A stretch of DNA of 64,000 nucleotides from a virus. The notes under the pieces were generated by a model that was not told the origin of the DNA, made no database searches, and worked only from the letters and a program-made list of their open reading frames with translations. The DNA is taken from the IMG/VR virus record IMGVR_UViG_3300021375_000011, positions 56,836 through 120,835 of that record, one strand, 5' to 3'. Shown here in pieces: positions 1 through 64,000 of this stretch. The translations under genes were made by a program, and so were the position numbers. How positions within the stretch are numbered: position 1 is the stretch's first letter; each line of letters starts with the position of its first letter.

Positions 1-213
1 ACGACGTATGTTTGTGAGTGCCTCGCCATAGAGTGCATAACTTAATGCGTTTATGATTGTGGTCTTACCAGTTCCGTTACGTGAACCATCACCACCTAAG
101 TCGATGTTCTCACCAAGTACCAGCGTGAGGTCTTGTCGGTCAAAGTTAATTGCTTGGGTAGCATTACCCACACTCATAAAGTTTTTAACCGTAAGGTCTT
201 TAATTTGAATCAT
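1..213 (-). CDS. gp46: Recombination nuclease ATPase subunit (T4 gp46/SbcC/Rad50-like), 5' part only; runs off the window
   Basis: Not in ORF track. Manual translation from ATG at 213: MIQIKDLTVKNFMSVGNATQAINFDRQDLTLVLGENIDLGGDGSRNGTGKTTIINALSYALYG, with the KNF(M)S strand and Walker A NGTGKTT; downstream of a gp47 homologue. Confidence 0.92.
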   Translation of the reverse strand, partial: MIQIKDLTVKNFMSVGNATQAINFDRQDLTLVLGENIDLGGDGSRNGTGKTTIINALSYALYGEALTNIRR

Positions 214-908
214 ATTGTTTTACTATAATCTTCTAAGGTTTTTGCCAATGTTTGACCTTGTCTTGTCAAGTAATATTGTACATAATCAAAGCAAATAAGT
301 CTACCGTTTAGGTTTAAAAAGTTTATAATTCTGTCATATTGTTTATAATAGTTTGTTTGATCAAACAAACTACCAAAAGGTATCTCAAGGACACGAGGAT
401 TATCAGACAGTGTTTGATTAAGAGTGCTTTGCCCTGGATCTAGATCACCTAACTTTTTCTGTGCAAGTGCATGTAAGATATTATTGCCTCTTTCATCATG
501 CGGTAAAATGCGTATTACTTTTGCTTTTGAGAATGTATCTAGTATTAAATTTACACTTGTATCGCGCCACATATGTGTACCAAAGATCACTTGATCAAGC
601 AAACTGTAATTTAAATTTCTTTTGCCAAGACTTTCAGCAACATGATAGAAAAATGTATCATCAAATTTATAGTGATCAAATTGATCCATAAACTCATAGT
701 CTGTAGTATACATATGAACCTTACCGTTGTCTGCAATGCCATAGTATTCACAACCAGTACGTAGATAGTGTTTATCCACTATCGATATAAGCAAGTCGCC
801 TGAGGATCCTGCTGGGTATACAACAAATATGCATGGATCGTCTTTAGTAAAGTCAACACAGTCTATAAAGTTTCTGCTTTCTAATGCCTCATTTTTTGGC
901 ACAAGCAT
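210..908 (-). CDS. Hypothetical protein between gp47 and gp46 (possible sulfotransferase/P-loop-like fold)
   Basis: 232-aa ORF coupled at both ends (TAATG with gp47, ATGA with gp46); strand-loop FVVYPAGSSGDLL near the N-terminus. Confidence 0.6.
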   Translation of the reverse strand: MLVPKNEALESRNFIDCVDFTKDDPCIFVVYPAGSSGDLLISIVDKHYLRTGCEYYGIADNGKVHMYTTDYEFMDQFDHYKFDDTFFYHVAESLGKRNLNYSLLDQVIFGTHMWRDTSVNLILDTFSKAKVIRILPHDERGNNILHALAQKKLGDLDPGQSTLNQTLSDNPRVLEIPFGSLFDQTNYYKQYDRIINFLNLNGRLICFDYVQYYLTRQGQTLAKTLEDYSKTI

Positions 909-1921
909 TACAGACTCCTATAGATTTCTAATAACAATTTGTTATCGTAGAATTCACTATCAATGTTTATGATTTGTTCTGTAACAATTTGGTCAACACT
1001 TTCAAACTTGATGTCGCCTGGTTGCATTTCTTCTTCCAATGCACTGCGTTTGTTAGGTATAAGTGCCATCTCACGCAGTTTGTACTTGGTTGCAAACTGT
1101 TCTTTGATGTAGTTTGCTTCTTCGTAGGATATTTCTATGTCTAAGTTTACTCTAACATGCATGTTTGGTTTTAGTATTGTGTCAGCATAGTCAATTACCT
1201 GTGAAAGGTCCAACACTTTGTACAATGGTTGATCTGGCCAAGCAATGTACTCTGGCTCTTTGCCCCATTCAAGTATCATGCAACCACGTTGATCATCACC
1301 TGCATCTGAAAAGTTGTGCGGAAATGCATTGCCAATGTAGTTGATGTTGTTTTTCTGTTGACGTAAATGAAAGTGTCCACTAAACACTGTGCCATACTGT
1401 TGGAAGTGTTCTGATTTTATCTCTCCGTGATCAGGCATTTCAACCATAGCATTCATCTTAAAGTGCGGCAGTTCAAAGTGTCCAAACATATACTGAGCAC
1501 TTGCAGTTTTAATCTGCTTGTGATCATCTCCAACCAGCCAAGGAACAAGTATCACATCATCCTGTTCAAACCAGTCGTTGCATATTTTCAAGTTTGGTAT
1601 GTGCTTTGCCCATTCAAAACTGTAGATATCACGTTTGTCTCTATAGTACAAGTCGTGATTGCCAGTTATAAAGTAGGTTATGTCAAAACTACGTGAAAGA
1701 TTTTCTAATGCTCTTAGACTGTGGCTCATGGTTTGCAAACTTAAACTTGCTCTATGATGATGCCAGTCTCCCATGAAGATAGCAGTTTCACAGTTGTGTA
1801 TTTTGCCTTGTTGTACTGCCCATTCTACAAAGTTTTCACAGTCCTGATTGTGCATGATGCTATTGCTTTTCATGCCAAAGTGGATGTCTGTGAACACTAG
1901 AGCTTTCTTAAACAAACCCAT
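908..1921 (-). CDS. gp47: Recombination nuclease subunit (T4 gp47/SbcD/Mre11 metallophosphoesterase)
   Basis: Motifs TDIHFG, GDWHH, GNHD, GHFE, SGHFH; next to gp46- and gp55-like genes. Confidence 0.93.
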   Translation of the reverse strand: MGLFKKALVFTDIHFGMKSNSIMHNQDCENFVEWAVQQGKIHNCETAIFMGDWHHHRASLSLQTMSHSLRALENLSRSFDITYFITGNHDLYYRDKRDIYSFEWAKHIPNLKICNDWFEQDDVILVPWLVGDDHKQIKTASAQYMFGHFELPHFKMNAMVEMPDHGEIKSEHFQQYGTVFSGHFHLRQQKNNINYIGNAFPHNFSDAGDDQRGCMILEWGKEPEYIAWPDQPLYKVLDLSQVIDYADTILKPNMHVRVNLDIEISYEEANYIKEQFATKYKLREMALIPNKRSALEEEMQPGDIKFESVDQIVTEQIINIDSEFYDNKLLLEIYRSL

Positions 1922-1930
1922 ATATGTGTC

Positions 1931-2824
1931 CTATTTTTTAGCGGCTTCTGCTGGTTGTAGTTTTTTTGCATCTGGTGAATTGTTAAACTGTCTTGTCCAA
2001 CTTGGGTTCAACCCGTTTTGCTCTAGTATGTCATCGCGTATGTTTTGATTTTTCTTTTCAATGTTTAAGACTCTGGTAAAACTGTTTGTGATAGTAGCAG
2101 TGTAGTATGCAAATGGATTTTGGCTCTTGCTTTCATCAAACTGTAGTCCAATTTGACTCAGTTGTAGCAATGCTTGTCCACGCATTTCTTCATTGTATGT
2201 GTATCCGCGCCAGTTTGATCTAGTAGCATAACGTTCACACAATTTTATAAACATGTGTGCAAGTTTGTCAGTCATCTTACCATGGTCTTTTGAGAAGTGC
2301 CCGTTCTCCATACCACCAACCCAGTGCGATTTACCTACAATATACGGCACTTTGTTCTCATCAATCATGTAGTGCCAAAAAGGAGGAAAGTTAAGTTTTA
2401 CGTAGTTGAGATCTTGTTCAACATCACTCATCAGTTCTTGCAATCCATCATCTTCGACATCAACGTCATCCATTTCGAGGAGTTCTTCTAGTTTGCTTTT
2501 TTTCTTTTCTTGTGCTTTGGTCAGTTTCTTTGGCACCATTGGAATATGATCCCAACAAATTACTCTGAACACAAGTTCTTGGTTGTTTAGTTTTGTTGGA
2601 TCGAGTATTTCGCCAGTTAGTCTTTTGATTCTATCTGCTTTGTTGCGTCTTGCTTCTGCAACACTACGCTGATTGATCTTGTCAACACTAGGCACAATAA
2701 TATCATACTGTGCAAATTCTCTTTCTAAGTAAGAACAGTAGGTATTCTTGCTTTTCCAAATTTCTTTTAGTATATCTCTGTTGTTTAGATAGTTTACTTT
2801 TCTAGGTGCTTTCACCGGTGGCAT
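1931..2824 (-). CDS. gp55: Late-transcription sigma factor (T4 gp55-like) with long N-terminal extension
   Basis: C-terminal NWRGYTYNEEM...QFDESKSQNPFAYYT is the gp55-type signature; RBS AAGGAG; gp55-47-46 order as in T4-like phages. Confidence 0.85.
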   Translation of the reverse strand: MPPVKAPRKVNYLNNRDILKEIWKSKNTYCSYLEREFAQYDIIVPSVDKINQRSVAEARRNKADRIKRLTGEILDPTKLNNQELVFRVICWDHIPMVPKKLTKAQEKKKSKLEELLEMDDVDVEDDGLQELMSDVEQDLNYVKLNFPPFWHYMIDENKVPYIVGKSHWVGGMENGHFSKDHGKMTDKLAHMFIKLCERYATRSNWRGYTYNEEMRGQALLQLSQIGLQFDESKSQNPFAYYTATITNSFTRVLNIEKKNQNIRDDILEQNGLNPSWTRQFNNSPDAKKLQPAEAAKK

Positions 2825-2853
2825 ATGATTCTCCTTAGCCTAATAACTTGCTT

Positions 2854-2882
2854 ATTATACAACATTACTTATCAGAAGTCAA
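2854..2882 (-). promoter_or_regulatory. Sigma70-type promoter for the gp55-47-46 operon
   Basis: TTGACT (2882-2877), 17 nt, TATAAT (2859-2854), upstream of the AAGGAG RBS. Confidence 0.8.
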
Positions 2883-2887
2883 TCATT

Positions 2888-2916
2888 AACTACGCACTTT
2901 TTGGTAAGCATAAATA
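2888..2916 (+). promoter_or_regulatory. Late-promoter-like box CATAAATA preceded by imperfect palindrome AACTACGCACTT
   Basis: ATAAATA at 2910-2916 (T4 late consensus TATAAATA); near-palindrome at 2888-2899; heads the baseplate module. Confidence 0.7.
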
Positions 2917-2933
2917 AGACTAGAGGAGTATAC

Positions 2934-4919
2934 ATGGCATATTCACAGGCAAAAGCTGACAGAATGAATCAACTTGCACAGCAGTATCCTAAAGCACCTA
3001 TTGGTACTTTAGCAACGTTGGCTAATATACCTGTAAGTGAATTGGGTAACTATACCAATGATAGTGTAGGCACACGTGCAAGTAATGCAAACTTTGGCAG
3101 AGTAACCAGCGAAGAGTCTCAGAATATTCAATCAACTGATACGGCACGTAACACTCCTGGATCAGGAACTGCATTTCAAGGTGGCGGTACTATTGCTGAA
3201 CAGGCATTTGGCAAGCGACCTCAACCGGATCCGTTTCCAGCGGCTCCACCACCAAGACCAGTACAGGCACAAGATAGTGATGTAGATTTTACAGATGCGT
3301 ATGGTGAAAATTTTAGACAAGCAACACCAATTCCTACACCAGTTGTGCAACCACAAGATGATGATGTTGAATTTGCTGATGCATACGGAGAAAGTTTTCG
3401 AGAAGTTACGCCAATTCCAACAGACACACGTTTTCCGACTAGTAGGACATCAGAGCTTACGCAGAACACAGTTGACCCTGGATTGGCAAATGCCCTACGT
3501 GATCAAGAGCGTAGAGCAATCGAAGCTAGTAATGCATTTGAGGAGCCACCAGCACCGTCACCATATCCTGCACCTCCACCGCCACGTCCAGTAGAAAGTT
3601 TTGATGCACCTGTAGATGATTTCAGTGGTTATCCAATTACACAAGTTGATGACTTTAGTGGACCTACTAGAAATATTACACAGGTTGATGACTTTGCCGA
3701 ATATCGTCCACCAGTTACAGAAGTAGATGACTTTGCAGAATTTCAAAGTCCAAATCAAGTAAACCAATTTGGAGTAGATGATTTTGGTGATCCAGAAGCG
3801 GCACAATTTGATGCCTTTGGTGATCCACTTAGAGCTCCAGCAGATGTAAATGACTTTGAGGAATATGGCGACTTTATCGATGAACCAGGAGCAGACTTTG
3901 ATGCATTTGGCAATCCAGTTACTCCAATAGTTGAAAACGATGGAACAAATTTAGTTGGCGATGATCCAGTTGCTGACATTGGCGACGGCGCAGAAGGTGA
4001 TGGCATTGACGGAGTTGAGCAGGCAGCTATATCACAACAAGAACAAGCCGCTATTAACGCAATGGCATTAAAACAAAAGGCACAACAACAACAAACAATT
4101 AGTCAGATGCGTGAAGCATCAGGTGTTAAAAACGCAGATGGTGATTGGCGTGTTAAGCTCCGATTAGCTCCGCAGGCAACTTACTTGTACAAAGATCCTA
4201 ATCCAGGTATACTTGCTCCATTAGCAGTTACAGATGGAATTATATTTCCTTATACGCCAACAATAGATGTGCAGTACAGGGCAGAATACACAAATTACTC
4301 GCCAACACACAGTAATTACATGCATTACTTTTACAAAGGTTCTAGTGTGCAAACGGTGCAACTACAAGCAGAATTTACTGCACAAGATACTGTCGAAGCA
4401 GAATACCTACTAGCATGTATACACTTTTTAAAAAGTTGTAGTAAAATGTTTTATGGGCAAGATGCACAAAGAGGATCTCCACCACCATTAATATATCTTA
4501 CTGGATTAGGCGAATATCAATTTAACGAAGCACCATGTGCGATAACAGAATTTAACTACAACCTGCCAAACGATGTTAACTACATACGGGCAAGGAGTAG
4601 ACATATAACAAGAGATGATGCACTTCAATTTCAAAAGCCATTGGCAAGTTCGACAACAAATGGAAATTTTAGTGCGTTAAACAGGCTAAAAACAGCAGTA
4701 ACAAATGCTTTAAACGGAAATACTGAACCATTACAAGTCGGTGCTCAACCATTTAAACCAGCACCAGGTAACCTGGGTACAAAAGGTGCAACCTATGTGC
4801 CAACTAAGTTGGCAATGACCATTAACTTATTACCAATTGTTAGCAGACAACAGGTCAGTCAGCAATTTAGTCTCAAAGAATATGCAAATGGTAACTTAAT
4901 TAAAAGAGGAATGTGGTAA
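2934..4919 (+). CDS. Putative baseplate/tail-tube junction protein with long acidic low-complexity N-terminus
   Basis: ATG at 2934 follows AGAGGAG; globular C-terminal part (DWRVKLRL...GIIFPYTPTI...FLKSCSKMFYG...GSPPP) directly precedes a gp53-like gene. Confidence 0.6.
   Translation: MAYSQAKADRMNQLAQQYPKAPIGTLATLANIPVSELGNYTNDSVGTRASNANFGRVTSEESQNIQSTDTARNTPGSGTAFQGGGTIAEQAFGKRPQPDPFPAAPPPRPVQAQDSDVDFTDAYGENFRQATPIPTPVVQPQDDDVEFADAYGESFREVTPIPTDTRFPTSRTSELTQNTVDPGLANALRDQERRAIEASNAFEEPPAPSPYPAPPPPRPVESFDAPVDDFSGYPITQVDDFSGPTRNITQVDDFAEYRPPVTEVDDFAEFQSPNQVNQFGVDDFGDPEAAQFDAFGDPLRAPADVNDFEEYGDFIDEPGADFDAFGNPVTPIVENDGTNLVGDDPVADIGDGAEGDGIDGVEQAAISQQEQAAINAMALKQKAQQQQTISQMREASGVKNADGDWRVKLRLAPQATYLYKDPNPGILAPLAVTDGIIFPYTPTIDVQYRAEYTNYSPTHSNYMHYFYKGSSVQTVQLQAEFTAQDTVEAEYLLACIHFLKSCSKMFYGQDAQRGSPPPLIYLTGLGEYQFNEAPCAITEFNYNLPNDVNYIRARSRHITRDDALQFQKPLASSTTNGNFSALNRLKTAVTNALNGNTEPLQVGAQPFKPAPGNLGTKGATYVPTKLAMTINLLPIVSRQQVSQQFSLKEYANGNLIKRGMW
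3264..3422 (+). repeat. 84-nt (28-aa) intragenic tandem duplication
   Basis: QAQDSDVDFTDAYGENFRQATPIPT / QPQDDDVEFADAYGESFREVTPIPT; CAAGAT anchors at 3270 and 3354. Confidence 0.85.
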
Positions 4920-5227
4920 TGGCTGAAATAGAATATGGTTCAAATAGCATGTACTTTGACACTCCTATAGTACAAAATCAATACCTTGGTGTTATGGTTG
5001 ATCGCCCAATACCAAAATTAATTGATGATCTAAGTTTTACCATTAACGAAACATATAATCTACGTCCTGATGTATTAGCATTTGACTTATATGGCGATGC
5101 CGCACTTTGGTGGGTATTTGCACAACGTAATCCAAATCAATTACAAGACCCGTTGTTTGATTTTGTCACTGGTACAACAATCTACCTACCACAAGAGTCT
5201 ACACTAAAATCAGTATTAGGCGTCTAA
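4919..5227 (+). CDS. gp53: Baseplate wedge protein (T4 gp53/LysM-like)
   Basis: RPDVLAFDLYGDAALWWVFAQRN motif; TAATG coupling gives start 4919. Confidence 0.8.
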   Translation: MAEIEYGSNSMYFDTPIVQNQYLGVMVDRPIPKLIDDLSFTINETYNLRPDVLAFDLYGDAALWWVFAQRNPNQLQDPLFDFVTGTTIYLPQESTLKSVLGV

Positions 5228-5228
5228 T

Positions 5229-8200
5229 ATGGCAAATCCGGCAGAGATCAACAGCGCCAGACTAAGTCAGCAACTTGAGATCAATCGTCAAAAGCTCGCA
5301 GTTAAAAGTTTGCAACAACAAGCTCGCACAGGAGCAAAGTGGAGCAATATTCAAGATGACTGGGATACCAGTGATGAAAGCGTTAAACTTACACGTAGCA
5401 CATTGCAAAATCTAAACGGACAAAACGAAGGATTTAAGAACAAACCAGGCTATGTTACTACAAAGGTTAAACTCACTAGAAATATTACAGAAACAAATGT
5501 GCTTGTAAACGATCTTCAAGTTGTAAAGGAAACAACAATTAAAAACGAAAACTCGTTTGAGGTAACCAACAACTTGCCAAGAACTAGTGCTGGCACTATT
5601 GTTTCTAACGATGCTATTGCAGTTGAAAACACTGGTCGATTCACAACACCTATCGAAGGTAATAATTTATTCCTTGACGACACTGTAGTGAAACCAGTTG
5701 TAGCAAGTCTAAATAAACCTACTAATGCAAGGTCAGCAAGTCTAAGTGGACTCGAAGATCAACAGTTAGGAGATGCCAAAGGGTCAGGATCAACTAGCAC
5801 AGTTGGCGGCGGAAATACAGTCCGTAAAATTACTGCTACACAAAATCAAAATAGTGTACAAGCAACAGGACAAGATATACAGAGGGCAACTGATGATGAT
5901 TCAACCACTGTAGTGTCAAATAGCGTTGGTACTGCTAGTCAAGTGGTTGAAGGACGAACAGAAGTCGCAGCTGAATTTATGCAAACTATCACACCATCTC
6001 CAAACAAATTAGCAGGATTAGCAAGCCAAACATATGCCATATCGATATACCTAATGAACACTGATGAGTATACACAGCTATTAGGCAGTGATAGTAAAGT
6101 TTTACCAACAGATCAACTGATAGTACAAAGTGGTGGAGCACCAGTGGGCCAACGTAACAAATTTTTTGATCTTGATTTTTACATCGAGAACTTAGAATTA
6201 CTTACAACAATTGGAACACAAGGTACTGGTTCCCCTCACAATGTTGTAAAGCTATCGTTTGAGATACTAGAAACAAATGGCATTACGTTTCTTGAAAGAC
6301 TTAGGCAAGCAGTTTGGGAGCATACCGGCGACAGATCACAAACCATTAATGGACAAAACTATCTTATGGTGATCAGATTTTATGGTTACGATGATCAAGG
6401 TAATTTAGTAAGTAGTGCACCTGGACAAGAACCAAAACCAGAACAAACAAGTGATCCAAATGCGTTGGTTGAAAAGTTTATTCCGTTTCAAATAAACCAA
6501 TTAAGATACAAAATTGCTTCTGAAGCAGTGATGTACACTATTGAGGCAACACCAACAATCATGACAGTTGGCTATAGTACTGCACGAGGCACAATCCCAT
6601 TTAATTTTCAACTTAGTGCAGTTGATGTTCAAACCTTGTTAAATGGCGATACAGAAATACAAACAACTCAAAGACAAATTACAGACACTGACGATGACGA
6701 AGCCATGGAAGTTTCTGAACGTGCTCCGCCTGCAAAAAAAATTGGCTTAAAAGGAGCAACTATAACACAAGGACTGGCTACTGCTCTAAATGAACATCAA
6801 CAGTTGTTAGCAGAAAAAACTCCTGGTATGATTCCAGACAAGTACACAATTGAATTAGAAGACGTTGCTGGACTAAAAGATGCAAAAATGCGTAAGCAAG
6901 GCACTGTTGACAAACGTAGATCCCCACTGCAAGACAATCCAGATCCAAATCAAAAACTTAACCAAAAGAAGCAGAACTTTGATACAGATACTAAAAATTA
7001 CAGTATAAATGCTGGTACACAGATTGTGCAGTTGATTGATCAAGTGATGAAGAATAGTACCTATGTAACTGCTCAACAAACAGTTGCGTTTGATGAAATA
7101 AGCAAAAAGGAAATTAAAAACACTCCAGTTAAAACTGTACAATGGTATAGAATTACACAAACTGCAACTCCTACAGAGTATGATCCTGTGCGTCAAGATT
7201 ATGCATATGACATACACTACAAGATATCAAGGTACCAGATTAACACTCCACGTTCACCATACTTTCCGCCTGCAATGTACAGAGGTGTACACAAGTTGTA
7301 CAACTATTGGTTTACAGGACAAAACACAGAAGTAATAAACTTTGAAGTAGAGGCAAATACCAACTATCTTTCTCCTATTAGCAACAGTGGACTTGCTAAC
7401 AATACAATCAATGCAAGGTTTGCTGAAAAACAGTTTTTTCAAACAAGTGCTGAAGAAAGCACACAAGGTGGACAAGGTGAAAGTACATTGCCAGCGGCAC
7501 AACTTGCTTCTCGATTGTATTCTCCAGCTGATGTAGCAAAAACAAATATAGAAATAATAGGCGATCCAGACTGGATTACACAAAGTGAATTGTTCTATAC
7601 AGAATCAAATCTTAAACCATTTGAGCGTGACGGAAGTTGTAACATGAGAGCCAGTGAAGTACTGTTTGAATTGAGATTCAATCGTCCAACAGACTATGAT
7701 TTGCCAACTGGGTTGACACCAGTGTTTAAAAACAATACAGGGTCAAGTGCTATTACTGGTGAAGTTAATCTTCCTGAAGAAAGTATTGTGTTTATGGCAC
7801 AAAAAATTACCAATAAGTTTCAAAATGGAAAGTTTACACAGGAGATACTAGGCACTCTACGAGACTTTGCTACTGCCATTGACAGTCCAGAAATGAAAAA
7901 AGAAGAGTCCAACAAAGTTGAAAAAGTTGCAACACCAGTTGCTCGACCAAGTGGTGTGCGTAGCACAAAGAAAGAACCAGTGCCAACATACGATGATGCA
8001 GTGCAACGTAGAGCAAGAGGACTAGGTGTTGCGAATAATTCAGCACCGACAGGTGTAAATGAACGTCCTGACTATATTACAGGCAGTGGTAGGCCTAGTG
8101 GTTTAAAGCCAACTGAGAACCAAGGCAGTAAAGTAGCACCTACGCAAAACTACGATGATGCAATTATGCGTAACAAAAGAATTGCCACTATGCAAAATGC

Positions 8201-8438
8201 TAGTACTAACTATGTAGACCCAATAGTAAACAAGGCAAACTGGCAACCAAAAGTACCACCAAAGCCTGCTTCAAATGTTATAAGCGACGATGCAGGAGGC
8301 AACAACGGTTTTCAAGGATCGTTGTTGAAACGCAAGAATCAACTTGCCTTAGAAAGATCAAAACGCAGAGTAGCGGCAGGTGCTAAAGTACAAAGCAGTA
8401 GTGGAGGCGGTGTAAGAACAGACTCCGCATTTAGATAG
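5229..8438 (+). CDS. Large baseplate hub/tail protein (gp27/late-control-D-like, putative)
   Basis: 1069 aa between gp53- and gp5-like genes; IEIIGDP and KITNKFQNGKFTQEI resemble hub-protein C-termini. Confidence 0.55.
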   Translation: MANPAEINSARLSQQLEINRQKLAVKSLQQQARTGAKWSNIQDDWDTSDESVKLTRSTLQNLNGQNEGFKNKPGYVTTKVKLTRNITETNVLVNDLQVVKETTIKNENSFEVTNNLPRTSAGTIVSNDAIAVENTGRFTTPIEGNNLFLDDTVVKPVVASLNKPTNARSASLSGLEDQQLGDAKGSGSTSTVGGGNTVRKITATQNQNSVQATGQDIQRATDDDSTTVVSNSVGTASQVVEGRTEVAAEFMQTITPSPNKLAGLASQTYAISIYLMNTDEYTQLLGSDSKVLPTDQLIVQSGGAPVGQRNKFFDLDFYIENLELLTTIGTQGTGSPHNVVKLSFEILETNGITFLERLRQAVWEHTGDRSQTINGQNYLMVIRFYGYDDQGNLVSSAPGQEPKPEQTSDPNALVEKFIPFQINQLRYKIASEAVMYTIEATPTIMTVGYSTARGTIPFNFQLSAVDVQTLLNGDTEIQTTQRQITDTDDDEAMEVSERAPPAKKIGLKGATITQGLATALNEHQQLLAEKTPGMIPDKYTIELEDVAGLKDAKMRKQGTVDKRRSPLQDNPDPNQKLNQKKQNFDTDTKNYSINAGTQIVQLIDQVMKNSTYVTAQQTVAFDEISKKEIKNTPVKTVQWYRITQTATPTEYDPVRQDYAYDIHYKISRYQINTPRSPYFPPAMYRGVHKLYNYWFTGQNTEVINFEVEANTNYLSPISNSGLANNTINARFAEKQFFQTSAEESTQGGQGESTLPAAQLASRLYSPADVAKTNIEIIGDPDWITQSELFYTESNLKPFERDGSCNMRASEVLFELRFNRPTDYDLPTGLTPVFKNNTGSSAITGEVNLPEESIVFMAQKITNKFQNGKFTQEILGTLRDFATAIDSPEMKKEESNKVEKVATPVARPSGVRSTKKEPVPTYDDAVQRRARGLGVANNSAPTGVNERPDYITGSGRPSGLKPTENQGSKVAPTQNYDDAIMRNKRIATMQNASTNYVDPIVNKANWQPKVPPKPASNVISDDAGGNNGFQGSLLKRKNQLALERSKRRVAAGAKVQSSSGGGVRTDSAFR

Positions 8439-8445
8439 GTAGGAT

Positions 8446-10680
8446 ATGGCAGAAAATTATCAACGCAGTGTAGGAACTCCAAGGGCTTATAAAGAAACCA
8501 AAGGTGGTATTCCTGCTCCTTCAGGACCATATATAGGTGAAGTGGTTAACAATGTAGACCCCACAAGAAGTGGGCGTGTACAGGTGTATTTAGAATACCT
8601 TGCAGGACCAGATAAAAACAACAAAGATTTATGGCGAACTGTAAGTTACATCACACCTTACTATGGTTTTACACAACAGAGTGCACCACAACCAACAGGC
8701 CCTGGAAGTTTTGTTGGAAACAATCACAGTTATGGATTTTGGGGAACACCACCAGATTTAGGTACAAAAGTAATTTGCTTTTTTGTAGACGGTGATCCTA
8801 CACAAGGTTACTATCTCGGAATGCCAATTGAACCAGGACTTAATCACATGGTACCTGCAATTGGTGCCAGTGAAAAATATGTCGATGACAGTAATTCACC
8901 ATTGTTTGCAAACAAACAAAAATTGCCAGTGGTTGAAATAAACAACAGTAACAAAGCCATTGCAGAAAATCCAAGATTTTTTGAAGAAACAAAACCAGTG
9001 CATAGTGTCCTTGCTGGACAAATGTTGTCACAAGGTGTCATAGCTGATCCACTGCTTGGACCTATAACATCAAACAGTCAAAGAGAGTCACCGAGTAATT
9101 GTTTTGGTATCAGTACTCCAGGAAGACCAGTATACTCAGGTGGACTAACAGATGCACAGTTACAACAAAAGATAAACAGTTCAACACTACAAGCAAATGA
9201 AGTTAATGTGATTGGCCGTAAAGGTGGGCATAGTATCGTAATGGATGATGGAAGTCAATCCAACGAAGATAATTTAATTCGATTACGTACCAGTGCAGGT
9301 CATCAAATAATGATGAACGATACACCCGACGGGCAAACAATACATATTATGCATGCTAATGGGCAATCATGGGTTGAACTAGGCAAAGAAGGCACCATAG
9401 ATGTATATGCTTCAAACAGTTTAAACATAAGAAGTGCTGGTGAAATCAATATGCATGCTGACAGAAATATTAATATTAACAGCGAAAATGGCAGTATAAA
9501 CATGAATGCTAAAGGTTCAATGAGTTTAGAAAGTTCTAGTTTAAACCTAACAGGAACAAACAGTTTACTCGCCTACAGTAAAAGCATGATAGGCTTAAAA
9601 AGTGATTCGTCATTGATGCTAAAAAGCAACACTGGCAGTTGGGGAGCAGGCTCAGGACTTACACTAGAAGCAGGATGTATAAAACTAAACAGCGGATCAG
9701 CTCCAGATGTCCCTAAAGCACAAGAAATTCCAAAACGTAGGTTACCTGACACTGCATTTAGTCCTCAACAAGGATGGATACCAGAACCAGCCGCAATTGA
9801 AACTATAGTGACACGTGCTCCGACACACGAACCTTATGCTGAGCGTGGCACAGGTGTAAACGCAACCACTAATTTGGCCAGCACAAGTGAAACGGTACCA
9901 TTGGATAAAAAAACACAAGACGCAGTTGATAACACAGAAAAAACAGAAATTAAAAAGATTGAAAAAGGCGACTACGAAGCACAAGAGTCAGCAAAAAGTA
10001 ATGTTGGAAAGATTGCTCCAGAAAAAGTTACCGGTATGTTGGCACAAGCAAGTAAAGAAGTGCCACAAGGATTCAATGAAATATCAAACACAGTTGGTGT
10101 TGGAAAATTTGGCTTCAGTGCTCCAGAGCTTGAAACTGCAGGATTCTTAAAACCAGGTACTAGTGACTTCTTCCTCAAAGATGCTACTTCAGACCTAAAC
10201 ACTGTGTTAAGCAGTTCGAGTGTGTGGAGCGGAAATCAAGGCATAAACGGAGTAAGCGACTTTTTAAACAATGAAGCAATACAAGACCTGACCAAAACAG
10301 ATTTGTTTACCAAAGGACTTAACAGTTTACAAAATGCAGGAATAGTTACAGGTTTAGAAAATGAAGCTGACCTAGCGGGACTAGTGAGCGGTGCGAGTAA
10401 ATTTGGAGTAGACGCAGTCAAGAAATGGACACAAGGCAGTGCAATACTAGGCAAAACTTTTAACGGTGCCAATAGCGGAAATATCACTGCAGGACAAATG
10501 AATGAATTAGTTAAGGGCGGGCAGTATGCAGTCAATCTTACCACACAAAAAATCAGCAGTGAAATACAAGGTTTTACAACTGGTACACTTGGCACAACTG
10601 GCACTGTGATAAGAAAAGAAATAGATACAGCAGTACAGTCAGTTATTGCTAGTCAAAAAGTCACTGGAATAGAAACATAA
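8446..10680 (+). CDS. gp5: Central baseplate spike/hub protein (T4 gp5/VgrG-like)
   Basis: N-terminal OB-fold motif IGEVVNNVDPTRSGRVQV, GHSIVMDD/GHQIMMND, beta-helix-like repeats; precedes gp25. Confidence 0.8.
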   Translation: MAENYQRSVGTPRAYKETKGGIPAPSGPYIGEVVNNVDPTRSGRVQVYLEYLAGPDKNNKDLWRTVSYITPYYGFTQQSAPQPTGPGSFVGNNHSYGFWGTPPDLGTKVICFFVDGDPTQGYYLGMPIEPGLNHMVPAIGASEKYVDDSNSPLFANKQKLPVVEINNSNKAIAENPRFFEETKPVHSVLAGQMLSQGVIADPLLGPITSNSQRESPSNCFGISTPGRPVYSGGLTDAQLQQKINSSTLQANEVNVIGRKGGHSIVMDDGSQSNEDNLIRLRTSAGHQIMMNDTPDGQTIHIMHANGQSWVELGKEGTIDVYASNSLNIRSAGEINMHADRNININSENGSINMNAKGSMSLESSSLNLTGTNSLLAYSKSMIGLKSDSSLMLKSNTGSWGAGSGLTLEAGCIKLNSGSAPDVPKAQEIPKRRLPDTAFSPQQGWIPEPAAIETIVTRAPTHEPYAERGTGVNATTNLASTSETVPLDKKTQDAVDNTEKTEIKKIEKGDYEAQESAKSNVGKIAPEKVTGMLAQASKEVPQGFNEISNTVGVGKFGFSAPELETAGFLKPGTSDFFLKDATSDLNTVLSSSSVWSGNQGINGVSDFLNNEAIQDLTKTDLFTKGLNSLQNAGIVTGLENEADLAGLVSGASKFGVDAVKKWTQGSAILGKTFNGANSGNITAGQMNELVKGGQYAVNLTTQKISSEIQGFTTGTLGTTGTVIRKEIDTAVQSVIASQKVTGIET

Positions 10681-10683
10681 ATA
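10676..10683 (+). promoter_or_regulatory. Late-promoter-like box 4 nt before the gp25 ATG
   Basis: CATAAATA-CGGT-ATG; no room for an RBS. Confidence 0.65.
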
Positions 10684-10687
10684 CGGT

Positions 10688-11068
10688 ATGACAACAGTAA
10701 TCGGATATAGCACAGTAGGTAGATATAAAAATTATACCCTTACTGATTTTGAACTCATTAAGGTAGACTTATTGAATGCACTAAACATCAGACAAGGCGA
10801 AATGCCTGGCAGACCTGATGTTGGAACTAGTATGTGGAGTCTTATATTTGAACCACAAAGTGCCCAAACATCAAAAGCAATTATCAATGAATTACAGCGT
10901 GTAGTTGCTCAAGATCCAAGAATAGAAATATCAGACATTAATGTATTTGCACAGGAAAATGGATTTTTATGTGAACTTGAAGTGCAAACTATTGCCGGAC
11001 AAGATGCAAATAGTTTAACTGTGTTCTTTGACAATCAAACACAACGAGCCGCGTTCTCAGACGTCTAG
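10688..11068 (+). CDS. gp25: Baseplate wedge subunit (T4 gp25-like)
   Basis: LNIRQGEMPGRPDVGT...IFEP...DPRIEI; 126 aa; between gp5 and gp6. Confidence 0.88.
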   Translation: MTTVIGYSTVGRYKNYTLTDFELIKVDLLNALNIRQGEMPGRPDVGTSMWSLIFEPQSAQTSKAIINELQRVVAQDPRIEISDINVFAQENGFLCELEVQTIAGQDANSLTVFFDNQTQRAAFSDV

Positions 11069-11069
11069 T

Positions 11070-11101
11070 ATAAACTACGTAGTTTATTTTAATGATAAAT
11101 A
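11070..11101 (+). promoter_or_regulatory. Perfect 18-bp palindrome followed by late-promoter-like GATAAATA
   Basis: ATAAACTACGTAGTTTAT (11070-11087); ATAAATA at 11095-11101; AAGGA RBS before ATG 11120. Confidence 0.75.
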
Positions 11102-11119
11102 CTAGGTAAGGAAATACAT

Positions 11120-14100
11120 ATGGCTAAAACTACAAGACAAACTAGTATATTTGGCGTTGAGGATTGGAAGAGAATTTACCAAACTTACCGTGAAGCAGAC
11201 TTTCAAAGTTATGATTTTGAAACACTGCGTAAAAGTTTTATAGATTATATACGTCTATACTACCCAGAAAGTTTTAATGACTATATTGAGTCAAGTGAAT
11301 TTATAGCACTGCTTGATGTTATGGCATTTATGGGACAAGCAGGTAGTTTTAGAAATGATCTAAACACTAGAGAGAACTTCATTGACACTGCTGAAAGACG
11401 TGACAGTGTCAATAGATTAGCAGAACTAGTAAGTTACACACCAAAGCGTAATACTGCGGCATCGGGCTTTTTAAAAGTACAAAGTATAAGCACCACAGAA
11501 GGCGTCATTGACTTTACTGGTGTAAATCTTTCAAACGTAACAGTAAACTGGAATGACACTACAAACGCAAACTGGCTAGAACAGTTTACAGTGATAGTAA
11601 ATGCGGCTTTAGATAATAGTCAACGTTTTGGTCGTCCTGGAAACAGTCAGACAATATTAGGCGTACAGACCGATGAATATGCACTTAACCTGATACAAGG
11701 GTTTTTACCAGTCATACCATTTACCAGTACAGTAAACGGAACATCAATGGGATTTGAGGCAGTATGTGCTACAACACAAGATGAAACATTTGTGTACGAG
11801 CCATCACCAGCTCCAAATGGTGCTTTTAATATTTTATATAGAAATGATAAACAAGGATATGCTAGTGCAAACACTGGCTATTTCTTCTTGTTCAAGCAAG
11901 GAAGTCTACAAGACTTAGATTTTAACTTGGGCGAGCGTATAAGCAACAGAGTTGTAAACGTAAACATAGAAGGTATTAACAATGAGGACACATGGTTGTA
12001 CCAACTTGATTCTCAAGGAAATATTACCAATGAATGGGACTATGTCGAAAACATTTACTCAGGCGCAGTTGAAGAACTAACTCCAGAACAACGTCGGTAC
12101 TTTACAATAAGTTCTCGAACAAATGATCAAATCAATTTAAACTTTGGAGATGGTGTGTTCAGTAGCATACCAGTTGGCAGTTTTAGAACTTATGTCCGTG
12201 CCAGTAACGGATTAAGTTATATTATCAATCAAGATGAGATGCAAAACGTAACCATCTCAATTGGCTATGTAAGTCGTACAGGTAGGAATGAAACACTTAC
12301 TTTTACATGTGCATTAACTCAACCAGTGAGCAATGCCGCCAACAGAGAAAATATTAACGATATAAAACAACGTGCTCCTGCAAGATATTACACACAAAAC
12401 AGAATGGTTAACGGAGAAGACTACAACAATTTTCCATATACACTTTATTCAACTATAATCAAGTCCAAGGCTGTTAATCGTAGCTCAATTGGTACTAGTA
12501 GATATTTGGATCTTGTAGATATCACTGGAAAATATTCAAGCACAAATGTTTTTGCTAGTGATGGATTAATATACGAAAACACCGCAGTACCTAGTTTTAC
12601 TTTCACATTTGTTGACCAAAATGATATTACAGATGTAATTGTAAATCAAGTCGAGCCGGTATTAGCAAGTCGTGGTATGCAAGAGTTTTATTATGAAAAC
12701 TTTACTCGACCAGACCTAGCAGTATTGAATTTAGACTGGAGTCAAAGCACAACCAGCAACAACGAAACCACAGGATTTTTTAGATTTGTCGCTAGCGGAG
12801 CGCCTGCACCGGTAGGACCGCAAGCAAGTGATAACAAAAAGTATATTGCACAAGGTGGATTAGTTAAATTTACACCTCCTGCAGGACAATATTTTACTGC
12901 TACGAATAGGTTAGCAGTTGGATCGCCAACGTTGCCTGGAGATAAAACAGTGTTATGGGCAACTGTAACTGCATTAGAACTTGACGGGACAAATCAAGGA
13001 GTCGGCAATAATGCAGATGGCACCGGACCTGTCACGCTAAACAATTTTATTCCTACTAACGCAGTACCAACTGAAGTTATTCCAAACTTTATTACAGATT
13101 TGCCAACTGCAATTGAAACCACAATGCGTGAAAACATTGAGTTATATAGAAATTTTGGGTTAGGATATGATAATCTAACAAGTACTTGGTATGTGATTAC
13201 TAGCACTAATATCAACAACGCAATAACATTTAGTTTAACATATGCACAGAATACATCAGGCACAGGACTGGATAATTCCTGGCTGGTTGATTTTACAACT
13301 GATGGAGTTACATATACAGTTAGCTCAAGAAGCCTACAACGCTTTTGGGCCAGTGTGTTAGAAACAAGATTCTTCTATGATGGCACACAGAAAGTATATG
13401 ATCCAAAAACCGGAACAGTTATAAATGACTTTATAAATGTGCTTAAAACAAACAACAAACCAGATTCAAGTACAACATTGAACAGTGATGAAGTATTAGA
13501 CATTATTGATCAACCTGTTGAAACTGATGGCTTTGTCGATGACTTTAGAGTGAGAATAAGTTACAAAGATTCAGACAATGATGGAATACCAGACAATCCA
13601 GACTACTTTACAGATCTTGTTGCTCCGACAGTGAATCCTAATAACAAAAGAATCTACTTGCAACAAACAGTTGACTTTGACAATTTAGAAAGATATTTGC
13701 CTCTCGCCTCTGGTGTAGTAATAGGAACGATTGCAACCAAAGATGCAATTGAACTTGTAAAAAGCGAGTATGCTGATAAACAAGTATTTTATGCATACAC
13801 CGATAAAAAGTTTTATCAGCTCACAGTTGATTATGAAGGTTTACGAACAATTACAGAGGTAACGGGTTATGATACCTATGTTGGCAGACAAGGATTATAT
13901 TTTCAATATCGTCATAACGCTCCATTAAGCAGACGTATTGATCCTGGAACAACAAATATTATTGACCTATATCTTGTAACACAATCTTATTATATTGCTT
14001 ATCAAAATTACATACGTGATAGTACAGGCACTGTTACAGAACCAGCAAAGCCTACAATAGATGAGTTAACAACCAGTTATAGTACACTAGATCAGTACAA

Positions 14101-14527
14101 GATGATAAGTGACAATATTATTTTGAATAGTATAACCTTTAAGCCACTATTTGGAACAAAGGCGTCAGTTGAACTACAAGCAACTATCAAGTGTGTGAAA
14201 AACACTGCAAGTACTGCTAGTGTAAGTGAAATTAAAAGTCAAGTTGTAAGTGCAATGAACACCTATTTTACAATAGAAAACTGGGATTTTGGTGATACGT
14301 TTTTCTTTAGTGAGCTTAGTGCATATCTGCATGATAGACTGGGAAGTATTATAAGTTCAGTGGTGTTAGTACCAACTGATCCTCTTAAATCGTTTGGAGA
14401 TTTATATGAAATACGTAGTCAAGCAAATGAAATATTTGTAAATGCTGCCACAGTTAATGATGTCCAAGTAATTGATGCACTAACAGGTAGCCAGTTAAGA
14501 ACTGCACCAAATAGCGGAGTAGTCTAG
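11120..14527 (+). CDS. gp6: Baseplate wedge subunit (T4 gp6-like)
   Basis: DFETLRKSFIDY...ENFIDTAERRDSVNRLAELVSYTP, FGDG, ENINDIKQRAP..YYTQNRMVNGEDY. Confidence 0.9.
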   Translation: MAKTTRQTSIFGVEDWKRIYQTYREADFQSYDFETLRKSFIDYIRLYYPESFNDYIESSEFIALLDVMAFMGQAGSFRNDLNTRENFIDTAERRDSVNRLAELVSYTPKRNTAASGFLKVQSISTTEGVIDFTGVNLSNVTVNWNDTTNANWLEQFTVIVNAALDNSQRFGRPGNSQTILGVQTDEYALNLIQGFLPVIPFTSTVNGTSMGFEAVCATTQDETFVYEPSPAPNGAFNILYRNDKQGYASANTGYFFLFKQGSLQDLDFNLGERISNRVVNVNIEGINNEDTWLYQLDSQGNITNEWDYVENIYSGAVEELTPEQRRYFTISSRTNDQINLNFGDGVFSSIPVGSFRTYVRASNGLSYIINQDEMQNVTISIGYVSRTGRNETLTFTCALTQPVSNAANRENINDIKQRAPARYYTQNRMVNGEDYNNFPYTLYSTIIKSKAVNRSSIGTSRYLDLVDITGKYSSTNVFASDGLIYENTAVPSFTFTFVDQNDITDVIVNQVEPVLASRGMQEFYYENFTRPDLAVLNLDWSQSTTSNNETTGFFRFVASGAPAPVGPQASDNKKYIAQGGLVKFTPPAGQYFTATNRLAVGSPTLPGDKTVLWATVTALELDGTNQGVGNNADGTGPVTLNNFIPTNAVPTEVIPNFITDLPTAIETTMRENIELYRNFGLGYDNLTSTWYVITSTNINNAITFSLTYAQNTSGTGLDNSWLVDFTTDGVTYTVSSRSLQRFWASVLETRFFYDGTQKVYDPKTGTVINDFINVLKTNNKPDSSTTLNSDEVLDIIDQPVETDGFVDDFRVRISYKDSDNDGIPDNPDYFTDLVAPTVNPNNKRIYLQQTVDFDNLERYLPLASGVVIGTIATKDAIELVKSEYADKQVFYAYTDKKFYQLTVDYEGLRTITEVTGYDTYVGRQGLYFQYRHNAPLSRRIDPGTTNIIDLYLVTQSYYIAYQNYIRDSTGTVTEPAKPTIDELTTSYSTLDQYKMISDNIILNSITFKPLFGTKASVELQATIKCVKNTASTASVSEIKSQVVSAMNTYFTIENWDFGDTFFFSELSAYLHDRLGSIISSVVLVPTDPLKSFGDLYEIRSQANEIFVNAATVNDVQVIDALTGSQLRTAPNSGVV

Positions 14528-14528
14528 T

Positions 14529-17500
14529 ATGGCTAAGCGTATACGCTCAGAAGATTTCTTACCAGAAATATTTCAAACACCTGCTAACAAGCAGTTGTTA
14601 CGTAGTACACTGGATCAACTTACACAAAATCCAAAACTTAAACCTACTGAAGGTTACATTGGGCGTAAGATTGGCCCTGGCGTCACTGCATCAGACAGTT
14701 ATGTGCTTGAGCCGACAACAACACGTAGCAATTATCAATTGGAACCGGGAGTTGTACAAACAAACGACAACGGTACTGAAGTTTTAAACACTATTACCTA
14801 TCCGGGTATAATTGACAGTTTACAATTACAAGGTGCAAATACTACACGGCATGACAGATTATTTGACAGTGAATATTATAGTTTTGATCCAATGGTTGAT
14901 TTTGACAAATATGTCAACTTTGGACAGTATTACTGGGTACCAGCTGGTCCTGATAGTGTAAGTGTATTTGCAAATGCAATTCCTATACGTGCGGACTATG
15001 ATGTAAAATATGTAAACACAGGTTATACATTTTCAGGATATGCAGGCACGTTACCTACAATTAATCTTGCTAGGCAAGGTGAGTATAATTTTAACGTAAG
15101 CGATAGTGGGCGTAATTTTTGGATTCAAAGTCAACCTGGTACAAGCGGTGTCCTATCACAACAACCAAACCAAAGCTCAAGAGAAGTATTAGGTGTAACA
15201 AACAACGGCGATGACTTTGGCACAGTGACATTTAACGTTCCAAGTAATACTGCACAAAATTTTTATTTTACACTTGCTGATATCGGAAGCACAGATTTAC
15301 TCGAAGACACATTACAGTTCAATCAAATTAACAATGTGTTTGTTGATGTGTTTTTAGAAGAGCATGGCGGCATTGACGGCATCACTGACTTACAAGATCG
15401 TACACTTATTATTACCACTGATACTGACACTGGTTGGGAAATACTTACTCCGTTTGATGATACATTGTTTGACCAAGACGACCCTGGTATACCTAATCCA
15501 GGCTTTGACAATAGTGTAGCGTTGGCAACTGACCCAGAGCGTTATGTGCAATGGAGAATAAGTTACAACTATGAAAATCCAACACGTCCTTTTATGGAAC
15601 TTACAAAAGTACAAGACATTGCAAATCTAAGCAAAAGCATTATCAACTATGGTACAGACTATGCTGGCGTAACTTTTTACAAAAATGCTGATGGTGTATT
15701 TGAAAGACAACCTCTTATCACTGCAAACTTAGATATACTTTACTATCAAGATGCAAGTGATGAATTAAATTTTGGCATAATAAGATTAGTTGATCAAGCA
15801 AACATTTCAGATTTGAATGTTGACGAAGATATTGTTGGAAAGAAAACGTATACGTCACCAAACGGAGTTATTTTTACTAATGGATTGAAAGTTGAATTCA
15901 CAGGACAAATTGTTCCTGCAAGTTACGAAGGAAATCAATATTATGTAGAAGGTGTTGGAACTGCAATTGAATTACTTCCAGTAACTGATTTTGTAACTCC
16001 TGAAACCTATACTATAAGTGCAAGTGTTCCTTTTGACAGTTTATCCTTTGACGAAGGTGGATATGATGCAACTTCTAATGCTCCTACTGCACAAGATTAT
16101 ATGTTAATAAACAGAGCTAGTCTTGATCAAAATGCATGGAGTCGTGGCAACAGATGGTTTCACATAGATGTATTAAGTGCTACTGCAACATATAACAATG
16201 TTGCCTTGGACATAGATAACAATGCTAGAGCCAAACGACCAATACTTGAATTTAGAAAAAGTTTAAAATTATTCAACTATGGAACCCTAGCAACAGAGCC
16301 AGTTGATATTATTGATTTTACACAAACAAACGCTTTTCAAAATGTCAACGGAAGCATAGGTTACAGTGTTGATGGATACACACTTATACAAGGCTCAAGA
16401 ATTATATTTGCCAATGATAGTGATCCACAAGTTAAAAATAAAATCTATACTGTAAATTTTGTAGACTTTGAAGACAGTAGTGTAAAGACAATTGATCTAC
16501 AGGCTGCTAGTCTAACATCACCAGAAGTACCAACAAACACAAATGTTGTTGTGCTAAGTGGTACTACTGAACAAGGAAAAAGTTATTGGTTCAACGGAAC
16601 AACATGGGTAAGTGGGCAACAAAAAACTGATACAAATCAACCACCACTTTTTGATGTATACGATGCAAACGGTTATAGTCTCAGTGATACATCAGTGTAT
16701 CCTAGTACAACATTTATAGGAACAAAAATATTCAGTTACGCAGTTGGAACTGGCGCCACTGACACCATTATTGAACAACCTTTGAAATATTTTTCAATCA
16801 GTAATGTTGGAGATATTGTATTTGATAATAACTTATATACAGATACATTTACCTACGTAAAAAATGCAACAAGTTCAACACAAAAAATTGACACAGGTAT
16901 TATTCGACAGTACGATACAATATCAACTTTTGATAAGTTACTTGGATGGCAAACACATTTTGATACAAGTGTACAACGCCAAAGTTTTACTTTTGATTAT
17001 GCAGGTATTCCGTTAGTTTTAGATGTGCCAGTTATTACAGATACTGCAAAAATACCTGTAAAAGTTTTTGTTGACGGACAGTTTGTACTTGCAAACACAT
17101 ATACCTATACTACCAATACAGACAACGTCACTGTAATTACTTTCAATGCAAATGTTGTAGGACAACCTGCTACTGAGCCTGCAACAGGTGCAGTGGTTGA
17201 AATTCAAGTTATAAGCAACAGTGCAAGTACAATTGGTTTTTATACTATTCCTAGTAACTTAGAATCAAACGCTTTGAACAAGAACAGTGAAAATTTTACA
17301 CTTGGAACTGTACGTACACACTATGAAAGTATTTGTCAAAACTTAGAAGAGTTTAGTGGTAAGATACACGGATCAAATAATGTACGTGATCTTGGCAATG
17401 TTGTACCATATGGCAATTTAATATTACAACAAAGTGCGCCACTAACAATGACTACTCCGTTTATTAACGGCAGAGAGTTTGAGTACTTCCGTGCATTAGA

Positions 17501-20500
17501 ATTTAACAGTCAAGAATATGCAAAAACTAAAAACAAAATTTTAGATTTTGTTGCAAATAACGATTGGTCAGGTAAAACTACTGCAACCATATTAGACACT
17601 ACCTTACTATCTGTAAACGCCGGAAAGACTGCAAATGCACCATTTTATTGGACTGATGCAATTCCAAGTGGTAACGAATTTGAAACAACAACATATACTT
17701 TTAGTCCTATATCAACATATGTGTTTGACACTCTTTACAGTTATGATTTTACAAGTGCCAATTACAACGGCATATTAGTTTATCTCACTCCAAAAAGCAC
17801 TGGCATACAAACTATATTAGTTGGAGATGGTGACGAATACACAGTAGCCACCGATGGTCCTCGTATTACAATTAACAGTGAAAAGATCACGCTGGAAAAT
17901 GATGATATTATTACCATTCGCGAATATACTGCAACTTATGGAAGTTATATTCCAGCCACTCCGAGTATGCTTGGACTTTACCCAGTGTATCTTCCGCAAT
18001 CGTTTGTGGACAACACTTATGTGACTCCTACAACTGTTATTCAAGGTCATGATGGAAGTTTAACCGTTGCTTGGGAAACTGGCGATTACAGAAACGATGT
18101 ATTACTTGAATTAGAAAAACGTATCTACAACAATATTAAAATTAGTGTTGCTGAAAAGTACGATCCACCGTTAAGATCTAGCGATGTCATACCTGGACAG
18201 TTCAGAACAACGGCGTACACGCTTACAGAAATAAACAACATATTAAACACCAGTTTCCTTGCATGGGTTGGTGCTAACCGTGTGCCATATAAAGATCAAA
18301 CATATAATGCTGATGATCAGTTTACATGGAATTATAGTAACAGTCAAAACAGACTAGATGGAGATCCACTGTTAGGGTTCTGGAGAGGCATATATTTTGA
18401 TCTCTATGACACTGATAGTCCACATACACGTCCATGGGAAATGGTAGGACTTAGTGTTGAGCCAAGTTGGTGGAATACTAGATATGGTCCAGCACCCTAT
18501 ACAAGTGGTAACACTGTATTATGGGACGATATGGCAAAAGGAATTATTGCATACCCAACAGGTAATGTTGTAGTAGAAGATTTTGTTCGTCCACAATTGC
18601 TCGAGTGTTTACCAACAGATTCACAAGGTAATCTTGTAAGTCCAATGCAAAGTATTGTTGGTAGTTACGATTCAGGCAGTTTTGTAAAAAGTTGGATAGC
18701 AGGTGATTATGCTCCAACACAGACTGCGTGGAGAAGAAGTAGTAATTATCCCTTTGCAATACAGAGATTATTAGCACTTACAGAACCAGCAAAATATTTT
18801 AGTTTGTTTGCTGACAGAGACCTATACAAATACAACACAGATTACAATCAATATTTGTACAACGATAGATTTAGAATTGAATCATCAGAACTTGTAATTT
18901 ATGGCAACGGAACCAGTAAGAATAGTTACATAAATTTTGTTGTAGACTACAATAGAGTAACAGGTATAGATAGCACTGTTGTGGTTACAGACAAACTGGC
19001 TAATCTTGATGTTAGATTATGCTATAGAATGGCTAGTTTTAGTGATAAGTCATACCTAAAGATTTTTAGCGAAAAGTCATCGCCAAATAGTTTAAACAGT
19101 AGTTTGCTTTTACCAGATGAGAGTTACAATTTATTTTTATATAAAAATCCTAGTTTTGCTGAAATACAATTTAGTGCAGTAACAGTACAAAGAACAAGTG
19201 CAGGATATTCAGTATCAGGTTACTCAACAACAAAGCCATATTTTGAAATACTACAAAGTGTTCCAACTGGCAAATTTACTAGTATAGACGTAAATGGACA
19301 ACAGAGCAGAATTAATAATTCTTATAGCGACAATGTTGTGCAAGTGCCTTATGGATATACTTTTACAAGCACTAATGCAGTTGTAGATTTCCTTAGCAGT
19401 TACGGAGCATTATTACAAAAGCAAGGATTGCAATTTGATAGCCAAGTTAATGATACAATTGTTAACTGGACACAGATGGCAAGAGAGTTTTTATACTGGG
19501 TAGGGCAAAGCTGGACAGTCGGTAGTTTAATCAATCTCAATCCTGGTGCAGATATACTAAAGTTACAACGTGACTTTGCAGTTGTTGAAAGTTTAAACAA
19601 TGAAAACATAAACGACATTATGCTTGATCAAAACTTTGAGCCTCTGTTTGGTAAGGACTATGCAGTAGAACGCTTGGACAACGAACTTAAACTTATAGGA
19701 CTAAACAATCAAACATTTAGTTTTCTGAATGCAAGATATACGTCCTACGAACACATTATTGTATTTGATAATGTAAGTATTTTTAATGATTTAATTTATA
19801 ATCCAGTCACTGGAGCAAGGCAGAACAGACTGTTGTTAAACGGCAACACTGTTTTTGATTGGAACGGTACACTTGATGCACAAGGATTTATTCTTAACCA
19901 AGATAATATCAAAGAATGGGTAGCAAATCAGTCTTACACAAAAGGACAGATTGTGTTGTACAAAGAAGCATACTGGAGTGCAACAAGATTGTTGTCACCA
20001 AATCCAGAATTTGTGTTTGCTGATTGGATCAAGAGTGACTACGATAAGATACAAACTGGATTATTGCCTAACATTGCAACTAAAGCAGATGCACTACGTG
20101 AAAACTATGATATCAACACTGCAAATTTAGAAAGCGATGCAACGTTACTAGGATTAGGACTAATTGGTTTCCGTCCAAGACAGTATATGCAGAACCTAAA
20201 CTTAGATGACATTTCGCAAGCAGGATTGTATTCACAGTTTCTAGGTACAAAAGGCACATTAGGTGCAGCGGAACAATTTAAATCTGCTAACCTCGGCAAA
20301 GAAGAAGCTGAATATGACATACGAGAGAACTGGGCAATACAACGTGGCATTTATGGAGCTAATGCAAATAGAAGTTACTTTGAGTTAAGATTAGACGAAA
20401 GCAAACTTCTTGGAAATCCAAGCACTGTTGCAGTTATAGACCCAGGTGAGATAACCACTGCAAATCAAGAAATATTATTAGAAAATATTTGGAAACAAAG

Positions 20501-23500
20501 TTATAAAATTACCAATAAGAATATACTGCCAACAGTTGGTACAATCCCTGATGATGTAGCACTTCCTACTGCAGGGTATGTAAACTATGATGATGTAGAT
20601 ATAAAAGTCTTTAACTTTGATGACTTAACCAATATTGCGGCTAATCTTGAAAACATTGCTATCGGAACAAACATATGGGTAGCAAAAGCAAATTCATATG
20701 ATTGGAACATTTATAGAAACAACTTAGTTAATGCACTGGTCACAACTGTAGTTGATAACCTAAACGGTACTTGTACATTTACATTTGATACAAATCATAA
20801 TTTGCTAACAGGCACTAGACTCGTTATAAAGTATTTTGACGTTGCAGTTGACGGTGCTTATATTATAGAAAGTGTTCCAAGTTTAAAGACTATCACAGTA
20901 ACACTTAGTTTGCCTGGAGAAACAACTTCTCTTACAGGAATCGGATTGACACTTGCTCTTGAAAGTGTGAGATTTGCACAAGCAAGTGATGTTGTGAATT
21001 CAACATTTGCAAATGCAATAGTGCCAGGCAACCAAGCATGGGTTGACGATTACGGTGATGGCAACTGGGCAGTACTACAAAAAATAAATCCATTTGGTAC
21101 CGCTACTGAATTAGATGCTGACACTCCGATACTTAATGACCTATATGGTACAACAGTTCAACAAGGAGTTACAGGTGGACTAGCAATTGGTGCACCAGGA
21201 TATGCAAGCGGAAAAGGTGCCGTATACTGTTACAATAAATCAGACACTGATACATACAAAGAAAACACAATTATGACACCTACTGCCGCTGGATTTGTAG
21301 GCACAGGCACAAGTTTAAGTGTTGGAACTATCGAACGTATAGTTGCAGGAGCACCTGCAAGTGATAGTAATAAAGGTTATGCAGTCGGTATAAGAAGAAA
21401 CAGTAGTAACGGCGAATATTCGCAGACACAATTGTTTAACACAGGAACAAATGATGTAGACAACTTTGGACAAGACGTTGCAGTAAGTGCAGATGAGCGT
21501 TGGTTGTACGTAAGTGCTCCAACAGCCACTGTTAGTGGCGATTATGTTTGGGCATATCAACAAGTTGGTGTGCAAAGTCAAACACTTAAATTTACTGGCG
21601 ATGCTACAACAACAGATTTTATTATTACAGGAACAATTGTTGTCAGTGCGGTAAATGCAACTGCACAAACACAAATAGCAGTAACCAGAAACAATGTATC
21701 ACAAACTGCTGGTAGTGATTATACAGTACAAACAAGTGGCACAAATCAAGTTGTAAGATTTGGAACTGCACCAAATGAGAATGATACTATTGTAATAACA
21801 AGACGTCAAGGTGTAACTTACCTACCTTCAGGATCAACTACGGCTTTTAGCACTGCTACCTTATTCACAGTCAATGACATTTACAGTTTTGCAGTTTACT
21901 ATAATGGTGCGTTGTTGCGTCCAATACACGATTATACATTTGCCGGCAATACTGTAACGTTGCTAGTAGCAATTAGCTCTGGCACACTACTAATTGATGC
22001 AAAAACATATTGGGATTTTGTAAAAACTATTAACACCGGTGGTAGTGTTGGTGACTTACCTGGGCAAAGCATATCCACTACAACAGATGGTAGACAAGTT
22101 ATCATTGGAGCACCTGGTGCTGAAGTTACTGTTGGATCTACCACAACAACTGATGCTGGTAAGGTGTACATTTATGACAGAAGTGTAGAGCGTTTCCAAG
22201 TTCAAACTGCATCAACAACCACACAAAGTTTTACAACATCTGACACACCCGAAGGCACACCAGCAGTAACAGTAAACGGAACATACCTAGTACCAACTGC
22301 ACAAAATAACAATGCAGAATTTAGTTTTAGCGGTACTACAATAACAATTGGAACTGCAACAAATCCGTACACACTTAATGTTGGTGACATTGTTGAGATC
22401 GAAACTAACAACTTTAGATTGGTTCAAACTATTAATTCGCCAACAGTAGGTGAAGCATACAATTTTGGTCAAGTGGTAGACATGTGTAGTACAAATTGTA
22501 GTCTATATATTGCAGAACCAAATGATAGTACAATCACAGAACAAGGCGGAAGTGTTGATAGGTGGATTAATCAATCCAGATTGTTTGGAACCATTACTGG
22601 TACTGTAACTAACCCAGTTTTAACTGCCACTGATAGTATAAGAATAAACAATTATTTTGTGACCTTAACTGGAACCACAGTTGCTAGTTTAGTAACTGAT
22701 ATCACCACTGCAGATTTGCCAAACATTAAGGCAACCGAAGTCAGTGGAGCATTACAAATTACACTTGTTGATGTACAAGCAGGTGAAGCATTTATAAAAC
22801 TACAAGTAGCACCAGGAGCAGGAACTGCGTTTGCAGATTTAGGACTCGCTCAAATGGTATTTGCACAAACTATTGTATCTCCGGTAGCACAACAGTTTGG
22901 GCATTTTGGACAAAGCCTTAAAATTGATAGCACTGCAACAACCTTAGTTGTTGGTGCTCCAGATGCTACTGCTAACTTGCCAACCACGTTTGATAGCAAT
23001 ACAACATATTTTGATAGTAAAAGCACACTGCTAATTGATCCTTTAGAGGAATCAGGCGTAGCATATACCTATAACTTTTTAAACGCCGCCAATGCAAGTG
23101 CAACCAATACAGGCAAGTTTGTTTTTGGACAACAGATTTACGATACAAGCATGGTAAGTTTTGATAAGTTTGGTAGTGCAGTTGATTATTATGCCGGAGT
23201 ATTATTAGTCGGAGCACCAAACGATGATTTAAATGATAGTTCCGGTGATTATGGAAGAGTAACACAACTTGTTAATGCAAACAAAGAAAGTGCATGGAAA
23301 ATTGTTTACAATCAGCAACCAATGGTCAACAGTGCTCTGCTTAACAGTGTGTTTACATATGATAAAGTAAGTAACGAAGTAGATACATATTTAGATTTCA
23401 TTGATCCACTACAAGGTAAAATACTAGGAGCGGCGAGTGCTAATATAAACTATCAAGGTGGTATTGATCCTGCAGCCTACAACACTGGCACAGTAAACAA

Positions 23501-26500
23501 TTTTGGTTCGCAGTGGAGAGATGAGTACTTAGGACACTTTTGGTGGGATTTAAGCACAGTTAGATTCATTGATTATCATCAAGACACTATAGAATACAAA
23601 GCAAGACGTTGGGGACAACTGTTTCCAGGTTCGTCAGTTGATGTCTATCAATGGACTAAGAACAGTGTTGCACCAGCAAACTACACAGGACCAGGCACAG
23701 TTTATACAACTGATAGTTACGTTGTAACCAGCGAGCTTGATAGTGCAGGAACATTTGTTTCAAATTATTATTATTGGGTCAAAGGATTATCTGCAGTTCC
23801 AACTGGCAAAACACTTAGTTCAAATGCTATTACACAATACATATCTGATCCGAGATCAAGTGGCGTATCATACAGTGCGGCATTAAGTCAAAACACAATT
23901 GGTTTATACAATGTACGTACACAATTGGTTGGGACAGACACTATACTGCACGTTGAATTTGATAAACTAGAAAACACTGATGCAGTACACAGTGAATATG
24001 ATTTAATCACTGACAATGATCCTAACAGTTTCTTAGGCACAGGACTTTACAGAAAGTTTTTAGATAGTTATTGTGGAGTTGATACACTTGGTAACAATGT
24101 GCCAGATCCTACTTTGAGCCCTGCTGACAAATATGGTGTAAGTTTCCGTCCAAGACAAAGTTTCTTTATAGATAGATTTCTTGCACTTGAAAATTATATG
24201 ACACGTGCAAATAGGATAATGAAACTGTATCCTATATCAGAAGACAAAAGTTTTAAATTACTAAACAGTTCAGATCCAGAACCAACAAGCGTAAGTGGTT
24301 TGTGGGATAAACGTGTGTTAACCTATGCAGAACTTACGTATCAAGATCTAAATCAAGTAGCAGTTGGTTATAACTATTTGGTAGCAAGTGACAGTACCCA
24401 AGAAGGACTATGGACAATATATACTGTAATTGCTGGACCTAGTTTACAGTTAGCAAGAGTACAAAACTATGATACACAACTATATTGGAGTTATGTAGAT
24501 TGGAATGGCTTAAATGCTGATGGAACAACCTACAGTAGTGCAAATGCTAGTGCTTACGAAGTAGAAGTGTATAGTAATCTACTTGCACTCGAAGATGTGC
24601 CAAATCAATCATGGGCTACCGTTGAATCAAACAGTTTTGGAAAGAAAGAAGTCTATCAGTATAGCACAACAACTGGTGAGTGGACAAGAGTTTTCTTAGA
24701 AGATGGAACCATTGCAGTTGACAAAACAATTTGGGATTATTCAGTTGGAAATTTTGGCTTTGATGTTGAAGCATTTGATGCACAAAGATTTGCACAAGCG
24801 CCTGATGTTGAAACAAGACAAATACTTAAAGCATTAAACGAAGAAATTTTTGTAAACGAACTAAAGATATTCAGGAACGAACTTCTAATACTTACATTTG
24901 AATTTATTATGAGTGAACAACCTGCTCCAGACTGGTTGATTAAGACATCACTGATTGATGTCAATCATAAAATACGTGACCTAATAGAATATCCAATTTT
25001 TAGAAGAGACAATCAGGATTTTGTAAGTCAATACATAGAAGAAGTAAAACCATATCATGTACAAGTTAGAGAATTTAACTTACGCTATGAAGGCGAGGAT
25101 ACTTACAACGGTAGTATTACAGACTTTGATCTTCCTGCATATTATGATGCATTGCGAAATCAATTTGTTTCGCCTATACTAGATGATAGCGAATTTCCAA
25201 CATCACTAAGTGCAGTACCAAGTACTTCTAGCGTATGGACTACATTTCCATGGAGCCAATGGTACAACAATTATAAACTTATTGTAAAAGAAGTTAAAGT
25301 TCTAAATGGCGGAAGTGGTTACACTGTACCTCCGCAAGTGGTAGTGACAGGTGATGCAACGACACAAGCAACAATGACTGCAACTGTAAACACTGCTGGT
25401 GTAGTAACCGGAATTACCGTAGACACTCTAGGAAGTGGTTATATAACTACGCCAACATTAACAATATCAGGTGGCAACGGAACAGGCGCAACTGCGGTAG
25501 TGGTGTTAGAACCACAACAGGTACGTGACTTTAAAACAACAGTCAAGTATGACAGAATTACATACACCAGTCAAGTGTTAGATTGGACTGCAAGTACTGT
25601 ATACACTGCTGGTCAATTAATTCGATATCCGGTACCAACACTTGGAGTTGTAAACGTTAGTTTGCCAGAAGTTTATAGTGTAAATTTTAATTTTACAAGT
25701 GGCACAGTATTTGATCCTGACAACTATACTAAAGTTGATCAATCAACACTAGATGGTGCAGACAGAACTATTGGATTATATACTCCAGAGCCAAATGAAC
25801 CAGGACGTGAACTAGCACAAGTGATGACAGGTATAGACTATCCTGGCGTACAAGTTCAAGGTCCAAACTTTAATCAGAATACTGGATATGATGTTGGAAA
25901 CTTTGACATAAATCCATTTGATAACATAGATTTTGGTCCAGAAGGATTACCAACATATGATCCTGCAATACTTGACGTCATTTACGAAAGTGAATTTACA
26001 GACACATACTTAGGTGTCCGTGCAACAGACATTAATGTAGTAGGTGGCGCTTTTATAGATACCTATAGTTCACATGCTCCTGAAGAACTTATACCTGGAA
26101 GCGAATTTGACACACTTGATCTAAAAGTTTACACACGTCCAGGCAGTGATTGGAGCAGTGACGGACACGGCTTTAACATTGCAACAATAAATGTTGTGTT
26201 TAACGGAGCCGGAACAACACTTGATTTTACAAGTGCAATGCTACATCCAGTTGGCATAGAAGTAATTGATATTACAAGTGGACAAAGCATTACAAACACT
26301 GCATACACAATTGACTGGGTAAACAAAGTAGTTACACTCGGTGCAACTATGCCAAGTGCAATTGGAAGTAATATTGCAATTAAGATTTATGGCCTAGGTG
26401 GCGGTTCACAGATTTACAAAGAAAGCATTGTTGGAAGTGATATTACTAGTAATGTTGCAACCATTCCAGTAGTGTTCTCTGAGATTAACCAAATGGTAAT

Positions 26501-28124
26501 TTTTGTTAATGGTACAATAATATCAGACTATGCGTTTGCCGCTAGTGGTAGTTTTGCTACTGCAATTACATTTACAAGCACATATGGTGCTAGTGATTGG
26601 ATTACTTTTGGTGTACTAGGAGCAACAACACCTGTACAATATTCATGGAGCACTCCATTAGTACAGTATATCACATACGATGGTTCAAGTTTACTCGATC
26701 CACTAACAAACAGTTTAGGTGGTACAAACCAGGCAAACATGGTTGTACAACGTGAAGGATTAAGACTTCGTCCGCCAGAAGGTATTGAATACACCGGTGA
26801 TGGTTCAAGTGCAGGTCCTTATTACATAAGCACCACTGGCATCAGTAATCAAGGTTTAGTTGCAGATAATGATCTATTGGTTTATGTTGATAATGTAAGG
26901 AAAAATTTAGCAGTCGATTGGAACCTAAGTGCATGGGATGGATCAAGCGATAGATATGTTGAATTTACAACTGCTAGTATGCCTCCTGCTAATAGTGATA
27001 TTAAGATTTTCACAACAACTGAAGCAGATTATATTTTACTTGGCGATCAGTTAGATTTACGTGTTAGTGCTGCCGCTAACGCAACATTCGCAGTGTACAC
27101 CTACAATGATACTGCTCAACAAAACATACTTACAAAAGTATTTGTTGGACCAACTACTACAGGTATTACAACAGGAGTTGCATACGACGAAGATGCTTAT
27201 GATGCAAGTGAATTTGATGAAACTGTTGGTACAACCATTGATACAAACAACTTTGCACTTGGCAGACTTGTAGACAGTCCTGAAAGACTTATAGTTACAT
27301 TAAACGGAACATTTATTAGTCAATCAGAATATGATTTAACCACAGGCACTGATAACAAAACCACATTGGTATTGGATAGAAATGTTATTAATGCTGCCGA
27401 CGTGTTAGCAGTAACTATGTTTACAAACACAGTGGTTCCAAACAGCTTAAACTTTAGAATCTTTCAAGACATGTTAGGCAATCAAAAGTTGCTAAGAATG
27501 AATACGCAAAATACAACACAACTTGCACAAGATCTTGCAATTGACGATATAGAAATTCATCTACAAGATGCAAGTAAACTTAGCGAGCCTGATTTAGATA
27601 ACAATATTTTTGGACAACTTATGGTTGGTGGTGAACGAATTACATACAGAGTGAGAGACTTAGGCAATAATACTGTTAGCGATCTCAGACGTGGTACTGC
27701 AGGCACAGGAGTCTATGCACATGCAACAGGAACCAGTGTAAGCGACGTGGGCCCAGGAGAGCAACTTCCTGCAACATATCAACAAAAAACAACAACTGAT
27801 AAAACAAATGTTGGTGATGGTACAACTACTAGATTTACAACAAGTATAATAGTACCAACTGGCTTAGACAGTACAGAACTTGCTGAATCAATTACAGTCA
27901 CAGTTGCTGGTACAGTGCTTGTACCAGACACAGATTACACAATCACTGCAACAGATAGTGCGTTTACAGAAGTAACACTTACAACACCACCACTTGCAAA
28001 TGTGGAAGTTTGGTTCAGTCAAGTTACTGCTAAAGTAATGTACGCACAAGGTAGTGGTACTGCAAGTAACGGCATTCCGTTACAAGATCAAACAACACCA
28101 GCAGTAACATTCTTAAAGAGTTAA
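14529..28124 (+). CDS. Giant (4531-aa) virion structural protein, probable baseplate wedge/attachment protein with FG-GAP-type repeats
   Basis: Single 13.6-kb ORF after gp6; FG...VGAP repeats, NGGSGY/GSGY Ig-like module, VKPYH motif, GDGTTT-type beta modules. Confidence 0.75.
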   Translation: MAKRIRSEDFLPEIFQTPANKQLLRSTLDQLTQNPKLKPTEGYIGRKIGPGVTASDSYVLEPTTTRSNYQLEPGVVQTNDNGTEVLNTITYPGIIDSLQLQGANTTRHDRLFDSEYYSFDPMVDFDKYVNFGQYYWVPAGPDSVSVFANAIPIRADYDVKYVNTGYTFSGYAGTLPTINLARQGEYNFNVSDSGRNFWIQSQPGTSGVLSQQPNQSSREVLGVTNNGDDFGTVTFNVPSNTAQNFYFTLADIGSTDLLEDTLQFNQINNVFVDVFLEEHGGIDGITDLQDRTLIITTDTDTGWEILTPFDDTLFDQDDPGIPNPGFDNSVALATDPERYVQWRISYNYENPTRPFMELTKVQDIANLSKSIINYGTDYAGVTFYKNADGVFERQPLITANLDILYYQDASDELNFGIIRLVDQANISDLNVDEDIVGKKTYTSPNGVIFTNGLKVEFTGQIVPASYEGNQYYVEGVGTAIELLPVTDFVTPETYTISASVPFDSLSFDEGGYDATSNAPTAQDYMLINRASLDQNAWSRGNRWFHIDVLSATATYNNVALDIDNNARAKRPILEFRKSLKLFNYGTLATEPVDIIDFTQTNAFQNVNGSIGYSVDGYTLIQGSRIIFANDSDPQVKNKIYTVNFVDFEDSSVKTIDLQAASLTSPEVPTNTNVVVLSGTTEQGKSYWFNGTTWVSGQQKTDTNQPPLFDVYDANGYSLSDTSVYPSTTFIGTKIFSYAVGTGATDTIIEQPLKYFSISNVGDIVFDNNLYTDTFTYVKNATSSTQKIDTGIIRQYDTISTFDKLLGWQTHFDTSVQRQSFTFDYAGIPLVLDVPVITDTAKIPVKVFVDGQFVLANTYTYTTNTDNVTVITFNANVVGQPATEPATGAVVEIQVISNSASTIGFYTIPSNLESNALNKNSENFTLGTVRTHYESICQNLEEFSGKIHGSNNVRDLGNVVPYGNLILQQSAPLTMTTPFINGREFEYFRALEFNSQEYAKTKNKILDFVANNDWSGKTTATILDTTLLSVNAGKTANAPFYWTDAIPSGNEFETTTYTFSPISTYVFDTLYSYDFTSANYNGILVYLTPKSTGIQTILVGDGDEYTVATDGPRITINSEKITLENDDIITIREYTATYGSYIPATPSMLGLYPVYLPQSFVDNTYVTPTTVIQGHDGSLTVAWETGDYRNDVLLELEKRIYNNIKISVAEKYDPPLRSSDVIPGQFRTTAYTLTEINNILNTSFLAWVGANRVPYKDQTYNADDQFTWNYSNSQNRLDGDPLLGFWRGIYFDLYDTDSPHTRPWEMVGLSVEPSWWNTRYGPAPYTSGNTVLWDDMAKGIIAYPTGNVVVEDFVRPQLLECLPTDSQGNLVSPMQSIVGSYDSGSFVKSWIAGDYAPTQTAWRRSSNYPFAIQRLLALTEPAKYFSLFADRDLYKYNTDYNQYLYNDRFRIESSELVIYGNGTSKNSYINFVVDYNRVTGIDSTVVVTDKLANLDVRLCYRMASFSDKSYLKIFSEKSSPNSLNSSLLLPDESYNLFLYKNPSFAEIQFSAVTVQRTSAGYSVSGYSTTKPYFEILQSVPTGKFTSIDVNGQQSRINNSYSDNVVQVPYGYTFTSTNAVVDFLSSYGALLQKQGLQFDSQVNDTIVNWTQMAREFLYWVGQSWTVGSLINLNPGADILKLQRDFAVVESLNNENINDIMLDQNFEPLFGKDYAVERLDNELKLIGLNNQTFSFLNARYTSYEHIIVFDNVSIFNDLIYNPVTGARQNRLLLNGNTVFDWNGTLDAQGFILNQDNIKEWVANQSYTKGQIVLYKEAYWSATRLLSPNPEFVFADWIKSDYDKIQTGLLPNIATKADALRENYDINTANLESDATLLGLGLIGFRPRQYMQNLNLDDISQAGLYSQFLGTKGTLGAAEQFKSANLGKEEAEYDIRENWAIQRGIYGANANRSYFELRLDESKLLGNPSTVAVIDPGEITTANQEILLENIWKQSYKITNKNILPTVGTIPDDVALPTAGYVNYDDVDIKVFNFDDLTNIAANLENIAIGTNIWVAKANSYDWNIYRNNLVNALVTTVVDNLNGTCTFTFDTNHNLLTGTRLVIKYFDVAVDGAYIIESVPSLKTITVTLSLPGETTSLTGIGLTLALESVRFAQASDVVNSTFANAIVPGNQAWVDDYGDGNWAVLQKINPFGTATELDADTPILNDLYGTTVQQGVTGGLAIGAPGYASGKGAVYCYNKSDTDTYKENTIMTPTAAGFVGTGTSLSVGTIERIVAGAPASDSNKGYAVGIRRNSSNGEYSQTQLFNTGTNDVDNFGQDVAVSADERWLYVSAPTATVSGDYVWAYQQVGVQSQTLKFTGDATTTDFIITGTIVVSAVNATAQTQIAVTRNNVSQTAGSDYTVQTSGTNQVVRFGTAPNENDTIVITRRQGVTYLPSGSTTAFSTATLFTVNDIYSFAVYYNGALLRPIHDYTFAGNTVTLLVAISSGTLLIDAKTYWDFVKTINTGGSVGDLPGQSISTTTDGRQVIIGAPGAEVTVGSTTTTDAGKVYIYDRSVERFQVQTASTTTQSFTTSDTPEGTPAVTVNGTYLVPTAQNNNAEFSFSGTTITIGTATNPYTLNVGDIVEIETNNFRLVQTINSPTVGEAYNFGQVVDMCSTNCSLYIAEPNDSTITEQGGSVDRWINQSRLFGTITGTVTNPVLTATDSIRINNYFVTLTGTTVASLVTDITTADLPNIKATEVSGALQITLVDVQAGEAFIKLQVAPGAGTAFADLGLAQMVFAQTIVSPVAQQFGHFGQSLKIDSTATTLVVGAPDATANLPTTFDSNTTYFDSKSTLLIDPLEESGVAYTYNFLNAANASATNTGKFVFGQQIYDTSMVSFDKFGSAVDYYAGVLLVGAPNDDLNDSSGDYGRVTQLVNANKESAWKIVYNQQPMVNSALLNSVFTYDKVSNEVDTYLDFIDPLQGKILGAASANINYQGGIDPAAYNTGTVNNFGSQWRDEYLGHFWWDLSTVRFIDYHQDTIEYKARRWGQLFPGSSVDVYQWTKNSVAPANYTGPGTVYTTDSYVVTSELDSAGTFVSNYYYWVKGLSAVPTGKTLSSNAITQYISDPRSSGVSYSAALSQNTIGLYNVRTQLVGTDTILHVEFDKLENTDAVHSEYDLITDNDPNSFLGTGLYRKFLDSYCGVDTLGNNVPDPTLSPADKYGVSFRPRQSFFIDRFLALENYMTRANRIMKLYPISEDKSFKLLNSSDPEPTSVSGLWDKRVLTYAELTYQDLNQVAVGYNYLVASDSTQEGLWTIYTVIAGPSLQLARVQNYDTQLYWSYVDWNGLNADGTTYSSANASAYEVEVYSNLLALEDVPNQSWATVESNSFGKKEVYQYSTTTGEWTRVFLEDGTIAVDKTIWDYSVGNFGFDVEAFDAQRFAQAPDVETRQILKALNEEIFVNELKIFRNELLILTFEFIMSEQPAPDWLIKTSLIDVNHKIRDLIEYPIFRRDNQDFVSQYIEEVKPYHVQVREFNLRYEGEDTYNGSITDFDLPAYYDALRNQFVSPILDDSEFPTSLSAVPSTSSVWTTFPWSQWYNNYKLIVKEVKVLNGGSGYTVPPQVVVTGDATTQATMTATVNTAGVVTGITVDTLGSGYITTPTLTISGGNGTGATAVVVLEPQQVRDFKTTVKYDRITYTSQVLDWTASTVYTAGQLIRYPVPTLGVVNVSLPEVYSVNFNFTSGTVFDPDNYTKVDQSTLDGADRTIGLYTPEPNEPGRELAQVMTGIDYPGVQVQGPNFNQNTGYDVGNFDINPFDNIDFGPEGLPTYDPAILDVIYESEFTDTYLGVRATDINVVGGAFIDTYSSHAPEELIPGSEFDTLDLKVYTRPGSDWSSDGHGFNIATINVVFNGAGTTLDFTSAMLHPVGIEVIDITSGQSITNTAYTIDWVNKVVTLGATMPSAIGSNIAIKIYGLGGGSQIYKESIVGSDITSNVATIPVVFSEINQMVIFVNGTIISDYAFAASGSFATAITFTSTYGASDWITFGVLGATTPVQYSWSTPLVQYITYDGSSLLDPLTNSLGGTNQANMVVQREGLRLRPPEGIEYTGDGSSAGPYYISTTGISNQGLVADNDLLVYVDNVRKNLAVDWNLSAWDGSSDRYVEFTTASMPPANSDIKIFTTTEADYILLGDQLDLRVSAAANATFAVYTYNDTAQQNILTKVFVGPTTTGITTGVAYDEDAYDASEFDETVGTTIDTNNFALGRLVDSPERLIVTLNGTFISQSEYDLTTGTDNKTTLVLDRNVINAADVLAVTMFTNTVVPNSLNFRIFQDMLGNQKLLRMNTQNTTQLAQDLAIDDIEIHLQDASKLSEPDLDNNIFGQLMVGGERITYRVRDLGNNTVSDLRRGTAGTGVYAHATGTSVSDVGPGEQLPATYQQKTTTDKTNVGDGTTTRFTTSIIVPTGLDSTELAESITVTVAGTVLVPDTDYTITATDSAFTEVTLTTPPLANVEVWFSQVTAKVMYAQGSGTASNGIPLQDQTTPAVTFLKS

Positions 28125-28144
28125 ACTGGTAGTTAATGAATAAG

Positions 28145-28151
28145 GTAAATA
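28145..28151 (+). promoter_or_regulatory. Late-promoter-like box 4 nt before ATG
   Basis: GTAAATA-CAGT-ATG(28156). Confidence 0.55.
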
Positions 28152-28155
28152 CAGT

Positions 28156-28812
28156 ATGGAACAAGAAACAAAAAATGAGGCCATAGTGGATCAAGAAGAA
28201 AAACGTCCAAACGAAGCAGGACAACTTGCTATCAGTGGGCATATTAAGATATTTGATCCTAATAGCGGTGAAGTTATTGTTGACAAACGAAATGCTATAC
28301 ACTATGAAAATATAAGTCAAAGTATAGCAAATAGTTTAGCAAATAAAACTATTGGCCAAATTTATAGTATGAGTTTTGGCAACGGCGGTAGCAGTGTTGA
28401 TCCTACAGGAGTGATTACCTACTTGCCACCAAACACAACAGGACAGAATGCTAACTTGTACAATCCAACCTACTCAAAAGTAGTAGACGATAACAGTGCA
28501 AGTAACACTGACACTAGCAGTAATAACCTTACTATAACACATACAACAGGTAAAGTTTATTCAGATATACTTGTTAGTTGTCTGTTAGATTATGGCGAGC
28601 CATCAGGGCAACAAGCATTTGATAATTCAACAGATTTCAACGGTGATTATGTATTTGATGAACTAGGATTAAAAACTTGGAACGGAAGTGCAACTGACCT
28701 TAGATTGATAACACATGTTATCTTTCACCCAGTTCAAAAATCATTGAACAGACAGATACAAATTGATTATACAGTTCGTATACAAACATTAACTAATCTT
28801 AGTGCAACATAA
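28156..28812 (+). CDS. Virion structural protein (baseplate/tail-fibre junction, putative)
   Basis: 218 aa in tail module; GHIKIFD...N, FDELGL, THVIFHPVQKSLNR motifs. Confidence 0.65.
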   Translation: MEQETKNEAIVDQEEKRPNEAGQLAISGHIKIFDPNSGEVIVDKRNAIHYENISQSIANSLANKTIGQIYSMSFGNGGSSVDPTGVITYLPPNTTGQNANLYNPTYSKVVDDNSASNTDTSSNNLTITHTTGKVYSDILVSCLLDYGEPSGQQAFDNSTDFNGDYVFDELGLKTWNGSATDLRLITHVIFHPVQKSLNRQIQIDYTVRIQTLTNLSAT

Positions 28813-28815
28813 ATA
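28808..28815 (+). promoter_or_regulatory. Late-promoter-like box CATAAATA
   Basis: Overlaps the upstream stop codon; followed by GGAG RBS and ATG 28841. Confidence 0.6.
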
Positions 28816-28840
28816 CACTTAGAAAACGGAGTAAAACAAA

Positions 28841-30193
28841 ATGTCATATACCATTAACTTAACAGATGGTACAATTTTTGCAGTAGTTGCGGATGGTACT
28901 ATCAACACAGATTCGAGTCAGGTACTAGTCGGAAAAAACTACGCTGGTTACGGTGAATTCTTAGACGAGAACTTCATACGTTTACTTGAAAATGCGGCAA
29001 ATACATCAGCACCAGGAGCACCGTTAACAGGTCAACTTTGGTACGATAAAACAAACAATGTGATGAAAGTGTACAACGGAACAACTTTTAAGGTTATTTC
29101 GGCTGCGACTGCATCCACTAGCCAACCAACTTCAAATATAGCTGGTGACTTATGGTTTGATACAACAAACGACCAACTTAAAGTTTATAATGGATCCACT
29201 TTTATTACTATTGGTCCAAGTTTTACAAGTGGCGAAGGAACATCAGGTGCTATTGTAACAACTATTACAGATAACGTTGCAAGTGATCACGTTGTGGTAC
29301 AGATGTATGTAAACAACGTTATAGTTTCGATATTCTCAAAAGATGCTACATTTACTCCGGCAGTAGCTATTTCAGGATTTGCTACTATTGGTCCAGGTTT
29401 GAATATGAGTACAACAGTATCAAACGCAGTGTTTAACGGAACCGCAACAAATGCTGATACACTAGATACACTCAATTCAACAAGTTTTATGAGATCAGAT
29501 GCGGCCACAAGCAATAACACAAGTATCAGTGTGTTATCAGACACAGGATTATTTGTTGGTGCAGATAGTGATGCTAAAATTTCAGTTTCAGGAACTGATG
29601 TCACTATAGCCAACCAAACATCAGACGGTGATACTATATTAACAGTAAACGATGGTGGAGTTACTACAACAGTGATTCAACTTGATGGAGCAACTGCAAC
29701 TGTAGGCGTAAGAGATATAACAAATTTACAAGCAGATGGTGTTGGAAACATTGGTACTGCTAGTGTAGGATTCAATACTGTTCATGCTAAAGCAACATCA
29801 GCACAATACGCTGATATGGCTGAGCGTTTTCATGCAGATGCAGAATACGCTCCAGGAACAATTGTTGAACTAGGCGGTGTAAACGAAGTTACACTTTGCG
29901 TAGAAGAATTAAGTTCTAAAGTATTTGGTGTTGTTTCGACACAACCAGCATACTTGATGAACGGCAATGCAGGGTCAAATGCTACGCATCCACCAATTGC
30001 GATGAGTGGAAGAGTGCCTGTAAACGTAATGGGATTTGTTACAAAAGGTGACAGACTTGTAAGTGCCGGAAACGGAACCGCAAGAGCTGCAAACTTAGAT
30101 GAGATTACAAGTTTCAACGTAATTGGACGTGCTCTAGAAAGCAAAACAGACGAAGGAATTGGCAGTATAGAAGCTATTGTAAAAATAGTTTAA
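28841..30193 (+). CDS. Tail fibre/appendage protein with C-terminal intramolecular-chaperone (peptidase G2-type) domain
   Basis: GQLWYD / GDLWFD repeats; YADMAERF...GVVSTQPAYLMN...GRVPV...KGDRLVS...IGRALE. Confidence 0.75.
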   Translation: MSYTINLTDGTIFAVVADGTINTDSSQVLVGKNYAGYGEFLDENFIRLLENAANTSAPGAPLTGQLWYDKTNNVMKVYNGTTFKVISAATASTSQPTSNIAGDLWFDTTNDQLKVYNGSTFITIGPSFTSGEGTSGAIVTTITDNVASDHVVVQMYVNNVIVSIFSKDATFTPAVAISGFATIGPGLNMSTTVSNAVFNGTATNADTLDTLNSTSFMRSDAATSNNTSISVLSDTGLFVGADSDAKISVSGTDVTIANQTSDGDTILTVNDGGVTTTVIQLDGATATVGVRDITNLQADGVGNIGTASVGFNTVHAKATSAQYADMAERFHADAEYAPGTIVELGGVNEVTLCVEELSSKVFGVVSTQPAYLMNGNAGSNATHPPIAMSGRVPVNVMGFVTKGDRLVSAGNGTARAANLDEITSFNVIGRALESKTDEGIGSIEAIVKIV

Positions 30194-30196
30194 TAT

Positions 30197-30204
30197 TATA
30201 AATA
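30197..30204 (+). promoter_or_regulatory. Exact T4-type late promoter TATAAATA
   Basis: Intergenic, upstream of ATG 30276. Confidence 0.8.
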
Positions 30205-30275
30205 TGTAGGATATCCAGCTAATAGTATAACTATTAGCGTATCATTAGATACTAATACAAAGGAAATAAAAAGAG

Positions 30276-31229
30276 ATGACATATACAGTAGGTTCAACCA
30301 TTGTAGACGACGACTACAATATATTTGCAACGGGAAATGCCGCTGGCTCCGGTGATGACAGTGTAAACAATATTAATACTATATTGGGTACAGGAACTGG
30401 TGATAAAGGCTATGGGCAATCAACTACCTTGCCAGCAGTTAGTGCAGGTGGTACTGTAGCAGCCACAAACTGGGCAAACTTAGTAGCCAGAACTGCTACG
30501 CTCGCAGCACACCAAGGCATATCTATAACATCAATTACTCAGCCAAGTGCTGGAGATACAGTTGCGGTTTTTGCTGCTTTATCACAGAACATAACAGATG
30601 TAAATACTAACAGAAATTTTGCAGCCGCAGAAGGATCTGACTCATCTGTATCAACTACTTCAACTGCAGGTTGGAACAACAGTGCAACACTATCAAAAAC
30701 ATTTACGTTTGCAAGTGCAAATCAGTTGAGATACTTTTTTAATGCAGGTGGACAAATTCGTTTGTCATGGAGTAGATCAGGTGGTACAACCAGTGATCAA
30801 AACACATCATGGACAAACTTGTTAACTGCTTCAGGTACATTGGTACTCACTGGTGCAGCCGCAGCTAAAACTATTAACGGTGTTTCATACACAGGCCTAA
30901 CAAAAATTGGTGGCTCAGGTTCACCTACTACACTTAATACAACAGAAGGTGCATACGCATTAGATGGTACACCATCATTGAACTTTAAACAGGTACCAAG
31001 TGCACCATATGGTTCAAACGAAATTGAAGTTTCATATAGCATATCGGGTAATGTAATAACAATTTACACAGACTTATCAGATGACTATGCTCCACCGGAT
31101 CCAGCATCACCTGATAACATTGACGGAACATTAACACAGGTATCAACTGTACGTCCGCCAAGTACAGCACAACTAAGTGATACTTGGGGAACTGTTACAC
31201 AAAACACACCAAGTTGGTCACAGACATAA
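30276..31229 (+). CDS. Virion structural/tail-associated protein
   Basis: 317 aa, S/T/G-rich, RYFFNAGGQIR motif; late promoter upstream, AAGGA RBS, terminator downstream. Confidence 0.65.
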   Translation: MTYTVGSTIVDDDYNIFATGNAAGSGDDSVNNINTILGTGTGDKGYGQSTTLPAVSAGGTVAATNWANLVARTATLAAHQGISITSITQPSAGDTVAVFAALSQNITDVNTNRNFAAAEGSDSSVSTTSTAGWNNSATLSKTFTFASANQLRYFFNAGGQIRLSWSRSGGTTSDQNTSWTNLLTASGTLVLTGAAAAKTINGVSYTGLTKIGGSGSPTTLNTTEGAYALDGTPSLNFKQVPSAPYGSNEIEVSYSISGNVITIYTDLSDDYAPPDPASPDNIDGTLTQVSTVRPPSTAQLSDTWGTVTQNTPSWSQT

Positions 31230-31247
31230 TTTTATAACAAATACTAC

Positions 31248-31279
31248 AAACCCTAGTTTTTATTAACTAGGGTTTTTTT
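31248..31279 (+). terminator. Rho-independent terminator closing the structural module
   Basis: AAACCCTAGTT-TTTATT-AACTAGGGTTT followed by a T run. Confidence 0.9.
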
Positions 31280-31295
31280 GTGGCTAAGTATTCGC

Positions 31296-31592
31296 ATGCA
31301 AGATTTAGTCAAAAGAATACGCAAAAGATTTGATCATCAGCAAGCAAGGCTGGTGCTTAAAGAAACATATCAAGCAAAAATGATATTTGCACACAATGGC
31401 GGTATGTGGCGTGCTGGTCCAGAGCTTTTAAGTTTATGTGAAATTTGTGATGATACTGCAATACTACTAGACATATACGATACACCAGTACAAGTAAACA
31501 CCGATGAACTACAAGTAATCGCCTTACAACTCTGGCAAGAACAGATGAATGCATGGCATGCTGAATATGAAGAAATGTCAAAACAAAGATGA
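31296..31592 (+). CDS. Hypothetical protein, first gene of the modification island
   Basis: ATG at 31296 preferred to GTG 31278, which lies in the terminator tail; TAAGTA 5 nt upstream; ATGA-coupled to next gene. Confidence 0.7.
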   Translation: MQDLVKRIRKRFDHQQARLVLKETYQAKMIFAHNGGMWRAGPELLSLCEICDDTAILLDIYDTPVQVNTDELQVIALQLWQEQMNAWHAEYEEMSKQR

Positions 31593-32350
31593 CGGTTGGT
31601 GCTTTATTATATGCATTCAACAGTGATATAAAATATACCAAAATTGCTTTAGAATGTGCAAATAGGATTCAAGAATATTTAGATATTCCTGTTAGTATTG
31701 TTACAGACACTGCCTTAAACAATAGTACATTTGACAAAGAAATTATAGTAAGTAAACCAGTAACAAAAAATTACAAATACTGGCAAGACACTGATAAAAC
31801 CACACTGTGGCACAACGCTGGCAGAAGTGGAGCACTTGATGTTACACCTTATGAACGCACCTTACTGGTGGATATAGACTATATGATCAACAGTACTGTG
31901 CTTGAAAATTTACTTAACAGTACACAAAGTTTTTTTGCACACAAAAATGTTATGCCAGCAACCAAAAAAACAACTGTAGAAACATTTGGATTACACAAAA
32001 GCACAATGTGGTGGGCAACTGTAGTTGTATTTGATAAAAGCCAATTCTCAGAAGATGTGTTTGGAATGTGGCAAATGGTTGAACAAAATTATCAGCACTA
32101 TGCAAATGCATTTCAATTTGATGGTCGTAAATTTAGAAATGATTATGCCCTAAGTATTGCACTCTTAGTTGCTAACGGAAATACTGTACCAGAGCATTGC
32201 GATATTCCATGGCCTCTTGTTAATGTTGAGCCTGCAGTTGAAGTCTCTTTAGACGAGGACCGGTGGTCCATTGACGGAAAATTTTATACACGTAACCAGG
32301 ATCTACACATAATGGGCAAAAGTTATTTGGAGAATCTATATGCAATATGA
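31589..32350 (+). CDS. GT-A fold glycosyltransferase-like protein (GT8-like)
   Basis: VSIVTD, TPYERTLLVDIDY (DxD), FRND motifs. Confidence 0.7.
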   Translation: MTVGALLYAFNSDIKYTKIALECANRIQEYLDIPVSIVTDTALNNSTFDKEIIVSKPVTKNYKYWQDTDKTTLWHNAGRSGALDVTPYERTLLVDIDYMINSTVLENLLNSTQSFFAHKNVMPATKKTTVETFGLHKSTMWWATVVVFDKSQFSEDVFGMWQMVEQNYQHYANAFQFDGRKFRNDYALSIALLVANGNTVPEHCDIPWPLVNVEPAVEVSLDEDRWSIDGKFYTRNQDLHIMGKSYLENLYAI

Positions 32351-33107
32351 AGCAGACAACGGCTACATCATACCTGCAACAGAAGAATATATTCAATGTG
32401 CTGAAACACTTGCAAAAAGCATACGCTATTGGCATCCAGATGTAAAAATATGTTTGCTTACTGATATTGAATATACCAATAGTCTATTTGATTTTGTAAA
32501 ACAGTTGCCATGGGGAAACACCGGTGGTTGGTCAAACGATTGGCAAGTGTATCACGCTAGTCCATTTCATGAAACAGTAAAGTTAGAAGCAGACATGATA
32601 CTCAGTGGACCGGTGGACCATTGGTGGACACATTATCGCAAGTTTCCTGTTTGGATCAGTACTGGATGTAGGAATCAATATAATAAAACTGCATACACAA
32701 GACACTATAGAAAAATATTTGATAAAAATAAACTTCCAGATGTCTATAATGCAATTACCTATTGGCGTGTTAGCAGAGAGTCACAAGAATTTTTTAAAAG
32801 TGTTAGACAGTGCTTTGAAAAATGGGATCAAGTAAAAACAGATATACAAGGAGCACAAGACGAAGTTGCAAATACTGATTTAATTTACGCACTGAATGCT
32901 GATGGTTATATTACTCCAGGATACGGCCCACAGATTGTACATTGTAAGCAAGAAGTGTTGCGTACATCGATCGAAGATTGGCATAAAGAACTTATATGGG
33001 AGATAGACAAAGGAGTATTTCGTATAAACGGTTACAATCAACATGGGTTTGTACACTATCATCAAAAACAACTTGCAGTAGAATTTGGCAAATATTATGC
33101 TTGCTGA
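32340..33107 (+). CDS. GT-A fold glycosyltransferase-like protein
   Basis: AETLAKSI...ICLLTD, SPFHETVKLEADM (ExD), C-terminal HYH; resembles preceding gene. Confidence 0.68.
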   Translation: MQYEADNGYIIPATEEYIQCAETLAKSIRYWHPDVKICLLTDIEYTNSLFDFVKQLPWGNTGGWSNDWQVYHASPFHETVKLEADMILSGPVDHWWTHYRKFPVWISTGCRNQYNKTAYTRHYRKIFDKNKLPDVYNAITYWRVSRESQEFFKSVRQCFEKWDQVKTDIQGAQDEVANTDLIYALNADGYITPGYGPQIVHCKQEVLRTSIEDWHKELIWEIDKGVFRINGYNQHGFVHYHQKQLAVEFGKYYAC

Positions 33108-33444
33108 AGACTTTATAAAATTAATAAACGCCAGTGCTGAACTTGTAAACAAACCGGTTGACTTCACATACAGATTGTACTATAATAAAGAAACTGGTGA
33201 ACCCATTGCATATAGTATGGAAAAACTAAAAGGTGATTTTGTCACAGTTACAAAAGAGCAGTATACGGTAGGTAGATATGATGTTATTGTTAAAGATGAT
33301 TGTCTTGTAAGTACAGCTAGTATACAATATCTAAGAAAATTAGTGCCCAGTGCTGATGGTATAGCATGTAATAAAACAAATGTTTTAATCTTAGATGAAA
33401 CAAGTTCTACTAAGTGGAAACTTAAGACAAAGGAATTATTATGA
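33097..33444 (+). CDS. Hypothetical protein
   Basis: In-operon ORF overlapping both neighbours; YRLYYNKETGE motif. Confidence 0.6.
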   Translation: MLAEDFIKLINASAELVNKPVDFTYRLYYNKETGEPIAYSMEKLKGDFVTVTKEQYTVGRYDVIVKDDCLVSTASIQYLRKLVPSADGIACNKTNVLILDETSSTKWKLKTKELL

Positions 33445-33821
33445 AGTACATTATTATTGTGATATTAGGCTTAATATCATTTACTACACATGCTCAAGAA
33501 ATACCAAAACCAATGCCGAAGCCAGAAAGAACACAATTATTATTAAACATGCAGGTTCCATGTAGTCAGCAAGGCATTGAGTATCTTTCAGATATAGTAA
33601 ACGAACACGGCGAACAAGAGTTTGCAAGTGGAGTGTTTGCAATAAAACCAGTATCAAAGCCAGATTTGGTCACGGTTGATTTATTAATGTATGTCAATCC
33701 TAAAACAAGAACGTTTACAATCTTTAGCTATCAAAAAGTCGGTGACTACAATATTGCATGTGTGCTTGCCGGTGGTACAGATTTCACACCATTCTCAGGT
33801 GAGTATAGAAAGAATGATTGA
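33441..33821 (+). CDS. Small exported protein with signal peptide
   Basis: MKYIIIVILGLISFTTHA|QE signal-like N-terminus; two Cys; AAGGA RBS. Confidence 0.65.
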   Translation: MKYIIIVILGLISFTTHAQEIPKPMPKPERTQLLLNMQVPCSQQGIEYLSDIVNEHGEQEFASGVFAIKPVSKPDLVTVDLLMYVNPKTRTFTIFSYQKVGDYNIACVLAGGTDFTPFSGEYRKND

Positions 33822-34737
33822 TGTTGCTGATTTAGATTGTATATACTTGAGCTATGACGAGCCCAAAAAAGAAGAATTTTGGGTAAAAATACGCAACATG
33901 GTTCCGTGGGCTAAACGTGTAGATGGAGTACATGGATCAGATGCGGCACACAAAGCGGCTGCTGACGCAAGCGATACAGAACGTTTTATACTAATTGATG
34001 GCGATAACTTGCCACAAGAAAGTTTTTTCAACGAAACGATCGAATACAAAACAGATCAGTACGAACAAGCAGTGTACAGATGGCGTGCCCGCAACGATAT
34101 AAACGGACTTATGTATGGCAACGGAGGTATTAGCTCATGGACAAAAACGTTTGTACAAAACATGCGTACACACGAAGCAAGTGCGGGTGCAGATGAAACT
34201 GACGTAGAATTTTGCTTTGATGATCTATATTGGCCAATGTACAACTGCTATTCAACTACATATCCTGGAGAAAGTGCAAAACATGCTTTCCGTGCAGGCT
34301 TTAGAGAAGGCGTAAAGATGTGCCTTGATAAAGGTACCAAGCCCAGTGCAAGTGCGTTTAAAGAAAGTGTACATAATAGAAACTTAGATCATTTAACCAT
34401 ATGGCACAATATAGGTGCAGATACAGAACACGGACTATGGGCTATTGCAGGATCAAGACTTGGAACATATAAAACAATGTTGCAGAAGGATTGGAACTAT
34501 AAAGACGTACAAGACTTTGCAAAGTTGGATGCTATATGGGAAGATGTAAAACATCTAGCACCTGGTGAATTAGTAAGTATCAAAGCCGATGATCTTGCTA
34601 GACAACTATCTTTACCAATGAATATCCTTACACCAGTACAAAGTAAGTTTTTTAAACATCATTATCGCAGTAATTGGCACAATCAAGATATTATGACACG
34701 CGAAATTGATGTGATACGGAGCCAAGAAGGATGGTAA
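33814..34737 (+). CDS. GT-A fold glycosyltransferase-like protein
   Basis: Likely start 33814 (MIDVADLD); IYLSYDEP, RVDGVHGSDAAH, FILIDGDN (DxD), AFRAGFREGVKM. Confidence 0.7.
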   Translation: MIDVADLDCIYLSYDEPKKEEFWVKIRNMVPWAKRVDGVHGSDAAHKAAADASDTERFILIDGDNLPQESFFNETIEYKTDQYEQAVYRWRARNDINGLMYGNGGISSWTKTFVQNMRTHEASAGADETDVEFCFDDLYWPMYNCYSTTYPGESAKHAFRAGFREGVKMCLDKGTKPSASAFKESVHNRNLDHLTIWHNIGADTEHGLWAIAGSRLGTYKTMLQKDWNYKDVQDFAKLDAIWEDVKHLAPGELVSIKADDLARQLSLPMNILTPVQSKFFKHHYRSNWHNQDIMTREIDVIRSQEGW

Positions 34738-35807
34738 AAGAACTTTTTGCTGATCTCAGCAAAGATTACAAATATACAATGAATGCAATGCCTCGTGGCA
34801 AAGATGAACAAAAATCAGTTTCTTTTGCCTGTAATTTGCCACATAAAGTAGTAAGCATCGATGACAACTTAAATTGCATACTTTGTATTTGCGATGGTTG
34901 GTTGCCTATACCTGTTGGACAAGTGCAAGACTTTACAAGTTTACCTGAGATTTTTTCAAGCCCAAAAGCAAAAATTTTGCAAGCTGATATTGATGCTAAA
35001 ACCTATACATGGTGTGCAGTGCAAAATTGTGGAATTAAGCATCATAATGTTTTAAGATCTGATTATCAAGTGGTTATTAATATTGACAGGAGTTGTAATC
35101 TGCAATGTCCTAGCTGTCGGCGAGATAAATTTATGTTGACGTCTGGATCTCTGTATGATAAAAAAATAGCCGCGGCAAACCAAATACTTAACTGGTTGGA
35201 TCAGCTTGACGAACCGATCGATATTGTAACAAGCGGTGATGGTGACCCTCTTGCAAGTCTTGTTATGCGTCCATTAATAAAAAATTGGAAGTTTAAACCA
35301 AAGCAGAAGATAACAATAAAAACAAACGGCATGTTAATAAAAAAACAATTGCAAAATACTGAAATGTTACGCAGTGCTCGTTTCAGTATTAGTGTTGATG
35401 CTGGCAGCAAAGATGTGTTTGAAAAAATTAGACTCGGCGGAAACTGGAAAATATTATTAGATAATTTTGACTTCTTAGTTAAAAACAAGAAACAAAAATT
35501 TACATTTTTAAATTTTACTCTACAAAAAGATAACTATCGTGATTTAGAAAACTTTGTGAAATTATGCGAACACTACCAATTTTGTGGCGCAGTGTCAAAA
35601 CTTTGTGATTGGGGGACTTGGAATCTGCAAGATGTTTCACAACCAGATGAGTGGACTCAAAAAAACGGTTACTTTTATGAACATGATGTGTTACAATTAG
35701 AACATGCTAATTATAAAGAAGCCGCGTCAATTTGTACCCAGTTTTTAGATCATCCATTGGTATACATTGATACATCAGTGAGAGAAAAGTTGTATGAAGC
35801 AAAATAA
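34731..35807 (+). CDS. Radical SAM protein with N-terminal Cys-rich auxiliary domain
   Basis: CNLQCPSC (CX3CX2C), SGDGDP, KTNG, ISVD; N-terminal CNLP...CILCICDGW...WCAVQNC. Confidence 0.88.
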   Translation: MVKELFADLSKDYKYTMNAMPRGKDEQKSVSFACNLPHKVVSIDDNLNCILCICDGWLPIPVGQVQDFTSLPEIFSSPKAKILQADIDAKTYTWCAVQNCGIKHHNVLRSDYQVVINIDRSCNLQCPSCRRDKFMLTSGSLYDKKIAAANQILNWLDQLDEPIDIVTSGDGDPLASLVMRPLIKNWKFKPKQKITIKTNGMLIKKQLQNTEMLRSARFSISVDAGSKDVFEKIRLGGNWKILLDNFDFLVKNKKQKFTFLNFTLQKDNYRDLENFVKLCEHYQFCGAVSKLCDWGTWNLQDVSQPDEWTQKNGYFYEHDVLQLEHANYKEAASICTQFLDHPLVYIDTSVREKLYEAK

Positions 35808-37224
35808 AGGCGATGAGGTAAACAAAGATTTTAAATCTAAGTTTCTCAGTGATGCTGAAATAGCAAAACAAAAGCTGGATACAGTAAGTTCAAGTTTCTG
35901 TTTGGCTAAATGGAAACAACTTAGTTTGCATTTGACAACCGGTATGAACAACAGTTGTTATCATCCTCCACTGCACAGAGCTGATGCTGATGCTATCAAA
36001 CTCGACCCCGGTGCATTACACAACACAGAACACAAGAAGCAACAACGTAAGATGATGCTAGAAGGCACACGCCCGCCAGAGTGTAGTTACTGTTGGGCAA
36101 TGGAGGATAATGGCAAACTAAGTGACAGACACTATCGTTCTGGCGAGCCTTGGGCAATGAAGGACTTCGAAACTATAAAGAATGTTCCGTGGGATCAGAA
36201 TATAGTTCCTAGTTATGTTGAAGTAGACTTTAACAGTGCTTGTAATCTTAGTTGTAGTTATTGTTCGCCGCAGTACAGTAGTAGTTGGATGAAAGAAACC
36301 ACACGAGAAGGTGCATGGCCAACCTCAACACCACACAACGACCCTAGCCACTTTGTAGGAGAACGCAGACCAATACCCGCAAGAGAACACAATCCATATG
36401 TAGAAGCGTTTTGGGAATGGTGGCCCTCACTGTATCCAGAACTTGAACATTTTAGAATGACTGGTGGCGAACCAATGATGGATAAAAACACATATCGTGT
36501 ATTTGATCATGTATTACAAAACCCATCACCAAAACTACATTTGAGTACTACATCTAACTTCAGTGTTGAAGAAAAACTTTGGCAAAAGTATAAGGCCTAT
36601 GTAACAATGCTTTGTGAAAAATCAAGCACTGTAGAACATTTCATGCAGTATGTTAGTCTTGATGGAATGTTTGAACCAGCAGAATACATGCGGCATGGAT
36701 TGGACTTTAATTTGCTTTGGGACAGAGTAAACCAGTTTCTTAATGATATTCCAGAACGTAACAGTATTACGTTTATTATTACAATGAACAATCTCAGTAT
36801 CACCACACTTAAAAATTTATTTGCTGGCATACTAGGACTAAGGCAAATATACAGCAACACTTATCAACGTATATGGTTTGATACACCGGTGTTGCGTACA
36901 CCTACTTGGCAAAGTTTGCAAATACTTCCTGAAAGTTATGTACATGAGTTAGAGCTTTGCAAGATGTGGATGGATGATAATTTGGAAAAACCAGAAAAAC
37001 GTTTCAAAGGATTTAAAGATTACGAAGTAGCCAGACTAGACAGAGACATTGCTTGGATGCGTAACGGACAAAACTTAGATTCTAAGTATATACAACAAAA
37101 CAAAGCAGACTTTTACAGATTCTTTAATGAGCATGATAGGCGCAGAGGTACAAACTTTTTAAAAACCTTTCCTGACATGAAAACATGGTGGAATGAGTGT
37201 AAATATTTGGCCGATAATTTTTAG
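35794..37224 (+). CDS. N-terminal twitch-type radical SAM protein
   Basis: CNLSCSYC, TGGEP; N-terminal CLAKW...SCYH...CSYCW. Confidence 0.9.
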   Translation: MKQNKGDEVNKDFKSKFLSDAEIAKQKLDTVSSSFCLAKWKQLSLHLTTGMNNSCYHPPLHRADADAIKLDPGALHNTEHKKQQRKMMLEGTRPPECSYCWAMEDNGKLSDRHYRSGEPWAMKDFETIKNVPWDQNIVPSYVEVDFNSACNLSCSYCSPQYSSSWMKETTREGAWPTSTPHNDPSHFVGERRPIPAREHNPYVEAFWEWWPSLYPELEHFRMTGGEPMMDKNTYRVFDHVLQNPSPKLHLSTTSNFSVEEKLWQKYKAYVTMLCEKSSTVEHFMQYVSLDGMFEPAEYMRHGLDFNLLWDRVNQFLNDIPERNSITFIITMNNLSITTLKNLFAGILGLRQIYSNTYQRIWFDTPVLRTPTWQSLQILPESYVHELELCKMWMDDNLEKPEKRFKGFKDYEVARLDRDIAWMRNGQNLDSKYIQQNKADFYRFFNEHDRRRGTNFLKTFPDMKTWWNECKYLADNF

Positions 37225-37226
37225 AA

Positions 37227-37233
37227 ATAATTA
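37227..37233 (+). promoter_or_regulatory. Late-promoter-like variant 5 nt before ATG
   Basis: ATAATTA-TACAT-ATG(37239) fills the 14-nt gap between two radical SAM genes; no RBS. Confidence 0.45.
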
Positions 37234-37238
37234 TACAT

Positions 37239-38597
37239 ATGCCAAAACAACCCAACGAAACAGATTTAGATTATAAGCAAAGAGTATTGGACCCGCTTAG
37301 TTCAAGTATGTGCGGAGCCAAATGGTACAATGCAACCATATGGTTAGGCAGTGGCATGACCACTAGTTGTCATCATCCTCTTCCGCATAAAGTTAGTGTC
37401 GAAGATGTTATAGCAAATCCAAAAGCACTACACAATACACCACAGAAAAAAGAAGAACGTAGGCAAATGCAGTTTGGCGAGCGACCAAAGGGTTGCGAAT
37501 ACTGCTGGAAAGTAGAAGATATAGGGCGTAAAAATATTAGCGATAGAGTATACAAAAGCGTAATATACACTGATAATGAATTGCAGTGTGCCCATGCCAC
37601 AGACCATAACGAAGATATAAATTTAAAAACACTTGAGATAGCATTTGATAGAACATGTCAACTGGCTTGTAGTTATTGTAACCCTGCATTCTCCACAACA
37701 TGGGTCAAAGACATCAAGAAGCACGGGACATATACCAATTTAGAATCTGATGGAAGGAATCATTTTACACATCCACATGATAGTTCGCAACTGTATAAGT
37801 TCAACGAAACAAACCCTTACATTGAAGCATTTTTCAAGTGGTGGGAATCAGACTTGCATCATACACTTGATGAGTTACGAATAACTGGCGGTGAACCAAT
37901 GATGAGTGGGCACTTATGGAAACTATTAGACTGGTTTAAAGAGAATAAAGGTGCAAGTAAAACACGTATTGCTATTAATAGTAACCTACAATGTAGTATT
38001 GAAGACATAGAAAAATTACTTGACAGGGCAGATAGTGCTCCGCTTGACATATATACTTCAAACGAAAGTCTTGGAAAACAAAGTGAATACATACGTGATG
38101 GATTAGACTGGGGTGTATGGTCTAGAAACTTACACATGCTTGCCAAGAGCAGAAAGATACGCGGTTTGCACAACATGTGTACTATTAATGCATTATGTTT
38201 GGAATCCCTTCCTGAGTTTCTCACGTATTTGTTGCATGTAAAAGAACAACACGGCAGAGATTTTCCTAGTTTCACACTTAACATATTGCGTTTTCCAAGT
38301 TTTCAAAGTGCATTAGCATTACCAGATGAGTTACGCACATACCACAAGGATAGACTACAACAGTGGTTTGATCAAAATGTCAACAACGATTTATTACACG
38401 AACATGAGATAAATCATACACAAAGATTATTAGACTATTTAGACGTGGTAAAAACGCCACATAGTGAGGCATTTGAGACTCCAAAACTACACAATGATTT
38501 TTGGCAATTTTACAATCAATACGATATACGTCGTAACAAAAACTTTGACAAAACATTTCCAAGCATGAAAGAATGGCACAATGAGTTACGACTATAA
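37239..38597 (+). CDS. N-terminal twitch-type radical SAM protein (paralogue of preceding gene)
   Basis: CQLACSYC, TGGEP; CGAKW...SCHH...CEYCW; shares ALHNT, SDR.Y.S, NPY.EAF..WW with 35794-37224. Confidence 0.9.
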   Translation: MPKQPNETDLDYKQRVLDPLSSSMCGAKWYNATIWLGSGMTTSCHHPLPHKVSVEDVIANPKALHNTPQKKEERRQMQFGERPKGCEYCWKVEDIGRKNISDRVYKSVIYTDNELQCAHATDHNEDINLKTLEIAFDRTCQLACSYCNPAFSTTWVKDIKKHGTYTNLESDGRNHFTHPHDSSQLYKFNETNPYIEAFFKWWESDLHHTLDELRITGGEPMMSGHLWKLLDWFKENKGASKTRIAINSNLQCSIEDIEKLLDRADSAPLDIYTSNESLGKQSEYIRDGLDWGVWSRNLHMLAKSRKIRGLHNMCTINALCLESLPEFLTYLLHVKEQHGRDFPSFTLNILRFPSFQSALALPDELRTYHKDRLQQWFDQNVNNDLLHEHEINHTQRLLDYLDVVKTPHSEAFETPKLHNDFWQFYNQYDIRRNKNFDKTFPSMKEWHNELRL

Positions 38598-39864
38598 CAG
38601 TAGCGATCCAATAAAGATAAAGTTAGATGATCTAGAAACACGTGAGCGTTTCCTACTAAGCGAAAGCAAAACATTTTGTATGTATCCTTGGATACATCTA
38701 CACGCATATCCAACAGGCGAAGCATATCCTTGTTGTCATGCTGAAATGGGTGTAGGACAGGTAGGCAACTGTAAAACAAACACCATGACTGAAATATGGA
38801 ATAGTGCAGAACAAAAGCAACTGCGTAAAGACATGCTAACAGAAACAGAGAACAGTGCATGCGGACGTTGTTACGAACAGGAGAAGTCAGGCTTCTTCTC
38901 AGGTAGACAAAGTGCAAACAAGCATCACGGACATCACATACACAGAACAAAAGACACCGCACCAGACGGTGCATACAACGACTTTCAAATGACCTATTGG
39001 GATATACGTTTTTCAAATCTTTGTAACCTGAGTTGCCGAAGTTGTGGACATATATTTTCAAGCAGTTGGTACAAAGATCAAACTGCACTTGCAGGTCCAG
39101 AATGGGCAAAAAACAATAATGTGTTAAACTATGCAGGGCGTTTTGAAACTGACATGATGGACCAACTAATGGAACATCTAGATCATGTTGAACAGATATA
39201 CTTTGCTGGTGGCGAACCTTGCATGATGGATGAACACTATGTTATACTTGAAGAGCTTGAACGCAGAGGAAGGTTTGATGTAAGACTAATTTACAATACT
39301 AATTTTACACACGTAAAATTAAAAAACAGATTAGTATTTGACTACTGGAAAAAGTTTGACAGTGTTGCAGTTGGTGCTAGTTTAGATGCAATGGGTCCAC
39401 GTGCTGAATACATACGCAAAGGCACCAAATGGAGTGTTGTTGAAGAGAACAGACGACAGATGATGGAGATTTGTCCTAAGGTTGATTTTTATATTTCACC
39501 TACGTTAAGCATAATGAATGCACTGCACATTCCTCACTTTCATAGAGAATGGGCTGGTAAAGGTTTGATACAAGCACAAGATCTTAATATAAACATACTT
39601 CAAGATCCAGACTATTACAGAATAGACATTGCACCACAAGAGTATAAAGATCAGATTATCTTAAAGTATGAAAAACATCTTGAATGGTTACGACCACTTG
39701 ACCAATTAAACAGAGCAACTGTAGGGTTTGAAAGTGCAATACAATATCTTAAAACAGACAATACACATTTACTAGAAAAGTTTTGGCAAAAGACCAATCA
39801 ACTTGACAGCATACGCAACGAAAATATACTTGATGTAATACCAGAACTTGGAGCATTAAAGTGA
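38581..39864 (+). CDS. N-terminal twitch-type radical SAM protein
   Basis: CNLSCRSC, AGGEP, YNTN; CMYPW...PCC...CGRCY. Confidence 0.9.
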   Translation: MSYDYNSSDPIKIKLDDLETRERFLLSESKTFCMYPWIHLHAYPTGEAYPCCHAEMGVGQVGNCKTNTMTEIWNSAEQKQLRKDMLTETENSACGRCYEQEKSGFFSGRQSANKHHGHHIHRTKDTAPDGAYNDFQMTYWDIRFSNLCNLSCRSCGHIFSSSWYKDQTALAGPEWAKNNNVLNYAGRFETDMMDQLMEHLDHVEQIYFAGGEPCMMDEHYVILEELERRGRFDVRLIYNTNFTHVKLKNRLVFDYWKKFDSVAVGASLDAMGPRAEYIRKGTKWSVVEENRRQMMEICPKVDFYISPTLSIMNALHIPHFHREWAGKGLIQAQDLNINILQDPDYYRIDIAPQEYKDQIILKYEKHLEWLRPLDQLNRATVGFESAIQYLKTDNTHLLEKFWQKTNQLDSIRNENILDVIPELGALK

Positions 39865-41663
39865 AGTTAGACATGCTGGCAGTGTCAGTTCCAGTTTTAG
39901 ATTTACAATATCCACCAAGCAGTCCAGCAGTAATAAAAAGTTGTTTGGTTGAGGCTGGATTCTCATGCCATACTAGAGATTTAAATATTTTGTTATTGGA
40001 CATTTGCGGTAGTAAAAATAAATTTCTCGATGTGCAATATAATTTTGAAAATGTTGGTCCAGATATAGTTCACACAGATGATCTTGTTCATGGTTTTTTT
40101 GACAACAACCATGATCTAATAAGGCAATGGCTTGACCAAAGTGTAAAATACATTGAAGAAATGAACCCTACTTGGCTTGGCATAAGTGTTTTTAGTTATA
40201 AAAGTCACAAGGCTTCATTGTTACTGTGTGCAGAGATAAAACGATTGCAATTGCCTATAAAGATTGTATTAGGAGGAAGAGGAGCAACTAGTTACGCTCT
40301 TGGTCCTGATCATAGTGAATTTAAAAGTAGAATGATCAACTTTTTTGGCAAGTACCCAGGCAAAAATTTTAGTGAATCCCTTTTAGAATACAAACTTATT
40401 GATAAGGTAATTCACGGAGATGGTGAACAAGCAATCATCGATCTAATGACTAAAAACACTGAAGATAACACACGAGGAAATATAGCAGATATTGACATTG
40501 AGAAAATACCATTTGTTGACTATGATGATTATGACATCAATGCTTATGATTATATAAACGACCCAATACTAGCAATCACTGGCAGTAAAGGTTGTGTCAG
40601 AAAATGCACATTCTGTGACATACCTGTATTGTGGCCTAAGTATAAGTTTCGTAGTGGCCAACACATAGCCGACGAAATGATACACTTGCAAGACAAACAC
40701 GGAGTAAGAAAGTTTTATCTTACTGATAGTTTAGTAAATGGTTCAATGAAAGCATTTAAAGACTTTATAAGCACACTTGCTGAGCATAATGAAAACAATC
40801 CAAACCAAAGTATAAGATGGGTAGGACAATATATTACTCGTCCACCTAATCAAGGACTTACTGACCAGTATTATGATTTGCTTAAAAGTAGCGGTGCCGA
40901 AGGACTCACAATTGGTGCAGAAAGCGGAAGTGATAATGTGCGTAAACATATGAAGAAAAACTTTAAAACAGTTGATCTTGATACTGAGACTGCACAATTT
41001 GATAGAGTGGGTATAGTATGTGTGTTATTGTTTTTTAGTTGCTATCCAACAGAGACATGGGATGATTTTTTAGATACAGTTAATATGTTTATACGCTATC
41101 AAAAATATGCAGCCAGTGGTACAGTATATAAAATTACATTAGGTACACCATACACACATCATCCTGATACTCCTTTATGGGTAATGCAAAATGAAATTGG
41201 TTTACATTCTGAAAAGGGCAGTGATATATTATGGAGTTTAGAAAGTAACCCTGAACTGACCTATTACGAACGTGTGCGTAGAAGATTGATATTGCAAGAA
41301 GTAAGTATTGCACTACGTATGCCAATGAGTAGAAGCACTGCAGAATTAAATCAGTTGCGTGATAGCATCAAGTATCATCAAAAAAGTATTGAACGTTATT
41401 TTAAACTCACTGCAAAAATAAAAGTTTATACTGATCATTTTAATTTAACCGGCAAAGGCACAGTGCTTATGCCTCGGTTTATCCAAGAGCAAATTAAAAA
41501 ACAGCTCGATGACAATCCTGAATACATACAACGTATAGAACAAATGCATCAAAATATAAACGATGATATACAATTTGATAATGATGCATATATGGAATTG
41601 AGAGACATGCTTGTAACATGTGCTAATAATCAACAAAGGAACCTGCATGAAAATTCCGCATGA
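39861..41663 (+). CDS. Cobalamin-binding-type (class B-like) radical SAM protein
   Basis: GISVFSY, IVLGG, VIHGDGE, then SKGCVRKCTFC, FRS, GAESGSDNVRKHMKK, YPTET. Confidence 0.85.
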   Translation: MKLDMLAVSVPVLDLQYPPSSPAVIKSCLVEAGFSCHTRDLNILLLDICGSKNKFLDVQYNFENVGPDIVHTDDLVHGFFDNNHDLIRQWLDQSVKYIEEMNPTWLGISVFSYKSHKASLLLCAEIKRLQLPIKIVLGGRGATSYALGPDHSEFKSRMINFFGKYPGKNFSESLLEYKLIDKVIHGDGEQAIIDLMTKNTEDNTRGNIADIDIEKIPFVDYDDYDINAYDYINDPILAITGSKGCVRKCTFCDIPVLWPKYKFRSGQHIADEMIHLQDKHGVRKFYLTDSLVNGSMKAFKDFISTLAEHNENNPNQSIRWVGQYITRPPNQGLTDQYYDLLKSSGAEGLTIGAESGSDNVRKHMKKNFKTVDLDTETAQFDRVGIVCVLLFFSCYPTETWDDFLDTVNMFIRYQKYAASGTVYKITLGTPYTHHPDTPLWVMQNEIGLHSEKGSDILWSLESNPELTYYERVRRRLILQEVSIALRMPMSRSTAELNQLRDSIKYHQKSIERYFKLTAKIKVYTDHFNLTGKGTVLMPRFIQEQIKKQLDDNPEYIQRIEQMHQNINDDIQFDNDAYMELRDMLVTCANNQQRNLHENSA

Positions 41664-42852
41664 CAAATTTTGTGTATTGCCCTGGGTGAGCATTGAAACC
41701 TCACCAATAGGCACAGTACGACCTTGTTGTCTAGCCGTAGAGGAAATTACAAAAACCAATGGTGAAAAATTTCATCTATTAAACGATACACTAGACAAGG
41801 TACACCATAGCGATTATATGCAAAATCTGCGTAAACAATTTTTAGATGGAGAACAACCTGATACATGTAAACGTTGCTGGAGTGCAGAGGATAGTGGTAT
41901 AACTTCAAAACGCCAACACTCCTTGAACAGACTGAAGCATCTTGTTACACATGACAATTGGACACAGGATGCAAAACCTCTAATCTTTATTGATTTCAAA
42001 CTTGGCAATATATGCAATCTTAAATGCCGTATATGCGGTAGTTGGAGTAGTAGCACGTTTGCTACTGAAGAAGTAAAGTTTACAGGCAAAGGTGGATATC
42101 ATCACCAGATGCTCAAAGATGGCAATTGGCCAAGACGTAATCAAAAGTTTTGGACTGAGATTGATAATCTTATGGATCAAATAAGATATTTAGAATTTAC
42201 CGGCGGTGAACCTTTTATGATAGTAGAGCACTTTGATTTACTACGTAGATTGATTGATAAAGGTATTGCAGGCAATATTGAAATACACTACAACACAAAT
42301 GGAACACACTTTCCTGAAGATGCTGAAGAGATCTGGAAACATTTCAAACTTATTGAGATAGCATTTAGTATTGATGATATCGGACCGAGATTTGAATATC
42401 AACGAGCAAACGCTATATGGACAGAAGTAAACACAAACTTAGATAGCTTTGAAGCAATGAGAGCTAGAAATACAAATATACAACTACAGGTTTGTAGTAC
42501 AATAAGTGTGTATAATGTAATGTATTTACAAGGTCTGGCAAAATGGATAGATAATCGTAGTTTTGATTTTATCTATTGGAATATGTTGCATGAAGCATAT
42601 TTTCATAGTATCAGTACATTGCCTGAACGTGCTAAAAAATTAGCAATTGAGCGACTTACAGAGGCAGATGTTGGCGAGCCACATAGAACTGAATTTAATA
42701 AGGCAATTGATTTTATTAACAACGGCGAAACAATGGATGGTATCATGCTACGAGAGACTATAAAGTCCGTAGATGCAAGACGCGAACAAAACTTACACAC
42801 CGATCATCCAGAACTTGCAGAAGCAATAAACTATAAAGGACCAAACACATGA
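41647..42852 (+). CDS. N-terminal twitch-type radical SAM protein
   Basis: CNLKCRIC, TGGEP, YNTNG; CVLPW...PCC...CKRCW; AAGGA RBS supports ATG 41647. Confidence 0.9.
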   Translation: MKIPHDKFCVLPWVSIETSPIGTVRPCCLAVEEITKTNGEKFHLLNDTLDKVHHSDYMQNLRKQFLDGEQPDTCKRCWSAEDSGITSKRQHSLNRLKHLVTHDNWTQDAKPLIFIDFKLGNICNLKCRICGSWSSSTFATEEVKFTGKGGYHHQMLKDGNWPRRNQKFWTEIDNLMDQIRYLEFTGGEPFMIVEHFDLLRRLIDKGIAGNIEIHYNTNGTHFPEDAEEIWKHFKLIEIAFSIDDIGPRFEYQRANAIWTEVNTNLDSFEAMRARNTNIQLQVCSTISVYNVMYLQGLAKWIDNRSFDFIYWNMLHEAYFHSISTLPERAKKLAIERLTEADVGEPHRTEFNKAIDFINNGETMDGIMLRETIKSVDARREQNLHTDHPELAEAINYKGPNT

Positions 42853-43418
42853 TACTAGTTGTTATAGCATTAGAAGAAGAATTACCTGGATCATTACCCG
42901 CTGGTTATAAAAAACTAGTCACAGGTGTAGGAAAAGTAAATGCCAGTATTGCTCTTACTGCAGAATTGTGTTATAATGATAGATATAGCAAGATAATAAA
43001 TTATGGTTCAGCAGGCGGTAGTAAAGAAATTAAAGGCGAACTGGTAGGCGTAAGTGCAGTTATTGAACGTGATATGGATTGTACTCCACTTGGCTTGCCA
43101 CTGTATGTTTCACCAGGAGACGAAGAACAGATGATTGTTTGCCAAACAAAGCACGACAGTTTATTTGTTTGTGGCACAGGTGATAGTTTCAGCGTGCCAC
43201 ACATTAACTATCAAATATGCGAAATGGAAGCATATGCACTGGCAAAGGTTGCAACTAAATTTAAAGTGCCATTTGATTGTTACAAGTATATTTCAGATAG
43301 CGATGCAGATGGAGATGCACAGGGCGATGAATGGCGTGAAAATGTACACAAGGGTGCAGAATTGTTTAGAAAAACAATACTGGTTGAACAAGACTTACAG
43401 TTGGAGTGGGTCTGGTAA
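42849..43418 (+). CDS. mtnN: MTA/SAH (5'-deoxyadenosine) nucleosidase family protein
   Basis: IALEEE, GVGKVNA, INYGSAGG, TGDSF, EMEAYA, KYISD motifs. Confidence 0.82.
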   Translation: MILVVIALEEELPGSLPAGYKKLVTGVGKVNASIALTAELCYNDRYSKIINYGSAGGSKEIKGELVGVSAVIERDMDCTPLGLPLYVSPGDEEQMIVCQTKHDSLFVCGTGDSFSVPHINYQICEMEAYALAKVATKFKVPFDCYKYISDSDADGDAQGDEWRENVHKGAELFRKTILVEQDLQLEWVW

Positions 43419-43439
43419 AAACAAATAGAGTTACTTAAA

Positions 43440-44603
43440 ATGTTTTTTAAAATATCAAAACACATTGAATCAAATTTTCCATGTCATAAACAAATGGCCA
43501 ATGGTGCATACTTTAATTCTGATCTTGGGTGGACAACACATACAATTGCCAATCATATAGTTTATTTTAAAGGCTATGTGCTAGAAAGAAAACCAATAGA
43601 AGACATTATTGAAGAACTAGTAGTAGATCCTACTCCTCGACATAAAGGTAACTTTGTAGCTATTATATGCAATGCAACAAACAGTACGATTACGCATAAT
43701 GTATGCCGTTGTAGTCCTTTGCAATATATAGACAAAGAATGTGTTACTAACTTAGAAAAAAATCTACCTGGTGTCTGGGCCGATCAATATGTACAAATTA
43801 GCAGTGATTTAACAGTGACACGTATAAAAGGGTTTGACCCGTTCGTTGCCTCATATGACACACTAGAGTACACCGATGCACTTAATCAAATACACGAAAT
43901 TTTAAATAATTCCTTTGAAATATTTCTTTCCAAAAACACACGGCCACTTAAAGTATTCCTTACAGGTGGTATCGATTCATTGACTTTATACACTTATATT
44001 AAATCTTTTACTAACAACTTTGAACTGGTAAAATGCAACTATCATAAATTTACAGAATTTTATGTAAAAAATATTTTTGCTATTAGAGATCATTGGGGAT
44101 ATATTAATTCACATAGTTGGGGGGAAGAACCTACTGCATTGCTTACTGGGGGTTGCGGTGATGAATACTTTCTACGAGGCCCAGCAACTTTAAATGCAAT
44201 AGCTAGGTATCATAATTTTAGTGTTCTTGATTTAATGCGTAGTAATCCAGATTGTTACCATTTTGAATACTATCAAAGGCCTAAGAACGCAAAACTTTTT
44301 GGTGAATTAGATATTGACACAAACAATAAACAAGTAACAATAGATTGGGTACTTAACACACTTGCAAATGATCATCAGCACTGGCACATCGACGAAACAC
44401 TATTTTTTAGTCCTATGCAAGATATTACGATTCCAAACATTATACTTAATATGCCACGACAGAATATAATTGATCATGTATTAGACTTGCGTATCAATAA
44501 AGACCTAATAGAAAAAATTAATCCAGATGATTTAAAATATTTGGCAAGTAGTAAAAATGTTGCAAGTTACACTGAAGATTACTTGAAACTTATGTGCGGA
44601 TGA
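43440..44603 (+). CDS. Asparagine-synthetase-like / PP-loop ATP pyrophosphatase
   Basis: VFLTGGIDS (SGGxDS-like) and LLTGGCGDEYF; no N-terminal catalytic Cys. Confidence 0.65.
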   Translation: MFFKISKHIESNFPCHKQMANGAYFNSDLGWTTHTIANHIVYFKGYVLERKPIEDIIEELVVDPTPRHKGNFVAIICNATNSTITHNVCRCSPLQYIDKECVTNLEKNLPGVWADQYVQISSDLTVTRIKGFDPFVASYDTLEYTDALNQIHEILNNSFEIFLSKNTRPLKVFLTGGIDSLTLYTYIKSFTNNFELVKCNYHKFTEFYVKNIFAIRDHWGYINSHSWGEEPTALLTGGCGDEYFLRGPATLNAIARYHNFSVLDLMRSNPDCYHFEYYQRPKNAKLFGELDIDTNNKQVTIDWVLNTLANDHQHWHIDETLFFSPMQDITIPNIILNMPRQNIIDHVLDLRINKDLIEKINPDDLKYLASSKNVASYTEDYLKLMCG

Positions 44604-45907
44604 AACAAAGACCAGAAAACTTATGTATGGCCCCATGGACTCATACCTATCTAAGCCCTCAGACAGAACGTAGAATGTGTTGTGCATCACGCGAGCCTGC
44701 ACAGAGCTTTGAACAGTATATTGATACTGACGCAGGCACAGGAACATACAATCCTCAAACACTAGAAGAACACTGGAACAGTGATCATATGCGTAGTGTT
44801 AGACGCAGAATGATGGCAGGTGAAAAACTTAGCGAGTGCGAAGTCTGTACAGACAAACTGCTAAACACAGATGTATATAGAACTTACTTTTGGCACTTGT
44901 TTCAACACAAATATGAAGATATCTGGCAAACCACCGACGAAACTGGATATACAACTATGAAACCTGTAAGTTGGGATTATAGATTTTCAAACTTGTGTAA
45001 CTTTAAATGCAGAACCTGTGGTGATATGTTGAGTAGCAGTTGGGAAACAGAACAACGTAAACACAACATGGTTAACTTAGATAATCCAAAAAACAATTGG
45101 ATGCGTCCAGAAGTGCGTAAAGAAATAAGCAAGTTTCAGGATACACAAATTGAAAAAGAGTTTTCAGATGCAGTTGAACAACATAGAGTTGAAGAAATCT
45201 ATTGGGTAGGCGGCGAACCACTTATGTATGAACAACACTGGCGTTATATGAAACGTATAGTGGAACTTGGTGACGGCCCAAAGTTATATGCAAGATACAA
45301 TACCAATCTAAGTAGAATAAAATACAAAGGTATACACTTAGGCCATGACATACTAAAAAATATACGTGACTGGCAAATATGTGCTAGTTTAGATGGTACA
45401 GGTGCAATCGGCGAATACATACGCACAGGCTTGAAGTATGATGAGTTTGTAGATAACTTCCGCACACTGTTACCAATGGCACGTAACAAACGCATGATGC
45501 GTTTAGATTATACATTGACACTGCCGGGTATGTTTGACATAAACAACATGCAGTTACTAGCAGATGAGCTAGATGTTGAAATACTTGCAAAAGTTATTTT
45601 TACTTTTACTCCAGACATTATAATGTCACCATTGGCGTTACCAAGAGACTTATTAGACCGTACAGTGAATCAAGCAGTAAGTAATTTGCAGTTAGGTAAT
45701 GCATTACATGATGTGCTTTCTCAACTTAAAAAACGTCCAACTATACAAGAAATATATGGACAAGAACAATATGAGCAAGGCATGCGTAAAGGGAAAAAAA
45801 GAATACTTGACTTAGAACGAATTAGAAATGATTCGTATACAATGAGAGATATACTCGGTGATGATAAAGAAATAATGCAATGGTGGGACAGTATAGATGC
45901 TGGATAG
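44600..45907 (+). CDS. N-terminal twitch-type radical SAM protein
   Basis: CNFKCRTC, VGGEP, YNTN, SLDG; CMAPW...MCC...CEVC; ATGA coupling. Confidence 0.9.
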   Translation: MKQRPENLCMAPWTHTYLSPQTERRMCCASREPAQSFEQYIDTDAGTGTYNPQTLEEHWNSDHMRSVRRRMMAGEKLSECEVCTDKLLNTDVYRTYFWHLFQHKYEDIWQTTDETGYTTMKPVSWDYRFSNLCNFKCRTCGDMLSSSWETEQRKHNMVNLDNPKNNWMRPEVRKEISKFQDTQIEKEFSDAVEQHRVEEIYWVGGEPLMYEQHWRYMKRIVELGDGPKLYARYNTNLSRIKYKGIHLGHDILKNIRDWQICASLDGTGAIGEYIRTGLKYDEFVDNFRTLLPMARNKRMMRLDYTLTLPGMFDINNMQLLADELDVEILAKVIFTFTPDIIMSPLALPRDLLDRTVNQAVSNLQLGNALHDVLSQLKKRPTIQEIYGQEQYEQGMRKGKKRILDLERIRNDSYTMRDILGDDKEIMQWWDSIDAG

Positions 45908-46952
45908 GGTAGAAATATTACTGAGAAACAACATGGGTTTTGTTTTGCCAGTGCATTTTGATGTATATGATAACAGTTTAAGTCGCAAATGGTTAGATGC
46001 TTTTAACAGTATATTAGATAATAATTTACATTTAGAAAAAAACTATTGCTTTTTTGGATTTCCTGATAGTCCTAGAGACTTGCATCATTTAGCATACGAA
46101 ATTAATCAAGTTATTGCAGGAATAAATGCTAGTTCTATAGATTACAACATAGATGATTTTTTCAGTGCTGATAATATGGTTGAAAAAAACTACAGTACAC
46201 GTGCTGGTAAAGATATCATTGAAGTAAATCATGAAAAGTTTAATCAACTACATTTATATTTTGAGGATACACAAGGTGTTAGTGGAGCAATGAGCAAACA
46301 TTACGAAAGTGCTGATGCAGAGACACGTTGGTATATTAGACAACTCAATTTGTTGTGTCACGAAGCAGAATGCCTTGTTCTTAGTTTAGGTAGACAACAA
46401 ACTACTCCAGAATGGGTCCGCCCTAGTAATGTAATGTGTTGGCTACATGCTCCGCGTTTTGTATTAGAAGAAGAGGATTATAAACTGTTTGGCATTGACA
46501 CAATTGCACGTGACCCTGGCGGGGTATACGTAGGTGTAAACAAAGCAGTTGGCAAGCATCATTATGAAGTGTTCAGTGATGAAGGCGGTGATAGCAGAAT
46601 AGATGAACTGACTACAACAACACTTAAACCGCAGACTGAGGCCGCTGGAGACTTTGACATAGAATGGGGTAAAGCAACAAAAGATCAGAAGTTTATGCAA
46701 ACAAAACTAAACAATTTTCGAACATGGTTAGTTGCTAATAACTTTGATCCTGACGATCCTAGTCTAACAATAGGACATCCAAAAATCGGCCAAGTAGACA
46801 TGCAACATACTTTTGGGACAGATGATTTTGTAGTAATGCTAACAAAATTATCAAAGCATCTCGATGTGTTTAGTATTAAAACAAGCAAAAGTTACGCTGA
46901 GTACGACTATACATGGGAAGATAGCAAAAGACTACAGGTACCACTATTATGA
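45897..46952 (+). CDS. Hypothetical protein
   Basis: 351-aa in-operon ORF overlapping both neighbours; no family recognised. Confidence 0.65.
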   Translation: MLDRVEILLRNNMGFVLPVHFDVYDNSLSRKWLDAFNSILDNNLHLEKNYCFFGFPDSPRDLHHLAYEINQVIAGINASSIDYNIDDFFSADNMVEKNYSTRAGKDIIEVNHEKFNQLHLYFEDTQGVSGAMSKHYESADAETRWYIRQLNLLCHEAECLVLSLGRQQTTPEWVRPSNVMCWLHAPRFVLEEEDYKLFGIDTIARDPGGVYVGVNKAVGKHHYEVFSDEGGDSRIDELTTTTLKPQTEAAGDFDIEWGKATKDQKFMQTKLNNFRTWLVANNFDPDDPSLTIGHPKIGQVDMQHTFGTDDFVVMLTKLSKHLDVFSIKTSKSYAEYDYTWEDSKRLQVPLL

Positions 46953-47668
46953 TTGAAGCTACTCCGTATCTAACCTGGGAATATTCAGACGATCCAGAAA
47001 TACAGTACCTTGAATGTCCAGCACCTACACCTATGCGTAACCATATGCCAAAATGGTTTAAGGATCTAAAAGCAAAAAGTCAAAAAGTAGTAACTGGTGA
47101 CGAACACAGGGCAGTGTTTGCAGAAAACAAAACAATACGCAACTGTTTAGGTTTTAGAGGAATAGCAAATATAGGTTATACAATTCCATTACCAGAAGAC
47201 TTAGATGGTTATGATACTTATTTCGCTAGAGGTAGAGTATCAGCACCAATGATTGAAGGCACACTATTTGGTAACAAAGGAGATAAACCTTGGGCAAGTG
47301 ATGATAATAGTTTATATGAATATAGGTTTAAGATACTCAACTATCCTTGGCGTGCTAAAATGGATAAAGGATGGCGACTGCTTGTACTTCCGTACCTACT
47401 AGACTGGAACAACGACTGGAACGAGTTTTCGGGTACTGTTGAACCAAACTATGATGTTCAACACGGAACACAGATTGGAAGCAGTTTAAAATGGACAACC
47501 CCCATTGATCCTGAGTATAATTACTATAACTTAGAAACTGTGATTGCTTATAAGCGTTCGGTATCAAAGATAAACAAAGGTACTTTAACTTTTTGTGCAG
47601 TTCCATTATTTGATCCAGAACTACTTGACAAACAAACAGAAGGCGTGTATAATGATAACATGGATTAA
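46949..47668 (+). CDS. Hypothetical protein
   Basis: 239 aa, ATGA-coupled; PKWFKDL...TIRNCLGF...GYTIPL...INKGT pattern; function unknown. Confidence 0.6.
   Translation: MIEATPYLTWEYSDDPEIQYLECPAPTPMRNHMPKWFKDLKAKSQKVVTGDEHRAVFAENKTIRNCLGFRGIANIGYTIPLPEDLDGYDTYFARGRVSAPMIEGTLFGNKGDKPWASDDNSLYEYRFKILNYPWRAKMDKGWRLLVLPYLLDWNNDWNEFSGTVEPNYDVQHGTQIGSSLKWTTPIDPEYNYYNLETVIAYKRSVSKINKGTLTFCAVPLFDPELLDKQTEGVYNDNMD
47625..47653 (+). promoter_or_regulatory. Perfect sigma70 consensus promoter inside the island
   Basis: TTGACA (47625-47630), 17 nt, TATAAT (47648-47653); lies within coding sequence. Confidence 0.6.
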
Positions 47669-47756
47669 TAATCTTATTAATAAGATTAAACTAGAGGTAC
47701 GATATCGTAAGAAACTTAAACAACTACGGAAAAAGGACCCGTATGTTTACAAATGA
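47652..47756 (+). CDS. 34-aa basic peptide, copy 1 (MITWINNLINKIKLEVRYRKKLKQLRKKDPYVYK)
   Basis: Manual translation; AGAAGG upstream; fills the gap between two genes; paralogue at 48924. Confidence 0.78.
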   Translation: MITWINNLINKIKLEVRYRKKLKQLRKKDPYVYK

Positions 47757-48927
47757 TGTACTTAACAAAGTTAGAACTGATATTGAATCATGGACAGTAA
47801 ATTTTGTGGAAGCAAGTAATGAATTTTATGGAGACAAGTTTCCTGTTTGTCCTTATGCCAGACAGGCAAGAATAAAAGGCGAAACAACCTATGCAATATA
47901 TCCTGGAGGGAATTTAAAACAGTTTATACAACACAGTGTTAATTTACTACTAGACAATGATAAACTCAAACAGATGCTTATAGTAATGCCACCGCGTGCA
48001 AAATACATATTTGGTATAAACAGAATGATACACAATATAAACAAAAGAATTATACCACTTAACTATTTTGCAATGAAAGGAAGTGCCAATGGAGCAACTA
48101 GCCATTATCCAGGCATAGGCGGCGAGTATCAGTTAATAGGCTTGAACACACTAGATAAAGTTCTAGAAGGCGTAAAATACCTAAAAAAGAAAGGTTATTA
48201 CAAAAACTGGAGCAAAAAACATTACAATGATATAGTTATAAGAAGGCAAGAAATGTATACCAAATACGGCGACAAAGATATAAAAGCATTCTACGACCGG
48301 ATTAACTTTCCTGGCAAATATCATTGCTCTGACGTTGTTGAATATTACAATGGCAACAGGTATATAAACTTTATTGAGAGATATATCAAAGGAGCCAAAA
48401 CAGTTCTTGATGCTGGGTGTGGCACAGGTTTTATTACAAATAATTTTGCATATAGAAATTCTGACATTCACTTTACCTCAGTAGACTTTGCAAAAAGTAT
48501 TGATTGGGCACAAGAAGTAAGTGCAGAACTAGAATTGCAAAATACCAAATTTATTAAACAAGACCTCAATGATTACAAAAGTAAAAAAAGTTATCGTGTT
48601 GTACTATGTCAAGGAGTCTTGCATCATATACCAAACTATGCACAGGTATTAAAAAACTTACAATCAATGGTTGCTAAAGACGGTTTGTTTATTATCGGGC
48701 TGTATCACCCATGGGGAAAGAAGTTACAAAAACTTCTACCTATAAAATACGATAGTAGAGTATTTGAAGAAGATCAAGAAGCAAATCCTTTTGAAACATC
48801 GTTTACAAAAACACAAACAGTAAGCATGTTTAAAGGATTTCAGTTGATAGATAGTTATCCAAGTGCGTTTTTTAATTGGCGTAATGGCGGATTAATTGTG
48901 TATGTTTTCAGAAAGGTACAAAAATGA
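47743..48927 (+). CDS. Two-domain protein: CPYA-motif N-terminal domain plus class I SAM methyltransferase
   Basis: PVCPYARQA N-terminally; VLDAGCGTG, SVDF, CQGVLHH, IGLYH C-terminally. Confidence 0.8.
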   Translation: MFTNDVLNKVRTDIESWTVNFVEASNEFYGDKFPVCPYARQARIKGETTYAIYPGGNLKQFIQHSVNLLLDNDKLKQMLIVMPPRAKYIFGINRMIHNINKRIIPLNYFAMKGSANGATSHYPGIGGEYQLIGLNTLDKVLEGVKYLKKKGYYKNWSKKHYNDIVIRRQEMYTKYGDKDIKAFYDRINFPGKYHCSDVVEYYNGNRYINFIERYIKGAKTVLDAGCGTGFITNNFAYRNSDIHFTSVDFAKSIDWAQEVSAELELQNTKFIKQDLNDYKSKKSYRVVLCQGVLHHIPNYAQVLKNLQSMVAKDGLFIIGLYHPWGKKLQKLLPIKYDSRVFEEDQEANPFETSFTKTQTVSMFKGFQLIDSYPSAFFNWRNGGLIVYVFRKVQK

Positions 48928-49025
48928 AATGGATTAGAAATCTTATCAGTAAGATCAAACTAGAAATACGATACAGAAAAAAACTTAAAGAACTACGGAA
49001 GAGGGATCCTTTTATATACAAATGA
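48924..49025 (+). CDS. 33-aa basic peptide, copy 2 (MKWIRNLISKIKLEIRYRKKLKELRKRDPFIYK)
   Basis: Manual translation; AAAGGT upstream; ATGA-coupled to both the methyltransferase and metK. Confidence 0.82.
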   Translation: MKWIRNLISKIKLEIRYRKKLKELRKRDPFIYK

Positions 49026-50125
49026 GTTATATTTTTACATCAGAGTCAGTGAGCGAAGGCCATCCTGACAAAATAGCAGATCAAATATCAGATGCATTAG
49101 TCGATGCTGGTTTGCAAGCCGGTGACGAAACCACACGTGTTGCAGTAGAAACAATGGTAACAACAAACTATGTTGTACTAGCAGGCGAAGTAAAAAACTT
49201 CAACGTCACTGATGAACAAGTTGAACAAATTATAAGAGACAAAGTTAAAGAAATTGGCTACGAGCAAGAAGGCTTTCATTGGGATAAACTGACAGTTGAT
49301 AATAAAACAATTAACAACCAGTTGCATTCTCAAAGTTCAGACATTGCTCTAGGCACAGATGATTTTGGTGCAGGTGATCAAGGGCTCATGTTTGGTTACG
49401 CATGCAATGAGAATGATGCGTACCTGCCGGCACCAATTTACTATTCACATGAAATATTAAAAAATATAAAATCCAAACGAACCGACGGGTACAAGTACCT
49501 TGGTCCAGATGCTAAGAGTCAAGTTAGTGTAGAGTATGACGGCGGTAAGGTAAAACGTATTGATCAAGTTGTTGTAAGTCAACAACACAAAGATGAAAGT
49601 TTTTATGAACCATCACGTATGGCTACAAGATCAGCATGCGAAGAAGTACTAGGAGATTTAATAGATGACAAGACTATATTCCATCTTAATCCAACTGGCA
49701 ATTTTGTCATTGGTGGTCCTGATGGTGATGCTGGCGTTACAGGACGCAAAATTATCGTTGATACCTATGGCGGCTTTGCTCCTCATGGTGGCGGTGCTTT
49801 CTCAGGAAAAGATCCTACAAAAGTAGATAGATCGGCTGCCTATATGGCACGTTGGTTAGCAAAGAATGTTGTAGCAGACGACATGGCTGACTGGTGTCAA
49901 ATACAGATATCATATGCTATTGGAGTAAAAGAACCTACCAGCATCTACATAGATTCAAATGGACACAATAGAAGTATACAAAAGTTTATTCGTGACAACA
50001 TTGATCTTACACCAAAAGGTATAATTGATAGATTTGATATGTTTAATTTTTATAACTACAGTGCAAATTGCACATACGGACACTTTGGCAACAAAGATGT
50101 ACCTTGGGAACGTATAGGTTGGTAA
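49022..50125 (+). CDS. metK: S-adenosylmethionine synthetase
   Basis: FTSESVSEGHPDK, GAGDQGLMFGYA, GGGAFSGKDPTKVDRS signatures. Confidence 0.97.
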   Translation: MSYIFTSESVSEGHPDKIADQISDALVDAGLQAGDETTRVAVETMVTTNYVVLAGEVKNFNVTDEQVEQIIRDKVKEIGYEQEGFHWDKLTVDNKTINNQLHSQSSDIALGTDDFGAGDQGLMFGYACNENDAYLPAPIYYSHEILKNIKSKRTDGYKYLGPDAKSQVSVEYDGGKVKRIDQVVVSQQHKDESFYEPSRMATRSACEEVLGDLIDDKTIFHLNPTGNFVIGGPDGDAGVTGRKIIVDTYGGFAPHGGGAFSGKDPTKVDRSAAYMARWLAKNVVADDMADWCQIQISYAIGVKEPTSIYIDSNGHNRSIQKFIRDNIDLTPKGIIDRFDMFNFYNYSANCTYGHFGNKDVPWERIGW

Positions 50126-51631
50126 ATGAAGATACTAGGAGTAAGTGCTGGCTTTCATGATGCCGCATTAACAGTTATGCATAATCATAATGTATTGTTT
50201 GCAGGGCATGCAGAACGTTACAGCAAGATCAAAAACGATAGTACTATTCCAGTAAGTCTACAACAAAAGGCAAAAGAATACGGACCGTTTGATAAGATAG
50301 TCTACTACGAAAAGCCACATCTGAGACAACTGCGTAAAATTAAAAGTGGAGAGAGTTGGGGAGGTGCTTGGCGTACACGCACTGAACTAGAACAAACTAT
50401 ACCTTACATAATGGAAAACACCAAAGCAGAAATTAGCAGTGTTGGACATCATCTATCGCATGCGGCCGCAGGCTTTCAAACATCACCATTTGATGACGCA
50501 ACAGTTGTGGTAATAGATGCCATTGGTGAAACAGATACCGTCAGCATATATCATGCATACTATAATGGTGCATGCCTAGCAGGTGAACATGCTAAGGCAA
50601 ATTACAAACTGTTATACAAACAATCATATCCTCACAGTATTGGTATGTTCTACAGTGCAGTAACCAAACGTTGCGGACTGAAGCCAATGGATGAAGAGTA
50701 CATCACAATGGGCATGGCTGCTTACGGCGATGCTGACAAGGCATACAATACATTAAAACGTGCAACTGTGCGATTTACAGATATTCCTCTGTTTCAAGAA
50801 AACCTACACATAGGTATTGATGATGTTGGGTTTGCAGCCGACGTTTACGCAGAAGACATAGCCGCCGCAGGACAACAGTTATGCGAAGAAATGGTTATGG
50901 GTGTGATGCGTAGAGCAAAGGCTCTTGGCACTAGTAAAAATCTTGTGTACATGGGCGGAGTTGCACTTAACTGTGTTATTAATCGACGATTGGGTGAACT
51001 GTTTAACAAAATATGGATAATGCCCAACCCAGGAGATGCAGGAAGCAGTTTAGGTGCGGCAGCTTATGCATACGGTAGAGACATAAACTTTACAACACCT
51101 TATCTGGGCTCAAATATAGCAGGTGAATACCCAGTAGACGAACTGTTGAAAGAATTAGAAACAAATAAAATTGTTGGAGTTGCAAATGGACGTGCAGAAT
51201 TTGGTCCAAGAGCACTGGGCAATAGAAGTTTGTTAGCAGATCCTCGTGGCGCAGATATCAAGGACCGTGTGAATGAAATAAAACGTAGACAAAAGTTTAG
51301 ACCTTTTGCTCCTGTGATACTTGAAGAGCATGTACATGACTATTTTGCAATGCCTCTTTATCAACCCACAAGTCGTTACATGCAGGTGGTTGCACGTTGT
51401 ACAAAACCTGATCTGTTTCCGGCTATCATACATGTTGACGGTACATCAAGAGTACAAACAGTTCCAGACAATGACTCTGGTATCAGGCAATTGTTGAGTG
51501 CATGGTATAGAAAGACAGGTTGTCCTATGTTGTTAAATACTAGCCTTAACATAAGAGGCGAGCCGATGGTTGATGACAGGTCTGATGCTAATCGCTTTGA
51601 AAAAGAATACGGCGTAACAGTATGCAGTTAG
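50126..51631 (+). CDS. NodU/CmcH/TobZ-family O-carbamoyltransferase
   Basis: HDAA, ERYS, HHLSHAA, GGVALNC, GDAG, EFGPRALGNRS, FRPFAP, HVDGTSRVQT, LLNTSLN. Confidence 0.93.
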   Translation: MKILGVSAGFHDAALTVMHNHNVLFAGHAERYSKIKNDSTIPVSLQQKAKEYGPFDKIVYYEKPHLRQLRKIKSGESWGGAWRTRTELEQTIPYIMENTKAEISSVGHHLSHAAAGFQTSPFDDATVVVIDAIGETDTVSIYHAYYNGACLAGEHAKANYKLLYKQSYPHSIGMFYSAVTKRCGLKPMDEEYITMGMAAYGDADKAYNTLKRATVRFTDIPLFQENLHIGIDDVGFAADVYAEDIAAAGQQLCEEMVMGVMRRAKALGTSKNLVYMGGVALNCVINRRLGELFNKIWIMPNPGDAGSSLGAAAYAYGRDINFTTPYLGSNIAGEYPVDELLKELETNKIVGVANGRAEFGPRALGNRSLLADPRGADIKDRVNEIKRRQKFRPFAPVILEEHVHDYFAMPLYQPTSRYMQVVARCTKPDLFPAIIHVDGTSRVQTVPDNDSGIRQLLSAWYRKTGCPMLLNTSLNIRGEPMVDDRSDANRFEKEYGVTVCS

Positions 51632-51939
51632 AAGAAAATGAACTAAGACAACGTGTGATTGAATCATTACAAAAAGTCTACGATCCAGAAATGCCCAGTG
51701 TAAGTGTATACGACTTAGGCTTGATATACAAACTTGAAATAGATGGCGATAGGTGTATGGTAGAACACACACTTACATCAATGGCATGTCCTTTTGCTGA
51801 TCAAATCTGTAATGACATTGAACAAGCAATGATCAATACTGAAGGTGTGCGTGCTATAGATAGACAGTTGGTATTTGAACCGCAGTTTACAATGGAAATG
51901 GTTCCAGAAGAAACCAAATTAATTATGGGTTGGTACTAA
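51622..51939 (+). CDS. DUF59/SufT/PaaD-like Fe-S cluster maturation protein
   Basis: VYDPEM..SVYDLGLIY and TLTSMACP motifs. Confidence 0.88.
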   Translation: MQLEENELRQRVIESLQKVYDPEMPSVSVYDLGLIYKLEIDGDRCMVEHTLTSMACPFADQICNDIEQAMINTEGVRAIDRQLVFEPQFTMEMVPEETKLIMGWY

Positions 51940-52046
51940 TGGATACAAGACTAATATTTGGCTTACTTGCTTTGCCTGTACTTGCTTATATTGCATACTA
52001 TGTTGGTTTAGAACTTTGGTGCTATGCGTATGGACTACTATATTAA
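51939..52046 (+). CDS. 35-aa hydrophobic peptide (MDTRLIFGLLALPVLAYIAYYVGLELWCYAYGLLY)
   Basis: Manual translation; TAATG-coupled to the SufT-like gene; fills the gap to the convergent gene (overlapping stops in TTAA). Confidence 0.6.
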   Translation: MDTRLIFGLLALPVLAYIAYYVGLELWCYAYGLLY

Positions 52047-53083
52047 AGATAAGTTTCCAAACCACCTTTTCGTCTAATGTCTTGTGTGCAACAACTCACT
52101 CCGCCGTCCCAGAAATAACTGTGTCTTAGTTCTGAAATAATTGGATTTATTCTGTGTTTCTCACAATAATCAAAAACCTGCTTATTGTACGCACTAAAGA
52201 TAACATTCTCTTCATCTAATACCAAACAGTTAACGTCAAACACTGTGTCGCTTACATAGCCGACCCATTCTTTAAGATAGGTATCAACAAATTTGGTAAA
52301 TTCTTCTGTAGGAGTTTGTCCTTGTACATACCAAGCACCGTTGAAGTTTTCTTCTTTAAATTTGCCAACTGCCATTGCATGTGCTATAGTACTATGTTCT
52401 AGTTTGCTTACGTCCCATCCTGGAAAGTCTGATGCTAAATCTAACTGGTCATCCCATTTGCTACTTAACAGGACTCCTGGCTTTAGTATTGCAAACACTG
52501 CATCACCATGTCCGTCTGTTATTGCTTCGTGAAAAGTATATCTACTGTCAAGGCAGTTTTCCTGTATCCATTTGCTTTGCTCAGGTTTAAGATAGTCACT
52601 GTTATCAAAGAATATGTCGGTACCAACACGCACTATACAACTTGCACTGGCCCCATTTAATACACAGTCTGGATCCCAATATTCTCCATGCGGATTAACA
52701 ACTTGATCGCCGTACTCTGCACATATTTCATCTAGTTCGCTAACTTTAAGCACTCGCAAAAGTTTATCTCCTAAACTGATTTGCCAGTCTCTTGGAGTAA
52801 GCGGAGGCACAGGTGCACCAGGATTTTCACCTTCTGCAGGTTTGGTTTGCCATAGTGCAAATTTATCTTTATCAGGCAACGCTGGTCGAAGTACTTTTGC
52901 ACCAAATGTTTCGCAAGTCTTTTGTAAGTTATCTAAATCTTCATTTGTTTCCGCAAGTATTTGTTGTAATTGATTACGCACTTGAGCATCTTCAATGAAA
53001 TCAAAATAATTAGGAGTATATGCTCTTCCTACTATAACTTCTTCAAGAGGTTGCCAACTGGTGTATGCACTTACTTTAGACAT
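52043..53083 (-). CDS. Amidinotransferase family protein (glycine/inosamine-phosphate type)
   Basis: SWQPLEEVIVG, PRD, HGD, DVNCLVLDE, terminal GGVSCCTQDIRR with catalytic Cys. Confidence 0.82.
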   Translation of the reverse strand: MSKVSAYTSWQPLEEVIVGRAYTPNYFDFIEDAQVRNQLQQILAETNEDLDNLQKTCETFGAKVLRPALPDKDKFALWQTKPAEGENPGAPVPPLTPRDWQISLGDKLLRVLKVSELDEICAEYGDQVVNPHGEYWDPDCVLNGASASCIVRVGTDIFFDNSDYLKPEQSKWIQENCLDSRYTFHEAITDGHGDAVFAILKPGVLLSSKWDDQLDLASDFPGWDVSKLEHSTIAHAMAVGKFKEENFNGAWYVQGQTPTEEFTKFVDTYLKEWVGYVSDTVFDVNCLVLDEENVIFSAYNKQVFDYCEKHRINPIISELRHSYFWDGGVSCCTQDIRRKGGLETYL

Positions 53084-53958
53084 ATTAATATATTTTCCGT
53101 TTCTTTGTTTAGAAATAATTGTTGATTATGCAAAAGATCTTCTTTACAATCAGTGTACATGACGTGAATTTTTTTTGACTTTGCAATTCTACACATTTCC
53201 GTACAAACTGCCTCCCAACGTTCAGTTGGATCTTGTATAGTATCGTATGAATGATCAACAACATGATCAAATGTGCGATAGCCCATTTCACGTAGTTGTT
53301 GTACACTACCACATGCGCCTGCAATTACAAATGGTTGACTATTCTTTATTGCTTTAAAAACTTTTTCAGTAAGACGTACTGGACCTGTTAAGTTGCTTTC
53401 TATAACAAAATTAAAATAGGCATCACTGTGATGTAAACCCACAGTGTATTTCATATCTGCATGTTCATCAGCAGTTAATAAGTCGCAATGAAAAGGAGCA
53501 AGTTTTAAAAAGAATTCTGTATGATGTTTTAGACTGCCTAAATTGCTGGTATCGATTGGATTTATATCGTCTTCCACAGTGATTTGGTTGTTGTAACCAA
53601 AGTAACCTTGTTCGTGTAAACCCTTACTCCACAACCGTGCCATTGTATACGCACGCCATTCCTTGTGCGTACGAACTAATGCAGTAAACTTCTTACTGCG
53701 TTCTTGTGTGTGATAAACTGTGGGCATACTTCTATTACGATGCCTATAAAACAGTTCATCGCTACACATATAGGCAGTACCTGCAAGATCATGACTTTTA
53801 GTGGATTCAGTGGTAAAATGCACATTATCTTCTGAAAAACCTGCACTTACGGCATCTCTAATGTAGGTTTTTTTAACAGATTCTCTATTGGTCAAAAAAG
53901 TTAAATTTATTTGTTTATCACCTACAATGTTACGTATGTTTTCTATTATATTTGCCAT
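53071..53958 (-). CDS. Glycosyltransferase-like protein with TEK motif
   Basis: FNFVIES..LTEKVFKAI..QPFVI...GYRTF..SYD; resembles the GT10-type (I/V)TEK donor-binding region. Confidence 0.55.
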   Translation of the reverse strand: MANIIENIRNIVGDKQINLTFLTNRESVKKTYIRDAVSAGFSEDNVHFTTESTKSHDLAGTAYMCSDELFYRHRNRSMPTVYHTQERSKKFTALVRTHKEWRAYTMARLWSKGLHEQGYFGYNNQITVEDDINPIDTSNLGSLKHHTEFFLKLAPFHCDLLTADEHADMKYTVGLHHSDAYFNFVIESNLTGPVRLTEKVFKAIKNSQPFVIAGACGSVQQLREMGYRTFDHVVDHSYDTIQDPTERWEAVCTEMCRIAKSKKIHVMYTDCKEDLLHNQQLFLNKETENILICLK

Positions 53959-55001
53959 GTATTCATCATTTCAGTAAGTTCTTTCCAAAGCAATTTTTCA
54001 AACTGGTCACTATAAAACCAGTTGTAATTGTGCTCTACAGTGCTATTTACTGCGGTTTGCAAGGTGGTCTTTTCTTTTTGGCTCATTGTATTAATAGATT
54101 GTAACAGTTTGCCTATCTCGTATGTACGCACACCGTCTTCAGCTTCGTCATATGATTCGTCCCAAAAATCTCCAAATGTCCGAAAGCCATAACGACGTAG
54201 ATATTCTAAACTGCCCTTGCAACTCTGTATTATAAAAGGTTGTTGCATTACAATTGGCTTAAATGATTTTTCAGTAAGATGGTTCTTACGTCCTCTGAAA
54301 ACTGTTTCAGTAACAACATGAACCAAACTATTGTTTGCTTGTTCCCATAAATCAATTTTATGACTCTGTGCCGCATAACCTGAACCGTTATCAATCATAA
54401 GTGGCAATCGCACTTTAGGACAATCTAGTTCATATTTTACACATAATAATTCTAAACTTTGTCCTTCATATGGACATACATCTGGAAACGATATAAGATT
54501 TTTATCTAGCAAATCACGCCCAACAAACTGTTGAAGCATTTCTATTCTGTGTCTACGTTCACCACCAATTATATTATTAGGACAAAGAAAAGTATTATAA
54601 GGCTTGCGTTCTGAAAATTTTTGTGCTAAACTAGTACGATTATAACCACGATACCAATCAAGTGCAGCCCAAGCATGAAAAAAGTAATAACCATTTTCAA
54701 GTCCATAAGTATCACACACCCATGCAATATCATCACTTTGATATTCACTATGTATAATTTTACACGAGTTTTTTTGAGAGTAAATAGGCTGAAATTGTTC
54801 AATAAAAGATTTGAATCTATATCGATGTACTGGTTCTTGATCCCAAAATATAATTCTATTATTGCACTGATTGTCAACTGCTGGTTTGTTAACTATATTT
54901 TTAAATTCTGTACTACCAAACGGATCAAACCAATGCAATCCGTTTGTGCCTTTTGCAAGAGGCAAAAATACATTTTCATAAATTTCGTCGATACGTATCA
55001 T
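53946..55001 (-). CDS. Glycosyltransferase-like protein with TEK motif (paralogue of neighbour)
   Basis: VHVVTET...LTEKSFKPI..QPFII...GFRTF..DESYD. Confidence 0.55.
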   Translation of the reverse strand: MIRIDEIYENVFLPLAKGTNGLHWFDPFGSTEFKNIVNKPAVDNQCNNRIIFWDQEPVHRYRFKSFIEQFQPIYSQKNSCKIIHSEYQSDDIAWVCDTYGLENGYYFFHAWAALDWYRGYNRTSLAQKFSERKPYNTFLCPNNIIGGERRHRIEMLQQFVGRDLLDKNLISFPDVCPYEGQSLELLCVKYELDCPKVRLPLMIDNGSGYAAQSHKIDLWEQANNSLVHVVTETVFRGRKNHLTEKSFKPIVMQQPFIIQSCKGSLEYLRRYGFRTFGDFWDESYDEAEDGVRTYEIGKLLQSINTMSQKEKTTLQTAVNSTVEHNYNWFYSDQFEKLLWKELTEMMNTWQI

Positions 55002-56787
55002 GTTTGATAAATGTTACTCATACTCAAAAGAAGCTCTTGCACAGTGTAAGACTAGGTACTTATGGGTGCTTGATAAGCACTGCGATTATTCTCACTTTGA
55101 CTTTAGTTGGGAGCCGGCACCCTGGGAAAGCCACTTTAGACATGCGTTTGCTTCACAATGGCAAAAGGATTCTGGCACATATTTAATTCCAAAAGCAGGT
55201 TACACTGAAACAAAGTACAACACAGATAATACTGTTGTAAGACTACCTGATGTAACAAAGTGGGATAGCATGGATAGCGACTTTGACTATTCGTGGCATC
55301 ACGACGTTACTGAACCGCCTTACATATACCAATTTGGAACTCAACATCAAACAACAGGTGGCCCGAGATATACTGTAGCAGGTGCTGAAAGCACAAAGTT
55401 TGTAGGTGATATTACATCACGGGTGCGTGCAGTTGCTGGTGGAGCAGTATTAATTAAGCACTTGAACACACCATATGATGCAAACGTAAACATCATTGAC
55501 AGCACACGTTTCATAAGCAATTATCTTGATACACTTAAAAGAATACTAAAAAAGATCGATTCAGAATACGTATGGGTAATAAGCGACTTATGCGATTACG
55601 CAGACTTTGACTTCAGTTGGCATCCTGCACTGTGGCAAAATCGCATGCTACATGTTTTTCCTAGCAATGAACAAAAGTTTGGAGACACATTTTTTATTCA
55701 TATAGAGAGTTTTTTAGAAACTGTAAAAGACATTAAACTGTTAGAATATTACACGCCTTTAAATTTTGTTGACAAACGTGTGAAACGTAAACCGCCTACT
55801 CAAGTAAAGTTTGACACAGATAGTGTCGTTAATGCAGTATGGTCACATGAATTTACCACACCGGTTGTCCAGTTTTATAGATATCAAATTGAAAAGCCAG
55901 TAACAATAAGTTTATGGCAAGAAAGATTACGCACAGTTGTGCCTCTTAAAAAAGGTAGCGAATCAGTGCTTGTACCAAAAGATGCAAAAAACTATATCAA
56001 ACAACAGGTTTATGATTATGAATGGATTGATAAAAAACATAAGCCTGCTGATGCTACGCCATTGGATATTGTGTATATCAGCAATGGCGAAAGCAATGCT
56101 GAACGTAACTGGGTTTGGCTTAACAGTGTGCATCAAGGAAATAATAGAATTGTTAGAGTAGATGGTGTTAAAGGAAGAGCTGAAGCATATCGTGCAAGTC
56201 TTGAAGCAAGTAATACAGACTGGGCATTTTGTGTGTTTGCTAAACTAGAAGTAAACAAAGATTTTGATTGGACATGGCAACCTGACAGATTACAAGAGCC
56301 TAAGCATTATATTTTCCATGCACACAATCCTGTAAATGGGTTGGAATATGGACATATGGCAATGATTGCTTACAATAAACAACTCGTAGCAAATAACCAA
56401 GCTCAAGGTTTAGACTTCACACTTGATCAAGAACATGAAGTTGTTCCGTTGCTTAGTGGGATTGCTCGTTATGCAGATGATCCTTGGATTGCATGGCGAA
56501 GTGCGTTTCGTGAATGTTTAAAATTAAAACATTCGTTACCAAACATAGACAACAACTATCGTTTAAGCCAGTGGTTACAAGCGGATACAACGTCTGCTGT
56601 GGCTGGATGGAGTGCAATAGGTGCACAAGATGCAGTAAATTATTATGAATCCGTTGATGGAGATTTTGCTAGTTTACGTTTAACATATGAATGGGAATGG
56701 TTAGCTGATCACTTGTTCAAGCACCACAACCTAACACCTGATCAATTATGTACTCAACTTCAAGATCAGTCAGTTCAGGATAGATAG
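55000..56787 (+). CDS. Multi-domain glycosyltransferase-like protein
   Basis: Three DFDFSW(H/E)P-type internal repeats; C-terminal domain resembles 33814-34737 (DIVYIS, RVDGVKG, AWRSAFRECLKL). Confidence 0.62.
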   Translation: MFDKCYSYSKEALAQCKTRYLWVLDKHCDYSHFDFSWEPAPWESHFRHAFASQWQKDSGTYLIPKAGYTETKYNTDNTVVRLPDVTKWDSMDSDFDYSWHHDVTEPPYIYQFGTQHQTTGGPRYTVAGAESTKFVGDITSRVRAVAGGAVLIKHLNTPYDANVNIIDSTRFISNYLDTLKRILKKIDSEYVWVISDLCDYADFDFSWHPALWQNRMLHVFPSNEQKFGDTFFIHIESFLETVKDIKLLEYYTPLNFVDKRVKRKPPTQVKFDTDSVVNAVWSHEFTTPVVQFYRYQIEKPVTISLWQERLRTVVPLKKGSESVLVPKDAKNYIKQQVYDYEWIDKKHKPADATPLDIVYISNGESNAERNWVWLNSVHQGNNRIVRVDGVKGRAEAYRASLEASNTDWAFCVFAKLEVNKDFDWTWQPDRLQEPKHYIFHAHNPVNGLEYGHMAMIAYNKQLVANNQAQGLDFTLDQEHEVVPLLSGIARYADDPWIAWRSAFRECLKLKHSLPNIDNNYRLSQWLQADTTSAVAGWSAIGAQDAVNYYESVDGDFASLRLTYEWEWLADHLFKHHNLTPDQLCTQLQDQSVQDR

Positions 56788-57811
56788 GCAAACTAAGCAC
56801 ACGTCTTGACAAACTTGTACTGCTTGCCAACATTGGCTTTACACCTTCAAAAGAACCTATTTCATTTATACCATATTCATAGTGTACTTTGGTATCAACT
56901 CCTGCTTCTTTCAAACAATCTTGCATGATATTTCTGTCTGTGTCTATATCAATAACGAATTTGTGAAAACAATGTTCTTGTGCATTAGAACTGTCAATCA
57001 AACATCTAGTGCTTGACTTTTCGCTGAGTCTTTCCATCCAGTAGAGACCAATTGTTCGTCTGCGTTCTTGCCATTCGTCGATGTATTTTGTTTTAATCAG
57101 CATTGTTGCACAGTCTATTTCACTCATACGGCTGTTTGTGCCGCCAGTGATATGAGCTGATCCATTGGCTCTGTACCACCTTACAAATCTATCAATACTG
57201 GCTACGTCTGTAACAACTGCCCCACCATTTGCATAGTTTGCTAGATTCTTTGTAGGATCAAAACTTATTGCACTGGTACTAATTCTTTTACCATCCCAAC
57301 TAAGCCAATGTTGAGCTGCATCTTCTACAACAATCCAGTCCTGCTCGTCAAGCATATCTTTGAACTTTTGTGTTTGGTAGTTCTTTAAACTGTTGCCATA
57401 CAAGCCAACCAAACATACTGCCATGTTATTATAATGATGTCCTGCAACACTGTCTATATCTAACATGCCATATGAATCTGTGTCAGCAACTACAACTTTC
57501 CATCCTGCATTCGTCCATGCATTAGCAGTTGCACGATAGGTCAAGTTAGGAATGATAACCTGCGGATGACTAATATTCAATTGTTTGTAGTGATACTTGG
57601 CAATTGCTTCTAGTGCAACAGTGCCTGAACCAATTGTGATAGCATGATCAGAATTATTACGTTTTGCCAACCATGATTCAAATTCTTCTGTGTAGTTGCC
57701 ATCCATAAGTTGGCCACTACGCAATACAATATCAATGGTATCGAGAATTTCGCTTCGTAGTTGATTATACTGTTTTTTTAGACCAGTAAACGGAATCTTT
57801 AATCCACTCAT
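56717..57811 (-). CDS. DegT/DnrJ/EryC1/StrS-family PLP aminotransferase
   Basis: SGTVAL, EDAAQ, SFDPTKNL (PLP lysine), NSRMSEI, LSLPIYPEL. Confidence 0.92.
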   Translation of the reverse strand: MSGLKIPFTGLKKQYNQLRSEILDTIDIVLRSGQLMDGNYTEEFESWLAKRNNSDHAITIGSGTVALEAIAKYHYKQLNISHPQVIIPNLTYRATANAWTNAGWKVVVADTDSYGMLDIDSVAGHHYNNMAVCLVGLYGNSLKNYQTQKFKDMLDEQDWIVVEDAAQHWLSWDGKRISTSAISFDPTKNLANYANGGAVVTDVASIDRFVRWYRANGSAHITGGTNSRMSEIDCATMLIKTKYIDEWQERRRTIGLYWMERLSEKSSTRCLIDSSNAQEHCFHKFVIDIDTDRNIMQDCLKEAGVDTKVHYEYGINEIGSFEGVKPMLASSTSLSRRVLSLPIYPELTDLEVEYIIDQVLGCGA

Positions 57812-58748
57812 AATAGTTTTCAAGTCCTTCTTCTATTTCTATTTTTGGATTAAATTTAAATGCCATCATTGCACTTGTACAATCAAGTGTGCCTCTGCTG
57901 GGCATATTTGTTTTCTTGGCTCTAACTTTTACAGTGCCTTTGCCTACTAACTTTACAATAGCATTTGCTACATCTAATATTTTTTCTTTTTTGCCTCTGC
58001 TGATATTATATGTGCCAGTTACATCTTTAGTAACACTTGCAAGTGCAATGCCAGTGGCAGTATCTTTTACATAGGTAAAATCCAATGTTTGGTCTTTGCC
58101 GTTTACATACAAGGTCTCATCAGCTATTGCACGTTTAAAAAATGTGCCTATTACTCTATTGCTAACATCAAGTGGTCCGTATACCGCAGTTGGTCTTATT
58201 ATTACATAACTCTGCCCAGTGGTACGATTGTATTCTTTTACCAACTCTTCGCCTGCTATTTTCCAAATGCTATACTGTCCACATGGATTAAGTGCGGTTT
58301 CCTCTGATGCTTCGTCAAAGTCGCCATACACCATACTAGAACTTATATAAACAAACTTTGCAGTTTTATGACGTGTGCAACAATCTAATAGGTTTGCAGT
58401 GCCTACGCACATAGTTCTGGCTGCTTCAATTGGATTGTCTTTAACTGCGGCTTCGTTTGGAAAACTAGCTAAGTGTATAACAACATCTGGCTGGAATGTT
58501 TTAAATATTTCATCTATTTCTGGTACACAAATGTCTTCTTTAAAGATTTGTGTGTTAGTATCAATTGCTTTAAGGCGTTGTGCAAACAGATATTCAAGTT
58601 CTTCTTTTGGAAGACTGCCATATGTAGTAAATGCGTCTACTGCTTGTACATCATTTTTTCTGGATTTTTGTAATTCTTTAATTACATTGTGTCCAATAAG
58701 GCCAACACCGCCGGTTACTAGTATCTTTTTCTTTTTAGCTGTTGCCAT
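57765..58748 (-). CDS. NAD-dependent nucleotide-sugar epimerase/dehydratase
   Basis: ILVTGGVGLIG, VIHLAS, ISSSMVYG, YSIWK (YxxxK), DFTYVKD. Confidence 0.92.
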   Translation of the reverse strand: MATAKKKKILVTGGVGLIGHNVIKELQKSRKNDVQAVDAFTTYGSLPKEELEYLFAQRLKAIDTNTQIFKEDICVPEIDEIFKTFQPDVVIHLASFPNEAAVKDNPIEAARTMCVGTANLLDCCTRHKTAKFVYISSSMVYGDFDEASEETALNPCGQYSIWKIAGEELVKEYNRTTGQSYVIIRPTAVYGPLDVSNRVIGTFFKRAIADETLYVNGKDQTLDFTYVKDTATGIALASVTKDVTGTYNISRGKKEKILDVANAIVKLVGKGTVKVRAKKTNMPSRGTLDCTSAMMAFKFNPKIEIEEGLENYYEWIKDSVYWSKKTV

Positions 58749-59415
58749 TTGCATATGCCTCAATATTAGGAAATATTTTTGCTATAGCATCAGCACAGGC
58801 ATGTGCGATATCCATGTGTTCTTGTTGAGTACCGTTAGCACCTCTTAGTTCAACATAGTGTATCCAACTACGTATTGTACCATTCATGTACAGTGTGGTC
58901 TTTGTGATACCTTCAGGCAATACTTTACGTGCTTGTTCTTTAGCAATGCCCTTTTTTATAGCCCAGTCGTATTCTTTTTTGGCTAGTACACCGATACGAC
59001 GTTGTGCCCGTTCCCATTCCAATTGGAGTTCTCCATCATCCGTTTTGATACTGTTTTGCCTGTTCTTTGGATCCTGTAGTCTGGCTTCTGAATATTCAAA
59101 CATGTCGCCTTGTTCATCAGGATTGGCGTATCGTTGCGAAAACTCTTGGAAACTAAAACTTCTATGTCGCACTATTTGATGTGCAATATCACGAGTGGTT
59201 TGAATTTCTAAACAAGCACTTGCCATTTCAAAGGGTGACCAATGTTTGTGTTTAACCAAATAGTTAAGCAACTTTTCGTGTGTGGCAGTGTTTATTTGAT
59301 GATTTGGATTGGAAACTTTTGCACAATAGGCAATTAAATCCTGTGTGCTTTTCAGTGGTTCGTCGTAGGTTTGAAACTCACTTGGCTTGCTGTATGATAC
59401 TAATCTTACTTTCAT
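58735..59415 (-). CDS. thyX: Flavin-dependent thymidylate synthase
   Basis: HWSPFE and RHRSFSFQEFSQRY signature. Confidence 0.96.
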   Translation of the reverse strand: MKVRLVSYSKPSEFQTYDEPLKSTQDLIAYCAKVSNPNHQINTATHEKLLNYLVKHKHWSPFEMASACLEIQTTRDIAHQIVRHRSFSFQEFSQRYANPDEQGDMFEYSEARLQDPKNRQNSIKTDDGELQLEWERAQRRIGVLAKKEYDWAIKKGIAKEQARKVLPEGITKTTLYMNGTIRSWIHYVELRGANGTQQEHMDIAHACADAIAKIFPNIEAYANGNS

Positions 59416-59717
59416 AGTTTTTCTAAATACCCTTTTGTTAACGGTTCTATACGATCAGCCACTGCATTTATGTCAACCACAAAGTCTAATTTCACGACTT
59501 CTTTGCCGTGTATGGTACCCATATTTTTGCTTACAACGACTTCAATATCTTCTATATCAAGACCCTGTTTTCTTAAGGTGCCGAGATTAATTGTACGTTG
59601 CTTTCCATCTGCAAGTTTGATTACAACTTTCTTAACAACATCAATAGGAATCATCTCTTGATCAATAGAGTCAATTACTTGTTTCCATTTATCAAGTTTT
59701 GTAAATGGTAGATTCAT
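59412..59717 (-). CDS. Hypothetical protein
   Basis: 101-aa ORF, ATGA-coupled to thyX. Confidence 0.65.
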   Translation of the reverse strand: MNLPFTKLDKWKQVIDSIDQEMIPIDVVKKVVIKLADGKQRTINLGTLRKQGLDIEDIEVVVSKNMGTIHGKEVVKLDFVVDINAVADRIEPLTKGYLEKL

Positions 59718-60485
59718 TTATGCTTTTGCTTTAGCTGGTCTTCCACGTTTCTTTTTCACAGGTGTTGCTGGTACACCCATCATTGTATTAGCTTCTGCCT
59801 GCATACGTTGTGATTCTGCTAACATACTTTGTGCTTCAGCAGCCATTCTGTCTGCTTGAGCTTTCATATTATTAGCAATTACATCATCAGTAAGTGCACC
59901 TGTTTGTGGTGCAGCCATTGCTTGCTCTTGTGCATATGTAGGTTGTGTCATTGCGGCACTTGCTGGATTTGTAACGCCTGCATTTTCATTTAATTGCTTG
60001 TTTGAAGTTGAATTTAAACTTCCTGGAGCAATATAGTTTGGACCGCCAACTTCTCTACCAAATTCATCACGTGGACGAACTTTACCAGTGTACCCACCTT
60101 CAGCATCAAGTGCTGCCATTTTCTTAATAGCATCCTCGCCTTGCTTCATTTCATTTAGTATCTTGTTTAATTCATCTAAACGTACATTTGATGTAGGTGT
60201 TGCAGTTACTACAACGTCTGAAGTTTTAAGTTTTTTAATCCAACGTTCCTGATGACATCTTTGTAGTATTGGTGTACCATCTGAAAATAGTTTACTGTGC
60301 AGTGCATCACCAAGTGATTCTGCTTGTTGGCACTCTACACTCTCAAGAGCTTTCATAAAATCACTTGAAAGTTGTGATTGCATGTTCATTGGGTACACAA
60401 CTAGACACATATGTCCTTCATCAGGTACTTCTCTAAATAAAATAGCAACCTTGCGATCACTGTGTTTTCCTAGGTGTTTAATCAT
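59718..60485 (-). CDS. Hypothetical protein with C-terminal AT-hook-like motif
   Basis: Start MIKHLGKH after GAAGGAG; coiled-coil-like region; ends KKKRGRPAKAKA. Confidence 0.7.
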   Translation of the reverse strand: MIKHLGKHSDRKVAILFREVPDEGHMCLVVYPMNMQSQLSSDFMKALESVECQQAESLGDALHSKLFSDGTPILQRCHQERWIKKLKTSDVVVTATPTSNVRLDELNKILNEMKQGEDAIKKMAALDAEGGYTGKVRPRDEFGREVGGPNYIAPGSLNSTSNKQLNENAGVTNPASAAMTQPTYAQEQAMAAPQTGALTDDVIANNMKAQADRMAAEAQSMLAESQRMQAEANTMMGVPATPVKKKRGRPAKAKA

Positions 60486-60732
60486 CTTTTGTTTCTCCTT
60501 CAGCAGTAGACGTCTCTTCTGCATCTTTTGGGGGTTGGTTGGCTACTAGCCATTTTGTTATCCTATTATATGTACTGCCTACAATTTCAAGTTCTTTCGC
60601 CTCAAATGCACCTTTTGCAGATCCAATTTCGATTATTGTTTTGCAATTTACAATATCTTGAATGCTTAGGGTAACAGCTTCTTCTTCTGCCTTTGGCATC
60701 GGAATTTCTTTGTTTTCTTCTGTCTCTGTCAT
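60478..60732 (-). CDS. Hypothetical protein
   Basis: 84 aa; LSIQDI...KGAFEAKELEIVG; ATAATTA 5 nt upstream of ATG. Confidence 0.7.
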   Translation of the reverse strand: MTETEENKEIPMPKAEEEAVTLSIQDIVNCKTIIEIGSAKGAFEAKELEIVGSTYNRITKWLVANQPPKDAEETSTAEGETKDD

Positions 60733-60757
60733 ACTTTTAATTATCCTAATGTGAGTT

Positions 60758-60776
60758 AACTACGTAGTTTATTTAC
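60758..60776. promoter_or_regulatory. Palindrome AACTACGTAGTT next to late-promoter-like boxes
   Basis: 12-bp palindrome at 60758-60769; 17 nt identical to 11073-11089; minus-strand GTAAATA upstream and ATAATTA downstream. Confidence 0.65.
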
Positions 60777-60800
60777 TGTTTTAGAGGTGTTTAGGTAAAA

Positions 60801-60992
60801 TTAGTAGTCTGGACGTTCCATAAAACATGCAGTTTCTGGATCGTTGTATTCTAATTCATACTGACAGGTTATATACCATTCACGCGAATTTGCCCAGTCT
60901 GGAGCATCAGTGCCGTCGTATATAGCAACTTCATCTAATGCACTAACGTCTGCGTCTGTTAATAGTCCATATTCTGGTTGATCATGAATCAT
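60801..60992 (-). CDS. Small acidic hypothetical protein
   Basis: Non-overlapping 3' part of ORF 60801-61103; start at 60992 or 60998. Confidence 0.5.
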   Translation of the reverse strand: MIHDQPEYGLLTDADVSALDEVAIYDGTDAPDWANSREWYITCQYELEYNDPETACFMERPDY

Positions 60993-62238
60993 CTTCATAT
61001 ATTGCCCATGTACCAAAGGGCGGATTAGGATTCTTATCGCCATGTATAATAAACACTGTATCACAGTAGTTAGGATCACCCCAACTATCATATGGATAAC
61101 CATCTGTAAACATTACTAGCCTTTTAGGATCAATTGCTTCTGCTTTTAGATAATCAAACACACAATCAAAGTCAGTACCGCCTCCACCTTTGATTTCATA
61201 CTCGTCAATCTCATCTATGTTGTCATCTGTGAACACCTGTACATTGTAAACTTCAGTATCAAAACAACAAATAGTAACACGGAACTGTCCATATTCTTCC
61301 ATAATGCCTTTGACTTCACTCATAAAGTCTCTGCCCTGTTCAGACCCAATTGAACCACTCATGTCCAATGCACAAAAGATATCAACATATTCATCATTGT
61401 CCATACCCGGAAGTATAGCATCCATGTGCCATCCTTTACGGTGCATACGTTTAAATGTATAGTCTGACTTGATAGTGCTTTGCATCTGCATACGTAGCAA
61501 GTCTCTCCAGTTCATCTTAGGCTCAGTAAGTTGTGCAACAATACGTTTAACACCTGCTGGTACATTGCCTGGATCTGATGCCTGTGCGGCACTAAGCATG
61601 GCTTCTTTTATTTCTTCTTTGATCTTTTCACGTTCTTCTTTGCTGAACTTTGCAGGTCCACTCTTGCCATCTTCGCCTTCGCCTTCACCTTCTTTACCAT
61701 CCAAGTGCTGATCAATCAACTGCTTAACAAGTTGATCCATATCAATCTTATCAGCATTTTCATAAAGGTCATCATATACTTCTTCTGAACTCCAACCTTC
61801 ATATTTTACGTCATACAAACACGGAACAGTTTTAATAAACTCACCTACTCTGTGCTTTTGTAGATCAGCATTAACACAATAGTCAGCAGCTATGTTATGC
61901 AACTGTGGATCTCTATCACCACGTCTGCCCATATGATCATATACACAGTGTAGCACTTCATGTCCAAAAAGAAATTCAACTTCTTTAGGACGTAGCATTT
62001 TAATAAACTTTGAATTGTAGTAAAAGTTTCTACCATCAGTTGCGGCAGTTGCACACCATTCATCAGCATTAACAAGTTTTAATCTAGTAGCAAGGTTACC
62101 AAAGAAACTAGCACGTAACAACATACCAACTCTTGCAGTGATCAATATTTCACGTACTTCTCTATCACGTGCAGGATCCATTGGACCTAGTATGTCCTTG
62201 AACTTGTCTGCAATATCCTTGTTTACTGTATCTGCCAT
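60982..62238 (-). CDS. DUF2201-type metallopeptidase-VWA domain protein
   Basis: TAATDG, HEVLH (HExxH), DMSGS (MIDAS), GGGGTDF, FTDG; AGGAG RBS. Confidence 0.88.
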   Translation of the reverse strand: MADTVNKDIADKFKDILGPMDPARDREVREILITARVGMLLRASFFGNLATRLKLVNADEWCATAATDGRNFYYNSKFIKMLRPKEVEFLFGHEVLHCVYDHMGRRGDRDPQLHNIAADYCVNADLQKHRVGEFIKTVPCLYDVKYEGWSSEEVYDDLYENADKIDMDQLVKQLIDQHLDGKEGEGEGEDGKSGPAKFSKEEREKIKEEIKEAMLSAAQASDPGNVPAGVKRIVAQLTEPKMNWRDLLRMQMQSTIKSDYTFKRMHRKGWHMDAILPGMDNDEYVDIFCALDMSGSIGSEQGRDFMSEVKGIMEEYGQFRVTICCFDTEVYNVQVFTDDNIDEIDEYEIKGGGGTDFDCVFDYLKAEAIDPKRLVMFTDGYPYDSWGDPNYCDTVFIIHGDKNPNPPFGTWAIYEDDS

Positions 62239-62268
62239 GTGCCACTCCTAATTTCTAACTGTATAAAC

Positions 62269-62296
62269 ATTATAACACATATATGAACTGTGTCAA
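62269..62296 (-). promoter_or_regulatory. Sigma70-type early promoter
   Basis: TTGACA (62296-62291), 16 nt, TATAAT (62274-62269) with extended -10 TG. Confidence 0.82.
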
Positions 62297-62373
62297 CCTT
62301 TTTTACAGAAAAGATAGCTGCCACCTAACCTCGCCCACTATCATGTGCAACACAGAACGTTGCACCCCGACTC

Positions 62374-62580
62374 TCAGTAACCCTCTCCTGAGACACAAGA
62401 AACTAATTTGCCATCAAGAGGCACTATTGTAATAGTAATGTTCCAATTTGCAGGTTCATTAAATTCTAAACTTTCTTCGCCACCACGGTCTGCTAATTCC
62501 TTAGTGCTATATACTCCTACTAATTCTCGATAGGAAGTGTTGGCACTGCATTTTTCAACCACATACATACTCTGTGTCAT
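62374..62580 (-). CDS. Small hypothetical protein
   Basis: 68 aa, ATGA-coupled; YVV...LVGVYSTKELA pattern. Confidence 0.6.
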   Translation of the reverse strand: MTQSMYVVEKCSANTSYRELVGVYSTKELADRGGEESLEFNEPANWNITITIVPLDGKLVSCVSGEGY

Positions 62581-62801
62581 CTTAGTCTTACCTTAAAACT
62601 TCCTCTGTTATATGGTTCTGTTTCATAACGTTTTACATGTTGACAAGCATCACACCAACTAGGAAATTCTTTTTGTATTGCACCGTGTCCAGTGATAACA
62701 CGTATTTCTTTTTCTTTGTCTAGCCATTTCTCATATGCAAATGCTATGAATACCTTCCATGCATCATGTATGGTTCGTCCATGTAAATCAATTGTTCTCA
62801 T
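62577..62801 (-). CDS. Stand-alone Smr-domain protein
   Basis: IDLHG, VITGHG, NRGS motifs in 74 aa. Confidence 0.85.
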   Translation of the reverse strand: MRTIDLHGRTIHDAWKVFIAFAYEKWLDKEKEIRVITGHGAIQKEFPSWCDACQHVKRYETEPYNRGSFKVRLR

Positions 62802-63147
62802 GTGGCCACTTTAGTTTAAAAAAACTTAATTCTTTTTCTGATTTTAAGTATACTCTTAGATTGTTGGTTCCATTTGTCCAACTCCACTGTCTATTAACAA
62901 AAGGAGGTGCGTCTGAATCAGGAACATTAAACTGTTGCCGTTTTTGTAGCATACCTCGTATCCACATAAAGTCACGTACTTCTGCACTATAGCCATAGGT
63001 TTCAATCAGCCAACCCATAACAGTGTGAAACTCCATTGGACCAAATTGATTGCGAGGAAAGTCAATACAATAATCAAAATAATTATTGTGTGCATAACGG
63101 CCATCTAATTGTTTAACAAAATATTTCATGCTAGTATTTAAGTCCAA
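62788..63147 (-). CDS. Hypothetical protein
   Basis: 119 aa; ends W.W...VYLKSEKELSFFKLKW. Confidence 0.65.
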   Translation of the reverse strand: MDLNTSMKYFVKQLDGRYAHNNYFDYCIDFPRNQFGPMEFHTVMGWLIETYGYSAEVRDFMWIRGMLQKRQQFNVPDSDAPPFVNRQWSWTNGTNNLRVYLKSEKELSFFKLKWPHENN

Positions 63148-63412
63148 ACATCACAGCGTCTGATTCTTCTTTAAAGTAGAATACAACATGCCATTCATTT
63201 ACTGCTACACCACGCCATTCTGGATCTTCCATCATTTGTTTTTGCCACTCATGATCAATCATCCAAGCCCAACGTTCACTGGGACGGCCAAAGTCTCGAT
63301 GAACACGTTTAAGTAGTTCAGTCCATTCTCTAGGATCATACGGTGTATAACGACGAAACACTTGAGTATAATTTCTCAAGTGCTTCTGTAGTATCGTGTC
63401 TATGTCATCCAT
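63131..63412 (-). CDS. Hypothetical protein (C-terminus resembles neighbour)
   Basis: Likely start MDDID at 63412; ends W.W...FYFKEESDAVMFGLKY. Confidence 0.6.
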   Translation of the reverse strand: MDDIDTILQKHLRNYTQVFRRYTPYDPREWTELLKRVHRDFGRPSERWAWMIDHEWQKQMMEDPEWRGVAVNEWHVVFYFKEESDAVMFGLKY

Positions 63413-63424
63413 AGCGCCTGTGAT

Positions 63425-63488
63425 TTGGTTGAGGGCCTGCATAGCCCTATGCTTTTCGATTTACAGTTAGAAAACGGCCCTCAACCAA
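63425..63488 (-). other. Intergenic inverted repeat forming a predicted three-way-junction structure
   Basis: 13-bp perfect arms TTGGTTGAGGGCC / GGCCCTCAACCAA enclosing GCATA-4-TATGC and TTTTC-12-GAAAA hairpins. Confidence 0.7.
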
Positions 63489-63492
63489 TGCC

Positions 63493-64000
63493 TTACCCTT
63501 GACTTGCAAGGATATATTTTCCATAACGTTGATGAAACTCATCAAAGTTTTTAAGTTTAGTAGGTTGAAACGGAATAGCATATGTTGTCAATGCAATCCT
63601 TGCACCCATAACAACCAATTCAGTTTCAAAGTTATCCATCATAAACCTAAAGAAGTTATCACTCATCTTGTGAAACTCAGCATCTTTAACAGTTGCTAAT
63701 GCTTCTTTAAGTTCATAGCACATACTAATAGTAAGTGAATACATTGCACTAACTTCTTGTACATCTAGTTTGCTTACCTTACCAGCAAGTACATCAGTTG
63801 GATTAGGAAGTTTACCAGCAATCTTTCTGTGTGCTTGAAACTTTACTGCTAAGCCTTCGCCTACAGTACCTGCAATAAGATCAGTTGCAGTAGTATCACT
63901 CATGTCTTCTTCAATAAGCTCACTTACAAAACTCCATGATCTCGGAGTAGCAAAAGCTCTTGAAGCACTCTTAGCATCAAAGTCATACAAGTCCTGCTTG
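63493..64000 (-). CDS. MoxR-type AAA+ ATPase, C-terminal part (5' end outside window)
   Basis: FATPRSW motif; frame open to the window edge; usual partner of DUF2201-VWA proteins. Confidence 0.72.
   Translation of the reverse strand, partial: KQDLYDFDAKSASRAFATPRSWSFVSELIEEDMSDTTATDLIAGTVGEGLAVKFQAHRKIAGKLPNPTDVLAGKVSKLDVQEVSAMYSLTISMCYELKEALATVKDAEFHKMSDNFFRFMMDNFETELVVMGARIALTTYAIPFQPTKLKNFDEFHQRYGKYILASQG

What the first reader, a model, noticed from the sequence alone, without database searches (positions are those of the whole stretch)
31296..58748. Phage-encoded ~27-kb radical-SAM/glycosylation island with its own SAM and Fe-S support genes
Seen: right after the tail-module terminator there are seven CX3CX2C radical SAM genes, six glycosyltransferase-like genes, a methyltransferase, a carbamoyltransferase, an amidinotransferase, a PP-loop ligase-like protein, a DegT aminotransferase and an epimerase, interleaved with metK, an MTA/SAH nucleosidase and a SufT-like gene. 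Established: MetK makes SAM; the nucleosidase removes 5'-deoxyadenosine and SAH, which inhibit radical SAM enzymes and methyltransferases; DUF59 proteins aid Fe-S maturation. Inference: one pathway building a heavily tailored glycan or small molecule, possibly on virion proteins given its position and late-type boxes at 31285 and 37227. The product is unknown to me. Best candidate here for an undescribed system.
Basis: partly seen in the sequence, partly recalled or inferred. Interest (0 to 1): 0.9.

Follow-up and report, generated by a model that had tools for sequence, protein, structure and literature searches.

The report
Jumbo-phage radical-SAM sugar-tailoring gene island
An uncultured marine giant phage carries, right behind its baseplate and fibre genes, a real and widely conserved 27-kb block of soluble sugar-handling enzymes built around five copies of an unstudied iron-sulfur "radical SAM" enzyme; it most likely builds a chemically edited sugar decoration, but its product and target are still unknown.

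Summary
Window 31296-58763 has seven CX3CX2C radical SAM genes, MetK, an MTA/SAH-nucleosidase-like gene, DUF59, a methyltransferase, a NodU/TobZ-type carbamoyltransferase, an AGAT/StrB1-type amidinotransferase, DegT and an SDR. The "six glycosyltransferases" are three paralog pairs with no Pfam hit; only one pair has weak GT-A fold support. The PP-loop call is weak.

Five rSAM genes are old paralogs of NCBIfam NF033640 (N-terminal twitch). All five, in the same order, occur in 45 of 47 adequately covered related phage loci. The three upstream GT-like genes are there in 40/41 to 69/71 loci. MetK, nucleosidase, DUF59, B12-rSAM, methyltransferase and the PP-loop-like gene are variable accessories.

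NF033640 was found in 2 of 401 cellular genomes, both beside sugar genes. One is an O-polysaccharide Wzm/Wzt cluster with Wzt fused to the rSAM. No island protein passed a crude transmembrane screen.

Best reading: a cytoplasmic glycan-building and radical-editing pathway, possibly acting on fibre proteins. Target and chemistry are untested.

Cultured Ralstonia phage RsoM2USA carries a mini-version, so the idea can be tested.

This scan has already reported the same island type on other DNA (at least ten follow-ups). In the papers I searched I found only a gene count, and NF033640 has no characterised member there.

The parts
31248..31275 (+). Hairpin (11-bp stem) plus T-run that separates the fibre genes from the island. 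A similar hairpin is conserved at this place in relatives.
   Evidence: upstream sequences of relatives
31296..31592 (+). First island gene (about 100 aa, no family). Core member.
   Evidence: no Pfam or PHROG hit; upstream of the rSAM block in 24 of 24 covered loci
31589..32350 (+). GT-like protein A1 (invariant D95-x-D97). Paralog of the next gene. Family unproven.
   Evidence: alignment A2; hhalign to A3 prob 97.8%, E 9e-13; no Pfam or PDB hit; 40 of 41 loci
32340..33107 (+). GT-like protein A2, paralog of 31589.
   Evidence: phrog_1903, unknown function; 61 of 62 loci
33085..33444 (+). Small conserved protein of unknown function.
   Evidence: tblastn hit in 43 of 77 loci
33441..33821 (+). 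Variable small protein with a signal-peptide-like N-terminus.
   Evidence: sequence; 18 of 77 loci
33811..34737 (+). GT-A-like protein B1 with invariant DGD. It is the most conserved core gene (mean column identity 72%). The listed ORF start at 33691 is probably too early.
   Evidence: ortholog lengths; A4; AF2; VIA Z<=6.5, GT-A or nucleotidyltransferase folds only; 69 of 71 loci
34731..35807 (+). Accessory radical SAM enzyme (generic core, Cys-rich N-terminus).
   Evidence: PF04055 48.5 bits; 9 of 77 loci
35794..37224 (+). N-twitch radical SAM paralog 1 (NF033640).
   Evidence: 299.6 bits, cut-off 170; own orthogroup, SH-aLRT 98
37239..38597 (+). N-twitch radical SAM paralog 2 (NF033640). 52% identical to RsoM2USA ORF202.
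   Evidence: 285 bits
38581..39864 (+). N-twitch radical SAM paralog 3 (NF033640).
   Evidence: 405.9 bits; 77 related viral loci
39861..41663 (+). Accessory radical SAM enzyme, B12-binding class-like.
   Evidence: PF04055 43.8 bits and PF02310 18.5 bits, below cut-off; best NCBIfam hits are B12-rSAM families, all below cut-off; 4 of 77 loci
41620..42852 (+). N-twitch radical SAM paralog 4 (NF033640).
   Evidence: 338.6 bits
42849..43418 (+). Accessory MTA/SAH-nucleosidase-like protein (189 aa).
   Evidence: PF01048; NCBIfam nucleosidase models below cut-off; 15 of 60 loci
43440..44603 (+). Accessory protein with a TGGIDS motif. The PP-loop/Asn-synthase likeness is weak.
   Evidence: PF00733 10 bits, E 0.04; 1 of 77 loci
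44594..45907 (+). N-twitch radical SAM paralog 5 (NF033640).
   Evidence: 292.4 bits
45897..46952 (+). Core protein of unknown function. Confident model: cyclophilin-like barrel with a helical insert.
   Evidence: AF2 pLDDT 86; Foldseek nothing; VIA Z about 8 to cyclophilins; 51 of 52 loci
46949..47668 (+). Accessory protein of unknown function.
   Evidence: phrog_7084; 5 of 77 loci
47652..47756 (+). Micro-ORF copy 1 (34 aa, ends DPYVYK). It overlaps the methyltransferase start.
47743..48927 (+). Accessory SAM-dependent methyltransferase.
   Evidence: PF13847 71 bits; 3 of 77 loci
48924..49025 (+). Micro-ORF copy 2 (33 aa, ends DPFIYK). ATGA overlap with metK.
49022..50125 (+). S-adenosylmethionine synthetase (MetK), accessory.
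   Evidence: three Pfam domains; about 50-56% identity to diverse bacteria
50126..51631 (+). NodU/CmcH/TobZ-type carbamoyltransferase.
   Evidence: PF16861 171.5 bits and PF02543 119.1 bits; at least 37 of 52 loci
51622..51939 (+). DUF59 / SufT-like Fe-S assembly protein, accessory.
   Evidence: PF01883 55.8 bits
52043..53083 (-). AGAT/StrB1-family amidinotransferase.
   Evidence: three aligned stretches cover the length; Cys331 and His192 align with the AGAT Cys and His
53071..53958 (-). GT-like protein C1 (family A7, TEK...GFRTF signature). Unproven.
   Evidence: no Pfam or PDB hit
53946..55001 (-). GT-like protein C2, paralog of 53071.
55000..56787 (+). Core 595-aa protein. N-terminal W-x-W...DY..FDFSW repeats. 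C-terminal domain homologous to 33811-34737 but without its DGD.
   Evidence: A8; hhalign prob 99.4%, E 1e-21
56717..57823 (-). DegT/DnrJ/EryC1-family sugar aminotransferase.
   Evidence: PF01041 184.5 bits
57765..58763 (-). NDP-sugar epimerase/dehydratase-family SDR.
   Evidence: PF01370 145.3 bits; best NCBIfam hit is dTDP-glucose 4,6-dehydratase, 149 bits, below cut-off 365

Best explanation
The island is a phage-encoded, cytoplasmic pathway that builds and chemically edits an unusual sugar or oligosaccharide.

Shown: the gene content; its co-inheritance; five anciently diverged N-terminal-twitch radical SAM paralogs (NF033640), each kept as its own orthogroup; and the sugar context of the family in cellular genomes.

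Inferred mechanism:
- The SDR and the DegT aminotransferase turn a host NDP-hexose into an NDP-amino-sugar.
- The GT-A-like and other GT-like proteins assemble a short glycan on a soluble acceptor.
- The five rSAM enzymes each perform a different H-atom-abstraction step on sugar carbons (epimerisation, dehydrogenation, deoxygenation or C-C chemistry).
- Clade-specific cassettes add a guanidino group (amidinotransferase), a carbamoyl group, and O/N- or C-methyl groups.
- MetK, the nucleosidase and DUF59 are optional boosters of SAM supply, by-product removal and Fe-S loading.

The acceptor is most likely a phage structural protein made from the adjacent fibre/baseplate genes. My probability that this is glycan or sugar tailoring is about 0.55-0.6. 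My probability that the target is a virion protein is about 0.35.
For: Gene families.

Co-inheritance:
- All five N-twitch genes, in the same order and strand, in 45 of 47 related loci with enough flank.
- Upstream GT-like genes in 69/71, 61/62 and 40/41 loci.
- The 45897 gene in 51/52 loci.
- The full downstream arm (amidinotransferase to SDR, then ThyX) is retained in two (near-)complete relatives.
- Each of the five paralogs forms one orthogroup (SH-aLRT 98-100) in a quick tree of 80 rows.

Sugar context of NF033640 in cells: it was over cut-off in 2 of 401 genomes.
- One is a chromosomal cluster of RmlC, RmlD, Wzm, Wzt (with Wzt_C) fused in frame to an N-twitch rSAM, three more tandem copies, a TylF O-methyltransferase and a WbsX glycosyltransferase.
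- The other lies beside an SDR and a GT2.

Soluble acceptor: 0 of 34 proteins examined have a 19-residue hydrophobic segment (Kyte-Doolittle >= 1.6). No flippase, polymerase, ABC exporter or lipid-carrier transferase was detected by Pfam.

Position: the island follows the baseplate wedge, a 4531-aa ORF, a fibre-like protein and a 28% Ser+Thr protein.

The same order is seen in cultured Ralstonia phage RsoM2USA: baseplate wedge, giant virion protein, 30276-like gene, two GT-like A genes, GT-A-like B, N-twitch rSAM.

Assembly: contigs of a DNA run from another sample match the island with 0-1 mismatches over pieces of 2-4 kb.
Against: No glycosyltransferase family membership could be shown for any of the six GT-like genes by sequence.

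The only fold evidence is middling: Z 6.5 on a pLDDT-68 model.

No member of NF033640 has a known reaction in anything I could search. The closest solved structures match only the rSAM core at E 2.6e-8 or weaker.

The SDR scores far below the dehydratase cut-off. No nucleotidyltransferase was seen in the island.

The cellular evidence rests on two genomes. The transmembrane screen is crude: it did not even flag the signal-peptide-like N-terminus at 33441.

The virion target rests on gene order only.

The late-promoter signal before the island is weak.

RNA-library contigs touch most of the island, but the tool warns that this does not show transcription.
Confidence: 0.55

Rival explanations
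1. The island makes a free small molecule, an aminoglycoside-, aminocyclitol- or nucleoside-antibiotic-like metabolite, rather than a glycan attached to a macromolecule.
For: The enzyme set mirrors secondary-metabolite tailoring: StrB1/AGAT-family amidinotransferase, TobZ/NodU-type carbamoyltransferase, DegT, twitch-type and B12-type rSAM enzymes. All proteins are soluble by a crude screen.
Against: Six GT-like genes in three families fit an oligosaccharide better. The amidino-, carbamoyl-, methyl- and B12 genes are clade-specific add-ons, absent from the distant subclade that keeps the core. Cellular relatives of the rSAM family lie in polysaccharide loci. No exporter or resistance gene was seen. 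The island keeps a fixed position behind the fibre genes.
Confidence: 0.15
2. The enzymes remodel a host envelope polysaccharide (O-antigen or capsule) during infection, for example to block superinfection or to release progeny.
For: The only cellular contexts found for NF033640 are surface-polysaccharide-type loci. One has Wzt fused to the rSAM. The other lies next to prophage-like genes (ERF, ParB-methylase).
Against: No membrane protein, lipid-carrier transferase, flippase, polymerase or ABC exporter is in the island. The phage looks lytic and T4-like, with a late sigma factor and a baseplate. The host machinery could in principle be borrowed, so this reading is not excluded.
Confidence: 0.12
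3. The twitch-domain rSAM enzymes modify a peptide or protein (RiPP-like crosslinks, epimerisation, or a scaffold peptide), and the sugar genes are a separate function.
For: SPASM/twitch rSAM enzymes are best known as peptide maturases (recalled). A nearly invariant 33-aa micro-ORF lies in the island.
Against: The micro-ORF is absent from the subclade (L061-L069, L071, L083) that keeps all five rSAM genes. It tracks the carbamoyltransferase instead: all 37 CarbT loci have it, none lacks it. No RRE, protease or peptide exporter was detected. Cellular relatives lie in sugar clusters.
Confidence: 0.1
4. The island hypermodifies phage DNA with a tailored sugar.
For: T-even and other phages glycosylate DNA; the Cell Reports 2024 paper on this was seen only as a reference inside PMC12619734. 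The enzymes are soluble. A thymidylate synthase gene (ThyX) abuts the island.
Against: A PF00303 (ThyA / hydroxymethylase family) gene is present in only 2 of 5 large relatives, and it sits in the ThyX slot. So a hydroxymethyl-pyrimidine handle is not a clade feature. The island is linked to fibre genes, not to replication genes. The family context in cells is polysaccharide.
Confidence: 0.08

Closest known systems
NCBIfam NF033640, N_Twi_rSAM (twitch domain-containing radical SAM protein)
   Same: Five island genes score 285-406 bits against a cut-off of 170, over the whole model. The four-Cys N-terminal domain, CX3CX2C and GGEP are invariant among the five.
   Different: The family is catalogued only. 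I found no characterised member. Here it is expanded to 6 copies over cut-off on this contig, and to 7-13 matches at E<=1e-5 in complete relatives.
Mycobacteriophage virion glycosylation (Freeman et al. 2023; seen only as cited in PMC12619734)
   Same: Phage-encoded glycosyltransferase-like genes sit next to structural genes. A glycan shield on virion proteins is the leading idea for the target.
   Different: Those systems use a few ordinary GTs. This island adds five to seven rSAM enzymes, amidino and carbamoyl transfer, and SAM/Fe-S support genes. No virion glycan has been shown here.
ABC-transporter-dependent O-polysaccharide clusters (Wzm/Wzt)
   Same: A bacterial cluster holds four tandem N-twitch rSAM genes, one fused to Wzt, with Rml genes, methyltransferases and a WbsX GT.
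   Different: The phage island has no Wzm/Wzt or any membrane component.
Aminoglycoside/aminocyclitol tailoring (StrB1, TobZ, BtrN, GenK-type enzymes)
   Same: The same enzyme classes are present: amidinotransferase, carbamoyltransferase, DegT, twitch and B12 rSAM enzymes.
   Different: No inosamine or 2-deoxystreptamine synthase was seen. The amidino and carbamoyl genes are add-ons to a GT + rSAM core. BtrN did not appear among the PDB sequence matches of the rSAM profile.
T4-like marine viral genome with 12 radical SAM genes plus paaD (Nishimura et al. 2017, PMC5332604; passage read)
   Same: A T4-like marine phage rich in rSAM genes together with a DUF59/PaaD-type Fe-S protein.
   Different: That paper counts the genes as Fe-S-related. 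In the passage I read it proposes no sugar pathway, synteny or family assignment. Its supplementary table could not be opened.

Membership tests
Radical SAM superfamily | CX3CX2C cluster motif and a match to PF04055 | tested here: met
   Seven ORFs have the motif. PF04055 is over its cut-off for 34731, 39861 and 41620. It is under cut-off but backed by NF033640 for the other four.
NF033640 N_Twi_rSAM | Full-length HMM score over the curated cut-off (170 bits) | tested here: met
   299.6, 285.0, 405.9, 338.6 and 292.4 bits. 34731 and 39861 do not qualify.
NF033640 N_Twi_rSAM | Auxiliary Cys-rich twitch/SPASM-like domain N-terminal to the rSAM core | tested here: met
   PF13186 SPASM matches at residues 11-98, ahead of the core, in three of the five. 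Four Cys are invariant in all five (C33, C52, C94, C97 of 38581).
NF033640 N_Twi_rSAM | A defined substrate or reaction | not testable with these tools
   No characterised member was found.
Amidinotransferase (AGAT / StrB1 family) | Sequence-profile match across the fold, with the active-site Cys and His (which residues are catalytic is recalled for AGAT) | tested here: met
   E 2.8e-18 to 2jdx in three stretches. Cys331 aligns with the Cys of AGAT 'FHC' and His192 with the His of 'HIDATF'. The His just before the Cys is Ser here.
GT-A fold glycosyltransferases | Rossmann-like GT-A fold with a DxD motif | tested here: inconclusive
   33811-34737 has an invariant DGD. The model has pLDDT 68. 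VIA best Z is 6.5 over residues 2-141 and all 50 listed rows are GT-A or nucleotidyltransferase folds. Foldseek best E is 0.059. The homologous domain in 55000-56787 lacks the DGD.
Glycosyltransferase family 8 (for 31589 and 32340) | Match to Pfam PF01501 | tested here: not met
   No match at E<=10 in the whole contig, while the model matched in 6 control genomes.
GT10-like fucosyltransferases (for 53071 and 53946) | Family HMM or fold match; the TEK donor-binding motif is recalled | tested here: inconclusive
   An invariant T-E-K...G..F signature is present. No Pfam hit in any of 21 members and no PDB sequence hit. The fold was not predicted.
NodU/CmcH/TobZ carbamoyltransferases | Carbam_trans_N and Carbam_trans_C domains over cut-off | tested here: met
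   119.1 and 171.5 bits. The NodU equivalog scores 142.7 against a cut-off of 1000, so it is not NodU itself.
PP-loop ATP pyrophosphatase / asparagine synthase | Match to PF00733 including the SGGxDS loop | tested here: inconclusive
   10 bits, E 0.04, profile positions 4-55 only. No Pfam, NCBIfam or meaningful PDB hit.
B12-binding radical SAM enzymes | B12-binding domain plus rSAM core | tested here: inconclusive
   PF02310 scores 18.5 bits, below cut-off 32.1. The top NCBIfam hits are all B12-rSAM families, but below their cut-offs.
MTA/SAH nucleosidase | PNP_UDP_1 fold and an equivalog-level score | tested here: inconclusive
   PF01048 scores 46 bits, over its cut-off. All NCBIfam nucleosidase equivalogs are below cut-off; the best is 81.2 against 129.
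Phage virion glycosylation systems | A glycan covalently attached to virion proteins | not testable with these tools
   Only gene position is available.

The most novel reading that the evidence does not exclude
A whole clade of abundant aquatic jumbo phages, together with the cultured Ralstonia phage RsoM2USA, decorates its fibres or baseplate with a glycan that is edited after or during assembly by a set of five dedicated radical SAM enzymes. This would be a new kind of carbohydrate radical chemistry (glycan-level epimerisation, deoxygenation or C-C bond formation), shared with some bacterial O-polysaccharide pathways. The carbamoyl cassette would work through an invariant DPFIYK-ended micro-peptide acting as carrier or translational sensor.
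Probability: 0.2. Interest if true: 0.9.

Novelty: new variant of a known kind. Interest (0 to 1): 0.7.

Why it matters
Phage-encoded glycosylation is known from a handful of systems that use ordinary glycosyltransferases. Here a large and environmentally common phage clade is involved: the search with one rSAM gene found 7379 proteins at E<=0.001 among the 8000 candidates scored. DNA contigs of this phage turned up in runs from 14 studies.

This clade commits about 8% of a roughly 330-kb genome to a pathway whose central enzyme family has no known reaction. If the product is a virion glycan, it bears on host recognition, particle stability and escape from defence or grazing. It would also open a new branch of radical SAM carbohydrate chemistry that also exists in bacterial O-antigen loci.

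The mini-module in cultured phage RsoM2USA makes the question testable at the bench.

Tried and rejected
Searches that gave nothing useful:
- Sequence-profile searches of the GT-like families A2, A3, A4, A7 and A8, and of the 45897 family A5, against PDB.
- Pfam on all 21 members of A7.
- ESM Atlas for 45897: no usable hit and no model.
- Megablast of the island against cultured phages: no match.

The MetK search in bacterial genomes gave about 50-56% identity to many phyla, so it offers no host clue.

The moraphage paper (PMC12619734; abstract and passages read) describes another lineage and does not mention radical SAM.

Complex prediction of the carbamoyltransferase with the micro-peptide returned 'no answer' (score 0.00, controls not run). 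This says nothing either way.

RNA-library contigs from one study touch 26 and 24 of 30 bins of 31000-50999. By the tool's own warning this does not show transcription, and uncovered bins mean nothing.

The careful tree did not finish in the time allowed, so the quick tree was used. It has 13 of the 77 loci, the window and 11 outside rows. Its joins of long branches, including bacterial clade with paralog 4, are flagged as unsafe.

Searches returned the same 401-genome sample, so they count once.

Downstream presence counts are lower bounds, because the loci end 10 kb from the query gene.

I considered the micro-ORF as an rSAM substrate and rejected it on its distribution.

Supplementary tables of PMC5332604 and PMC8504454 could not be opened. 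They may list the rSAM genes or virion proteins relevant here.

Full report
**Where the window lies.** The window is the last 64 kb of a 120.8-kb viral contig that CheckV rates 35% complete. Upstream of the finding lie:
- a late-sigma-factor gene;
- virion, baseplate-hub and baseplate-wedge genes;
- a 4531-aa ORF;
- a fibre-like protein;
- a 317-aa protein with 28% Ser+Thr and no Cys.

The baseplate wedge is 33-35% identical to those of Atu_ph07, SCTP-2, XbC2, Serratia phage BF and other jumbo myoviruses. No cultured phage matches the island at the DNA level. Related contigs with terminal repeats are 328-344 kb. Contigs of a DNA run from another sample reproduce the island in pieces of 2-4 kb with 0-1 mismatches, so it is not an assembly chimera.

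**Checking the observation.** Seven ORFs carry CX3CX2C and match radical SAM models. Several other calls hold by curated or near-curated scores: MetK, a PNP/UDP-family nucleosidase-like protein, DUF59, a class-I methyltransferase, a two-domain carbamoyltransferase, DegT and an SDR.

The gene at 52043-53083(-) has no Pfam hit. A profile of 13 orthologs, however, finds human AGAT (E 2.8e-18), StrB1, HsvA and SxtG. The AGAT active-site Cys and His columns are kept, as read from the printed alignment. Which residues are catalytic is recalled, not tested.

The hairpin and T-run at 31248-31275 are real. A similar hairpin precedes the first island gene in relatives.

**What does not hold as written.**
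- The six "glycosyltransferase-like" genes hit no glycosyltransferase model by sequence.
- They fall into three paralog pairs:
  - 31589 and 32340 (hhalign 97.8%);
  - 33811-34737 and the C-terminal domain of 55000-56787 (99.4%, E 1e-21);
  - 53071 and 53946.
- Only 33811-34737 was folded (pLDDT 68). Foldseek gave nothing at E<=0.001. The exhaustive aligner gave Z<=6.5 over residues 2-141, and all 50 listed rows were GT-A glycosyltransferases or nucleotidyltransferases. Together with an invariant DGD this is suggestive, not proof.
- The PP-loop call rests on 10 bits.
- The "late boxes" are weak. TATAAATA occurs once, at 30197. A (A)TAAATAC box precedes five structural genes, but 31285 reads TAAGTAT. 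In relatives a late-like box lies before the first island gene in 16 of 48 distinct sequences, against a 4.8% background. Several of the sequences printed carry TATAAT-like boxes instead.

**The five N-twitch rSAM genes.** Genes 35794, 37239, 38581, 41620 and 44594 score 285-406 bits on NCBIfam NF033640, whose cut-off is 170. They are 22-28% identical to one another. All five share four N-terminal Cys, CX3CX2C and GGEP.

In a quick maximum-likelihood tree each paralog is a separate orthogroup with SH-aLRT 98-100. The tree has 80 rows: 13 of the 77 loci, the window and 11 outside sequences. The careful search did not finish. The duplications therefore predate the clade, and each copy has been kept.

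The contig has a sixth copy over cut-off far from the island. Complete relatives have 7-13 matches at E<=1e-5, and 8-15 PF04055 matches. The closest solved structures match only the rSAM core: an unnamed rSAM protein at E 2.6e-8, then the tetraether synthase, viperin, BlsE and MoaA.

**Co-inheritance.** A search with 38581 found 77 related viral loci. Presence of the core genes:

| Gene(s) | Present in |
|---|---|
| All five paralogs, same order and strand | 45 of 47 loci with at least 3.5 kb upstream and 6.5 kb downstream |
| 33811 gene | 69 of 71 |
| 32340 gene | 61 of 62 |
| 31589 gene | 40 of 41 |
| First island gene | 24 of 24 |
| Ser/Thr-rich 30276 gene | 22 of 22 |
| 45897 gene | 51 of 52 |

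The two exceptions to the five-paralog rule are distant relatives with other N-twitch sets.

Downstream counts are lower bounds, because the loci end: carbamoyltransferase 37 of 52, amidinotransferase 24, the 55000 gene 19, DegT 15, SDR 12. Two (near-)complete relatives extended by hand keep the whole arm through ThyX and the HNH gene.

The most distant subclade has only GT-like A1/A2, B1, five rSAM genes, 45897, 55000, DegT and SDR.

The accessories are variable:
- nucleosidase: 15 of 60 loci;
- MetK: at least 12 of 52;
- DUF59: at least 8 of 52;
- 34731 rSAM: 9 of 77;
- B12-type rSAM: 4 of 77;
- methyltransferase: 3 of 77;
- PP-loop-like gene: 1 of 77.

So there is a conserved core plus swappable tailoring and support cassettes.

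**What the family does in cells.** NF033640 was over cut-off in 2 of 401 cellular genomes. Searches returned the same sample, so they count once.

In one genome the contig also carries DnaE and AccA, so it is chromosomal. There the genes lie in this order: RmlC, RmlD, Wzm, then an 854-aa open frame. In that frame Wzt (ABC ATPase plus Wzt_C) runs without a stop into an N-twitch rSAM. Three more tandem N-twitch genes follow, then a TylF-type O-methyltransferase, another methyltransferase and a WbsX glycosyltransferase.

In the other genome the rSAM gene lies between an SDR, a GT2 and two unknown genes, next to ERF and ParB-methylase genes.

Two cases are few. Both are sugar contexts, though, and the Wzt fusion ties the family to a polysaccharide pathway.

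**Soluble machinery.** None of 34 proteins examined has a 19-residue segment with mean hydropathy of 1.6 or more. Pfam finds no flippase, polymerase, exporter or lipid-carrier transferase. The screen is crude, but it argues for a cytoplasmic acceptor.

**A cultured handle.** Ralstonia phage RsoM2USA (343.8 kb) has the following genes directly after its baseplate wedge (ORF362) and giant virion protein (ORF361, found by mass spectrometry per PMC8504454; passages read):
- an SDR;
- a 30276-like gene;
- homologs of 31589 and 32340;
- a 33811 homolog (36% identity);
- an N-twitch rSAM (35%);
- a second 33811-like gene.

At a second locus it has a 52%-identical ortholog of 37239 and a 43%-identical carbamoyltransferase. 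In the terms I searched, the paper does not mention radical SAM. All these genes are annotated as hypothetical. Vibrio phages K566 and K567 carry more distant N-twitch arrays.

**The other proteins.**
- 45897 gives a confident model (pLDDT 86) with no Foldseek match. The exhaustive aligner finds cyclophilin-like barrels at Z about 8, with a helical insert at residues 58-170. Its function is unknown.
- 55000-56787 has N-terminal repeats of a W-x-W...DY..FDFSW..P motif. Its C-terminal domain is homologous to 33811-34737 but has lost the DGD.

**The micro-ORF.** Two 33-34-aa ORFs (47652-47756 and 48924-49025) end in ...RYRKKLK(E/Q)LRK(R/K)DP(F/Y)(I/V)YK.

- The same ORF, with an almost invariant C-terminal half, is in 42 of 77 loci.
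- All 37 loci with a carbamoyltransferase hit have it. Five more have it where the contig ends first. Thirty-five loci have neither.
- It is missing from the distant subclade that keeps all five rSAM genes. It therefore belongs to the MetK/carbamoyltransferase/methyltransferase cassette, not to the rSAM enzymes.
- Its stop often overlaps the next start as ATGA.
- RsoM2USA has an unannotated 36-aa ORF ending RKQDPFIYK, one gene upstream of its carbamoyltransferase.
- A complex prediction gave no answer.
- A leader or arrest peptide, or a C-terminal carrier for carbamoyl chemistry (by analogy with HypF-HypE, recalled), are both open.

**Rivals.**
- DNA hypermodification is disfavoured. A ThyA/hydroxymethylase-family gene occurs in only 2 of 5 large relatives, and there it occupies the ThyX slot.
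- Host-envelope remodelling fits the cellular contexts, but the island lacks any membrane component.
- A free aminoglycoside-like metabolite fits the amidino, carbamoyl, DegT and rSAM enzyme set. Those genes, however, are add-ons to a GT + rSAM core.
- A peptide target is disfavoured by the micro-ORF's distribution and by the sugar contexts.

**Literature and the scan.** Nishimura et al. 2017 noted a T4-like marine viral genome with 12 rSAM genes and paaD (passage read). Searches returned nothing relevant for these combinations:
- radical SAM with jumbo phage and glycosyltransferase: 0 papers;
- radical SAM with jumbo, metagenom* and bacteriophage: 7 papers, none on this;
- radical SAM with O-antigen, polysaccharide and SPASM: 1 paper, unrelated;
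- radical SAM with glycan, epimerase and twitch: 1 paper, unrelated.

This scan has reported the same island type on other genomes at least ten times, with the same reading and the same closest family. My results agree with those reports. They add the Wzt fusion, the RsoM2USA mini-module and micro-ORF, and the peptide-carbamoyltransferase contingency.

**Verdict.** The feature is real and conserved, and in print it is essentially undescribed. It is best read as a cytoplasmic pathway for sugar building and radical editing. The link to the virion fibres is plausible but untested. The chemistry of the central enzyme family is unknown.

Noticed in passing
window 47652-47756 and 48924-49025 (+); L180 about 14211-14321: A 33-34-aa micro-ORF with a nearly invariant C-terminal half (...RYRKKLKELRKRDPFIYK). 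It is translationally coupled to the next gene. It is present in every locus that has the carbamoyltransferase (37 of 37) and in cultured phage RsoM2USA, where it is unannotated. It is absent where the carbamoyltransferase is absent.
   Followed up: yes
L175:8579-11143 (-), unnamed bacterial genome G111 contig C19: A single 854-aa open frame fuses the O-polysaccharide ABC exporter ATPase Wzt (with its Wzt_C domain) to an N-twitch radical SAM enzyme. Three more tandem copies follow.
   Followed up: partly
window 51939-52046 (+): A 35-aa strongly hydrophobic ORF (MDTRLIFGLLALPVLAYIAYYVG...) coupled by TAATG to the DUF59 gene. It is the only membrane-like peptide I saw in the island.
   Followed up: no
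window 14529-28124 (+): A 4531-aa ORF directly after the baseplate wedge, with only faint FG-GAP and CBM5/12 hits. It sits in the same position as the 2541-aa virion protein ORF361 of RsoM2USA. I did not test homology between the two.
   Followed up: no
window 45897-46952 (+): A core island protein with a confident predicted structure (pLDDT 86): a cyclophilin-like barrel with a long helical insert. It has no Foldseek match and no sequence family.
   Followed up: partly
window 58735-59415 (-) and relatives G002, G004: The thymidylate-synthase slot next to the island holds ThyX here. In two complete relatives a ThyA-family gene lies close beside the island instead.
   Followed up: partly
own contig G000:C1:4439-5593 (-) and 40924-41481 (-), outside the window: Further N-twitch rSAM genes scattered elsewhere in the phage genome: one over the family cut-off and one partial.
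   Followed up: no
window 33691-33821: The longest ORF of the GT-A-like gene starts at 33691 and overlaps the signal-peptide gene 33441-33821. Orthologs are about 308 aa, so the true start is probably near 33811.
   Followed up: partly
window 60982-62238 (-): A large HNH endonuclease gene (phrog_1314, E 3e-112) just beyond the island. It is conserved at this place in two relatives.
   Followed up: no
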